Shown here: positions 1 through 32,000 of the stretch, piece after piece
Position numbering within the stretch: the stretch's first letter is position 1
Layout of the letters: every line of letters starts with the position of its first letter
Assembly: GCA_025839675.1 (NCBI GenBank)
Contig: CP104013.1
Coordinates: forward strand, 750,001 to 782,000
DNA: 32,000 nucleotides
Reading direction: 5' to 3'
Source of the DNA: Candidatus Lokiarchaeum ossiferum
GTDB taxonomy: Archaea; Asgardarchaeota; Lokiarchaeia; Sigyniarchaeales; Promethearchaeaceae
Made by a program: the position numbers and the translations under genes
Notes under the pieces: model-generated
Told to the model about the DNA's origin: nothing
The model's input: the letters and a program-made list of their open reading frames with translations, nothing else
Databases searched by the model: none

Positions 1-612
1 GGACTGACCTGGGGACAATTTTTAGATTCTTTAGATGATGGAACGTGTCAAGTTTTTATGCTCGGATGGGGACCTGATTTCAATGACCCAAGCAATTTTA
101 TAAATCCATTGATGTTTTCAAATTCATCGGACAATCGAGCCCATATAAATGACTCAAAATTAGACACTTATATTATTTCTGGATTAAATGAAATAAACTG
201 GAGTAAACGAGAAGAAATCTATAAAGAATTGCAACATTATATCATAGATTTAGCCCCATGGGCATATTTATATACAAGTAATGCGAGATCGGTCTACTAT
301 ACAGGATGTGTTAATACAGCTCGTAATCCTATGGGAAAATTGTATTTCTATTTGTGGGATTTTGATTATTCCAAAATCAAAGCGGATTTGTTTTCATTTT
401 CCAATATTCTATATTTTATTGGGGGGGTCGGAATTTTGATCGGAACAATAATGTTATTAAAATCGCAAAAAGAATGGCGAGAGAAACAAAGGGAGAAACG
501 GTTACAAAGAAAAGTTCAACAGTTTTTTGCGGAAAAGAATGATGTCAATAAATTCATTGATGATTTAGATGAAAACTTTACGCACTGGGATAAAAATAAG
601 AAGCTTGAATAA
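1..612 (+). CDS. ABC transporter substrate-binding protein, family 5 (oligopeptide/dipeptide/nickel type), 3' fragment; the 5' end lies outside the window
   Basis: Frame 1 is open from nt 1 (GLTWGQFLDSLDDGTCQVFMLGWGPDFNDPSNFINPLMFS...), upstream of the Met at 58 listed in the ORF track. The G-W-x-x-D-x-x-D-P-x-N-F stretch and the following ...RAHINDSKLD...EIYKELQHYIIDLAPWAYLY... resemble the C-terminal lobe of SBP family 5. Stop TAA at 610-612. Confidence 0.8.
   Translation, partial: GLTWGQFLDSLDDGTCQVFMLGWGPDFNDPSNFINPLMFSNSSDNRAHINDSKLDTYIISGLNEINWSKREEIYKELQHYIIDLAPWAYLYTSNARSVYYTGCVNTARNPMGKLYFYLWDFDYSKIKADLFSFSNILYFIGGVGILIGTIMLLKSQKEWREKQREKRLQRKVQQFFAEKNDVNKFIDDLDENFTHWDKNKKLE
406..459 (+). 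other. C-terminal transmembrane anchor of the substrate-binding protein, followed by a ~50-aa highly charged tail
   Basis: Hydrophobic run ILYFIGGVGILIGTIMLL, then KSQKEWREKQREKRLQRKVQQFF... (positive-inside tail). C-terminal anchoring of binding proteins is common in archaea. Confidence 0.6.
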
Positions 613-776
613 TTGAGGAATCCATGTTTGAGAAAATTCACTTCCTTCTGTTAATTAGCTTACTCATTAAAGAGAATAAAAAAAAAATTTTCCCTTGGGG
701 ATAATATCTCCAGAATATCAAAATAACAACTCATTTCAATAAGTAAAGTGATCGTAATTTAATTACACACTGAGTT

Positions 777-837
777 TCACACACTCTACTTTTTTCCCTC
801 AGAAGGAACATCACACACTCCTTCTTTCTTCCCTTCA
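777..837. repeat. Imperfect tandem direct repeat (25 nt and 27 nt, 9-nt spacer) with a CACACAC core, pyrimidine-rich
   Basis: tcacacactctacttttttccctca (777-801), spacer gaaggaaca, then tcacacactccttctttcttcccttca (811-837). A third acacac copy lies at 765-770. The repeat sits in the 340-nt spacer between two convergent genes. Confidence 0.6.
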
Positions 838-945
838 CTTTTGAGATTTTATACATTAATTTAATGCAAGATAATTAAAACCATGTGAAGTAGGTCTTTA
901 ATTCATTGACTAAATCCAGAAATCAACTTTATTGCAAATAAGAAG

Positions 946-951
946 AAAAAA
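946..951 (-). terminator. Oligo-T tract (T6 on the minus strand) 2 nt after the regulator stop codon; candidate archaeal-type terminator
   Basis: Plus-strand aaaaaa at 946-951 lies next to the stop TAG (complement of 954-956). The signal is short and common in AT-rich DNA. Confidence 0.25.
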
Positions 952-953
952 TT

Positions 954-1721
954 CTAATCAAAGACAATTTTTTGACCGGACCGGGGATCAATATAAGGCG
1001 TTTTTTTATCAAAGAAGACATAAACACCTACATCCACCATTTGTCGCTCTTGATCAATTTTTAATACTTCAACCGAGATGCGTCCACCATAAATAGGAGT
1101 AATCGTTGCAGAAATCGCAGCTTCCGTTATCCCCGCAATAATATAATAATGTCCAAATCCATTTTCTTCCACAGGATCACTTGCCACATAACCACCTTCA
1201 AATTCCACAATCGCAGCCAAATGAGTTGCAGGATTTGGAAAACCATCGCTAGTTAAATGTGAAATATAGCGTGATTTTTCCACAGTACTCGCTTCCTTTA
1301 AGAGTTTTAACAAGTATTTAATAACATCATCTAATTGATGAGGTTGTTCCTTCAATCGCAGAATATTAGGTTCGGGAATTTTCAATTTGGGATAAACATA
1401 CCTTCCAATCTTCTTGAAATTTTCTTTTCCTTCAGGTTTATCAATATCCCAAATCCCTCCACCAATTTCCTTTAAACCTTGCAAAATTGCTTGGTATTGA
1501 TAACCAAGAATGGTTTGAGGTTTTAATGGTTCTTTTAACTGCCAGGTTTTATCATTGTTTTTTTGGACTAATCCACTAAGTTGTAGTACTTCGAGGTATC
1601 GATAAACAGAATTACGAGAAACATCAAGTAATTTTTGAAGGGATCCAATCCTTAATCCATCAGGATTACGCTCCAATAAATATAGGATTTTTTCTTTGAT
1701 TTCTTCTCCTTTTTTTGTCAC
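954..1721 (-). CDS. Winged helix-turn-helix transcription regulator (MarR/ArsR/TrmB-like N-terminus) with an uncharacterised ~180-aa C-terminal domain
   Basis: 255-aa ORF with a GTG start (complement of cac at 1719-1721). An SD-like GAGGAG lies about 10 nt upstream. The N-terminus KILYLLERNPDGLRIGSLQKLLDVSRNSVYRYLEVLQLSGLVQK is a typical wHTH recognition-helix and wing pattern. The C-terminal part (…GFGHYYIIAGITEAAISATITPIYGGRISVEVLKIDQERQMVDVGVYVF) loosely resembles V4R-type ligand-binding domains, but that is only a shape-level impression. Confidence 0.8.
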   Translation of the reverse strand: MTKKGEEIKEKILYLLERNPDGLRIGSLQKLLDVSRNSVYRYLEVLQLSGLVQKNNDKTWQLKEPLKPQTILGYQYQAILQGLKEIGGGIWDIDKPEGKENFKKIGRYVYPKLKIPEPNILRLKEQPHQLDDVIKYLLKLLKEASTVEKSRYISHLTSDGFPNPATHLAAIVEFEGGYVASDPVEENGFGHYYIIAGITEAAISATITPIYGGRISVEVLKIDQERQMVDVGVYVFFDKKTPYIDPRSGQKIVFD

Positions 1722-1730
1722 TTACAATAA

Positions 1731-1738
1731 TCTCCTCA
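1731..1738 (-). promoter_or_regulatory. Shine-Dalgarno-like sequence for the regulator
   Basis: The minus strand reads TGAGGAGA, followed by TTATTGTAA and then GTG. Confidence 0.4.
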
Positions 1739-1763
1739 ATAAAGTACTTTAGAAAAAAGAGAC

Positions 1764-1778
1764 AAATATATTTAAAAA
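1764..1778 (-). promoter_or_regulatory. TATA-like box candidate for the regulator promoter
   Basis: The minus strand reads TTTTTAAATATATTT, about 45-55 nt upstream of the GTG. That spacing would give a short leader containing the SD. Many such strings exist in this AT-rich spacer. Confidence 0.25.
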
Positions 1779-1784
1779 TTATGC

Positions 1785-1826
1785 AAAAAAGTTCTAAAAT
1801 TAAGTAAAAAGTTCAAAAAAAAGTTC
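1785..1826. repeat. Three direct copies of A(5-8)GTTC; candidate operator-like elements
   Basis: caaaaaaGTTCt, taaaaaGTTCa and aaaaaaaaGTTCa, with GTTC at 1791, 1811 and 1823. They lie just upstream of the regulator promoter candidate. Confidence 0.4.
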
Positions 1827-2723
1827 AATTTTTAATTAAGAAAATCTTTTTTTTAAGAGAGATAAGAAGGTCTGAAACAGATTTCTCCAAGGGAATTTGT
1901 TTAGAAAATATGAATCCTAAAGACATTCATTATTTTAAATTTGATTCATATAAATAATATAAAAAATATAGAGCTGAAACCCATACTCATTCGAAAACAA
2001 CATGTTACTAATTTGGAAATGATTTCCTTTGATGTTTATACAAAATAATCAATTGATCAGAAATTGGTATAAATTGATTTATAATATTAGGAAAAAATTT
2101 AATTTCCTTTCCTTTCTTCTTGTTAGATGTTGTATTTTGATTTTTACAGATCAGCAATATGGGTTGAAAATTTTTATTAAAATTTCTGAAAAGATATTTT
2201 TTTTGATTCATAAACCTCTTCCAACGCATAAATGAAATCGACTTTAAATATTCCTACAAGCGAAGACTGATTATTTTCTCCAAAATTGATATAAAGAAAT
2301 TAAAAAAATTTTGATATGAAAGCAAAAAAAAAAAAAGGAAAAGTTAAAAACTGGAAAAATCTTCAATGAGTTTTTTCAAGGAGATCAATATCAAATTTCT
2401 CAGAAATCAAATAAATAATAAAGGAATCTGCCAAAATTCTAAATATCATACAAAATATGAAGCAAATCGATTCACTTTAAAATTTCTTAGATCATTTTAA
2501 ATGCAGTTTTTAAATTTAAAATAGTGTCACAATGCTTATAATCTCTCCAAAACCCTTTTATATATTGACACATAACAGTATAGTATATTAAATATCAATT
2601 TGTAATAATCCAAATTAAGGCTGAGATTGTACGCAAATTTTCATCAATGAAGATAGATCTAATCTAGTTGAATTTCTCCAATTTTTTTATAGTCTCTAGA
2701 ATACTTGTTTAAGAAAGAATTGA

Positions 2724-2735
2724 CTTTATATAAAA
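2724..2735 (+). promoter_or_regulatory. TATA-like box candidate upstream of the giant gene
   Basis: ctttatataaaa lies ~110 nt upstream of the ATG at 2843. Other TATA-like strings (for example 2556-2566) are equally possible. Confidence 0.2.
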
Positions 2736-2831
2736 TTGGTTCTACTTGGATAAAATTCCATTGTAGAAAGGTTCCATTAAGAAATGATCAAGTTTGGTTG
2801 AAGATAGATGGGATACTTTCAAAGTTTTCGT

Positions 2832-2836
2832 GAGGT
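2832..2836 (+). promoter_or_regulatory. Shine-Dalgarno-like sequence of the giant gene
   Basis: GAGGT within gtgaGAGGTcgacaaATG, with a 6-nt spacer to the ATG at 2843. Confidence 0.5.
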
Positions 2837-2842
2837 CGACAA

Positions 2843-5800
2843 ATGATGAAAAAAAAAACTCATAACTTGAAATCTGATTTTATTTCTAAGTTTACACATA
2901 AAATTGCCTCATTTGGAGGCATCTGTGCAATATTATTATTGATAATAGTTTCTGCACCTCTTGAAAATCCTACTGCATCAGAATCAGTAGTATATAACCC
3001 TAGTAGTTCTACCTACCAGTATAATTATGGGGAAAGACCTCCAATTATTGCATGGAATATTACATCTTTAAAAATGGGGGATTTTTCCTACCTTATTCGA
3101 AATGAAACATCTGTCCTCCAGACAGGACGACTATCCAAATTAGGAGTTCTTAGATTTCAAACCCCTTCGGTTCCTTGTGGCATCTATAATTATACTTTGG
3201 ATATTTATGAACATGAGAAAATAATTTCTTCTCACACAATTTGGGTCTCAGTTATAAATGATCTTCCAACATTTGAAAATGTAGTATATGAAGACCAATA
3301 TGAATTCGGAAGTAAATTTAACATGATTCAATGGAATTTAATTGATCGATTCATCGATAGAGGTTATTATGAAATTTTTGACGGATTTGGCTCGAAATCA
3401 ACTCGGAAATTGGCTCGATATGATTTAATTTCTCCAAATGCAACAATTAACTACTATTTTCCAGATTTAGAAATTGGTGATCATCTTATTCGATTAGAAT
3501 ATTATGATGGATTAGGCGGGTCAAAAATTTCTCAAATACCGATCTCGATTTTACCTGATTTAGATCCGAGAATTACTGCAAAAATACCTAACGATATTGA
3601 ACAAGGACATAATTTTACTGCCACATATACCCTCAAAGATTATATTTATGGAGATGGAAGTTACAACCTTTATTTAAACGGAACACTCCAAGAACAGGGA
3701 AATTGGAACCAGTCGCTTCATATTACACCCGAAATTAATAGTTCAGACCTTGGGCTAGGCACGACTCAATTAATATTTGAATATACTACCCGTGTGGAAA
3801 ATCGAACAGATCCATTCAATTTGACTTATTTTACTGAAATTTATTACCACAAATCCTTCATCACGATTCATAATAATCTTTGTCCTGAAATATCAGGTGA
3901 AATTGACACCACCAAAGAATCAACTACCTTTGTTTGGACTATTTACGATGCAAAATTTGGACCCTCCGCAAATTATCGAATTACCTACCAAGGAACGGAG
4001 ATGGCGTGGGGAAATATAACAGATATCAACTTGTTCACTGATAAAGAAGGTTGCATAGTAAAGTATGTATTACCACACTATCTCACAGCCAAAACGAATC
4101 TTGGTTTGGAATTAGTGGTTGAAGATGGTTTTGGAAATTCTACATCAAATTACTTGGAAATATTATCAAACTATGAAGAAAAGACACCTATTTATTTATC
4201 TTCCTCAATTAAATTGGATAAACCTCCTTCCGATTCGGGGATACCTCTTTTGATTTTGGCAATTGCCATAGGAGCACTTATTTGTTCTGAAATATGGGGT
4301 AAAATGCAAAAAAAAACCCGACGCTTGGTCATGTCCATTGCTGCCATGGGTTTATTGGGATTTAACTTAGATTTAATCACAGGAAGTGCTTTTTTTGGAG
4401 GAGCTTCTCCCATTTCTTTCTTTGAAATTTCCCCTGGATATTCAGAAGATGCTGCAAGTGGTTGGGACACTAATCAGACCGAATTTACTATCCGAGTATT
4501 CGATACTCTTCACTATGAATTTTATTTGCCCGAAGATGCAATTGTAGAACCAATTATCACAAATGAGTTGGGTTACGATATCCCCATTCCTTCTCAGTTT
4601 TATGAAGCAGGAATGCAATCAGGCGAAATTTATATGGATCCCAAGCGATATATCAATATAACTTCTGGGTTTGAAAATGTGACTGAAATCCAAAACTCTT
4701 TAAATTTCTTACCAAATCATCAATATACAATTACATTAAACACCTATCGTCCAGATGAATTGTACGATGTATTATCGGGATGGTCAGACACCTATACTTT
4801 CACAGTAATGAAAGCCAAAAGTGCCATCACTTTTGAAAAAATAGGCGGATATGATAAAGGATTATCGATGGTCGATTATACTAATGATCCGCTAAATAGT
4901 CGAGTGCTTTATCGTTATGAATGTACATTGAGCAATGCCTTTTCCAATGATGCTTTATATAATGAACTCGTGCATATATATCAATTAAACCACAATTCAG
5001 AATTATATGAATCCCTTGATGAAATCTCCACGAATTTAGAAGGAAAAATCTCCATTGGAGAAACTCGCTATGCAAAGGATATTGACGCAGCCGAATTCTA
5101 TTACCCAGGGAATGAATTCTATGAATCAGATTTGGAACAAGATTCAATTGATGTGAATCATATTCTGAGTCCGTTCGATTATACCCATCCAGAAGAAGAG
5201 TTATTGACCGAAGGAGAATCATCCCATATGTTCGATGATAGCTCCACTTCTACTTCCTATACGGGAGTGAATAAAAAAGTTTCATGGGGGCAAAATATTA
5301 CCGATACTCAAGGATTTTTACTCACGGAGCCCACATTTCAAGCACCTCAGCCTCAGTTTGGAGTAATTCCGAATGTTGGAATGTATGTTGGAACAGTATC
5401 GAACTATTCCGGGAGTTGTATTATAATGTCAAGTAGCATTTATGTATATTCCGATTCCGTTGATTATGCTAACCTCACCCTTCGATTTCAAAATATTTGG
5501 CAACGAAATGGTTTAAGTGATGATCTTTCTGAAGGAAATGTTCAACTCAGGGCTATTTTATTTGATGATCTACTCAATATTCAAGAAATTGTTCCCTTAT
5601 ACGATGGTTTTCTGAAATCCTACCAAACTCAGACAATATCTTTTAATCCCGACAATTTTCAAGAAGTAAGTCAGATCTATATCGGAATTTGGGTGGAGAT
5701 TATCGCCCCAACGTGCCATATTGGATATGATTCCGCCGATGAAGTCTATGTCATTTTCAGTGATTTTGAATTGGATATCCGATACCCACCTGCGATTGGA

Positions 5801-8800
5801 TCCGCAGGTCATCTAACCAACTGGGAGACTTATTATTTAGAAGCGAACACTAAGGGCATGGATGTCTTTGTAGGAGAGCACGATTTGACTTTTACAACCA
5901 CTTCTGGGAGAGCTGATGAAGGTACATTAGGTCAGTTAGCAGCTATCGGTGAGATGAAATTACAAAACCCTATAGATTTTACATCCACGTCAGTGGAGTC
6001 TTCTATCATCCAATTTACCTCGGATGGAGTGATTCGCCAAATGATTTTCGATGGTGATGATGGATCTTCCTCCTATAATTTATATTTGACTCCAGTCTAT
6101 TCCGACGGTAGTCGAGGGTCAGTTATGTCACTCCAATCCGCCACCATTGAATCTAATTCATCCACAATTTCTGTGATTCTGTCATTAAATGACTATATTG
6201 GGGAAGTAATTTCCCATTGGATTTTAACGGGCGAATTTAATATTCCGAGTACTTCTCACGGCCTTCCAGATTTGGTAGAAATCTTTCTTTCTAATCCTCA
6301 AATTCAAGTTAATGGGGTTGCAATTAACCTTGTTGATGTATCAGATCCCGACCCTGTTCCAGATTATTACTTGAGTCGCACAGTTGAACCGATTCCTAGT
6401 GATCCCCCCCAATATTTGCCCGATTCAGAGGGTTTCTTACGGGATCATTGTGTTGCAGGACCATTTTTTGTCACCACTCAAGTTTGGGAAGAATATGAGA
6501 CAATTACAGGCGAATTTATCGATCCTACCCGAGATTATCAACCAGGAGAATTCACTGTTCCGAATACTCCAGCATTACCAAATAGTGACCCAAAATTGTG
6601 GGAATATGTGCATAGTAATAAAATGCACATGAAATATAATTCCTATTATAATATAAACGATTTTTGTGTCGCTTACAGCTCCTTTTATGTATATATTTCT
6701 GAATTTACGCCAAATCTATATATTCGAGGAGGTTCCGATGAATCAAGCCGATATTATTGGGATTCCGAAGAAATATATTATAGTCATGAACGTCGTACCT
6801 TAGACATCAAGACATCAGAAGAAGAACATGATATCATCCATTTAACTAATATAACTCAGGGGTACCACAAAGTGTTGATAATGACAGAGGAATATGACTC
6901 TTTGTGGCGCTATAGAGTGAGATTTTCATTAACGCCAGGATCTGGAGATGCTACATATACACCTGTTCACAATATACATTTTACCCACGAACGCCCTGAA
7001 TCGGATCCTCGTTTTACTTCTATTACAATGGATACTCAAATTCAAAAATCCCCCCGAATCACTCCAAATCGTGATAGTCTGATATTTTCTCCTAACCCGC
7101 AGCGAGTGAAGGAAGGAACCTATGCAGAAATGACAGTAAAATCATTCATCGCTAATGGAACCGCCCTATCAGGAACTCTTTTTAATGGAAGCTTGGCCAT
7201 GAATCTTCAAGGATTTGTTGATTTAGCGGAATGGACCGCCGATTCCGTAGGAGTAAATGCTTCTCTTACTTTTGAATTATTTGCGAAAAACGATTTGGGA
7301 AATTATGTGCGAGAATTTGATACGCTTTTATGGACCGATCTCCTTTCGGATATAACGGCTCTTTCCCTCACCGTTGAAAATATCACGGTCGAGTTAGCTC
7401 CCGTTTTTGCGAATTTTTCCAGCCCCGATAGACTTCTCCAAGAATATTTTATCCGGTTTAAAATGATTATGGTTGCTGAAGATGATGGAACCATTCCTGC
7501 TAATTTAGGTGTGGAAATCAGCAAACTTAGTCTTGTTCTAAATGATCTTGAACCGGTGGCCGATTGGATAAATATTAATGATGGTGAGTTATTATCGGGA
7601 ATCAAAAATCTATCTGTAGTAGGAGTTTCTAGGGATATTGATATGGTTCGATTTTTAGGGTCTTACGATAATGGCCTCACTACTTATCCAATTGGGGAAG
7701 TCTATTATAATCCCGCAACCATGGCTGATTGGGTGTTTACCTATGCTTTCGATACCGACCACCATCCTATTTTTCATAACGATACGGAAAATTTCACACT
7801 CATTGCTGAATTAATGGACGATTATTATTCTGTGGAACTGACAATGATAACAGGATTGAAAATAGACAACACCCCCCCTGATTTACAGATCCGAAATGTA
7901 AATAGCAATGATCTTTTAACTGAACCCGTGTGGATTGAAATTGATACTGAAGCAACGGATATCGAATATATTGATCTTTATTTGGATTCATATAACGATA
8001 CAGAGTTAATCGAATCACAATTACTTACCACCTTGACCGATGGGACCGGTGGATGGTTGTATTATTTAGATCCTTCATTATACCCATCGAGGGAATATAA
8101 TATAAAAGCAGTTGCAACAGATCGCACATTTGAGGAATCTTTACAAGGAAATGCCGAATTAACTAATGTGGAATTTGCTCGAGTATCTCCCTTCTTTATT
8201 GGAACATCGCCTCTAAATGGATCTGAAATTTCTGATAGCGTTACTTTTGAATTTCAAGCATCTACCACCTTAATTAGTCACATTGACATTGCAGTATCGA
8301 CCACTGCTACTCAAGATCTTTCCCAAACGGATTTCATGCCTCAAACAACTTTAAATGGAGATGCGAGTGATCTTTATTCTTATATTTTCGATTCGACCAC
8401 CGTATATGGAGAAGATTGTGAAGCGTGGCATTATCTACAGTTTGATTTTTGGATTGATGCTTACAAAGAGACCTATTACTATTTACTCTTTATTAATAAT
8501 CAACCACCCCTAATTAGCATGGATTTTGAGCCTTCCACAAATTTCCTCGCCCAAACTTATTCTTACGAATTATTAAATAATGTGGTTGATGGCTTATTGA
8601 CTCACGAAATTTTGACGATTTTTAACCAATCCACTCTTCAATTGGATATTGATCATAGTTTTACGGAGGATATTGCCGTTTTGGAATATTATGTCAATGT
8701 TTTTGATCAAACCTACCAAAATCTCAGCGATCCTTTAGCCAATCAATTGAACTATGATATGATTACAACAGATTTACAATTTTCCCCATCTATCGAAGGA

Positions 8801-11800
8801 TATGGCTTGGAAGATGGCTATTCCTACTTCCGAGATCTCAGTCAAGGGATATTATGGACCCTTACCCAACTTCAAGAAAACATTGAAAATGATACAATCT
8901 ATGATGCAGGAGATATTTTTGATCGGGCTTCGGAATGTGCGTATTTAGGATATGTCGAGCAATTTACTACCATGATTCCGGCCCATTATATAAAGGATGC
9001 CGATCACGCGATTGTTGCTCAATTTGAAGCCCTATTTTCAACGCTCTATAATGATTTAACCTACATTGATACTTTAGCCGCTCTTGTAGATGCGAAAGAG
9101 CAAAATATCATAGATAAAGAAATTGAAATCCTATCTGCTGAACTTGCGTTAGCAAATGCCATCGATGATTTATCTATATTAAATAGTGAATTAGCAGCAT
9201 TGAATGCTCAATTGGCTTCAAATCAAACCCTTCTATCATCAACTCAAGATTATCTCAGTCAAAAACAAGCAGACTTAGTCGCGGCTGAGGTGGCTCGAGA
9301 TGATCCCTTGACGGGAGTAGATGCCTTATGGGAACTCATTGTCTTAAAGGAATCGTATTACGATTCGAATGCCTCCCGGGCGACGGCTATCACGAACTCC
9401 GATTCCACAGGATTACGAGGAATTGCTAAAAATGAGTGGGATAGCGCTGAAGCAATGTTGGCTTTATGGCAAGACTATTATAATTGGAACGATTCGCGCC
9501 AGCTTGCGATAAGTGATTCCGATTTCACCGGGTTGCGAGGACTCGCCTATGATGAATGGCAAACCGCTCAAACCACCTTAGATCTGTGGCAAGGCTATTA
9601 TGCAGCCAATATGTCTCTCCAAACCGAGTTAGGGGATGATCAGGTAGGATTAATTGCCGATGCATTAAATGACTGGAACGCTTTGGAAAATGAACTAACC
9701 CTTTGGCAAACATATCAGAGTTGGAATATTTCACGGTTGAATGAAATCGGCAGTGATGATTATCAAGGTGATCGAGGAACAATGTGGTTAATTATTCAGA
9801 GTATCGAAGATGATCTTAATTTCTGGATAAGTGAACGGGATAATTATTACGATCGAGCAGTGAACCAAATTACTGATTCTGATTCCTCCGGAGAGCGAGG
9901 TGCGGCCAAAGATGTCTGGGATGCTGCCCTTCTTGCCTTGTCAAATAAGGAAGCAGAACTTGTCTCATGGGAAGCAAATCTTGCGACCTATGGCGATAAT
10001 GAATCTGGACTTATTGGAGATAAAAAAACAGAATGGGATGCAGCCATAGCAGAAGTGATTTATTGGCAAGGAGAAGTCAATGCTCAGGCAATCATTGTGA
10101 ATACTGAAATTGCTGAGCGAGATCAATTATATGATGATGTGCAAAATCGATTATCAATAGCATCTTCTATTCTTAGCACAATTAATGCATGGGAAGCATC
10201 GCTTACGGCCTTGGAAGCCGACTTAGTTGATTTAATCCAAATTTGTGATGATCTACAAGATCTCGCTGATTATTATCTTCAGAGGCGAAATGATTTTACA
10301 CCTGGTTCCAGCGGATGGAATTACTGGGAAGATATGTGGTTTGACACCCTTTTTGAGTTATATAGGGCCCAGAGAGATGTTACTGATTGTGAAAATTCAA
10401 TAACTGCTTTAGAAAATGCAATAGGTGTCGATACAGGGTATTATGCCACTTCAACAGCGAAATGGAAGGAATACCGATATTATAAAGGAGACATTAATCT
10501 TTTGAATCCTGTTCAAGTCTATGAAGATTATATTTATCAAGCTAATACTGTAGTCCCAAATGTTCAAATCGTCCTATCATCCTATCAAAATTCCTTGGAT
10601 TCAAGTATAGCAAGTGCAACAATTAAAGAAATGGAATATGATGCATTAGTTGCCTATCGAGATAATACAATCTTAATTAATATTGCTTCAATTCAAGCTG
10701 AAATAAATGATACTTCTGAAGGAAGCTTGCAAGATGCGATTAATGACGCAGCTGCGGCCTATAATGCTTTAATTGACGAGTATAACAGTATCATGGATCA
10801 ACCAGACGGCTTTTATTGGATATGTGTAGCAACTATCGGAGATGAATCAATTGGTCTGGTGAAGGATCTAAATGATGCATATGATTATCGACAGTCGCTA
10901 ATTGATGAATATGATTACATCTATAATATTGCTTTACCCTTATGCGATGATACTATCAATAATCCTTCAACAGGATTGATAACACTAGCGAGTACCGCTG
11001 AAACCTATTATAATTCTTTGAATGCGACTCTTGTAGGGGTGAATGCTGATATTGCATATTGTGTCACCATTATTGGAGGTACCAGTTCAGGTCTTATTCA
11101 AGATCGGGATCAAAAGTTTGCCTTCTATAATTCACTCGTGGCCGAATATTTGGCCATTACCGAAAATGGGGGCAATTTGGATATCTGTACGGCTCAAATT
11201 GTAGCTTATATTGTCTTGAGCGATCAAGAAGAGCAAAAATATCTCGATTTAATTGCGGAATACAATTTGATTATGACTGTGATACTTCCGACATTAGATG
11301 ATGAAATCAATAATCCAACTACAGGTCTTTATGCCCTTCGTCAAGCTTTATTCGATACCATTTCGGTATTAAATGGAGAAATAGCAGGGATCTTGGCAGA
11401 TATTTCAACCCTTGAAGGTATTATTTATAGCATTGAAAATGACATTACAATTAAAACTAGCGAGATTTCTGCCCAAGAAGGTGTGCAAGCTTCCATCGAA
11501 GCCGACATCATAGGATTGTATAGTGATTTAGATGTTTTAAATTCGGAATTAAACACTCTCGAGGATCAGTATAAGCAAGAGTCGCTCTTAAAATTGGACC
11601 ATGCATATAACTTCATGTATTTAGTTCTCCAGCCCAAACTTACAGGCTTAAATTATAACATTTTGGATGATTCGTTAGCTTCATTTACCTCCCAATCGTT
11701 ACTGACCTATACAGGAGGAACACCTAATTGGAATCCAACTCTCGATATCTCCTCAATTCCCGATGGATTTATTGCAATCGGTATTTATGCCGAAGATACT

Positions 11801-14800
11801 GCAGGAAACTCGATCAACATAACTACACCGACCTATTTCCTCGATAAAGGATCTCCCGATGTAAGCTTGTTTTATCCAATAAGCGATTCCCAAGTAGAAG
11901 TTGAGAAAAATTTAGGAGTTGATGAGTATAATATGTTGACCTTTGCCTTCTGGGTCCAAGATCAAGATGTCAAAAAAATCAATCTACAATCCATGGTGAT
12001 TTTTAATGAATTTATGGCTCAAGATTTAAGTGATTATATCTGCCGCATCAATCCCGGAGAAATCTCACAAATCACGTTATTTTTCAATCAAAGTGAGTCG
12101 AATCTATTATTTGATCAATTTGTTGAATCCCCATGGATTGAAGTTACCGTCGAATGTGAAGATTACTTTGGCAAAAAAACCACCTTTACAACTCAATTCC
12201 AAGCAGTAGAACAAGTAGATACAAAAAATCCTGTTATCAATGAAATAATTTTACCCGATTCTCAGAACATTTATACTGGAGGTTTTGACGTTTGGATAAA
12301 TGCTACGGATCCCAATAATGGTACAGGGGTCAGATTTGTAGATTTGTGGATGGATAAGATGGACTCTGATCTCACTCCCGAAAGTTTGGTCTTTTTAATT
12401 GATCAATGGCAGCAAGACCAATTGCCAGAAGATCATATGTTGTTAACCAACTATTTAGGAATGATCACCGATCCAGAAGTGTCAGGGTTATATTATCTGA
12501 ATCCCTTCGAGATGAGCGGACGATTTGCCAACTTAACCTCAGGCGAACATACCTTCTATATTCGGGTATTCGACTACAATTATAACTATGTGACCTATTC
12601 ATTTAGCCGCACCATTATTATGCCTGAAATTAATATTTCACCGAATGAAATCATTTGTACCGAAGGGGAAAATAAAGAACTTTCCATTTTTCTCAAGAAC
12701 TTCGGCAATCAAATCGCCAATGTCACTTTTGAATTAATGTTTGCAGATGCGTTGGATCAAAACCCTGAAAATGGGTTTATCCCCTTGTGGAGTTTGACCG
12801 ATGTGAATGGCACGGATGGTTGGAATGTCACCTTTGCGCTAATTCCAGAACAAGATTTCTACTTGAATTATCGCATTGTACAGATGGATAACTCCATTAT
12901 TTCTTCTGTCACCCATCAAGAATTTTTAACTCAAATTGCGCGGGTACTATTTCCAGAATACAGCGGAAATGAAACCTATATTGACTCTGCGTATGCTAAA
13001 CATCGATTTACCGTCGATGATACCACCCCCCATGATATTACGATAAATTTAGGTGACGATATGATTTTAAATGATGAATGGACGCTCGAATCCTTCTGGT
13101 TTGGGAATTACACTACCCAAAAAGTGGAAGTTTTTCTGGATGATGAAATTGTAGGGGAATTTAATGCCACGGAAGATATTTTAGATAAATCGACGCCCTT
13201 ATATAAAGATACGACACCGATTGACAGTCAAACGGGGGAGACCTTCGTGTTAAACCCATATGATGAAACCACTGGGGAATATCTCATCGACGATGGAGAA
13301 TATGAAATGGTTGTCAAGGTCACCTTCCTCAACGGAAAATCCGCCACCAGCAACCCCATTTCCATCATCATTGATACCAGCAGTCCCGAGTTCCAAGAAG
13401 ACGGCATTTATCTCAATGGTGGATCCACAACGGATTATGAATGGGTTGATGATACTTATTTAGTGTTCACCAATGAAACCGTAGATATCGTCATTCATGC
13501 TCGAGACGATGTCACCGATATTACTGCCATCAATTTAACTTTGGGAACCAGTTTAGATCCTGCAGATGATGTTGTCACCATGGAAATCTTTGGCACGGAT
13601 CTCAATCTCTGGTGGGATGGGTCAGTGCAAGAACAATTGCGGGTGAATATGTCCGCCTTGGGATTAGCGGATGGCAAATATTATCTCCGTGTTGAAATTT
13701 TCTCCGGTGGGGGAGTACAAATGGATCAATCCTTTGCAATTGCCTATGATACCGATGCACCACTGGGGTATTTTAGTAATCCTGCTCAATATACCATCTA
13801 TACCCAAGATCATATCGAGCTGTTCTACACGTGTGCTACGGAAAGTCCTTTTGGGACCGCCCACATTCAATCCGTTACCTTTTATATGCAATTGATGGAT
13901 ACACATGAAAATATCACTCTGGGAACCAGTTCCGTTCCAATTCAAATACATACGGATGGAAGTCAGACTTTCGCTACTCTGTTTACCAATCCTCAAGCAT
14001 ATCAAGAAACGATAACCTTTTGGGTTTCGATACACGATGAAGCGGGAAATGCTCAATGGAATATTACCACAACCGAGCATGAAATTTCTACGTATCAGAT
14101 TATGTTAGATGGATTTACCAATGTTCTCCCAATGATACCAAATGAGGCCATCACAGGGTCCTTAAATGGATACTTCGAGTTTCAAACCGATCCTCAAAAA
14201 TTGGATGTGTCCATGGAATTATTGGTGAATGATGTCCCAATTGAAGATTTGGTCACTTTTGATCCAAAGGGGCTTGATGAGGATGAAGACTTTGCAATTG
14301 AGTGGAATGCTAGATTAATTCCAGAACAATTAAAAGAAGTCAAAATCCCATTTAACTTCCTCGAGTATTCCTCTGCTTCCTTAAATCCAGATCCCTCGAC
14401 AGATAAGCAAGCTTGGGGATTTTTCAATTCTTCGGATCGACCTTCTGTCGCCTATGTTTCGCAACAGCAACTCCACATCTTTATTCCTGAATTATTGGAA
14501 GAATCCGTGAATTTCTTTAACTGGGTTCATCTTTCGCTTCCCATCCCCTTAGATCCAGTTCTTCAAATGGAAGCTTTTGATTGGAATGCGGATGGCCAAG
14601 ATGAAATAGCCATTTTAACTGCAACCTCATTAATTATGGTCTGGAATGAAGATGAAATATGGGCATATATTCCTCTAGATCTATCCCTCCAAAATGTGGA
14701 TCAATTTTGCATAGGTGGTGCTAATATCTATTTAGCTAATCAAAATGAGTTGCTTATCTACACCAAGGATACTGATTCATCGTTAAATTTGATAGATACG

Positions 14801-17800
14801 ATTCTCTTAGATGGATCGGCTAAAATAAACGGTCTCACATTTGGATCTATTGCTCCAACAAATCTGTATTATCCGGTAATCACCACCAGCGAGAAACATC
14901 TCCAATATTATGATGGAACCAAGTGGCTTACTATGTTTACTTCTGCTTTTCCCTTTACATCTCACCTTTTCTGTGAAAATTTAGACTTGACACCTGCCCA
15001 TGAACTATTATTTGCTATCGAAATACCTGCAGGAACCATCCCTGAAACGGATGTCATTCGAGCGCAGTGGGATGAGGTTGATCTTAAATGGAGAGTTGTA
15101 AGCACGGGTGATTTCTCCGAAATTAAAGAAGTGTTTGATATTCAAACAGGCCATTTAGCTGCCGATAATTATGGACGAGTGATTGTGGCTCGGGGGGATG
15201 AACTGGCGATCCAGCGGTTGGGTGAAAAAGATCTTACATTCCTCTATTCGGATTTTTCCTATGACCCGTATACATCAAGTAGTCCATTCCAAGCTGGAAC
15301 TTTAACGGAAGATGTAGAATTAAGTAGTTCTTCGCTACTTGAAGCAAGGCTGGAAAATTCTAACTCAGATGTAAGCTTCAGTTCGGATTCAAGCTCAGCC
15401 TACAATATTGAATTTGACAGTATTGAGGATCCTGTCCCTACAACCGCATATTCTACAGTTAGTGCCAGTGAATTGCTCCAAAATCCTCTCTCATCGCAGC
15501 AATTAACCACCGGTAATCAAGACGCTCTTAGTACATCTCGGATTCTCGCTCCTTTTACTGGTGGATTTATTAATGATACGGCCGAGACGAAAGCTACGGG
15601 ATTAGAGATGACGGATTTCCGGTATGATTTCCGATCGGGATCGAACTATGATCTGGATCCCACCTTAAATCAAATTGGATATGATGTACTAGCGGATGGA
15701 GGAGTATCTGAAGGATATACATATTCAGATATTGGAATTGAAAATATCCAATCTTCAGGTATTCTGAAAAATTTCGCATTTTATCAAAATTTTGATATAA
15801 ATTGTGGTGATTATGAAACAGATATAGATTATGATGCCAATGGCCAATCCTCCTATTCAGTCACTTCTGAGCCCTTTGATGCTCACAGCAGGTTGGACGC
15901 TTTCCGGTATACACGATCAAATCCCGATGGTGGGTATATAGGGCATGGAAATAGTTATCCTCTCCATAAGGAAGACTATCCTATATTTGCTTATGACCGC
16001 TGCCTCCCTGCATATGGAGAAAAATTACCAGTCGGTAATAATTTTCTTAAAGATGATTTATCAATGACTATCCCCTTGAAATTAAATATTGATGTAAAAA
16101 ACTTCGATGTAGGAGAAGTTCGATTCCAACTTTCTTTAGCAGCTTATTCACATGTATTCTATTCGATTTACACCACTAATGGAGCAACCGATGGCAGATC
16201 AAATATGTATTCGGCAAATTTTGATTTATATTTAGTCTCGGGAGGAAATCGCTTGGAAATCACAGATACGTCATATTGGGCGACTGTGGGACACTATACA
16301 GACAGATTAGTCAGTGGGATAGAATGTTTACCCGTCCAATATTGGGATTTTAATTCACCCAATGTTTGGAAGGGTGTGGATGTACATATCCCTATTGGAG
16401 TCTGGACTGATTATGGGATTGATCCAAATGATTGTAAATTAGAAATTGTCATGACTGACCCCTATTTAAATCATTGCTATCCTCAATACAGTACTGGAGA
16501 AGGGATCTATGATACGAGTTCCTATGAAATTTACAGTATGGTCCGGACATTGATGTATCGGAGTATGATTTTGAAATATTTCCGAGTCTCATACTATCAA
16601 AATCCAAAATCTATAATGAATGGATTTATGACAGACTATGAGCAATTTAGTATATCTAATGGCATCCCAATAAATTTTGTTGCAGGTGAAGGTGATGATC
16701 CTACTGTCTCAGGAGGTCCGATTCAAATTAAGAAAGGAAATACGCTTCCTGAACCAGAGGAAAACGTGGGAAACTTCCAGACAGAATTGGGTGATTTCGA
16801 AAACTTACGGGTGAGTTTGAAAATTAAACCAGTATCTCAACTTTGGTTATCCGATGCGGATACAAGCCCTTTATCAGCACTGCTTAATCCTTTCTCATCT
16901 ACATCACTTTATTCGAACGACTTTCAAATTTCGAGTATTGTCTCGAGCACCCCTTCGTTAGTATCTTTAACAATTAAGTACTATACACCGAGCGGAGATT
17001 CTACTCAAATCCTATATCCCACAGACTGGGAGATGGTTGGAGATTATTTGCAAGGAGATGTTCTCCTTTGGATAGATGATGTATCGACTGAAAAAATTGA
17101 GATTGTTCCGACTCTTCAGTGGTCCGTCACGACATCGATTACTCGTTTAGATTTAGGAGATTATTTCTATCCAAAAACACCCTTAGTGGCAATTCAACGT
17201 ACAATTCCAGCATCCTCAATTCTCGTAGGCACAGCAGGTCAATTGCGAGAAAAAGCACAACTTTCAGATACCCTCATGAGTAAATGGGAATTAGCTCAGG
17301 ATGATAGCTACACTGCATTCTCCACCTTAGAATTTGCAACCGATATGCTGCTTGAAATTCCAAGTATTTTTCCATTGAATCAGCCTCAACAGTTAGAAGT
17401 CGCAATTCCAATAACTCCCGCTTTTAAAGTCTATAATCTTCAAAGTCAGATAATTACTGGAACTACATCCGCTTCAGATATCACCATTAACCCATTTATT
17501 GAGTACACATTGAATGGTATAGAATATATACCTCTTGAAGCGTCAACTCCAGCATCCATCAATGAAGGTATATTGTTATTCCGAATTGATACAATTGATT
17601 ATGGGACTTATTTCGATTTCCGAGAAGGGTATGAGTCACAAGGTTCCACGTTTTTGAATTTCCGGCTAAATATCGATTTAATCTTCCATGATCCTGCTGA
17701 AATGACGATTGCAGGATCCACTGAGTCGTCTATAAAAGCATCCATCACTTTCGGTACCCCTCAGACGACTTTGTTGATGTATAATGCCTATCCTCTAGCG

Positions 17801-20800
17801 ACTGCGGGAGAAAATAATCTCATATATTCTCAGACAATCGAGCTGGAATGCGACACGCAAAGTTCTCTCTTTAATTCAGGAGACGGAAGTTATCGAGGAG
17901 AAATGATTTCAGAATTTTCTGTCGATGCTTCTGAAATAACCAGTTTTGATGGACAACCTTTGCTTAATTTCCCACTGAAGATGGAAATCTCGCGGATTAC
18001 AACCGAAATCACTGCTACCACGACCTATGAAGTTATGTATGATAGCAACGGAGATGGGGATTACCTTGACGCCGATGAATTTCTCTTCTCCAATGAGGAT
18101 GGATCTTTTGATGGATATTATCACTTTGCCTTGAAAGAAGAGCGGGGGCAGACGGATCTTTACCGCACTCAGTTTGAAATCCGTATAACTTCGGTCTATC
18201 AAACCTATGTTGAGACTTCCTCTTTTGTGAATGAATTTAAATTGAATTATTATATTGATAATAATGCAATAATTACTCGAGACGATTTGAATTGGATATC
18301 GGATCAAGATATCCTAGGAGGAACTTTCCTATTTGATTTTGGTCTCCAAAGTACCTCTCAATCTTTTGAACATATTTTACAGTCTAACAATGCCTTAGAA
18401 GATGGAGAAATCGATTTCACCCATTGGGGCGAGTTAGCCTGTGAATTTGCAGTTAATTTACCGATAGATTACACCCAAGAAGATTTGGATGCGATCACCA
18501 TGCTCAATCTGGAAATTGCACCATCCAGTACCATTGTGGCAGAAATATGGACTCATGATGATCCAACCAATATGGTGGATTTAATGGATAATCCTTGGGA
18601 AACATGGGAAAGCGAATTCAATGGAGGTACTCAAATCTTCCAAATTAGGGATAGTGGCCTAACAACATGGACGAATTTAGGTCCCGCAGAAGATCCCGAA
18701 CTAGACGCTCTCTGTTGGGACGAGATGGTAGAATATTGGCTTTCACCCACCACATCCTTAAGTGAATTTGTCCAAGATGGAGGAGGTGTCGATTACTTAG
18801 ATTTCAGGGTAATTTTAGATACGACTAACTTTGGAGAAACCCATGTACCAGACCCCTATGACTCAAGTCGATATTCCATAGATCTCTCGGATGTTCGAGT
18901 ACGGCTATTTACCGAGGATCCCAAAGACGCAATGATTTACACCGCATCGCAAGATCTTGCATGCACTCCAAACGATTATGAGTTTTCCAGCTTAACCGTG
19001 GGAATTGATTCATCCTTGGAGATTGCAGGAAAGTTCGGTATTGGAACAGATGTTTTATTAGAGGATCTTCCAGAAGGAGCCATTATATATTCAAACATTC
19101 AGGCTTCCTTAGCGATTAAACACGATGGAGTTTATGTTGCCTATGGGGAATATACACTCACCCCATTCACAAACACGCAATCGATATTTGCAAACGCCTT
19201 GATAGAAGCAGAAATCCCCTCGATGGCCCAATATAATGCATTTACCAATGATAAAACGACTCCCTTAGAATTTCGAATTACTTGGACTTGGGAATTGGAG
19301 AACACCTATCTCTACCCTGTGCAATTTACCAATACTCAAAATTATCAAATTGATGCTGAAGGTTATTCATGGGATCAAAATAGTACTACACTCGCCCTTA
19401 GTAGCCACGTGTTAAATGTCCATGATTTAGATTTGGACAATGATTTTGATTTGCTGTTAGATGGCGGAAATGGGCTTTTGTTCCAAGAAAACACGGGATA
19501 TTATCCTATGACACTTAGGGCTTATGATGGCTATGATGAATTAATTTGTGAGCAATCCTTCTTCGGTACCCTTGATTCAGGAAGTCCGCATCCAGAACTC
19601 ACGTCTTTGGAAGACCGGATCGGAGATCATTTAATCCCCGAATTCAATACCCTGATGGACTTAGTTATTGTAGATTATTCTCCAGATTTAATGCATTTGG
19701 ATATCTTCTTTTCGGAAGATGGAACGTTTGTGGATATAGATCATGTGGATTATGAAACATCCCATATATTCGGCAACGGGGATTCACTTCCTGTACCAAT
19801 TAATGATTATTTCTATCCGATTTCGCTGGATACAAGCAGTTTTGGAGCCGATGGAATGAAATATTTGAAAATAGTCGGAATTGATAGTGTCGGGAATTTT
19901 GGAGAATATTTTATGGAATTTTGGTATGATCGTCAAGATCCTCTTACCTCGATTAGTTTTTCGCATTCCGATGCATCCAAAGTCTCTTTACAGACCGAGG
20001 TCACCTTACAAATTTCGGATTCAGGCAATGTGGATGAAGCGGGTTCAGTTAAAGAAACCCACTTGAAAATCTGGAATGAAGATCAAACCGTTAGTTATCT
20101 CCATGAGATAATTTCAAAGGAAGAGATTGAAGCTGGAAGTCTTTCCCTTTCCCTATATGAGGATATAATCGTCCCATATAATCTGCAGGCGGATCATTTA
20201 ATGATGGAATATTGGAGTATTGATTTCGCCAGCAATGAAGAAGTGCACCAATGGGAAGATATCATAATTGATGATAGCTACTCTATCCGACTTTACTCGG
20301 ATGAAACCTATTCCACAATCTTAGAGGGAGAAGTATCAGTCCAATATTTAGATCAACTCTTTGGAAAAATCTTGGATACTTTTGATCAGCCCCTACCGTT
20401 CGGATTTGAAGTTGACTTGCACTTAGATGGGTTGAAATATTCAACTATTCACATCTGGAATAATGAAGGGAATTTCAACACCACAATCATCTCAAGTGAA
20501 ATTCAAGGTGAGGATTTACGAACTCTTCCAGGCACCATTATCAACCATAATGGATGGTCTGAGGATCAATATCATGCAGATCGCATAATTGATTTACCAG
20601 TTAGGGGTGAAATCCAAAAAATTGAAACCCAAGGATTATCCCGGTTCTATTATCAAGATGTCAATGATATGGAACTATCCTATTCGAACTTAGATCTTGA
20701 AAATCTCGCAGTTGGGCAAAATTACGAAGGAATTCACTTGGATCTCTTTATTCCTTGGCAATTTAATGATAATGTCGGCACCACTTTTGAGAAAATTCAA

Positions 20801-23800
20801 ATAACTTTTATCAATCAATCCGAAGAAGATGATTCCCTTAATATTGAATGGAAATATACCCTTGATCAGAACGATTTAGCAGAGTTGTTTGTTGCGAATC
20901 AACAACCCTTGGTATGGGGAAATAACTTAGTGAATTATATTCCCGTTGATATAAACTTTGCAGAATTGATGGCCTATGGAATGTTCTATGAGATACCCTT
21001 TGATTTTGCAACAGTGGATGAAATTGTTATAACAGGTTATCGCAACCCTACTCATCCCTCGTTCTCACTCACCGATCCAACTTCCAGTTCGCTTACATTA
21101 ATTTGTGGAGAAATTCGATTAGTGGATTTACTAAATGATGCAACCACATATTATCAAGAAAATCCCTTAGGGATAGAACGCCCCTATATTTATAACGGGC
21201 AAATCGCTGGAAATTTCTTTAATTCCTTAAGTATTTCAAGCCCTAACACTTTACGATTTAACCATAAAGATCTCCCTGTAATGAGTGCCGTGCTTGAAGA
21301 AGGAGATGCCATTTACAGTGATTCCATCACCGTCTCAGCAATTTCGTTTGGAGGAGAAAATTTGCCTGAAACAACCCACATGATTAGCGATTACTTGAAA
21401 TTGACTGCCCGTAATGCTAGTATGGATATGATAGATGTCGGAATGCCGACTCATGATGGAGCACCTTCTAGTTTGGCCTTCACACTCGTTCAAAAACCAG
21501 ATAATTATACACATCTGACTTTGAACTACAGTGGAAACAGTCTCTTTAACAGTATTGCCAGCCAAATTAACGCATCCTTAGTGCTTCAAAAAGAAAATTT
21601 AGTCCTTGATTTTGAAAATGTTCCCCTAACTGACGCCTACACGATGCATATTCTCCGAAATACGACCAGATCCTTTAATGGAATAATTAAAGATGATGAT
21701 GAAAGCGTTCCGATCTATTTTGTCCCCCATAGTCAACTCATTTCCTATCCGTTATATAGCTTTGATTCTTCCTCATGGGTATGGAAGCAAGACATCACAG
21801 TGGAAGATACCTCGATTCGCCTAGGTGCCAAGACGGGAATCAATACCTATCAATGGTTTGATTATCAAGAAGGTAATATTGCTTCGTTTAATTTTACCAT
21901 GGATAACCAAGAAGGTGGAAACATTCCATTCACTCCCCAGACTATAATCTGTGCGGTAAATTATCCTGGAAACGATTTCTACAAAAATACTACCCGAGAA
22001 TTCAATATTGAAATTCACCCCTTAGAAGTTCAGCTCGTTCCTAATGCCATTACTTTTGATTTGTCAGAAGAGAAATTATCGATTGATGAAGATGGACGAA
22101 TAAGCGATGCGACTTGGACTTTCACAGATGATAATCTGTATAGTTTTAGCTTGAAGGACCAATATAGCACACCTCTCCAAGAAAAACCAGTGTGGATGTC
22201 CATAGGAGTCTTACCCAAAGGCGCAAGTCTCCCCTATGACTTTACGAATCCAGCGGACAGTTATGTAGCACAATATTTAGGATCAGCCGGCAATCCTTCC
22301 CAAGAACTTTTAAACCTCATGATTTACCAAGATTATACCGGAGTGCCTCAAATTTATCCATTTGTCGATGAGCAAGATAATGACGCCATCAAGATGTTTG
22401 CTCCCTTATACTATCAAATGGGATTAACAGATGAAAACGGGAGTGTAAGCTTCTTACTGGAAGGAAACATATTTGCACAAGTCTTGGATAATTGGAATCG
22501 CTATATTTTTGCAGGGGGTTCCTTGGAAGATGTTAATTTATATATGCGAGTCTTCTATGACAACCAATTTAATAGCGAATCCATGAAAATTGCAACCGAA
22601 TATATGTTAGATCAAGAATATGAAGTCGTATTCGGCGGCAATGAGGAATTTGTCTATAATCAAAATACGACGCAATGGGGAACCTACGAAATTGAAGGCA
22701 ATGCTGAATATTTCGATTCAAATTATGCATCCACCTATGCTCATGGTATTGTGAACTTCCGAAAAGAAGATCTGGTCTTAGTGTCGGGGTATTTCGAGCC
22801 AAAAAACCCCGATGATTTTACCGTTGGAGTTCAATTAATGGAAGCGGATATTGTGGGATCAGACGACACAGGATTTAGTCTCATACCAGAGGAAGAGGGA
22901 AAATCATCGAATTTACTTGATCTAACAGGAATCACTTTTCCAGATGAATTTTCTATCTTGATGGAAATCTTTGATCAAAGTGGCACCTCAAAAGTCATCG
23001 ATGGGCGTTATCAGTTAGGAGAATATGTGGATAACATTCAGCTCATGGATCCAGAAGGTTCGGCTTTATTTAACGTAAATGAAGATATTTTTGGGCCTCA
23101 ATTCCAACGACTGGTCCCGAATGTGTACACCATTCAATATTCATTGTCAAGCTTGGAAAGTTATTCAAAAATGTATAACTTACCGAATAGTACGACTTGT
23201 CAATTAGTCATAAAATCTCCTTATACCTATACTTTAGATTATCCATCCCATATTTACTCACTGCCTAATATGGTAATGAGCGATACTGAGATGAATGTTG
23301 CGTATGGAAACGGGACAGAATATTGGAGTCACATGAACTTTGATCATGGCTATCCGATCATTACCGCAGATTTACTCATTCGAAATACTACGGATTACAT
23401 TCCCAATTATAATCTCACGGATGTCATTAATGTGCAATTTAATATTAATGGAATGGAATATGAGTATTACTTCAGCTTGAACACATCAGAATATATTGAT
23501 GAGGAAGGAATCTACCATGCAGGAGATGATTATACTTTTGAGATTCCAGTGAAATTTTTAGATGGAATGCGTCCCAATATTTCCGTCTACACGTCTTTGG
23601 AATTTACTCCTGAAAATAATATCAATTGGTCGCAAGTAGAAATGGATTATATTGACCAATACATTGATCAAGAAACGGGAATTGTAGATTGGGCAGAGTG
23701 GGAAGAGTGGGAGGAAAGTAACATGACCAAAGCCTATGAAGAATATAGGTTAGGGGCGAGTTATGAAGTGATTATGGAAAATTTTACTCTTCACGAATCC

Positions 23801-26800
23801 ACTTTACGCACCGATGGCCAATCATGGCAATTTTCTCAAGAATTTGCCGATGGTGATAGTAATAATGATCATCAATGGCAATATAATGATGAAACAATGC
23901 CCACCTTCGAGACGGACATCAGTACCGATCAATATACCACCACACTGGGAGAACATACCGCTCTCGATTTCGATGAGGACAGTATCCCCGATGAATTTGT
24001 GTCTATCGCAGTCAGTGAAAACCAAGTCTGCACTACATTCGATAGTAGTGACACAATCATTGATTGGCAGGAAGATCGCATAGAGTTTATGCAAAACATG
24101 ACCTTTAATACGACTTTTACCTTGAATAATTTCTTTACGGTGGAACAAAAGACCAAAAATCTCACCCAACCATTCAATTTGCGGAGCGAAACCTATCAAA
24201 CGTATGAAGGATTTCTCTTCCCTTCGCTTGACGAAGAGTCAGAAATCATTACATGGGACCACAGCCTTCGTTCGGGAGCGTATTGGACAGATGTGGCCCA
24301 TATTGAGGATAAAGATCTCATAAGTGTAGGTCTTCACGAAGGGGAATCCACATGTTTGATTCGAGACAATCTATATATGCCCTATAATGGAGCCGTCGAC
24401 TGGGATTTCCGAATTCCCAATGTAAATAATTATGATTTAGGATCTTTACCTTCATCGGATCTTGAATTTATAATAAATTTCACCTTGGTTAAAAATATGC
24501 AAAATGGACCAATTCAATGGACTCAAATCCTCGAACTTTCCCCCTTAACCGGCATTATTGAAGGAAACAACTTGGCCTTTAAAGAAGTCGGGTTTGATAT
24601 TCCGGATCTATATTGCAGTGAATGGATAGATCTTGAACTCAATATCACCTTGAAAAATGCACCTTCTACCAACTTGGAAAAAGTGATGCTTCTAAAAGGG
24701 ATGATTACGGGGGATGAAACCATCTATCGTATCAGTAATGAATTTCCGACCAAATTACGGGCAAAATTATTTAGTGCGAATTTTCTTTACTTCTTTACCC
24801 AACGAGCTTTAACAGAAGAAATAGGAGCCACCCGTAATACTTATGAATTTTATTCTGGAGATCCCGAAAATCGACCTGCCGATGATATTTTCTTTTCCTT
24901 AGAACAATGTGATGAACCCTATGCCAAAGATTTGGTCTCCATGGTGGAAGTGTGGGATTGGGATATATATCAAGCCAATCCCGATCGCTACATTCAAGTA
25001 GAAAATTGGGAATTTGATGAAGAGACTCGAACCTATACGGAAATAGAAGAATTGTTCGCCCCTCAAAGTACAAGCACCTATGCCGAATTCGGATTGGATG
25101 ATCCGTTTGGGGTTTCTATGTTAAAACTTCGATTAGATGATACCTTTTTGGAGACCTTGACAAGCTTTGAGAAATATTCCATGTTTGTAGATCTTCATAA
25201 TGTCCCCGGTGATTTATATGCCAGTCGGCCAATTCCCTCAATAATTGTCAATGATCCAGCGAATTTCTTAGCCCGTCAAAAAATTACTTTGTTGGTTCAG
25301 CCAAGTACTTGGGATCAAACACCCCAACGTTCGATTTTATCTTCTGAAAACAGCGGAAGTTCCATCTCAACTGATGTTTCAAGTAAAAATATCAATATGT
25401 CTGCAGAAGAAAATACTGTATTTGAATCCCAGCTAATATATTACATGGATGAACAATCATCGGACATTGCCATTAATGATTGGAGTCAAACTCATGTAAA
25501 GAGCGACAGTACTGTTGATCCTTCGGAATTAACCGATGATTTAGACCGTCTTATGTATGATGATAACGAAACAATTTCCTATGTTGAGGAGATTGACTTT
25601 AGCCATGAACCTCTTCTGGTAGATATGCACCCCTATTTCACTTTGGGCGATCGGTTGTATAGTGCGGAAATGCAGGCCCGATTTTCAATGAATATCTCCC
25701 AAATCTATCGGGGAAATCCTTGGTTTGATTGGTTGGAAATTCCATTTCTATTAGATTCGGTAGCATTTGTAGACTGGATTGAAGTAAGCTATGTGACTAC
25801 CAGTGGAACCACCCGTACTTTAATCACCTATAGCGATTTAGAATCAATACAATTTACCGGCGATGATTTAACTTATGCCATTCCCGATGGAGATATTATT
25901 GACACAGTTATGTTTAAGTTTCAACTTGCGATGCATCTGGATAAGTCGCTAGTGCCCAATATGACCTTAATGGGATTAGGACTATTCCGAGATTCTTCCG
26001 TAGGGGAATTAACTATAGAAGTAGAAGCGGAAGATGAGACCACGGAGATACAACGTATTGATCTTCTTCCAACTTTTTGCTATAGTCCAATGCTTCCAAA
26101 AGGAGACAGAATACCCTTTTCCTTTACTGATAATGGTCAAAATAAGATACTGAAGTCGATTTCGATATCCACACCCGTGGTCAGTAATACGGATATGTAT
26201 TTGTACGGGCTTAATCTCATCAAAATGACCGAGACGGATGATTCATGGGAAGCAGATCCCATTTATACCTATTCATTTGACAAAAGATCCCGTGATTACC
26301 AAAATATGATGCTCAGTTTTTATGCCAACGATGTTGGGTTGCCTACGTGGAATGATCCTGCAGGTGCTTTGCGAGTTGAAAACATACCATGGGTTTCTCA
26401 AGTAAGTTATGATATCGACGGAGATATGATCTACGATCTCACCATCACACAATCCGATGGAGAAGGCAAGGGAGATGAGCTTGCGGGCTATTATGGACAA
26501 CAGATCATCTTTGAAAAAATTGTAGATTTAGATGGGTCCATGACTTTGCATCAAACCCTCAGTAGCGGCACCCCCTATACTTACTTTGAAAATGGGGTAA
26601 AGGATACCATCACCTACGATTTTGGAGCTGATGGCACCGATGAACTCATGCGAAAATGGGATACCGAAATTGTCACATATAATATCACAGAAGAAAATTC
26701 CTATGAGACGCCCTATCATTTTATTTCCCGCACTCAAATTGTCTCTTTTGAAGAATTAATCGACCAGACGGGTGATGGCAAATTTAATTTTCGCCAAAGA

Positions 26801-29800
26801 GCCTATCAAAGCCGCACATTCCAGCAGTATGATTGGGATGAGATTAATGTCCATACCAGCATTCCAAGTTATGATGAATTCTTTATTGATAAAGATGGGG
26901 AAGAGCAAAACTATTTCCTGACTAACACAACCGTCTTCGATTGGAGTGAGTGGACTACGGGTTATACCACGTCCTATGATCAAGAAGGTGATGGAGCATG
27001 GGAAAAAGTGATAGATCGTCAAGATCTCTTCCAGAATGATGAATATTACTTGGAAGAGGGATATGACAACTATATTTTCGAAACCTATTCAACCCGATCT
27101 GCGAGTTCCTATGATGTCTATAACGTGACAAATCCTTCGGAAATTTTAGAGACGAAACTCAACGTAACAATCGATTATGGGAATACATTGGTCGAAGACG
27201 CCACCTTCTATCTCTTAGGGGCTGATTCTCCCGATGAATGGCTGACCACAGGCAAGTGTTTGAATAATATCACCGGATCTTTTGTGGTAGAGTACAATGT
27301 GCCGGTCCCAATCGATCCTCGGATTGAAGTGCCAGAATCCATGCGAATTCAAGAAAATGGTCTTATCTATTGGTATAACAGTAATCCCGAAGAAGACAAT
27401 TACTATGAAACTGCGTTTATTATGACCGAAGAGAGTGCTAAGGATAATATTGCAGTTGCGGTTTATATCAGTCGCAGCGGTCGTCAGCAAGTATTAACCG
27501 ATCCCCTTGAATATAAATTGAGTGGTGATGACATCATCGCTTCCCATTGGTTGAATGATGAATATGGCTACGAAGATATCATGGATATTGCGTGGGATAA
27601 TGCCTGGACCAATTATTTAGCCATGCTTGAAACGGAAGAATATATGACCATGAATGTTATTGATACGGCCGCATCCGCAGTACTTCTAGCAGGAACGGCA
27701 TTCGCAGGCAAGTTCATAGCATCAGCAGTCATACTATCGGGGCCCGTAGGTTTGATGGTTGGATTCGGTTTAGCCATTGGCTATGTTGCGGGAATGTTAA
27801 TCTATACAAATTATGTTAGACCTGCCATTGAAGATCTTTTAATTGAGCGAGGTGTGATTGGAGATCGTGCCACCGAAATCGGAAAGAATCCCGATGTGCG
27901 GTTTTGGCAAGATTTTAAAACATTCATCGGTGATGGAACGGAAAATTTGGTTGAATCCTTCTCTATTTTCGCATTACGGGATCCAACTCCTTACTATACC
28001 GAAAAGGCCTACTTCATGGATACCGATCCCTTCACTTTGGATCTGAATCCTGGCATCGCCAATGAAACGTGGAATTATGCTATTGAATATAACGTCCCTC
28101 AATTCTGGGCCCCTCGGGCACGAGATGATTATAAAGGACCCCTTCCTTGGTGGGATAATGTAGCAGCAGCCTTAGATTTAGGAGAGGCAATTAAAAATAC
28201 GGGATTCTTCACCGCTCCGCAATCAACGGAACTTGCCGCCCTTGGAATTAGTCTCGGAGTCGATGATGATGAACGATCCGAAGTTGTGGCCCAACTGTGG
28301 GCTCGAGCGGCCACTTACCGATACCAAGCAGATATGGGATCGGGATATATCGTCAATTCTGAAGCCGAAGCGCTAGAATACTGGATGGTCAAGGCTTTAG
28401 AATATCAAGCCTATCACCGCCGCACTTTGCATCAGTTCTTTTATCGAGATGCTCCATGGGGTAAGGAAGGACTTTGGGATATTGAAGAACATCCTACATG
28501 GAATACTATCAATCATATTGGACATGTTGAATCGACTTTAGCCAGCCATTCATTCTCCAATATGACCCGTCTTGAATATCAAACAGGAGCCTTAGGAGAA
28601 CCGACATTGGTCGCTCGCAAAGATACCACCCTCAATTATAATGATTCGAATATCTACGAAGTCGATTATCAAATCATGTGTTTGCTGTCCAAGTATCAAA
28701 CGGGCTATGCATCGGCCGAAAACTATGATCCTCGCATCTTCTGGAATAATTTAAAGACCCGAGCCATACAAGTGGCCATTGGAATTGCTTCGGCTTGGTG
28801 TGGAGGTGCCCTCGGATTAGCAGTTGGAACCAAACTTGGTTCAACTATTGCCCTCAATTCTTACGTCCAGCAATATTTCGCCGGAACCGTATCTCAACAG
28901 ACCTTAGATCGAATGGTTTCTATTACATTTACCGATGCGTTCCGCCAGACCACAGCTACTATGGCTGCAAATAGTATATTCGGTAAATACTGGTTTGCGG
29001 AACAGATGATCGAAGAATTGGTCTTAGAAAATATTGTTGCTCAAACTGCTTTATTATTTGGCTGTGGAGAAGGTCTTGCTGAACAATTGGGAGAAATATT
29101 TGGCCAAGTTAATATGCTATCATCCTTCTCAGACATATATATGAATGTGAAGCAAGGAATCGGTTTGTTTGGCCAATTAGGTCAGCGTATTTTCAATTCC
29201 CAGCAGAATTCACTCATGGCTTACCGTGCCTCCCAATCCATTGGGCATTCCTTGACCAATATTAAAGGATTATTGGGGATTTCGCAAGATTCCCAGGGTC
29301 ATATTATCATCCAGAAAAATTTGAAAGCCAGTCAAGATGGCGCCATTTCGACCTTGCAAACCGCGCTTCAGGAGAAACTTCTTCAACAACTGCCCTATGC
29401 CAGCGGTGATTTGCTGTGTGAAGATATTCTTCTTGCTATTATGGAAAGATCCATCGATGCCGCCATGCAAGGACCAAATATGGCTACCCATTCGCAAATT
29501 TTGGACACGGTGCAGGCCAGCATTACGAAGGATTTCCCCCAAGTTCAAATTAGTATGCGTCAATTCACGCAGCTCTTTAAGCTGAAGGTCGTCAATAGTA
29601 TCTTGAGTGGATCGAATGACTTGATGAATGTATTGAACGATCAAGATCTCTGGGAACTTGGAGGAGTGGATCTAAACCAAGGCACCTATACCAAGATGCG
29701 GCTAGCCAACCACGGATCGAACGTAGAATTCCATGTGAAATATGATGGCCAAGTAGACAAATATGTTGATGGAGCGCTCGTGGGCACCTACTTTGTGAAC

Positions 29801-31642
29801 GATCTTACGGGCTTGGGGGTGGATCTGCGGAGCTTAGGGCAGGTCTTCACCGAGTTCGACATTGTGGAGATGATTGATCCAAAGGATAATGGTGATTTGG
29901 ATCATGTTATTCAAGTTTTAAAACCGTCCAAAATTTTTGCTCGATTTAGTAGAGATCAAGAAACAACTTCTGTTTACAATCAAGAAATCATTCTCGCAGA
30001 TGGGGCTTCTGATAGGAATGTCCAATTATTTGCAGAAAAAACCATCCATGATGTGATGACCAATAAAGAATTAATCTCTAAAATTTTGTCCGAAGAAGTA
30101 TCAATAAATCCGGATCAAAGTGTGTTAATTGATGAATTTAATCATATTAAGGTCAAAGAATTGATCGAACGGACTCAAAATGTCTGGCGAAAAATGTTTA
30201 TAGCTTGTGATCAACTCCTGTTCAAAGAAGGTAAATCGACTCTCGATGCTAGTAATGAACCTATAAATCAAATAGAATTTGCTAAACAATTCTCCGACTT
30301 ATTTGGAGATAAATTAAAATATGATGCAAATATAATCCAGACATTGCTTGATTTAAGTCAGATTGGAAGAAAAACGATAAGTTCCAATCACATGAAAGCC
30401 TATCGGGCTGATGAGTTTGTTCTACTTCATAATGAAATGCTTTCTTTTCTGGGAAATGCAAATCCTGATTCTCCGCTAAAACTGACTCGCGACCGATTAG
30501 ATTATATTAGACAAAAGGACACTTTTTCGAGTTCCCTTACCATTTTTGAGGCTCTCATGTTGGATCAAATGAATCGCTATCTTGGTAACATGTTTATATC
30601 AGAAGGTGCCTTCTATGACTGGATGAGCACAGGTTGGGTGGAGTTAAAAAGTGATTTTAATTATCGGCAATGGAATGCGCGCAGTGCCCCTCTCTTCCTC
30701 AACCATTACCAAGAAATGATCTTCTATGATGCTACCAAGGCAAAAACCGCCACCCTGACTCTAACGATCAATGGGCAACCCGTCCCTGTGAAAGTGGAGT
30801 GTGATTCCTATTTCGAAAAGAGGTTAGTCGATACTATTGGGGACCTAATGAAGACCTATCCAGCCGCCAATGAACGCTTTTCACGGGTGTTTGGTAGTGA
30901 AATTTTCAAGCATTTGCCCCATAACCTTTTGGCGACGGTGCAAAAACAAGTTATTACGCGCGGAGGTATCAGGATGGCACGATATGATCCTGATATAATT
31001 GCTGCTTACACGGGTGAATCAGTTTTCGGAATATTGCAATCCATTGGAACACTTGCGTTTACTACCTCCTCAGAATTGAAAGAGGGAAAAATCTATCTGG
31101 ATTTAGGGCTCGTGTTTGGGGCCGTGGATGAATTTCGGGGAGTAATGATCGAAGCCTTAGGGTATGACGACTATGATCAATATGGGCAGCATTATGGGGA
31201 GAAAAAGGATAACTCGGCTCTGGCCTTGTTGGACGCCCACTTCGCCCAGATCTATGTGGCGCGGGAACAGGCCCGTGATGGCGATCCTGAATCACTCTAT
31301 ACATGGTATCAGAAAAATGCGAAATATATTGGGAAGAATGCGCCATTGCTCACCGAAAGCCAATATAAGCTGTTGATGGAACTCATAATGAAGAATCCGA
31401 ATGTACCCTTTGAAGAGCTGATGTTAAATCTAGCAGATAATTTTGAAGCTTATGGATTTCAGGATATTGAATCTGCCAAAGCATTTCAAAAAATATTTGG
31501 AATTGAAAAAGGTCCTCTTGGATATAAGAGTAATGAAAAAATGGATCCATGGTGGACTAATTATCAGAATTCCAAGCAAGGGATGATAGATGGGAGAATT
31601 AATTTGATTAATTCCCAATTGCATTACTTTTGGAGGAAATAA
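2843..31642 (+). CDS. Giant polytopic cell-surface protein (9,599 aa), adhesin/tether-like; multi-domain, no named family recognised for the whole protein
   Basis: Uninterrupted 28,800-nt ORF in AT-rich DNA. All other frames over the same span are broken into ORFs of 138 codons or fewer. SD upstream, stop TAA at 31640-31642, T8 immediately after. The internal architecture is given in the sub-features below. Confidence 0.95.
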   Translation: MMKKKTHNLKSDFISKFTHKIASFGGICAILLLIIVSAPLENPTASESVVYNPSSSTYQYNYGERPPIIAWNITSLKMGDFSYLIRNETSVLQTGRLSKLGVLRFQTPSVPCGIYNYTLDIYEHEKIISSHTIWVSVINDLPTFENVVYEDQYEFGSKFNMIQWNLIDRFIDRGYYEIFDGFGSKSTRKLARYDLISPNATINYYFPDLEIGDHLIRLEYYDGLGGSKISQIPISILPDLDPRITAKIPNDIEQGHNFTATYTLKDYIYGDGSYNLYLNGTLQEQGNWNQSLHITPEINSSDLGLGTTQLIFEYTTRVENRTDPFNLTYFTEIYYHKSFITIHNNLCPEISGEIDTTKESTTFVWTIYDAKFGPSANYRITYQGTEMAWGNITDINLFTDKEGCIVKYVLPHYLTAKTNLGLELVVEDGFGNSTSNYLEILSNYEEKTPIYLSSSIKLDKPPSDSGIPLLILAIAIGALICSEIWGKMQKKTRRLVMSIAAMGLLGFNLDLITGSAFFGGASPISFFEISPGYSEDAASGWDTNQTEFTIRVFDTLHYEFYLPEDAIVEPIITNELGYDIPIPSQFYEAGMQSGEIYMDPKRYINITSGFENVTEIQNSLNFLPNHQYTITLNTYRPDELYDVLSGWSDTYTFTVMKAKSAITFEKIGGYDKGLSMVDYTNDPLNSRVLYRYECTLSNAFSNDALYNELVHIYQLNHNSELYESLDEISTNLEGKISIGETRYAKDIDAAEFYYPGNEFYESDLEQDSIDVNHILSPFDYTHPEEELLTEGESSHMFDDSSTSTSYTGVNKKVSWGQNITDTQGFLLTEPTFQAPQPQFGVIPNVGMYVGTVSNYSGSCIIMSSSIYVYSDSVDYANLTLRFQNIWQRNGLSDDLSEGNVQLRAILFDDLLNIQEIVPLYDGFLKSYQTQTISFNPDNFQEVSQIYIGIWVEIIAPTCHIGYDSADEVYVIFSDFELDIRYPPAIGSAGHLTNWETYYLEANTKGMDVFVGEHDLTFTTTSGRADEGTLGQLAAIGEMKLQNPIDFTSTSVESSIIQFTSDGVIRQMIFDGDDGSSSYNLYLTPVYSDGSRGSVMSLQSATIESNSSTISVILSLNDYIGEVISHWILTGEFNIPSTSHGLPDLVEIFLSNPQIQVNGVAINLVDVSDPDPVPDYYLSRTVEPIPSDPPQYLPDSEGFLRDHCVAGPFFVTTQVWEEYETITGEFIDPTRDYQPGEFTVPNTPALPNSDPKLWEYVHSNKMHMKYNSYYNINDFCVAYSSFYVYISEFTPNLYIRGGSDESSRYYWDSEEIYYSHERRTLDIKTSEEEHDIIHLTNITQGYHKVLIMTEEYDSLWRYRVRFSLTPGSGDATYTPVHNIHFTHERPESDPRFTSITMDTQIQKSPRITPNRDSLIFSPNPQRVKEGTYAEMTVKSFIANGTALSGTLFNGSLAMNLQGFVDLAEWTADSVGVNASLTFELFAKNDLGNYVREFDTLLWTDLLSDITALSLTVENITVELAPVFANFSSPDRLLQEYFIRFKMIMVAEDDGTIPANLGVEISKLSLVLNDLEPVADWININDGELLSGIKNLSVVGVSRDIDMVRFLGSYDNGLTTYPIGEVYYNPATMADWVFTYAFDTDHHPIFHNDTENFTLIAELMDDYYSVELTMITGLKIDNTPPDLQIRNVNSNDLLTEPVWIEIDTEATDIEYIDLYLDSYNDTELIESQLLTTLTDGTGGWLYYLDPSLYPSREYNIKAVATDRTFEESLQGNAELTNVEFARVSPFFIGTSPLNGSEISDSVTFEFQASTTLISHIDIAVSTTATQDLSQTDFMPQTTLNGDASDLYSYIFDSTTVYGEDCEAWHYLQFDFWIDAYKETYYYLLFINNQPPLISMDFEPSTNFLAQTYSYELLNNVVDGLLTHEILTIFNQSTLQLDIDHSFTEDIAVLEYYVNVFDQTYQNLSDPLANQLNYDMITTDLQFSPSIEGYGLEDGYSYFRDLSQGILWTLTQLQENIENDTIYDAGDIFDRASECAYLGYVEQFTTMIPAHYIKDADHAIVAQFEALFSTLYNDLTYIDTLAALVDAKEQNIIDKEIEILSAELALANAIDDLSILNSELAALNAQLASNQTLLSSTQDYLSQKQADLVAAEVARDDPLTGVDALWELIVLKESYYDSNASRATAITNSDSTGLRGIAKNEWDSAEAMLALWQDYYNWNDSRQLAISDSDFTGLRGLAYDEWQTAQTTLDLWQGYYAANMSLQTELGDDQVGLIADALNDWNALENELTLWQTYQSWNISRLNEIGSDDYQGDRGTMWLIIQSIEDDLNFWISERDNYYDRAVNQITDSDSSGERGAAKDVWDAALLALSNKEAELVSWEANLATYGDNESGLIGDKKTEWDAAIAEVIYWQGEVNAQAIIVNTEIAERDQLYDDVQNRLSIASSILSTINAWEASLTALEADLVDLIQICDDLQDLADYYLQRRNDFTPGSSGWNYWEDMWFDTLFELYRAQRDVTDCENSITALENAIGVDTGYYATSTAKWKEYRYYKGDINLLNPVQVYEDYIYQANTVVPNVQIVLSSYQNSLDSSIASATIKEMEYDALVAYRDNTILINIASIQAEINDTSEGSLQDAINDAAAAYNALIDEYNSIMDQPDGFYWICVATIGDESIGLVKDLNDAYDYRQSLIDEYDYIYNIALPLCDDTINNPSTGLITLASTAETYYNSLNATLVGVNADIAYCVTIIGGTSSGLIQDRDQKFAFYNSLVAEYLAITENGGNLDICTAQIVAYIVLSDQEEQKYLDLIAEYNLIMTVILPTLDDEINNPTTGLYALRQALFDTISVLNGEIAGILADISTLEGIIYSIENDITIKTSEISAQEGVQASIEADIIGLYSDLDVLNSELNTLEDQYKQESLLKLDHAYNFMYLVLQPKLTGLNYNILDDSLASFTSQSLLTYTGGTPNWNPTLDISSIPDGFIAIGIYAEDTAGNSINITTPTYFLDKGSPDVSLFYPISDSQVEVEKNLGVDEYNMLTFAFWVQDQDVKKINLQSMVIFNEFMAQDLSDYICRINPGEISQITLFFNQSESNLLFDQFVESPWIEVTVECEDYFGKKTTFTTQFQAVEQVDTKNPVINEIILPDSQNIYTGGFDVWINATDPNNGTGVRFVDLWMDKMDSDLTPESLVFLIDQWQQDQLPEDHMLLTNYLGMITDPEVSGLYYLNPFEMSGRFANLTSGEHTFYIRVFDYNYNYVTYSFSRTIIMPEINISPNEIICTEGENKELSIFLKNFGNQIANVTFELMFADALDQNPENGFIPLWSLTDVNGTDGWNVTFALIPEQDFYLNYRIVQMDNSIISSVTHQEFLTQIARVLFPEYSGNETYIDSAYAKHRFTVDDTTPHDITINLGDDMILNDEWTLESFWFGNYTTQKVEVFLDDEIVGEFNATEDILDKSTPLYKDTTPIDSQTGETFVLNPYDETTGEYLIDDGEYEMVVKVTFLNGKSATSNPISIIIDTSSPEFQEDGIYLNGGSTTDYEWVDDTYLVFTNETVDIVIHARDDVTDITAINLTLGTSLDPADDVVTMEIFGTDLNLWWDGSVQEQLRVNMSALGLADGKYYLRVEIFSGGGVQMDQSFAIAYDTDAPLGYFSNPAQYTIYTQDHIELFYTCATESPFGTAHIQSVTFYMQLMDTHENITLGTSSVPIQIHTDGSQTFATLFTNPQAYQETITFWVSIHDEAGNAQWNITTTEHEISTYQIMLDGFTNVLPMIPNEAITGSLNGYFEFQTDPQKLDVSMELLVNDVPIEDLVTFDPKGLDEDEDFAIEWNARLIPEQLKEVKIPFNFLEYSSASLNPDPSTDKQAWGFFNSSDRPSVAYVSQQQLHIFIPELLEESVNFFNWVHLSLPIPLDPVLQMEAFDWNADGQDEIAILTATSLIMVWNEDEIWAYIPLDLSLQNVDQFCIGGANIYLANQNELLIYTKDTDSSLNLIDTILLDGSAKINGLTFGSIAPTNLYYPVITTSEKHLQYYDGTKWLTMFTSAFPFTSHLFCENLDLTPAHELLFAIEIPAGTIPETDVIRAQWDEVDLKWRVVSTGDFSEIKEVFDIQTGHLAADNYGRVIVARGDELAIQRLGEKDLTFLYSDFSYDPYTSSSPFQAGTLTEDVELSSSSLLEARLENSNSDVSFSSDSSSAYNIEFDSIEDPVPTTAYSTVSASELLQNPLSSQQLTTGNQDALSTSRILAPFTGGFINDTAETKATGLEMTDFRYDFRSGSNYDLDPTLNQIGYDVLADGGVSEGYTYSDIGIENIQSSGILKNFAFYQNFDINCGDYETDIDYDANGQSSYSVTSEPFDAHSRLDAFRYTRSNPDGGYIGHGNSYPLHKEDYPIFAYDRCLPAYGEKLPVGNNFLKDDLSMTIPLKLNIDVKNFDVGEVRFQLSLAAYSHVFYSIYTTNGATDGRSNMYSANFDLYLVSGGNRLEITDTSYWATVGHYTDRLVSGIECLPVQYWDFNSPNVWKGVDVHIPIGVWTDYGIDPNDCKLEIVMTDPYLNHCYPQYSTGEGIYDTSSYEIYSMVRTLMYRSMILKYFRVSYYQNPKSIMNGFMTDYEQFSISNGIPINFVAGEGDDPTVSGGPIQIKKGNTLPEPEENVGNFQTELGDFENLRVSLKIKPVSQLWLSDADTSPLSALLNPFSSTSLYSNDFQISSIVSSTPSLVSLTIKYYTPSGDSTQILYPTDWEMVGDYLQGDVLLWIDDVSTEKIEIVPTLQWSVTTSITRLDLGDYFYPKTPLVAIQRTIPASSILVGTAGQLREKAQLSDTLMSKWELAQDDSYTAFSTLEFATDMLLEIPSIFPLNQPQQLEVAIPITPAFKVYNLQSQIITGTTSASDITINPFIEYTLNGIEYIPLEASTPASINEGILLFRIDTIDYGTYFDFREGYESQGSTFLNFRLNIDLIFHDPAEMTIAGSTESSIKASITFGTPQTTLLMYNAYPLATAGENNLIYSQTIELECDTQSSLFNSGDGSYRGEMISEFSVDASEITSFDGQPLLNFPLKMEISRITTEITATTTYEVMYDSNGDGDYLDADEFLFSNEDGSFDGYYHFALKEERGQTDLYRTQFEIRITSVYQTYVETSSFVNEFKLNYYIDNNAIITRDDLNWISDQDILGGTFLFDFGLQSTSQSFEHILQSNNALEDGEIDFTHWGELACEFAVNLPIDYTQEDLDAITMLNLEIAPSSTIVAEIWTHDDPTNMVDLMDNPWETWESEFNGGTQIFQIRDSGLTTWTNLGPAEDPELDALCWDEMVEYWLSPTTSLSEFVQDGGGVDYLDFRVILDTTNFGETHVPDPYDSSRYSIDLSDVRVRLFTEDPKDAMIYTASQDLACTPNDYEFSSLTVGIDSSLEIAGKFGIGTDVLLEDLPEGAIIYSNIQASLAIKHDGVYVAYGEYTLTPFTNTQSIFANALIEAEIPSMAQYNAFTNDKTTPLEFRITWTWELENTYLYPVQFTNTQNYQIDAEGYSWDQNSTTLALSSHVLNVHDLDLDNDFDLLLDGGNGLLFQENTGYYPMTLRAYDGYDELICEQSFFGTLDSGSPHPELTSLEDRIGDHLIPEFNTLMDLVIVDYSPDLMHLDIFFSEDGTFVDIDHVDYETSHIFGNGDSLPVPINDYFYPISLDTSSFGADGMKYLKIVGIDSVGNFGEYFMEFWYDRQDPLTSISFSHSDASKVSLQTEVTLQISDSGNVDEAGSVKETHLKIWNEDQTVSYLHEIISKEEIEAGSLSLSLYEDIIVPYNLQADHLMMEYWSIDFASNEEVHQWEDIIIDDSYSIRLYSDETYSTILEGEVSVQYLDQLFGKILDTFDQPLPFGFEVDLHLDGLKYSTIHIWNNEGNFNTTIISSEIQGEDLRTLPGTIINHNGWSEDQYHADRIIDLPVRGEIQKIETQGLSRFYYQDVNDMELSYSNLDLENLAVGQNYEGIHLDLFIPWQFNDNVGTTFEKIQITFINQSEEDDSLNIEWKYTLDQNDLAELFVANQQPLVWGNNLVNYIPVDINFAELMAYGMFYEIPFDFATVDEIVITGYRNPTHPSFSLTDPTSSSLTLICGEIRLVDLLNDATTYYQENPLGIERPYIYNGQIAGNFFNSLSISSPNTLRFNHKDLPVMSAVLEEGDAIYSDSITVSAISFGGENLPETTHMISDYLKLTARNASMDMIDVGMPTHDGAPSSLAFTLVQKPDNYTHLTLNYSGNSLFNSIASQINASLVLQKENLVLDFENVPLTDAYTMHILRNTTRSFNGIIKDDDESVPIYFVPHSQLISYPLYSFDSSSWVWKQDITVEDTSIRLGAKTGINTYQWFDYQEGNIASFNFTMDNQEGGNIPFTPQTIICAVNYPGNDFYKNTTREFNIEIHPLEVQLVPNAITFDLSEEKLSIDEDGRISDATWTFTDDNLYSFSLKDQYSTPLQEKPVWMSIGVLPKGASLPYDFTNPADSYVAQYLGSAGNPSQELLNLMIYQDYTGVPQIYPFVDEQDNDAIKMFAPLYYQMGLTDENGSVSFLLEGNIFAQVLDNWNRYIFAGGSLEDVNLYMRVFYDNQFNSESMKIATEYMLDQEYEVVFGGNEEFVYNQNTTQWGTYEIEGNAEYFDSNYASTYAHGIVNFRKEDLVLVSGYFEPKNPDDFTVGVQLMEADIVGSDDTGFSLIPEEEGKSSNLLDLTGITFPDEFSILMEIFDQSGTSKVIDGRYQLGEYVDNIQLMDPEGSALFNVNEDIFGPQFQRLVPNVYTIQYSLSSLESYSKMYNLPNSTTCQLVIKSPYTYTLDYPSHIYSLPNMVMSDTEMNVAYGNGTEYWSHMNFDHGYPIITADLLIRNTTDYIPNYNLTDVINVQFNINGMEYEYYFSLNTSEYIDEEGIYHAGDDYTFEIPVKFLDGMRPNISVYTSLEFTPENNINWSQVEMDYIDQYIDQETGIVDWAEWEEWEESNMTKAYEEYRLGASYEVIMENFTLHESTLRTDGQSWQFSQEFADGDSNNDHQWQYNDETMPTFETDISTDQYTTTLGEHTALDFDEDSIPDEFVSIAVSENQVCTTFDSSDTIIDWQEDRIEFMQNMTFNTTFTLNNFFTVEQKTKNLTQPFNLRSETYQTYEGFLFPSLDEESEIITWDHSLRSGAYWTDVAHIEDKDLISVGLHEGESTCLIRDNLYMPYNGAVDWDFRIPNVNNYDLGSLPSSDLEFIINFTLVKNMQNGPIQWTQILELSPLTGIIEGNNLAFKEVGFDIPDLYCSEWIDLELNITLKNAPSTNLEKVMLLKGMITGDETIYRISNEFPTKLRAKLFSANFLYFFTQRALTEEIGATRNTYEFYSGDPENRPADDIFFSLEQCDEPYAKDLVSMVEVWDWDIYQANPDRYIQVENWEFDEETRTYTEIEELFAPQSTSTYAEFGLDDPFGVSMLKLRLDDTFLETLTSFEKYSMFVDLHNVPGDLYASRPIPSIIVNDPANFLARQKITLLVQPSTWDQTPQRSILSSENSGSSISTDVSSKNINMSAEENTVFESQLIYYMDEQSSDIAINDWSQTHVKSDSTVDPSELTDDLDRLMYDDNETISYVEEIDFSHEPLLVDMHPYFTLGDRLYSAEMQARFSMNISQIYRGNPWFDWLEIPFLLDSVAFVDWIEVSYVTTSGTTRTLITYSDLESIQFTGDDLTYAIPDGDIIDTVMFKFQLAMHLDKSLVPNMTLMGLGLFRDSSVGELTIEVEAEDETTEIQRIDLLPTFCYSPMLPKGDRIPFSFTDNGQNKILKSISISTPVVSNTDMYLYGLNLIKMTETDDSWEADPIYTYSFDKRSRDYQNMMLSFYANDVGLPTWNDPAGALRVENIPWVSQVSYDIDGDMIYDLTITQSDGEGKGDELAGYYGQQIIFEKIVDLDGSMTLHQTLSSGTPYTYFENGVKDTITYDFGADGTDELMRKWDTEIVTYNITEENSYETPYHFISRTQIVSFEELIDQTGDGKFNFRQRAYQSRTFQQYDWDEINVHTSIPSYDEFFIDKDGEEQNYFLTNTTVFDWSEWTTGYTTSYDQEGDGAWEKVIDRQDLFQNDEYYLEEGYDNYIFETYSTRSASSYDVYNVTNPSEILETKLNVTIDYGNTLVEDATFYLLGADSPDEWLTTGKCLNNITGSFVVEYNVPVPIDPRIEVPESMRIQENGLIYWYNSNPEEDNYYETAFIMTEESAKDNIAVAVYISRSGRQQVLTDPLEYKLSGDDIIASHWLNDEYGYEDIMDIAWDNAWTNYLAMLETEEYMTMNVIDTAASAVLLAGTAFAGKFIASAVILSGPVGLMVGFGLAIGYVAGMLIYTNYVRPAIEDLLIERGVIGDRATEIGKNPDVRFWQDFKTFIGDGTENLVESFSIFALRDPTPYYTEKAYFMDTDPFTLDLNPGIANETWNYAIEYNVPQFWAPRARDDYKGPLPWWDNVAAALDLGEAIKNTGFFTAPQSTELAALGISLGVDDDERSEVVAQLWARAATYRYQADMGSGYIVNSEAEALEYWMVKALEYQAYHRRTLHQFFYRDAPWGKEGLWDIEEHPTWNTINHIGHVESTLASHSFSNMTRLEYQTGALGEPTLVARKDTTLNYNDSNIYEVDYQIMCLLSKYQTGYASAENYDPRIFWNNLKTRAIQVAIGIASAWCGGALGLAVGTKLGSTIALNSYVQQYFAGTVSQQTLDRMVSITFTDAFRQTTATMAANSIFGKYWFAEQMIEELVLENIVAQTALLFGCGEGLAEQLGEIFGQVNMLSSFSDIYMNVKQGIGLFGQLGQRIFNSQQNSLMAYRASQSIGHSLTNIKGLLGISQDSQGHIIIQKNLKASQDGAISTLQTALQEKLLQQLPYASGDLLCEDILLAIMERSIDAAMQGPNMATHSQILDTVQASITKDFPQVQISMRQFTQLFKLKVVNSILSGSNDLMNVLNDQDLWELGGVDLNQGTYTKMRLANHGSNVEFHVKYDGQVDKYVDGALVGTYFVNDLTGLGVDLRSLGQVFTEFDIVEMIDPKDNGDLDHVIQVLKPSKIFARFSRDQETTSVYNQEIILADGASDRNVQLFAEKTIHDVMTNKELISKILSEEVSINPDQSVLIDEFNHIKVKELIERTQNVWRKMFIACDQLLFKEGKSTLDASNEPINQIEFAKQFSDLFGDKLKYDANIIQTLLDLSQIGRKTISSNHMKAYRADEFVLLHNEMLSFLGNANPDSPLKLTRDRLDYIRQKDTFSSSLTIFEALMLDQMNRYLGNMFISEGAFYDWMSTGWVELKSDFNYRQWNARSAPLFLNHYQEMIFYDATKAKTATLTLTINGQPVPVKVECDSYFEKRLVDTIGDLMKTYPAANERFSRVFGSEIFKHLPHNLLATVQKQVITRGGIRMARYDPDIIAAYTGESVFGILQSIGTLAFTTSSELKEGKIYLDLGLVFGAVDEFRGVMIEALGYDDYDQYGQHYGEKKDNSALALLDAHFAQIYVAREQARDGDPESLYTWYQKNAKYIGKNAPLLTESQYKLLMELIMKNPNVPFEELMLNLADNFEAYGFQDIESAKAFQKIFGIEKGPLGYKSNEKMDPWWTNYQNSKQGMIDGRINLINSQLHYFWRK
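2912..2962 (+). other. N-terminal signal-anchor or signal-peptide hydrophobic segment
   Basis: MMKKKTHNLKSDFISKFTHKIAS (basic n-region) is followed by FGGICAILLLIIVSAPL and then ENPTASES. Confidence 0.7.
3029..4180 (+). repeat. Four tandem ~95-aa beta-sandwich-type modules (protein-level repeat), densely decorated with N-x-S/T sequons
   Basis: A motif recurs once per module: IAWNITS..GDFSYLIRNE; IQWNLIDRFIDRGYYEIFDG; TATYTLKDYIYGDGSYNLYLNG; FVWTIYDAKFGPSANYRITYQG. The last module ends in VEDGFGNST. I hand-counted 12 N-x-S/T sequons among about 30 Asn in aa 41-465. Confidence 0.55.
4241..4402 (+). other. Membrane hairpin: TM helix, basic loop, then a second hydrophobic segment that looks like an internal signal peptide
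   Basis: IPLLILAIAIGALICSEIWG (4241-4300), then KMQKKTRRL, then VMSIAAMGLLGFNLDLITGSAFFGG (4328-4402). Met488 (ATG 4304) is followed by an A9 tract (4308-4316). Confidence 0.6.
6656..6931 (+). other. PA14-like / jelly-roll lectin-like segment (tentative)
   Basis: NDFCVAYSSFYVYISEFTPNLYIRGGSDESSRYYWDSEEIYYSH...HLTNITQGYHKVLIMTEEYDSLWRYRVRFSL follows the PA14 pattern: F..Y i....G.Y.f....DD....w.dg, then L..G..y.i.i.y.e, then l.w. This is pattern-level only. Confidence 0.3.
9356..10075 (+). repeat. Trp-rich ~40-aa tandem repeat family A, six units (protein level)
   Basis: The six units are: YYDSNASRATAITNSDSTGLRGIAKNEWDSAEAMLALWQD / YYNWNDSRQLAISDSDFTGLRGLAYDEWQTAQTTLDLWQG / YYAANMSLQTELGDDQVGLIADALNDWNALENELTLWQT / YQSWNISRLNEIGSDDYQGDRGTMWLIIQSIEDDLNFWISERDN / YYDRAVNQITDSDSSGERGAAKDVWDAALLALSNKEAELVSWEAN / LATYGDNESGLIGDKKTEWDAAIAEVIYWQGE. 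They sum to 240 aa, which equals 720 nt exactly. Confidence 0.8.
10709..11425 (+). repeat. ~40-aa tandem repeat family B, six units, with recurring Cys (protein level)
   Basis: The six units are: DTSEGSLQDAINDAAAAYNALIDEYNSIMDQPDGFYWICVATIG / DESIGLVKDLNDAYDYRQSLIDEYDYIYNIALPLCDDTIN / NPSTGLITLASTAETYYNSLNATLVGVNADIAYCVTIIG / GTSSGLIQDRDQKFAFYNSLVAEYLAITENGGNLDICTAQIVAYIV / LSDQEEQKYLDLIAEYNLIMTVILPTLDDEIN / NPTTGLYALRQALFDTISVLNGEIAGILADISTLEGII. They sum to 239 aa, which equals 717 nt. Confidence 0.65.
11700..14110 (+). repeat. Array of Ig-like (bacterial Ig / Big-type) beta-sandwich domains
   Basis: Domain-start motifs D-x-x-x-P recur at 11843 (DKGSP), 12218 (DTKNP), 13016 (DDTTP), 13373 (DTSSP) and 13748 (DTDAP). 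Domain-end motifs of the D-x-AGN type also occur (AEDTAGNS ~11791, HDEAGNA ~14035). The same motifs appear outside the array at 7865 (DNTPP) and 19928 (DRQDP, preceded by GIDSVGNF). Confidence 0.55.
14470..15225 (+). other. FG-GAP / integrin-alpha-like beta-propeller-type segment (tentative)
   Basis: Canonical Ca-loop D-x-N-x-D-G-x-x-E-I (FDWNADGQDEIAIL, 14579-14605), followed by strand-like blades (SLIMVWNED, ANIYLANQNELLIYT, LYYPVITTSEKHLQYYDG, HELLFAIE, GRVIVARGDELAIQR). A degenerate second loop lies elsewhere (HDLDLDNDFDLLLDGGNG, ~19420-19475). Confidence 0.4.
15266..15540 (+). other. Ser/Thr-rich low-complexity linker
   Basis: PYTSSSPFQAGTLTEDVELSSSSLLEARLENSNSDVSFSSDSSSAYNIEFDSIEDPVPTTAYSTVSASELLQNPLSSQQLTTGNQDALSTS. 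Confidence 0.6.
18041..18076 (+). other. EF-hand/dockerin-like 12-residue Ca-binding loop
   Basis: DSNGDGDYLDAD fits D-x-N-x-D-G-x-(aromatic)-x-x-x-D. Confidence 0.5.
26411..27016 (+). repeat. Four spaced D-x-x-x-D-G/M-x-(aromatic/aliphatic) loops; putative Ca-binding repeat module near the membrane
   Basis: DIDGDMIYD (26411), DFGADGTDE (26618), DQTGDGKFN (26762), DQEGDGAWE (26978). They are spaced 48-72 aa apart. Confidence 0.45.
27668..27805 (+). other. Pair of adjacent C-terminal transmembrane helices
   Basis: AASAVLLAGTAFAGKFIASAVIL (27668-27736), then SGP, then VGLMVGFGLAIGYVAGMLIY (27746-27805). Confidence 0.7.
28763..28855 (+). other. Third C-terminal hydrophobic (Gly/Ala-rich) segment, possible TM helix
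   Basis: AIQVAIGIASAWCGGALGLAVGTKLGSTIAL, preceded by NNLKTR. Confidence 0.5.
28856..31639 (+). other. ~928-aa C-terminal domain of unknown function, probably cytoplasmic
   Basis: No N-x-S/T sequon among 52 Asn (hand count). Composition shifts to K/R/Q/L-rich, helical-looking sequence. I found no Walker A, HExxH or other catalytic motif. Confidence 0.5.
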
Positions 31643-31650
31643 TTTTTTTT
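31643..31650 (+). terminator. T8 tract immediately after the giant-gene stop codon; candidate archaeal-type terminator. It may also be part of the next promoter.
   Basis: taa tttttttt gtatatataa. Oligo-T is the known archaeal termination signal. The tract overlaps an AT-rich TATA-like stretch (31643-31660) that lies 15-30 nt upstream of the next ATG. Confidence 0.4.
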
Positions 31651-31674
31651 GTATATATAACGGAATGAGAAGAC

Positions 31675-32000
31675 ATGAATCAACACAATTTAAAAGGGAT
31701 TTTACCCCCATATAATGAGGTATCAGAAGAAAAACAAAAATTCCTTGTATCTATTAAGGATATTATCTTAGATGCTTGGGAAATTTCAAAAAATGGACAT
31801 CTGATGGTCTATATTGATGAGGAAAAAATCATCAGGCAATTGACAATCGAAATGAAAGAATCATCCAAACAAGCGGAAATTGCCACTTTAATTGATAAAA
31901 TCCCCCATCATTTCAAACATCTTAATAAATTAATCCTAAATGTTGTTGGGATGGAAAAAATTCCCTTATGGCTTTCTGAACTTCACAATCTTCAACTTCT
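31675..32000 (+). CDS. Leucine-rich-repeat-like protein, 5' fragment; continues beyond the window
   Basis: Frame 1 is open for 108 codons from ATG 31675 to the window end: MNQHNLKGILPPYNEVSEEKQKFLVSIKDIILDAWEISKNGHLMVYIDEEKIIRQLTIEMKESSKQAEIATLIDKIPHHFKHLNKLILNVVGMEKIPLWLSELHNLQL. The last ~26 aa fit an LRR unit (LxxLxLxxxxxxxIPxxLxxLxxLxL). It is absent from the ORF track because it has no stop in the window. Confidence 0.6.
   Translation, partial: MNQHNLKGILPPYNEVSEEKQKFLVSIKDIILDAWEISKNGHLMVYIDEEKIIRQLTIEMKESSKQAEIATLIDKIPHHFKHLNKLILNVVGMEKIPLWLSELHNLQL

Follow-up and report, generated by a model that had tools for sequence, protein, structure and literature searches.

A Putative Polymorphic Effector/Immunity-Type Locus with a ~1-MDa Surface Protein Gene in Candidatus Lokiarchaeum ossiferum B-35

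In Ca. Lokiarchaeum ossiferum B-35, a giant open reading frame (ORF) that encodes a surface protein of ~1 MDa is probably the principal gene of a locus of the polymorphic effector/immunity type. The DNA analysed, hereafter the window, is a stretch of 32,000 nucleotides (contig CP104013.1, positions 750,001 to 782,000 of the forward strand). A polymorphic effector/immunity or recognition system was preferred to a signalling adhesin because a conserved (I/V)DP boundary precedes the tail of the protein, LRR genes are found as neighbours, orphan cassettes of tail and LRR gene occur, and recombination is limited to the tail. The architecture is of the polymorphic-toxin/immunity type on a new scaffold, with toxicity being putative.

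Results

The Giant Gene and Its Support

The giant ORF (nt 2843–31642 of the window, + strand) comprises 9,599 codons plus stop and codes for a product of 9,599 aa (~1 MDa). The name NEF87_000630 used for it was inferred from the flanking locus tags, NEF87_000629 and NEF87_000632. As stated in an initial annotation of this DNA, one frame stays open for the 9,599 codons while the rest are closed, the longest overlapping ORF in the other frames being 138 aa. The codon-position GC content is strongly structured (GC1 0.47, GC2 0.36, GC3 0.35). An independent Logan assembly of SRR22273277 was 100% identical over the 11.7 kb compared, and in the Logan contig the giant frame is open for 9,449 codons, up to the contig end. 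The extreme length of the ORF, the lack of annotated domains and the presence of short fragmentary copies close by would fit an assembly artefact, a chimeric join or a decaying pseudogene. Against this stand the agreement between the two independent assemblies, a codon-position structure that is clear along the whole ORF, zero in-frame stops across 28.8 kb of 39% GC DNA, and homologues of 7,451 and 10,073 aa that are collinear with the product for thousands of residues. An artefact or pseudogene is hardly conceivable, and the giant ORF is a real coding gene.

The protein was scanned as overlapping 960-aa tiles with Pfam (two tile registers) and NCBIfam, and also with PHROGs and PADLOC, and no match reached threshold, in agreement with the earlier statement that neither a named family nor a catalytic motif could be recognised. 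PDB sequences were searched with each half of the protein and with a C-terminal domain profile, and no significant match was obtained. Rfam and tRNA scans of the window were without match, and a DNA repeat search showed no notable terminal or internal repeats. No mention of the NEF87 locus tags or accessions was found in the literature and its supplements.

Upstream Region

The divergently oriented gene NEF87_000629 (nt 954–1721, − strand), encoding a winged-helix protein, is 99% conserved in strain B36 (B-36), which shares 97.2% ANI with B-35 (preprint); nothing else in the window is common with B36 at the same position. Next to it lies the 3′ remnant of an Arf-family GTPase gene, comprising the last 31 codons plus stop (nt 1825–1920, − strand). 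Homology to B36 stops sharply at about nt 1919, and from this breakpoint an AT-rich non-coding leader of about 24% GC, with no tRNA or Rfam match, extends to the giant gene (nt 1921–2842).

The Arf-family gene is intact in B36 where B-35 has the truncated remnant, the leader and the giant gene. The GC3 of the giant gene (0.35, climbing to 0.41) exceeds that of its neighbours (0.23–0.31), and Heimdallarchaeal aloposons carry giant genes (PMC8813620). All this speaks for the giant gene being cargo of a mobile or strain-specific, aloposon-like island, its function being tied to the element and not to cell–cell interactions of the host. However, the window lacks terminal repeats and contains neither a tRNA or integrase gene nor ParA or a second giant gene in tandem, and the difference between B-35 and B-36 may be one of 12 reported rearrangements (preprint). 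The island is considered very improbable as an explanation of function, and mobility would in any case be compatible with a polymorphic effector.

N-Terminus and Ectodomain

The basic N-terminus and anchor proposed initially correspond to a hydrophobic segment at aa 21–39 behind a basic stretch (nt 2903–2959, + strand; KD19 2.36, with 3 K/R upstream and 0 downstream). This segment is a candidate signal anchor or signal peptide and suggests export of the protein. The predicted extracellular region that follows, aa 40–465 (nt 2960–4237, + strand), is rich in sequons (12 as compared with 4.9 expected, P about 0.003). The sequon enrichment claimed for this region was thus borne out; its division into four homologous modules was discarded, only one weak pair (z 4.5) being detected. 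The transmembrane hairpin was confirmed as two hydrophobic segments, aa 466–484 and 495–513 (nt 4238–4381, + strand), around a basic KKTRR loop predicted to be cytoplasmic.

The ectodomain, aa 514–8279 (nt 4382–27679, + strand), is almost non-repetitive. Its 7,766 aa are strongly acidic (net charge −11 to −12 per 100 aa), which matches the acidic ectodomain of ~7,750 aa described before, and the hydrophobic segments and the charge profile support the general description of a giant, polytopic, acidic surface protein. Homology of the ectodomain to other Promethearchaeota giants, including P0025 and P0035, begins at ~aa 1390, and the identity to the 10,073-aa homologue (ENA giant) is 63%. A proline-poor, Trp-rich region of helical type was delimited by composition and internal repeats at aa ~2100–2933 (nt 9140–11641, + strand), with ~40-aa units at aa 2168–2465 and ~120-aa units at aa 2596–2933; internal repeats were not found in the protein outside aa 2100–2930. 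The 860-aa helical stalk postulated earlier was recovered as this proline-poor repeat region (aa ~2100–2930), with a helical nature suggested by composition only.

Other domains assigned to the ectodomain in the initial annotation could not be retained. Big-type Ig arrays gave 22.6 bits with Big_13 (cut-off 27) and 14 bits with Big_7 (cut-off 24.1) and showed no tandem repeats, FG-GAP_3 reached 14.4 bits (cut-off 26.9), the PA14-like segment had no profile match, and EF-hand-like loops were not enriched (7 observed, 7.4 expected). Weak FG-GAP-like loops and Asp-rich loops of the type D-x-[DT]-G-D-G do occur in the protein. A Big/Ig repeat adhesin was not supported, as neither a profile at threshold nor Ig-type internal repeats were found.

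Late Hydrophobic Segments and the (I/V)DP Boundary

The ectodomain is followed by a Gly-rich double hydrophobic segment, aa 8280–8320 (nt 27680–27802, + strand), which is conserved in the family and was modelled as a helical hairpin. Its helices had pLDDT values of 60–70 inside an AF2 model of aa 8230–9030 that was poor overall (pLDDT 46), and a fold search from this model was uninformative. The conserved juxtamembrane module at aa 8321–8643 (nt 27803–28771, + strand) ends in the family signature LNY(S/N)D..YEVDY..MCL. It precedes a third, Gly/Ala-rich hydrophobic segment at aa 8644–8662 (nt 28772–28828, + strand; KD19 1.73) with the family-conserved pattern A.G..AG, which forms part of one long helix in the same poor model. 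The last conserved body module, aa 8663–9013 (nt 28829–29881, + strand), includes a small beta-rich domain at ~aa 8910–9010 (pLDDT 70–84 in the AF2 model) and ends at the (I/V)DP boundary motif (aa 9011–9013, nt 29873–29881). The hydrophobic segments at aa 8280–8320 and 8644–8662 agree with the two or three late transmembrane helices annotated initially, and the 937 aa after the last of them with the tail of ~928 aa. In line with the intracellular placement given to it, this large C-terminal part differs in composition from the ectodomain and is predicted to be cytoplasmic by standard topology rules.

An exhaustive HMMER search identified 28 relatives of the giant protein. The family consists of Asgard (Promethearchaeota) giants of 7,451 aa (P0035) and 10,073 aa (ENA giant), plus fragments, and P0035 is homologous to the giant protein from ~aa 1390 up to the boundary. 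A word-indexed protein search with aa 8251–9599 had given no match, which in the light of the 28 HMMER relatives was a false negative; the word-indexed negative for aa 1–5000 is therefore unreliable as well. Peptide-pattern scans of genome and metagenome contigs were without match.

The (I/V)DP motif is carried by nine family members, the giant protein included. Before the motif, 20 of the 36 pairs were similar (median z 5.2), as compared with one of 36 after it (median z 0.25). The tails past the motif are 223–946 aa long and mostly unrelated to one another. Judged from their sequences, the members share an acidic ectodomain, a cluster of three predicted hydrophobic helices with juxtamembrane modules, and the (I/V)DP boundary, and differ in their tails.

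The Polymorphic Tail

The tail of the giant protein, aa 9014–9599 (nt 29882–31639, + strand), is unlike those of most family members. It contains no sequon (6.1 expected), and with a net charge of −3 per 100 aa it is far less acidic than the ectodomain. Its C-terminal domain, module C (aa 9404–9595, nt 31052–31627, + strand), is common to about 18 proteins and exists also as short stand-alone or orphan copies. The conserved motifs of module C are LD, E.LG, YG.KKD, IG..APLLT..Q, Q.AFG and WW.N, and they include conserved D, E and K residues of putative catalytic type. The AF2 model of module C had a pLDDT of 77 and a pTM of 0.78, and nothing significant was obtained for the module with Foldseek on PDB and BFVD, with PDB sequences or with profiles; tblastn of the C-terminal domain against plasmids was also without match. 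A PD-(D/E)xK nuclease was considered for module C and not supported, the matches to N.BspD6I, Bax1 and SwaI being faint (E 0.26 or worse), and the PD-(D/E)xK-like motif pattern is kept as a lead only. For the tail of P0003, a deaminase suggested by an H-x-E ... PC-x7-C motif lacked profile support. The last ~110 codons (nt 31300–31639, + strand) form a hypervariable tip that moves together with the half of the LRR gene (described below) that is variable.

The Downstream LRR Gene and Orphan Cassettes

Directly 3′ of the giant gene, the first 108 codons of an LRR gene, inferred to be NEF87_000631, are present before the gene leaves the window (nt 31675–32000, + strand). The same arrangement was found at all four loci for which downstream sequence exists (L007, L003, L005 and this window). 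LRR_14 and LRR_8 matches were obtained in full-length homologues of the gene, and the LRR proteins downstream of giants have neither a signal peptide nor a hydrophobic segment. Their N-terminal ~250 aa are variable, and their last ~115 aa are 78–100% identical. The product of NEF87_000631 is a candidate cognate partner or immunity protein.

The 10,073-aa ENA giant is followed by three partial tail copies, and behind each of these lies either an LRR gene or another fragment of a tail. In B-35 itself, NEF87_000632, two genes past the giant gene, is an orphan tail copy. The LRR gene start in the window is near-identical to ENA LRR3, and window positions 31300–32000 are 98–100% identical to ENA orphan 2 plus LRR3, as compared with 40–80% to the 3′ end of the main ENA gene plus LRR1. 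The tail tip shows 64–80% identity to the ENA main gene and to orphans 1 and 3.

Protein and four-fold-site identities delimited a tract shared with the ENA giant at aa 8936–9535 (nt 29648–31447, + strand). Protein identity is 88–97% in this tract and about 55% upstream, and four-fold-site identity is 0.68–0.95 as compared with 0.27–0.35 (saturated) in aa 6636–8935. By these measures the tract has been exchanged recently between genomes, recent recombination being limited to the tail, and the tail tip and the variable LRR half are seen to travel together by intergenomic recombination. The evidence for cassettes comes mainly from one related contig and the B-35 genome, in a small family.

These data bear directly on the integrin-like logic of the initial annotation, namely an adhesin or tether coupled via the membrane to a large intracellular domain, which would here act in signalling, with the LRR protein as a cytoplasmic adaptor. 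The giant acidic ectodomain anchored at both ends, the compositionally distinct tail, the frequent use of LRR domains as protein–protein adaptors and the weak loops of FG-GAP-like and D-x-[DT]-G-D-G type are in its favour. Nevertheless, neither FG-GAP nor any other integrin-type domain was at threshold, and a signalling tail should be conserved, yet the tail is the most variable part of the protein and is polymorphic behind a conserved (I/V)DP boundary. Unrelated tails, orphan tail plus LRR cassettes and tail-limited recombination would be left unexplained. An integrin-like function is thus unlikely.

Discussion

Proposed Function

In the effector/immunity interpretation, the tail (here its ~190-aa C-terminal domain) would be an effector harmful or recognisable in a cytoplasm, and the cognate LRR protein would bind and neutralise it. 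The N-terminally anchored giant ectodomain may span the S-layer-free envelope to neighbouring cells. The late hydrophobic helices could keep the tail in the membrane of the producer until contact or, as a second option, enter the membrane of the neighbour and pass the tail across. A matching LRR allele would protect, other cells would be inhibited, and contact-dependent competition or kin discrimination could result. Several observations speak against an effector. Searches of Pfam, NCBIfam, PHROGs, PADLOC and PDB sequences, and Foldseek on PDB/BFVD, gave no known toxin fold for the tail. Unlike classical secreted polymorphic toxins, the tail should by its predicted topology lie in the cytoplasm of the producing cell, and no delivery mechanism is evident.

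A non-toxic system of identity or allorecognition would take this topology at face value: the tail would stay cytoplasmic on its LRR partner, and the match of the pair would decide whether a contact, bridge or fusion is kept, with no enzymatic toxin involved. Proteus IdsD/IdsE and the fungal het loci are parallels of such recognition. The predicted location of the tail beside a signal-less LRR protein, the lack of a recognisable catalytic fold and the co-variation of the variable tip with the variable LRR half are all consistent with it, as are the cell bridges and close cell–cell contacts described for L. ossiferum (PMC9834061; preprint). On the other hand, tails of 223–946 aa that are unrelated past the boundary are more in keeping with effector domains that can be interchanged than with allelic variants of a single recognition surface, module C retains the putative catalytic-type D, E and K, and arrays of orphan cassettes are a hallmark of toxin/immunity systems (PMC3482391). 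Allorecognition is rather unlikely. In another, improbable variant the tail would never exit the cytoplasm and would serve in a compatibility check after contact or fusion. The giant ectodomain would draw protrusions of two cells to one another, and at cytoplasmic bridges or fusions the polymorphic, membrane-tethered tail would be confronted with the LRR protein of the partner, a mismatch leading to arrest or death. Should this be true, the closest lineage to eukaryotes would have an LRR-based self/non-self system acting on a shared cytoplasm. Such a system would be comparable to heterokaryon incompatibility in fungi and, in concept, near to eukaryotic LRR innate immunity.

Comparison with Known Systems

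Polymorphic toxin systems are defined by a conserved body, a variable C-terminus and stand-alone cassettes, and one of the immunity classes recognised for them, Imm-LRR, consists of LRR proteins (Zhang et al. 2012, PMC3482391). Like CdiA/CdiI, Rhs and Bacillus WapA/WapI, the giant protein is very large and surface-exposed, with an N-terminal anchor or export signal (export being predicted) and a long, conserved extracellular body. A short conserved motif opens a demarcated C-terminal region that differs among homologues, a partner gene co-varying with this region lies directly downstream, and orphan copies of C-terminus and partner, placed further downstream between conserved recombination arms, give evidence of cassette exchange. 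Differences were also found. In the Pfam/NCBIfam tiles the giant has no TPS/FHA, RHS/YD, PAAR, LXG, MuF, PrsW or other trafficking or stalk module and no releasing protease; its tail domains match no known toxin family, and the (I/V)DP boundary motif is new. L. ossiferum is enclosed by one membrane and lacks an outer membrane, and three hydrophobic helices separate the stalk from the tail, which places the latter, by prediction, in the cytoplasm of the producer.

A polymorphic C-terminal toxin-type domain and transmembrane helices are combined in one polypeptide in the T6SS effectors of prePAAR/Tse6 type, whose helices assist the toxin across the membrane of the target, and in teneurins, membrane-anchored proteins of eukaryotes that descend from polymorphic toxins. 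Both are built on PAAR/VgrG or YD-shell scaffolds, and their size is far below that of the giant. No sequence or fold similarity to them was found.

The VARTIG modules of Thermococcales, of unknown function and proposed to act in conflict or self/non-self recognition (Makarova et al. 2021, PMC8416519), provide an archaeal parallel. They too encode a large surface protein with a C-terminus made hypervariable by intergenomic recombination, followed by variable downstream genes, an organisation that has been likened to polymorphic toxin systems (PMC8416519). VARTIG proteins are built of Ig domains, the variable part being an extracellular Ig domain, whereas no Ig domain was detectable in the giant. 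Its variable part follows hydrophobic helices, its partner is a cytoplasmic LRR protein, it is several times larger, and the two show no sequence relationship.

The aloposon proteins Otus and Ephialtes of Heimdallarchaeum (Wu et al. 2022, PMC8813620) are likewise products of Asgard giant ORFs without recognisable function in strain-variable regions. Aloposons have tandem genes for 3,000–6,000-aa proteins, are integrated beside a downstream tRNA gene and contain four conserved upstream genes, including one for a ParA-like ATPase (PMC8813620). The present locus has one giant gene, a wHTH gene upstream and no tRNA in the window, which extends 358 nt past the stop codon; the distinction from Otus and Ephialtes is based on locus layout.

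The protein resembles integrins and Ig-repeat giant adhesins in that it is anchored in the membrane, is to a large part extracellular and has a C-terminal region of its own. Unlike in integrins, the FG-GAP, Big, PA14 and EF-hand models were all below threshold, and tandem domain repeats were absent. In integrins a single transmembrane helix is followed by a cytoplasmic tail that is short and conserved, as compared with three late hydrophobic helices and a polymorphic 937-aa tail in the giant.

Conclusions

Polymorphic toxin systems have been held to be generally absent from archaea, save for a few methanogens and haloarchaea (PMC3482391), and experimental characterisation of an archaeal example is lacking (PMC8416519). 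The cells of L. ossiferum are devoid of an S-layer, and cryo-ET revealed 'complex surface proteins' on them (PMC9834061). The locus is native to Asgard archaea, is built from unknown domains and belongs to an organism that is among the very few Asgard archaea in culture. The intimate cell–cell contacts of this organism are thought to be relevant to eukaryogenesis. Strains B-35 and B-36 provide a natural pair, with the giant gene at this position in the former and missing there in the latter. If the effector/immunity interpretation is right, some of the surface densities seen by cryo-ET would have a candidate identity, and module C may represent a new family of effector domains, inhibited specifically by an LRR protein. 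Contact-dependent competition or kin recognition between Asgard archaea would then have a molecular basis that can be tested.

The Giant Open Reading Frame and Predicted Topology of Its Product

Window positions 2843..31642 of the forward strand contain a single open reading frame of 9,599 codons, the other frames across the same span reaching at most 138 aa, and the GC content of the codon positions was unequal all along the gene (GC1 0.47, GC2 0.36, GC3 0.35). The Logan assembly of SRR22273277 showed 100% identity to the window over the 11.7 kb compared, and in its contig the frame stayed open for 9,449 codons, until the contig ended. Since the long open frame, the codon-position GC and the second assembly agree, the ORF is real, with the support of two assemblies, and the single 28.8-kb ORF proposed in the initial annotation was borne out. 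By numbering the gene should be NEF87_000630, since the adjoining winged-helix gene is NEF87_000629 of Ca. Lokiarchaeum ossiferum B-35 by exact-sequence match. Its overall GC3 of 0.35 exceeds that of the adjoining genes (0.23-0.31) and climbs steadily in the 5'-3' direction (window 2843-31639), the initial 960 codons having 0.28 and the final 1,900 about 0.41; the 3' part may owe this to a mosaic origin through recombination.

Acidic residues prevail in the protein (D+E 15.2%, K+R 5.3%), which is almost devoid of internal repeats. Hydrophobic segments were computed at aa 21-39, 466-484, 495-513, 8280-8320 and 8644-8662, close to the positions named initially. Their flanking charges are compatible with an N-terminus on the inner side and with a first hairpin whose KKTRR loop faces the cytoplasm, and standard rules predict the order N-in, aa 40-465 outside, hairpin, aa 514-8279 outside, hairpin, aa 8321-8643 outside, helix and tail inside; the topology first sketched was thus broadly right. 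Sequons were enriched at aa 40-465 (12 vs. 4.9 expected, P about 0.003) and depleted in the tail (0 vs. 6.1 expected, P about 0.003), and per 100 aa the ectodomain had a net charge of -11 to -12, the tail one of -3.

With overlapping 960-aa tiles, no Pfam, NCBIfam or PHROGs profile reached its threshold, PDB sequence searches with the giant protein were empty, and PADLOC, limited to aa 8230-9599 and the neighbouring proteins, gave no match. The best sub-threshold scores were 22.6 bits for Big_13 (cut-off 27), 14 bits for Big_7 and 14.4 bits for FG-GAP_3 (cut-off 26.9). The integrin analogy and the modules named for the ectodomain, i.e., Big-type Ig arrays, an FG-GAP-like segment, a PA14-like segment and EF-hand-like loops, are therefore unsupported by the profile searches; the latter two had no profile match, and the EF-hand-like loops occur at chance frequency (7 vs. 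7.4 expected). A region poor in proline and rich in Trp (about aa 2100-2933), its helicity being putative, is compatible with the suggested helical stalk; the internal repeats are restricted to it. This region contains about seven Trp-rich units of ~40 residues at aa 2168-2465 (window 9344-10237; approximate consensus D-S-x-G-L-R-G-x-A-x-x-E-W-D-x-A-x-x-x-L-x-L-W-Q-x-Y-Y) and, at aa 2596-2933, repeats of ~120 residues, both without a family match. Asp-rich loops D-x-[DTS]-G-D-G-x-[FW] (e.g., DQTGDGKFNF, DQEGDGAWEKV and YDIDGDMIYDL) recur at aa 7880-8160 (window about 26480-27320), immediately ahead of the late hydrophobic helices, and are conserved in the relatives P0002 and P0003; no profile matched them, and they are possible calcium-binding loops.

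A Family of Asgard Giants with Variable Tails

Word-indexed searches, the sole type used on the first 5,000 residues, found no relatives and missed true relatives of the tail, while an exhaustive HMMER search with aa 8400-9599 retrieved 28 proteins, 13 of them at E<=1e-10. P0025 (4,203 aa, fragment) aligns with aa 5455-8404 and 8585-8979 of the giant protein and then has a short tail; P0002 (2,296 aa, annotated as a Promethearchaeota (Asgard) MAG protein) aligns with aa 7475-9021 and then 9414-9582, with the C-terminal domain in common; P0003 (1,320 aa, fragment) aligns with aa 7741-9069 and has another C-terminus; P0009, P0010 and P0013 (907-1,424 aa) align at the juxtamembrane core only, their tails being unrelated. 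P0003 falls in one cluster with P0035 (7,451 aa), which is collinear with the giant protein, at 26-31% identity, from about aa 1390 as far as the tail. A 10,073-aa relative on an ENA contig (the ENA giant) has 63% identity across the last 2,963 residues. From these alignments, the family is one of Asgard proteins of 7-10 thousand residues, and it is rare, since a pattern scan of 185,579 GTDB species representatives found no relatives. In the MAG of P0002, an S8 subtilisin-like peptidase gene, a possible processing enzyme, lies just upstream on the opposite strand (L003 7496-9691), at this one locus only.

All members share a motif ending in (I/V)DP, in the giant protein ...FTEFDIVEMIDP (aa 9011-9013). 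The 110 residues ahead of it were significantly similar in 20 of 36 pairs (median z 5.2) and the 250 residues past it in only one of 36 (median z 0.25), tail length ranging from 223 to 946 aa. A C-terminal domain of ~190 aa (aa 9404-9595), with the conserved motifs LD, E.LG, YG.KKD, IG..APLLT..Q, Q.AFG and WW.N, is common to several tails. The alternative tail of P0003/P0035 (P0003 C-terminus, L005 about 3500-4191) carries 'FHMES ... SPCQNPIDTNC', which recalls the H-x-E ... PC-x-C zinc signature of deaminase toxins and is without Pfam support.

From an 18-sequence alignment, aa 9290-9599 were modelled well by AlphaFold2 (pLDDT 77.3, pTM 0.78, core above 90). Foldseek of this model against PDB and BFVD found nothing significant (best E 0.26); N.BspD6I, Bax1 and SwaI were among the top non-significant matches, which hint at a restriction-endonuclease-like core but are not evidence for one. 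For the C-terminal domain, a PDB-sequence profile search, Pfam searches with each family member and a tblastn search of plasmids were likewise negative. For aa 8230-9030 the modelling was poor (pLDDT 46) and the fold search uninformative; the model suggests a helical hairpin at aa 8265-8335 and a small beta domain immediately ahead of the IDP motif.

Recombination, LRR Partners and Orphan Cassettes

Protein identity to the ENA giant was 36-80% per 100-aa block over aa 6636-8935 (about 55% typical), 88-97% at aa 8936-9535 and 55% over the last 64 residues. At conserved residues the identity of four-fold degenerate sites was 0.68-0.95 at aa 8936-9535 vs. 0.27-0.35, i.e., saturated, up to aa 8935, so the similarity of the tail reflects recent exchange rather than purifying selection. 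The last ~350 nt of the giant gene with the LRR start (window 31300-32000) were 98-100% identical to the second orphan tail copy and LRR3 of the ENA contig, whereas against LRR1 and the 3' end of the ENA main gene itself identity was only 40-80%. The tail tip and its LRR partner have moved as a unit between a main-gene and an orphan position.

An LRR gene lies directly 3' in every locus with downstream sequence (the ENA giant, P0002, P0003/P0035 and the window), behind P0003/P0035 despite a tail of a different type. In the window, which reaches 358 nt past the giant-gene stop, the ORF from 31675 is near-identical to ENA LRR3. All these downstream LRR proteins lack a hydrophobic segment and are therefore predicted to be cytoplasmic.

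In the related ENA contig and the B-35 genome, which form the basis for the cassettes, partial tail copies were found. The order behind the ENA giant is LRR1, partial tail copy, LRR2, partial copy, LRR3, partial copy and an 861-aa fragment that begins immediately ahead of the IDP boundary. The B-35 copy P0001/P0032 is NEF87_000632, two genes past the giant gene, and opens with a junction sequence identical to that of the ENA orphans. The repeated unit comprises a nearly invariant tail-domain stretch (DNA identity of all copies about 95% or higher), the variable last ~100 residues of the tail, a variable LRR N-terminal part of ~250 residues (15-50% identity) and a nearly invariant LRR C-terminal part of ~115 residues (78-100% identity). 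Orphan copies of both genomes (L007 9932-10561 and 13546-14091; P0032) begin with one common leader peptide, MDESINLCFTSFLT.CKDRLGLKMI.CHSIS.F.ENLVDEF. As this peptide starts within the end of the preceding LRR gene, the copies may be translated proteins of ~180-210 aa rather than silent cassettes.

Genomic Setting

At the giant-gene position, strain B-36 (CP163304, 97.2% ANI to B-35; preprint 10.64898/2026.02.13.705702) has only the winged-helix gene in common (window 677-1920, 99%). This gene, NEF87_000629 (window 954-1721, reverse strand, divergent to the giant gene), encodes a 255-aa protein, 99% identical in B-36, which weakly resembles the HTH part of Csa3/CARF-type regulators (PADLOC, about 19 bits) and might regulate the giant gene. 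Homology breaks off near nt 1919, within a gene for an Arf-family small GTPase, which B-36 has intact (L001 8937-9896) and of which only the last 31 codons persist in B-35 (window 1825-1920, reverse strand); an AT-rich 0.9-kb leader separates this remnant from the giant gene. Since the breakpoint falls inside the Arf-family gene, the locus borders a strain-specific rearrangement or insertion. No tRNA, integrase or ParA was seen in the window, so that the aloposon features described for Heimdallarchaeum (PMC8813620) are lacking there. Upstream, paralogous genes for SBP_bac_5 substrate-binding proteins form an array (window 1-612, forward strand; L001 11102-20652; L002 11110-16816). B-36 has five of them and the B-35 contig three, and each product apparently carries a hydrophobic anchor at its C-terminus; the sequences also differ between the strains, the closest B-36 paralogue being 83% identical. 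No expression data for the locus were found in the literature.

A Proposed Polymorphic Effector/Immunity-Type Locus

Polymorphic toxin systems are defined by four features, namely conservation of the body, unrelated C-termini past a demarcation motif, a neighbouring partner gene that co-varies with them, and orphan cassettes between conserved arms for which exchange is documented; LRR proteins are a recognised immunity class (PMC3482391). The giant-gene locus resembles these systems in its body, (I/V)DP motif, LRR partner, orphan cassettes and exchange, and the giant gene is therefore read as the main part of a polymorphic effector/immunity-type system. The sequences show both the architecture and the recombination, and confidence in the cassette architecture is high.

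By this reading the tail would be a harmful effector, the LRR protein would neutralise it and the ectodomain would mediate contact. The standard-rule topology puts tail and LRR protein together in the cytoplasm of the producing cell, which leaves two options: the membrane of the neighbour may be the site where the late helices act, or another cell may encounter the tail only once cytoplasms are in contact. The latter option grades into the main rival, a non-toxic recognition system. A polymorphic effector/immunity-type system on a new scaffold, toxin function included, is considered moderately probable as the full explanation. Polymorphic toxin systems are described as generally absent in archaea, some methanogens and haloarchaea excepted (PMC3482391), and according to a later paper no archaeal one has been characterised experimentally (PMC8416519). 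The most fitting description of the locus is a new variant, specific to Asgard archaea, of polymorphic effector/immunity systems.

Follow-up and report, generated by a model that had tools for sequence, protein, structure and literature searches.

A predicted helical hairpin near the N-terminus of a giant Lokiarchaeum membrane protein

Multi-spanning membrane proteins acquire their topology through alternating signal-anchor and stop-transfer sequences, oriented by the positive-inside rule. In flavivirus polyproteins a stop-transfer helix is followed by an internal signal that restarts the next ectodomain, and the viral signals are cut by signal peptidase. Asgard archaea possess stand-alone type-I proteins built of Ig/PKD repeats (P0045, with 367 aa, P0046, P0061 and P0021), some of which carry a Heimdall-CTERM-like tail (NF045529). 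Giant surface proteins of other prokaryotes include halomucin of Haloquadratum, Ebh/Embp of staphylococci and Giant1–5 of Apilactobacillus (PMC11573180, PMC12863079, PMC7587433). Candidatus Lokiarchaeum ossiferum and its relatives lack an S-layer and possess 'complex surface proteins', visible in cryo-tomograms of the former, which are credited with mediating cell–cell contacts relevant to eukaryogenesis models (PMC9834061).

The stretch of Ca. L. ossiferum DNA analysed here (the window, 32,000 nucleotides) is dominated by a single giant open reading frame (ORF; 2843–31642, 9,599 aa). Coordinates refer to the window and, save for one antisense frame, all features lie on its + strand. The product is a lineage-specific, acidic membrane protein of ~1 MDa (D+E 15%, K+R 5%) without an annotated domain: all 9,599 residues were compared with Pfam and NCBIfam and no family match emerged. 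It can now be given a testable topology model, which comprises an Ig-like loop anchored at both ends, a hairpin, an ectodomain of ~7,760 aa and a large intracellular C-terminus. The initial annotation had regarded aa 1–487 as a complete type-I surface protein fused in frame to a second signal peptide, and had offered either a fusion of two genes or a hairpin as the explanation. The junction reflects membrane topogenesis of an ordinary kind; what is unusual is the protein around it, an Asgard membrane giant that varies between strains.

The predicted layout follows standard topogenesis in its N-in anchor, exported loop, stop-transfer sequence, short Lys/Arg-rich loop and second export-initiating helix. 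It departs from it in the huge exported segments (426 aa and ~7,760 aa) and in a start-transfer helix whose h-region is as short as that of signal peptides. The likeness to flavivirus polyproteins is an analogy without sequence relationship, cleavage at the third transmembrane segment (TM3) of the window protein being a candidate event. Residues 1–494 have in common with the Asgard stand-alone proteins a signal or anchor, tandem Ig-like repeats of ~95 aa, a Ser/Pro/Thr-rich linker, a TM segment and a basic cluster, together with the repeat signature ...W.(I/T)D...Y.I..NG...G.W...(V/I)DGL..G.YNYT... Unlike in those proteins, the Ig unit is non-terminal, continuing in frame into TM3 and 9,100 residues, and its modules are too diverged for Pfam thresholds. 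Halomucin, Ebh/Embp and Giant1–5 resemble the window protein in size (~1 MDa), in an ectodomain that is acidic, repetitive and rich in beta structure, in being anchored to the membrane and in varying between strains; no domains common to them and the window protein were detected with Pfam and NCBIfam. To our knowledge, a doubly anchored N-terminal Ig loop, a hairpin and a large intracellular C-terminal domain have not been described for these giants.

Hydrophobic segments and predicted topology

The six most hydrophobic 19-residue windows among the 9,599 residues (aa 21–39, 466–484, 495–513, 8280–8298, 8302–8320 and 8644–8662) stand well clear of the background on the Kyte–Doolittle (KD) scale, and the TM assignments rest on hydropathy, charge, AlphaFold2 (AF2) helices and conservation. 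A GAGGT Shine–Dalgarno-like motif (2832–2836) lies 6 nt 5' of the start codon; such motifs precede some neighbouring genes only, their use in this organism being sporadic. The protein begins with a basic n-region, predicted to be cytoplasmic (2843–2902; aa 1–20, MMKKKTHNLKSDFISKFTHK; net charge +5), and TM1 (2903–2959; aa 21–39; KD 2.36; AF2 helix 10–36), which is a signal anchor or the h-region of a signal peptide. There follow four Ig-like beta-sandwich modules of the PKD/E-set type (2990–4162; aa ~50–138, 143–237, 243–343 and 349–440), a disordered, Ser/Pro-containing linker (4169–4237; aa 443–465; AF2 pLDDT <50 over 443–468) and TM2, a putative stop-transfer helix (4238–4297; aa 466–485, GIPLLILAIAIGALICSEIW; KD 2.28; AF2 helix 466–487). 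The basic loop GKMQKKTRR (4298–4324; aa 486–494), which includes Met488, concentrates a net charge of +5 in nine residues and is predicted to be cytoplasmic; it leads into TM3, an internal helix that resembles a signal peptide (4325–4393; aa 495–517, LVMSIAAMGLLGFNLDLITGSAF; KD 1.74; AF2 helix 490–515).

Hydropathy and the AF2 model bear out the parts that the initial annotation had recognized in aa 1–487: basic n-region, anchor, four modules, Ser/Pro linker, TM helix and basic tail. Its positions for MQKKTRR, which starts at aa 488 (here located at nt 4304), and for a run of nine adenines (A9, 4308–4316) are likewise correct. The label 'type-I' that it used presupposes cleavage of TM1. Judging from the homologous sequences, TM1 is more likely an uncleaved anchor, because in the homologues it comes after long cytoplasmic extensions or further TMs; TM1 of the window protein aligns with a TM in the homologue P0001.

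The AF2 model of the N-terminal part, built on an alignment of 20 sequences, places in order a helix (10–36), four beta-sandwiches, helices 466–487 and 490–515, and a beta domain; block pLDDT values are mostly >85 up to aa ~320 and 55–82 further on. With this model Foldseek retrieved proteins with Ig-like domains in tandem, among them 7ptp, an S-layer protein from Haloferax. At the sequence level, HMMER linked aa ~50–316 to 237 domain matches in Asgard Ig/PKD-repeat proteins, the best at E-values of 4e-22 to 1e-13, and seven of nine matched repeat proteins that were scanned carry PF22352 (K319L-like_PKD) above its gathering score. The window modules themselves did not reach a Pfam gathering score: the best hit, TcfC E-set (E 0.022), scored 14.8 bits where 29.4 are required. 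Significant similarity to domain-bearing proteins and the beta-sandwich fold place the modules in the Ig-like/PKD class. All four are detectable through profiles and structure only, and BLASTP of aa 1–487 against the remaining protein and against itself disclosed no internal duplication at the sequence level.

The charge pattern is pronounced. The n-region and the TM2–TM3 loop carry +5 each, in contrast to the Ig loop (–22) and the giant middle region (–895), so that two hydrophobic helices of ~20 residues are joined by a short Lys/Arg-rich loop and flanked by segments that are not Lys/Arg-rich, the combination expected of a membrane hairpin. Of the six segments TM3 is the least hydrophobic (KD 1.74; summed apparent dG 3.8 versus 6.4 for the next-best segment); it is only marginally so, its C-terminal half containing Asn and Asp. 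It has the make-up of a Sec-type signal peptide: the n-region KMQKKTRR precedes a 13-residue h-region (LVMSIAAMGLLGF), within the usual range of 7–15 residues, and small residues, which are common by chance, are discernible by eye at candidate sites in the c-region (TGSA|F and GGA|S). The signal starts at residue 488 of the window ORF and thus lies away from the N-terminus of the translated product; the equivalent segment is N-terminal only in the homologue P0003.

These features make it probable that aa 466–517 form a helical membrane hairpin within one giant multi-pass membrane protein and do not mark a gene boundary. By the usual Sec scheme of signal anchors and stop-transfer sequences, TM1 would insert with the basic N-terminus in the cytoplasm, and the 426-residue loop with its four Ig-like modules would be exported until TM2 halts transfer. 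The +5 loop would remain cytoplasmic, and TM3 would re-open the translocon for the strongly acidic ectodomain of ~7,760 residues to be threaded outwards. Export would end at the hydrophobic stretch aa 8276–8322, possibly together with 8644–8664, and the C-terminal domain, at least 935 residues long, would stay intracellular. We infer that these segments do enter the membrane, that each lies on the side given here and that the chain is left uncut.

N-glycosylation at an N-X-S/T sequon has been documented in an Asgard archaeon (PMC11284389). The Ig loop (aa 40–465) contains 12 such sequons against 4.9 expected. The giant middle region has 83 against 75 expected from composition, a density close to the composition level which therefore gives no independent proof of an outside location.

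Relatives of the junction and a possible fusion

Exhaustive HMMER searches with aa 490–700 found relatives only in Lokiarchaeota/Promethearchaeota MAGs. Five family members have sequenced N-termini: the window protein, P0001, P0002, ORF1 of locus L006 and P0003; several of them lie on short MAG contigs with interrupted genes. A word-indexed protein search with aa 1–660, with the junction alignment and with the C-terminal 1,350 aa returned no match, although the collection contains P0001–P0003, and searches of genome, metagenome and viral contigs revealed no related locus. P0001, P0002 and L006 ORF1 are only 20–52% identical to the window protein, yet TM2, the basic loop and TM3 are kept in all three, the loop having a charge of +4 to +7 in homologues. 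The number of TMs ahead of the Ig loop is odd in each of the four fused proteins (1, 5, 1 and 3), and their predicted cytoplasmic loops (+3 to +18) and Ig loops (–22 to –36) obey the positive-inside rule. The hairpin proposed by the initial annotation thus gains support from three diverged homologues. The first beta-rich domain of the giant ectodomain (4418–4804; aa 526–654) is also kept in P0001, P0002, P0003 and L006.

P0003 (MBD3349944.1, from the Candidatus Lokiarchaeota MAG GCA_014729055.1) has neither the N-terminal Ig module nor the hairpin. It starts at Met1 with MPRNQKLAIKKYLIVSLLMLF... in register with TM3, and its domains after the signal are collinear with aa 516–1715 of the window protein. 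Seven codons upstream of Met1 there is an in-frame stop; beyond it come 357 bp of intergenic DNA and then a gene in divergent orientation. The signal-peptide-like sequence that had been noted at Met488 therefore has a counterpart in an N-terminal signal peptide. The first unit has free-standing counterparts as well: about 25 of 74 remote matches are stand-alone proteins in which Ig repeats lie between an N-terminal and a C-terminal TM, the latter followed by a basic tail. These score 17–21 bits against NF045529, below its 24-bit cut-off, and aa 1–4800 of the window protein gave no match to that model at E<=0.1. TM2 with its basic tail is internal and hence does not constitute a C-terminal tripartite sorting signal (PGF-CTERM/Heimdall-CTERM); its region and the CTERM signals have a general form in common (linker, TM, basic cluster).

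The hairpin and fusion readings are not mutually exclusive. On balance, though by a slender preference, the hairpin can be regarded as the place where two proteins were fused long ago, one a type-I surface protein of Ig repeats and the other a giant protein with a leading signal peptide. This is plausible because the signal peptide of P0003 aligns with TM3 and stand-alone type-I relatives are numerous in Asgard archaea. The basic tail of the first protein and the n-region of the second would have become one cytoplasmic loop, and the hairpin would illustrate clearly how gene fusion can turn two signals, a C-terminal anchor with its basic tail and the signal peptide of another N-terminus, into a single topogenic unit. 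Against the two-gene origin that had been suggested initially, no adjacent genes split at the TM2/TM3 junction were found among genomes with homologues, and no GC3 step, sought as a sign of recent fusion, occurs at codon 488; along the ORF GC3 follows a general 5'-to-3' gradient with its best change point near codon 270. Any fusion must be ancient, since the fused state is common to lineages of only 20–52% identity. P0003 may instead have lost the N-module secondarily, rather than the other lineages having gained it: the four-branch tree would fit either course.

Rival readings of the junction

Two alternatives concern what becomes of TM3. It is rather unlikely that TM3 is a cleavable internal signal peptide (e.g. 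...FFGGA|SP) and that the chain is processed like a polyprotein into a three-TM Ig-loop protein of ~517 aa and a surface protein of ~9,080 aa held by C-terminal anchors, products which are doubtful to the same degree. The n/h/c build of TM3 with its 13-residue h-region would suit cleavage, candidate small residues at –3/–1 recur in all five family members with a canonical site in P0003 (A-M-A|C), and neither product would leave the membrane. Such residues are, however, frequent by chance, the AF2 helix runs to residue 515, and conservation of the segment is explicable without cleavage. A more speculative extension, judged somewhat less probable again, regards the giant ORF as a covalent assembly of units that are separate genes elsewhere in Asgard archaea, with TM3 still cleaved; the units would be an Ig protein of type I, a fibre led by a signal peptide and an intracellular module at the C-terminus. 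If this were true, a single 28.8-kb gene would yield two products in fixed stoichiometry, an Ig-loop base protein with three TMs and a surface fibre of ~1 MDa that reaches a large cytoplasmic domain. Viral polyprotein processing would then have a counterpart in a prokaryotic cell, and the pair would become a candidate for the 'complex surface proteins' of Lokiarchaeum. Conversely, it is very improbable that TM3 fails to span the membrane, so that TM2 alone would anchor this part and the middle region of 7,760 aa would stay in the cytoplasm. This would agree with the weak hydrophobicity of TM3, with middle-region sequons that are not enriched and with the downstream gene parts of L006, which appear as ORFs without signal peptides. 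It is countered by the TM3 equivalent being the only N-terminal signal of P0003, by conservation of the segment with its basic loop in all members, and by a following region that is beta-rich, Ig-like and, like the Ig loop, extremely acidic.

Other alternatives turn on the A9 tract (4308–4316), which covers codons Q490-K491-K492-T493. As the initial annotation had calculated, a slip of +1 or –1 ends translation about 20 codons on; the stop falls at codon 508 with A10 and at codon 509 with A8. Slippage would thus switch the product from the complete giant to an Ig-module protein of ~508 aa, itself intact with its two TMs; the tract lies inside the loop, and the giant gene differs between strains. 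The tract is accordingly a product-altering homopolymer in an ORF, as at a contingency locus, but it shows neither an excess over coding constraint nor conservation. When synonymous codons were shuffled (own codon usage, QKKT fixed), A>=9 arose at the site in 44% of the shuffles. The only A>=8 tracts of the whole ORF (2849–2858 and 4308–4316) both encode Lys runs of basic n-regions, and their number, two, is close to the shuffle expectation; the A10 tract at codons 3–6 is equally trivial, reflecting codon bias. The site reads AAG AAA AAA (A6) in P0001 and has no tract in P0002, and an independent Logan assembly has the identical A9. The tract is most likely a passive by-product of lysine codon bias, the Lys codons of the TM2–TM3 loop being AAA-biased. 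The phase-variation story, tempting but unsupported, has been removed, and a functional truncation switch at A9 can be given hardly any credence.

The same low credence attaches to internal initiation at Met488, which would additionally yield a form of the giant protein that, like P0003, lacks the N-module and starts with a signal peptide of its own. Met488 stands directly ahead of the basic cluster, where P0003 starts, and a GGGGT motif lies 3 nt upstream. This motif is non-canonical and too near the ATG, an equivalent occurs by chance at 7 of 196 in-frame Met codons, Shine–Dalgarno use in the organism is sporadic, and Met488 is not conserved (P0001 ...QLGKKKRK; P0002 ...SKKRALVK). Least credible of all is an assembly artefact in which two genuine genes were joined by a homopolymer miscount. 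Some sequencing chemistries do err at homopolymers; with A8 or A10, however, the downstream frame would be deprived of Met488, because that ATG is upstream of the tract, and of the basic n-region, hence of a proper start or signal. Moreover, the fusion is in frame in three homologues that have no long homopolymer, and the independent assembly is identical.

The C-terminal part and minor observations

The membrane arrangement at the far end of the giant protein is ambiguous. The hydrophobic pair TM4/TM5 (27668–27808; aa 8276–8322) offers candidates for one or more crossings, and TM6 (28772–28834; aa 8644–8664) is a weak, Gly/Ala-rich hydrophobic segment. The divergent gene upstream of P0003 has no signal peptide and resembles aa 8520–8589, which fits poorly with TM4, TM5 and TM6 all spanning the membrane. 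The C-terminal domain (28835–31639; aa 8665–9599) is less acidic (K+R 9.2%) and contains no N-X-S/T sequon where 6.1 are expected; it is probably cytoplasmic. A PDB sequence search with the C-terminus found no match, and AF2 run on this domain without an alignment produced an unusable model (pLDDT 35).

An antisense ORF (4192–4470, 92 aa) is not regarded as a gene, given that homologues conserve the protein sequence of the sense frame. Rfam and tRNA scans of the whole window found no match. The first 8.9 kb of the giant ORF are identical in the independent Logan assembly. Positions 678–1920 of the window are 98.96% identical to CP163304 (Ca. L. ossiferum B36), and the giant gene differs between strains.

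The predicted hairpin near the N-terminus

The window, with a GC content of 38%, carries one uninterrupted open reading frame (ORF) at 2843–31642 (+), and the junction around residue 488 lies near its 5′ end. The encoded protein of 9,599 aa is strongly acidic (D+E 15.2%, K+R 5.3%) and matched no family in Pfam or NCBIfam. It is an unannotated, strain-variable Lokiarchaeial membrane protein of ∼1 MDa: the carrier is unusual, the mechanism is ordinary Sec topogenesis. Scanned for hydropathy along its full length, the protein shows six segments that stand out, at aa 21–39 (TM1), 466–484 (TM2), 495–513 (TM3), 8280–8298 (TM4), 8302–8320 (TM5) and 8644–8662 (TM6). The identical six are ranked at the top, by a wide margin, on a summed apparent-free-energy scale, the values of which are reportedly those of Hessa and colleagues (2005); the least marked of them is TM3, which scores 3.8 where the best background window scores 6.4.

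TM2 and TM3 are separated by the basic loop GKMQKKTRR, in which MQKKTRR begins at residue 488 (nt 4304), as the initial annotation had stated. Matches extending past residue 490 are confined to a handful of proteins among the 1.84 billion representatives searched with HMMER. The sequenced N-termini of four relatives, taken from the proteins and their contigs, bring the family to five members including the window. The closest, P0001 (GCA_029935835.1; 52% identity to the window after TM3), has four extra TMs and then the TM1 equivalent before the Ig loop (aa 40–465 in the window), followed by TM2, GKKKRK and TM3. In P0002 (GCA_018238405.1; 26%) a basic N-terminus of 93 aa and TM1 precede the Ig loop, and in L006 ORF1 (JGI 3300033144; 20%) a basic N-terminus of 60 aa and three TMs; both continue with TM2, a loop of ∼27 aa, basic in P0002 and of charge +7 in L006 ORF1, and TM3. 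The fourth relative, P0003 (MBD3349944.1, from a Lokiarchaeota MAG; 26%), has no segments before its TM3 equivalent, lacking both Ig module and hairpin: its N-terminus, MPRNQKLAIKKYLIVSLLMLFTISNFQGFFAMA..., lines up in register with the window's KKTRRLVMSIAAMGLLGFNLDLITGSAFFGGA. This start is genuine: seven codons upstream there is a stop in frame, and beyond it come 357 bp of AT-rich intergenic DNA and a gene transcribed divergently.

All fused members have an odd count of TMs ahead of the Ig loop (1, 5, 1 and 3), and loop charges alternate according to the positive-inside rule: +3 to +18 in presumed cytoplasmic loops, +4 to +7 between TM2 and TM3, and −22 to −36 in the Ig loops. Of the internal evidence for a functional hairpin in this segment, odd TM number and loop charges are the strongest. 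The junction is thus best described as a predicted, conserved positive-inside hairpin, one of the two readings offered at the outset. Less probably, the chain might be cleaved after TM3, as in a polyprotein.

The Ig-like module and the fusion question

An AlphaFold2 model of aa 1–700, built on a 20-sequence alignment (mean pLDDT 70.5), places a helix at aa 10–36, four beta-sandwich domains at aa ∼50–138, 143–237, 243–343 and 349–440, a disordered linker at aa 443–468, two helices at aa 466–487 and 490–515, and an additional beta domain at aa 526–654. Over the beta-sandwiches, block pLDDT is mostly >85 to about aa 320 and 55–82 further on. A Foldseek comparison with the PDB returned tandem Ig-like chains, namely the Haloferax S-layer protein 7ptp, alpha2-macroglobulin MG domains and cytokine receptors. 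Because of this predicted fold and these matches, the four modules noted initially are real Ig-like domains, although BLAST detected no similarity among the four. The Ig loop has more N-X-S/T sequons than expected (12 against 4.9); this sequon is N-glycosylated in an Asgard archaeon (PMC11284389).

Searched exhaustively with HMMER, aa 1–1200 yielded 74 matches, and all that could be traced are Asgard (Loki/Promethearchaeota, Heimdall-, Sigyn- and Kariarchaeaceae). The majority are multi-repeat proteins aligned to aa ∼50–316, with 237 domain matches; K319L-like PKD scored above the gathering threshold in seven of the nine repeat proteins scanned, several of which additionally harbour Big_3_3 or other Ig-like domains. 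Some 25 of the 74 are stand-alone type-I proteins, with Ig repeats between an N-terminal and a C-terminal TM, the latter followed by a basic tail (P0045, of 367 aa, P0046, P0061 and P0021 are examples). Three larger matches ending in a TM and basic tail (P0012, P0018 and P0042) fall slightly below the threshold of the Heimdall-CTERM sorting-domain model.

The initial annotation had also proposed that two ancestral genes fused here. Both halves do occur separately, as the stand-alone type-I proteins and as P0003, a signal-peptide-led giant protein without the N-module; this supports the initial view that aa 1–494 are built like a complete surface protein, and the view that TM3 derives from a signal peptide or can be exchanged with one. 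On the other hand, two adjacent genes split at the junction were seen in no genome among the relatives compared, and the fused form is common to lineages merely 20–50% identical. Nor is codon 488 marked by a step in GC3, which climbs steadily along the ORF from ∼0.25 to ∼0.44 (slope p = 1.5e-13) and has its best change point near codon 270. The hairpin probably marks where a type-I Ig-repeat protein and a giant surface protein led by a signal peptide fused in the distant past. The small alignment cannot be rooted and fits either one old gain of the N-module or its secondary loss in P0003.

The A9 tract at the junction

The A9 tract does lie at 4308–4316, and a change of a single nucleotide in its length does end translation, at codon 508 (A10) or 509 (A8). 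A role as homopolymer switch is unsupported. Lys and Gln codons in the ORF are biased towards A (AAA 198, AAG 68; CAA 326, CAG 86), and when synonymous codons were shuffled within the ORF a run of at least nine A arose in 44% of trials at the junction and in 41% around the start codon (MMKKKT, where A10 is observed), with a mean of 0.85 such tracts per ORF against two observed. The tract is not kept in P0001, which has AAG AAA AAA (A6), and is absent from P0002; its length is the same in an independent Logan assembly. For these reasons the most fitting reading is that a cytoplasmic loop rich in Lys gave rise to it incidentally in an AT-rich genome. An assembly artefact merging two genes is excluded for practical purposes: with A8 or A10, Met488 and the basic n-region would be missing from the downstream frame, and in the homologues the fusion is present where no long homopolymer occurs. 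There is little support for internal initiation at Met488; this Met is not conserved in homologues, and the GGGGT motif 3 nt upstream is non-canonical, with an equivalent at 7 of the 196 in-frame Met codons.

Strain variation and the distal protein

Ca. L. ossiferum lacks an S-layer and has a single membrane bearing ‘complex surface proteins’ (PMC9834061). The adjoining HTH gene (954–1721, −) encodes an identical product in strain B36 (CP163304; bioRxiv 10.64898/2026.02.13.705702) and in the Logan assembly of SRR22273277, a contig of which is 100% identical to window 1–11721, A9 tract included. Identity to B36 is 98.96% over 678–1920 (CP163304, 9801–11042), covering only this gene and its immediate flanks. 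These identities point to a very close relative of B36, perhaps strain B35, as the source of the window. Homology ends at 1920; beyond it, B36 carries an Arf-family GTPase gene in place of the window's 920 bp and giant gene, the latter being strain-variable at this locus. On the other side the tandem SBP_bac_5 array also differs, the window copy being closest to the third of B36 (83%); the HTH gene is therefore flanked on both sides by strain-variable regions. The window copy (58–612) is the C-terminal end of a solute-binding protein, with a C-terminal TM (FIGGVGILIGTIMLL) and a long tail rich in Lys, Arg and Glu; in both strains the tandem array comprises three to five paralogues. A solute-binding protein of this kind was the sole heavily N-glycosylated protein found in P. 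syntrophicum (PMC11284389).

The divergent HTH and giant genes are separated by 1.1 kb of AT-rich sequence (1722–2842, about 30% GC) containing an A13 tract (2324–2336) and several A8/T8 runs. A 73-aa ORF is called in the equivalent region of the Logan contig; Rfam and tRNA scans of the interval gave no match. The giant gene has 39% GC against 30–33% for flanking DNA and the B36 locus, and its GC3 rises almost linearly over 28.8 kb, from ∼0.25 in the first 500 codons to 0.40–0.44 near the 3′ end. Mosaic origin, foreign origin or position-dependent selection are possible causes.

Some homologous genes look broken or shortened. On JAPOGW010032930.1 (339–4131), P0001 stops after the first post-hairpin domain (∼aa 690 of the window); the next ORF, after 53 bp, matches aa 9419–9554 and ends ...MFDWWQN (window ...MDPWWTNYQN). 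The pair looks like a giant-gene remnant with about 8,700 codons deleted. In L006 (Ga0366838_1055697, 2953–9052) three consecutive ORFs in different frames, joined by TAA, 8 nt, ATG and TAA, 2 nt, ATG, show gap-free homology over both joints, and the downstream ORFs have no signal peptide; they may be pieces of a frameshifted pseudogene, products of misassembly or genuine coupled cistrons.

Towards the C-terminus TM4 directly adjoins TM5, and TM6 is rich in Gly and Ala. The gene divergent from P0003 (L003, 1–468, −), with 156 N-terminal residues on the contig, has no signal peptide, and its residues 84–156 resemble aa 8520–8589 (nt ∼28400–28609), between TM5 and TM6 (30% identity over 74 aa, pairwise E 7e-5). 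These two features favour an intracellular location for everything past TM5. The resemblance also hints that, in the P0003 genome, a neighbouring gene of its own encodes the C-terminal module. Sequons in the middle region are about as many as expected (83 against 75). The last 935 residues (aa 8665–9599, 28835–31639) have none, where 6.1 are expected from composition (Poisson P about 0.002); even in a cytoplasmic domain some would be expected. At least three clear copies of a Trp-rich helical repeat of ∼40 residues (..SDS.G.RG.A..EWD.A...L.LWQ.YY..) occupy aa ∼2180–2420 (nt ∼9380–10100), within a longer low-complexity alpha-helical stretch of an ectodomain that is elsewhere beta-rich.

Follow-up and report, generated by a model that had tools for sequence, protein, structure and literature searches.

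A modular, polymorphic C-terminal tail and its co-switching repeat-protein partner in a giant surface protein of Lokiarchaeum: a candidate effector/cognate-binder system

We analyzed a stretch of 32,000 nucleotides of Candidatus Lokiarchaeum ossiferum (contig CP104013.1, positions 750,001 to 782,000 of the forward strand), referred to here as the window. A single open reading frame (nt 2843..31642, on the plus strand like all features given below) encodes a giant protein of 9,599 amino acids with a signal-anchor transmembrane segment at aa 17-45, a transmembrane hairpin at aa 462-514 and an ectodomain that extends up to aa 8277. A Pfam scan of the whole 9,599-aa protein returned zero domains, and self-blastp found no internal sequence repeats. 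Genes for an SBP and a wHTH regulator lie upstream of the giant gene and, 32 nt past its stop codon, a leucine-rich-repeat (LRR) partner gene starts (nt 31675..32000; 108 codons within the window). Neither tRNA genes nor T5SS, T6SS, T7SS or PVC components were found in the window. The regulator flanking the giant gene is 100% identical at the protein level in strain B36 (CP163304), in surrounding DNA that is 99% identical, and the synteny of the two cultured L. ossiferum strains breaks exactly at the giant-gene locus.

The subject of this work is the tail of the giant protein, its last 928 residues (nt 28856-31639; nt 28856 corresponds to codon 8672). The original prediction described this region as a sequon-free, helical-looking tail of about 928 residues, richer in K, R, Q and L than the ectodomain and of unassignable fold. 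The single reading frame was confirmed and the C-terminal peptide quoted for it is exact. The tail holds no N-x-S/T sequon where ∼6.0 are expected (composition shuffles, P ∼0.001), which bears out the description, yet part of the undoubted ectodomain (aa 4251-5500) also has none against 11.5 expected, while the ectodomain overall stands at chance (83 observed, 75 expected). Because this 1,250-aa ectodomain zone is likewise sequon-free, sequon absence is a weak marker of topology here. All four residues are indeed more frequent in the tail (K 5.8, R 3.4, Q 6.9 and L 10.6%) than in the ectodomain (2.2, 2.3, 4.2 and 9.1%), and the composition of the tail is far nearer to that of cytoplasmic proteins than to that of the ectodomain. 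The helical appearance is mostly correct: the AF2 model contains 58% helix, but also 10% strand and three alpha/beta islands. A motif check of the tail for Walker A, HExxH, GGDEF and HRD found none, in agreement with the earlier inspection by eye for P-loop, HExxH, kinase and GGDEF motifs. The tail is a module distinct from the ectodomain.

Searches with the tail against Pfam, NCBIfam, PADLOC and PDB sequences gave no family match, and nothing relevant emerged when the giant protein, its tail, the alternative C-termini and the stand-alone homologues were scanned with Pfam, NCBIfam and PADLOC. Matches from phmmer and profile searches of PDB sequences were at chance level (TrwL, E 0.69; scaffoldin, E 0.38). 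The tail thus matches no known fold or family, as originally stated, and we found no homology to an extracellular domain, no evidence for an outside topology and no common domain of known function. Among 1.84 billion representatives, 21 genuine homologues of the tail or its C-terminal domain were identified, with E-values down to 6e-64; a spurious match through low-complexity sequence, the fish Ig-repeat protein P0015, was discarded. Searching a 5.8-billion protein set with the profile of the C-terminal domain (word-indexed search) returned only 4 close matches, and no relative turned up when GTDB genome contigs and JGI metagenomes were scanned. Between the tail and its orthologue on the metagenomic contig L001, dN is much lower than dS. 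Judged by such sequence comparisons, the tail region is a real, conserved coding region.

The ectodomain is followed by a hydrophobic stretch (aa 8278-8322, nt 27674..27808) that could provide one or two membrane spans; in the orthologue P0017 only 31 hydrophobic residues occupy this position. The flank after it, which starts RP, is positively charged, as it is in all four orthologues. The next domain (aa 8323-8640, nt 27809..28762; K+R 8.5%) is conserved, with E 1e-35 to both P0002 and P0017 (alignment A2), and may be cytoplasmic already. It leads into a conserved Gly-zipper segment, QxAIGIAxGxAG (aa 8641-8662, nt 28763..28828), for which alignment A2 shows Q, A-I-G-I and one G to be invariant. 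This segment is a marginal transmembrane candidate (Hessa dG +2.3) and contains an Arg in the L001 orthologue. Because it is marginal as a membrane span, the cytoplasmic region may start earlier, at aa 8323. Neither a transmembrane segment nor a signal sequence occurs in the tail homologues that stand alone or in any of the downstream partner proteins. Given these features of the homologues and partners, together with the positive flank in the orthologues, an intracellular tail is the better-supported topology.

The tail is modular and not a featureless anchor, consisting of a conserved membrane-proximal part, a boundary domain and a polymorphic C-terminal region. In the membrane-proximal part a helical segment (aa ∼8710-8790, nt 28970..29212) is conserved, and the stand-alone homologue P0011 begins here. 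The boundary domain (aa 8903-9014, ∼110 aa, nt 29549..29884) has an alpha/beta fold in the model with a pLDDT of 62-89, is conserved (alignment A6) and terminates in FDIVEMIDP (aa 9005-9013), the single occurrence of the conserved boundary motif (M/L)(I/V)DP in the giant protein. Breakpoints of cassettes and alleles cluster at this domain: P0004 and P0013 begin inside it, P0017 and P0026 diverge directly after it, and dS relative to L001 falls about tenfold at aa ∼8966. Further downstream, a small beta-hairpin and helix element (aa 9296-9361, nt 30728..30925; pLDDT 82-92) bears the motif C-D-S-x-x-E-K and is kept in five homologues (P0002, P0004, P0008, P0014 and P0019). Nothing in the analysis points to the mechanical anchoring or the outside-in signalling that the original prediction had proposed for the tail.

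The tail ends in the CT domain (CT; aa 9406-9595, ∼190 aa, nt 31058..31627), which AF2 models with a pLDDT of 79 overall and above 90 in the core. Across the family (alignments A1 and A5) E9437 and K9455 are invariant, D9420 is nearly invariant, and YY, IGxxAPLLTxxQ, FG and WWxN are further conserved motifs. The first half of the model runs strand-strand-helix-strand and includes the conserved Asp on strand 1, the Glu on strand 2 and the conserved Lys. This strand order and the Asp/Glu/Lys set are compatible with the fold of PD-(D/E)xK toxin domains (Tox-REase-1 to -10). In contrast to those domains, position E+2, where the ExK lysine would be found, is an invariant Leu in the CT, leaving the Lys outside its canonical place, and the conserved C-terminal helical half of the CT (IGxxAPLLT, FG, WWxN) has no counterpart in them. 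Sequence, profile and structure searches gave no significant match for the CT, the best Foldseek E-value being 0.036. That non-significant value belongs to a phage endodeoxyribonuclease I in BFVD (probability 0.72), where DUF2726, a PD-(D/E)XK protein and VRR-NUC were other weak matches; in the PDB the weak, likewise non-significant matches were 1y88, FokI, MunI and EcoO109I, all PD-(D/E)xK nucleases. Known toxin domains were not detected in the CT with Pfam, NCBIfam or the PDB. Because hhalign comparison of the CT module with Vsr (E. coli) and Hjc (P. furiosus) aligned only one helix, at a probability below 1%, we treat the nuclease assignment as a lead only. The CT is possibly a divergent PD-(D/E)xK-type nuclease, a fold that is no more than hinted at.

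The downstream LRR protein had been pointed to as a possible partner of the tail, and both its adjacency and its switching together with the CT bear this out. An LRR gene lies 3' of the CT family at five independent loci (the window, L001, L002/L003, L004 and L005), while none adjoins the shorter CT-family proteins at L007, L011 and L012. The 108 residues encoded within the window represent the non-LRR N-terminal part only; in the full-length partners of L001, L002, L004, L005 and L010, LRR_14 and LRR_8 score far above cut-offs. A switch is seen between P0017 and P0026, a distant pair of alleles that are 92.9% identical across 1,105 aa and then continue into unrelated C-termini, with the downstream gene changing alongside from LRR (P0017) to WD40 (P0026). 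Deaminase-like (HxE...PCx8C) and papain-like motifs noted by eye in these two C-termini had no Pfam support and were rejected. The search for stand-alone tail homologues and their neighbors that had been suggested at the outset was productive: at L002 and L005 a tail is paired with an LRR gene and has no export or anchoring part. Such stand-alone pairs are more easily reconciled with an intracellular pair than with a delivered toxin.

Contig L001 carries an array of additional CT and LRR copies: downstream of its giant gene lie three LRR genes, each with a CT fragment after it (the second fragment has an in-frame stop), and the array closes with an 861-aa tail fragment. The three LRR ORFs are all intact (329-356 aa) and alternate with truncated, silent CT copies, the first and third of which are missing the first strand and with it the conserved Asp. 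This orphan array is known from the one metagenomic contig, and a second contig (L006) has one degenerate remnant, an orphan fragment 3' of the WD40 gene. Giant genes of this type are rich in repeats at their 3' ends, where short-read assemblies break.

Comparison of the window with L001 indicates a mosaic 3' end. Over the 5 kb upstream, nucleotide identity is 64-72% and dS is saturated. A large cassette common to the window and the L001 main gene follows (nt 29738..31278; mostly 82-100% nucleotide identity), in which identity rises from 70% to 82% over the first ∼40 nt and is mostly 90-100% across nt 29779-31278. At its end is a constant CT segment (nt 31088..31278) that is ∼97-98% identical to both the L001 main copy and the second silent cassette, orphan 2; orphan 1 joins it only from nt ∼31124. 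Within nt 31088..31278 lies a break in a short-read assembly of this organism, and the constant segment is the likely recombination substrate. The variable CT segment that follows (aa 9480-9599, nt 31279..31639) is only 64-78% identical to the expressed L001 copy, while it is 97-100% identical to orphan 2. This identity runs on through the LRR gene, with just 3 amino acid differences, and the LRR start in the window is 98-100% identical to the third L001 LRR gene. The block that varies comprises the last ∼120 aa of the CT and the first ∼230 aa of the LRR protein, with dS of 0.7-2 compared with 0.05-0.28 in the constant flanks. For the LRR protein dN/dS reaches ∼0.9; for the variable part of the CT it is ∼0.2-0.35 at saturated dS, with no measurable positive selection. 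The small-cassette variants are alleles of one family (∼70-98% amino acid identity) and not unrelated toxins.

The CDI modules CdiA-CT/CdiI and the orphan arrays of Rhs loci are the textbook cases of polymorphic toxins. Zhang et al. (2012; Biol Direct 7:18, PMC3482391) define polymorphic toxins by C-termini that vary, partner genes that lie next to them and vary in step, and silent cassettes further downstream, and describe immunity classes that include LRR, ankyrin and HEAT repeat proteins as well as ten REase toxin clades; they find classical systems to be rare in archaea. The original remark that no described prokaryotic system of such a layout was known is only half right, since the genes are arranged as in polymorphic toxin systems (PMC3482391). 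Shared with them are a large surface protein whose constant body ends in abrupt allelic divergence at the C-terminus, a partner gene directly downstream that switches with the CT, silent 5'-truncated CT cassettes that each have an intact partner gene, and a conserved boundary motif ahead of the variable part. The Lokiarchaeum locus differs in being archaeal, in having no FHA, RHS, VENN, PAAR, LXG or DUF4157 and no recognised secretion partner, in a CT that follows a membrane span and presumably faces the cytoplasm, and in its new CT family and boundary domain. Unlike CDI proteins, the giant protein has no FHA/haemagglutinin repeats (no Pfam match) and no VENN, and no TpsB-type transporter gene is nearby; unlike Rhs/YD toxins, it has no RHS Pfam match and carries (M/L)(I/V)DP in place of PxxxxDPxGL.

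VARTIG of Thermococcales, whose function is unknown, likewise combines a large surface protein, a hypervariable C-terminal part driven by recombination and variable downstream genes, and its authors explicitly likened it to polymorphic toxin systems (Makarova, Wolf, Karamycheva and Koonin 2021, PMC8416519). VARTIG proteins have several Ig domains with a hypervariable C-terminal Ig, whereas the Lokiarchaeum giant protein has no Ig-type Pfam domain, a non-Ig, intracellular variable part, an LRR or WD40 partner and silent cassettes. SitA outer-membrane-exchange toxins and Proteus IdsD/IdsE illustrate how polymorphic cargo and a cognate binder can set kin compatibility with delivery by membrane contact or exchange and no dedicated injection machine. 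They are lipoproteins or T6SS cargo of bacteria and share neither sequence nor architecture with the tail, and the analogy extends to a possible delivery route only. Giant Asgard genes have been described in the aloposons Otus and Ephialtes of Heimdallarchaeum (Wu et al. 2022, PMC8813620) and by West-Roberts et al. (2023, bioRxiv), with no polymorphic tail or LRR partner described in either paper. The Lokiarchaeum gene resembles them in its ∼10,000-aa ORF with no annotated domains at a strain-variable site; aloposons differ in having tandem giant genes, tRNA integration and four upstream genes including MinD/ParA, whereas here the giant gene is single, the window has no tRNA and no MinD/ParA gene lies upstream.

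Taken together, we hold with moderate confidence that the tail and its partner form a polymorphic effector/cognate-binder system, probably toxin/immunity-like. The tail would lie inside the cell, as the C-terminal region of a giant surface protein anchored in the membrane, and its terminal ∼190-aa CT would pair as cognate with the cytoplasmic LRR protein encoded downstream. Homologous recombination with downstream silent cassettes, each a truncated CT with an intact partner gene, would install new specificities, and entire C-terminal regions could also be replaced from the boundary domain onward. Because the cassette genetics follow polymorphic toxin/immunity logic, we take the CT to be an effector, presumably restrained by its cognate repeat protein, and intact orphan LRR genes may protect against variants of related strains. 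The modular build, its conservation, the cassette swap, the joint switching of CT and partner and the lack of export signals on the partners are shown by the comparisons; from them we infer that the CT binds its LRR protein physically, that it is toxic and that it is delivered to another cell; membrane contact or fusion of protrusions could bring the tail into the recipient cytoplasm. Against this reading, at least one membrane span precedes the CT, which lies on the side of the cytoplasm, and archaea have no known delivery route. The non-significant fold matches, the Lys outside its canonical place, the descent of the small-cassette variants from one family, the absence of measurable positive selection on the variable CT, the three loci with no adjoining LRR gene, the stand-alone pairs and an orphan array known from one contig count against it as well.

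An unlikely alternative, though the likeliest of three, is that effector and inhibitor act within the same cell as an abortive or defence switch: the ectodomain would sense attack or contact, such as virus attachment, freeing or activating the CT that the LRR protein normally keeps inactive, and an arms race with viral counter-measures would underlie the polymorphism. The predicted cytoplasmic location of both tail and LRR protein, the pairs that exist with no surface part, the standing of LRR and WD40 proteins as typical sensor scaffolds and the synteny break between the strains all suit such a switch. No PADLOC family was matched, however, no signalling or NTPase domain was found, and a switch offers no obvious reason for several intact orphan LRR genes beside decayed CT fragments. 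We consider it less likely still that the CT is a non-toxic adaptor that docks on an LRR scaffold and so ties a giant adhesin to cytoskeleton or signalling, in line with the original prediction, with the cassettes as functionless, decaying segmental duplicates. Purifying selection on the variable CT, the lack of both a catalytic motif and toxin homology, the commonness of LRR and WD40 proteins as adaptors and cryo-tomograms showing layered surface membrane proteins on protrusions agree with such a role. It leaves unexplained the joint replacement of CT and partner by unrelated sequences in 93%-identical alleles, the intact state of orphan LRR ORFs while CT fragments decay, and the presence of an orphan-type cassette at the expressed position in another strain. 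Finally, an extracellular tail, with aa 8278-8322 as a two-span hairpin, aa 8641-8662 not spanning and cassettes serving pilS/vls-type antigenic variation such as virus escape, would suit the marginal Gly-zipper with its Arg in L001, a 45-aa hydrophobic stretch long enough for a hairpin, the sequon-free zone of the ectodomain and the silent-cassette recombination that is a hallmark of antigenic variation, but is improbable in view of the export-signal-free partners and stand-alone homologues, the short P0017 stretch, the positive flank in all four orthologues, and the cytoplasm-like composition.

The polymorphic effector/cognate-binder reading matters because Lokiarchaeum is a cultured close archaeal relative of eukaryotes, and we found no polymorphic toxin system described in Asgard archaea in the paper library searched. 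Since the organism is cultured as two strains with a synteny break at the locus, the idea is directly testable. If CT and LRR protein form a toxin-immunity or identity pair, self/non-self interactions among the closest kin of eukaryotes would become accessible at the molecular level for the first time, some of the many Lokiarchaeum LRR and WD40 genes would gain a function, and the boundary domain with its (M/L)(I/V)DP motif and the CT domain would each define a new family. More tentatively, and as a proposal that we rate below an even chance, Lokiarchaeia may run their own contact-dependent kin discrimination or antagonism, with a megadalton adhesin, exchangeable intracellular effector cassettes and neutralising repeat proteins of eukaryote style (LRR, WD40, perhaps ankyrin), and with transfer into a neighbor's cytoplasm by membrane contact or protrusion fusion in place of a secretion machine. 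If true, no earlier polymorphic toxin-type system would have had its toxin embedded in the membrane and facing the cytoplasm, and part of the LRR/WD40 expansion seen in Asgard genomes would acquire a function.

The window holds a single giant ORF (2843..31642, + strand; 9,599 aa), and the tail singled out by the original prediction corresponds to its codons 8672-9599, with the quoted C-terminal peptide matching exactly. Hydropathy analysis places TM-like segments at aa 17-45, 462-488, 494-514 and 8278-8322, the last a hydrophobic stretch of 45 aa, and a weaker, Gly-rich one at aa 8641-8662, directly before the tail. As first described, the tail is richer in K+R than the ectodomain (9.3% versus 4.5%), is higher in Q and L, and lacks a P-loop, HExxH, GGDEF or kinase motif. 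Searches of Pfam, NCBIfam, PADLOC and PDB sequences gave no match for the tail or any other part of the giant protein. Self-blastp of all 9,599 residues found no internal repeats apart from Trp-rich repeats of ~40 aa (G-L/E-R-G...W...W..YY) at window 9362-10078 (aa 2174-2412), within a long helical region.

The tail is indeed free of N-x-S/T sequons (0 versus ~6 expected, P ~0.001). Because ectodomain residues 4251-5500 also contain none (11.5 expected), while the whole ectodomain is at chance, this absence is real but no clean topology marker. Outside this 1,250-aa zone (window 15593-19342), the ectodomain is slightly enriched in sequons over the expectation from composition. The N-terminal module at window 2978-4225 (aa 46-461), bounded by the signal-anchor on one side and the TM hairpin (aa 462-514) on the other, carries 12 sequons versus 4.7 expected and seems to form an extracellular unit of its own with heavy glycosylation.

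Among 1.84 billion representatives, searched exhaustively with HMMER, there were only 22 matches, one of them spurious. The anatomy of the tail was defined by mapping the homologues onto the query together with two AlphaFold models. A conserved region (alignment A2) comprises the hydrophobic stretch, a 318-aa domain (aa 8323-8640), a Gly-zipper (QxAIGIAxGxAG) and a helical segment to ~aa 8790. It is followed by a conserved alpha/beta boundary domain (aa 8903-9014, pLDDT 62-89), a weakly conserved, mainly helical stretch of low model confidence, a small hairpin-helix element (aa 9296-9361, pLDDT 82-92) and a C-terminal domain of ~190 aa, CT (aa 9406-9595, core pLDDT >90). In the model of the whole tail, helix accounts for 58% and strand for 10%. 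Within CT, E9437 and K9455 are invariant and D9420 nearly so, and the motifs YY, IGxxAPLLTxxQ, FG and WWxN are also conserved. The boundary domain and CT are best filed as two new domain families.

In every orthologue the boundary domain ends in a form of [FYA]D-x4-(M/L)(I/V)DP, a motif found once in the giant protein (aa 9005-9013). Here it reads FDIVEMIDP (window 29855-29881); it is kept in all orthologues and lies at the exact point where alleles and cassettes diverge. By analogy with the DPxGL of Rhs proteins, its Asp-Pro bond could be a processing site. P0017 and P0026, from two other Lokiarchaeial assemblies, share 92.9% identity across 1,105 aa, and directly after the MIDP motif they become unrelated. 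P0026 is a 7,451-aa giant (locus L006, 7778-30133) followed by a WD40 gene, and P0017 (L010, 229-4191) is followed by a large LRR gene. Past the WD40 gene, L006 carries a degenerate tail copy (85.6% protein identity). By eye, the alternative C-terminus of P0017 shows a deaminase-like HxE...PCx8C signature and that of P0026 a papain-like QxC...DPxDG pattern, neither with Pfam support.

An LRR gene follows proteins with the window-type CT in five independent loci. Two of these are complete stand-alone tail genes without ectodomain or TM segment: P0011 (951 aa), starting just past the Gly-zipper position, and P0004 (918 aa), starting within the boundary domain; in each case the upstream neighbour is oriented divergently. 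No LRR gene adjoins three shorter CT-family proteins. Next to one of these three, the stand-alone P0008, the following gene (L011, 3795-4520) has sub-threshold ankyrin-repeat matches (E 7e-4 to 9e-3), and its product may represent a further type of repeat-protein partner besides LRR and WD40.

A profile search with CT identified three small proteins, all on one metagenomic contig (L001). This contig carries a 10,073-aa orthologue of the giant protein and then an array in the order LRR1, CT fragment, LRR2, longer CT fragment with an in-frame stop, LRR3, 3'-truncated CT fragment and an 861-aa fragment starting inside the boundary domain. Each LRR ORF is intact. Because CT fragments 1 and 3 start at VDEFRG, they are missing the first strand, where the conserved Asp lies. 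The variable block of the array consists of the last ~120 aa of CT and the first ~230 aa of the LRR protein, between near-identical flanks (~190 nt of CT; the last ~100 codons of LRR2 and LRR3). dS is 0.05-0.28 in the constant flanks versus 0.7-2 within the block, where dN/dS reaches ~0.9 in the LRR part and is 0.2-0.35 in the CT part.

Nucleotide comparison of the window with L001 revealed a mosaic of three parts. Over the 5 kb upstream of aa ~8960 nucleotide identity is only 64-72% with saturated dS, aa ~8966-9465 are 87-97% identical in protein (dS 0.03-0.49), and the final ~120 codons are 64-78% identical to the copy that L001 expresses. Silent cassette 2 and LRR3 of L001, in contrast, match these final codons, the intergenic spacer and the downstream LRR gene's first 108 codons at 97-100% identity; the window therefore expresses a CT/LRR pair that is silent in the other strain. 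A short-read contig of the window's organism (L009, Logan SRR22273277_78) stops at window nt ~31189, inside the constant CT segment, as expected if that segment is repeated downstream. Assemblies of such loci are likely truncated or collapsed at the cassette array.

Weak matches of CT to PDB structures recur on the restriction-endonuclease fold (AF1548/1y88, FokI, MunI, EcoO109I). Those in BFVD include phage endodeoxyribonuclease I (E 0.036, probability 0.72), DUF2726, a PD-(D/E)XK protein and VRR-NUC. This fold would accommodate the order strand-strand-helix-strand with its D, E and K, but an invariant Leu occupies the canonical ExK lysine position, and hhalign of CT against Vsr and Hjc gave noise-level scores. 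Nuclease identity is a lead and not a result.

We regard the tail as intracellular, since the partners and stand-alone tails are soluble and signal-free (no signal- or anchor-capable hydrophobic segment was found in stand-alone tails or LRR/WD40 partners), all four orthologues carry positive charge in the flank past aa 8322 (RP...R...R...K), just 31 hydrophobic residues stand at the position of aa 8278-8322 in P0017, and the charge balance of the tail resembles that of cytoplasmic proteins of the same genomes, although secreted SBPs come close to it as well. The Gly-zipper (window 28763-28828, aa 8641-8662) is a marginal span (Hessa dG +2.3), with an Arg inside it in the L001 orthologue. The domain at aa 8323-8640 may lie outside, with two spans before it and the Gly-zipper forming a third, or inside, with a single span and a Gly-zipper that does not cross the membrane; if inside, the intracellular region is ~1,277 aa long.

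Upstream of the giant gene, the window encodes the C-terminal part of an OppA-type substrate-binding protein and a winged-helix regulator. The former (window 58-612) belongs to a series of paralogous SBP genes, of which strain B36 (L008) has five, and terminates in a hydrophobic C-terminal membrane anchor and then a Lys/Arg/Glu-rich tail. The regulator protein is identical in the Logan assembly of run SRR22273277, which matches the window at 100% over 11.7 kb, and in CP163304 (Ca. Lokiarchaeum ossiferum B36, according to a preprint), where flanking DNA is 99% identical. An annotated L. ossiferum protein, P0001, is a CT homologue of ~70% identity. Together these matches place the window in L. 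ossiferum or in a very near relative. Synteny with B36 ends at window ~1920. This strain-level break borders the giant gene, which in B36 is therefore not the regulator's neighbour. As 12 rearrangements separate the two strains (preprint), this is no proof of its absence from B36. In B36, the point where homology ends falls within the 3' end of a gene for an Arf-like GTPase, and the 1.1-kb region upstream of the giant gene (window 1722-2842) has ~25% GC.

Polymorphic toxin systems are characterized by abrupt C-terminal divergence between close alleles, an adjoining gene that switches along with the C-terminus, silent cassettes truncated at the 5' end and paired one by one with an intact partner gene, and a conserved boundary motif; their immunity classes include LRR, ankyrin and HEAT repeat proteins, and they are scarce in archaea (PMC3482391). 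By this analogy we somewhat favor a toxin/immunity-like effector with a cognate binder, the toxicity being putative. If the LRR proteins protect against the variants of neighbours, orphan LRR genes should stay intact while the CT fragments next to them decay, as seen here, and for this reason we rank the toxin/immunity-like reading above three rivals. A cis-acting defence switch is an unlikely explanation, and a plain adaptor pair is slightly less probable still. An extracellular variable domain is the least probable. CT appears to face the producer's cytoplasm; from there, it might speculatively be delivered through membrane contact or fusion of cell protrusions. The original observation stands; of its interpretation, the intracellular module and the LRR partner are supported, and anchoring or signalling is not.

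The VARTIG system of Thermococcales is a looser archaeal analogue. The literature searched yielded no account of a system of this kind from Asgard archaea, nor is one mentioned in the papers on giant genes of these archaea. By analogy, the locus fits best among polymorphic effector/cognate-binder systems, as a new archaeal variant that is open to direct testing because the organism is in culture.
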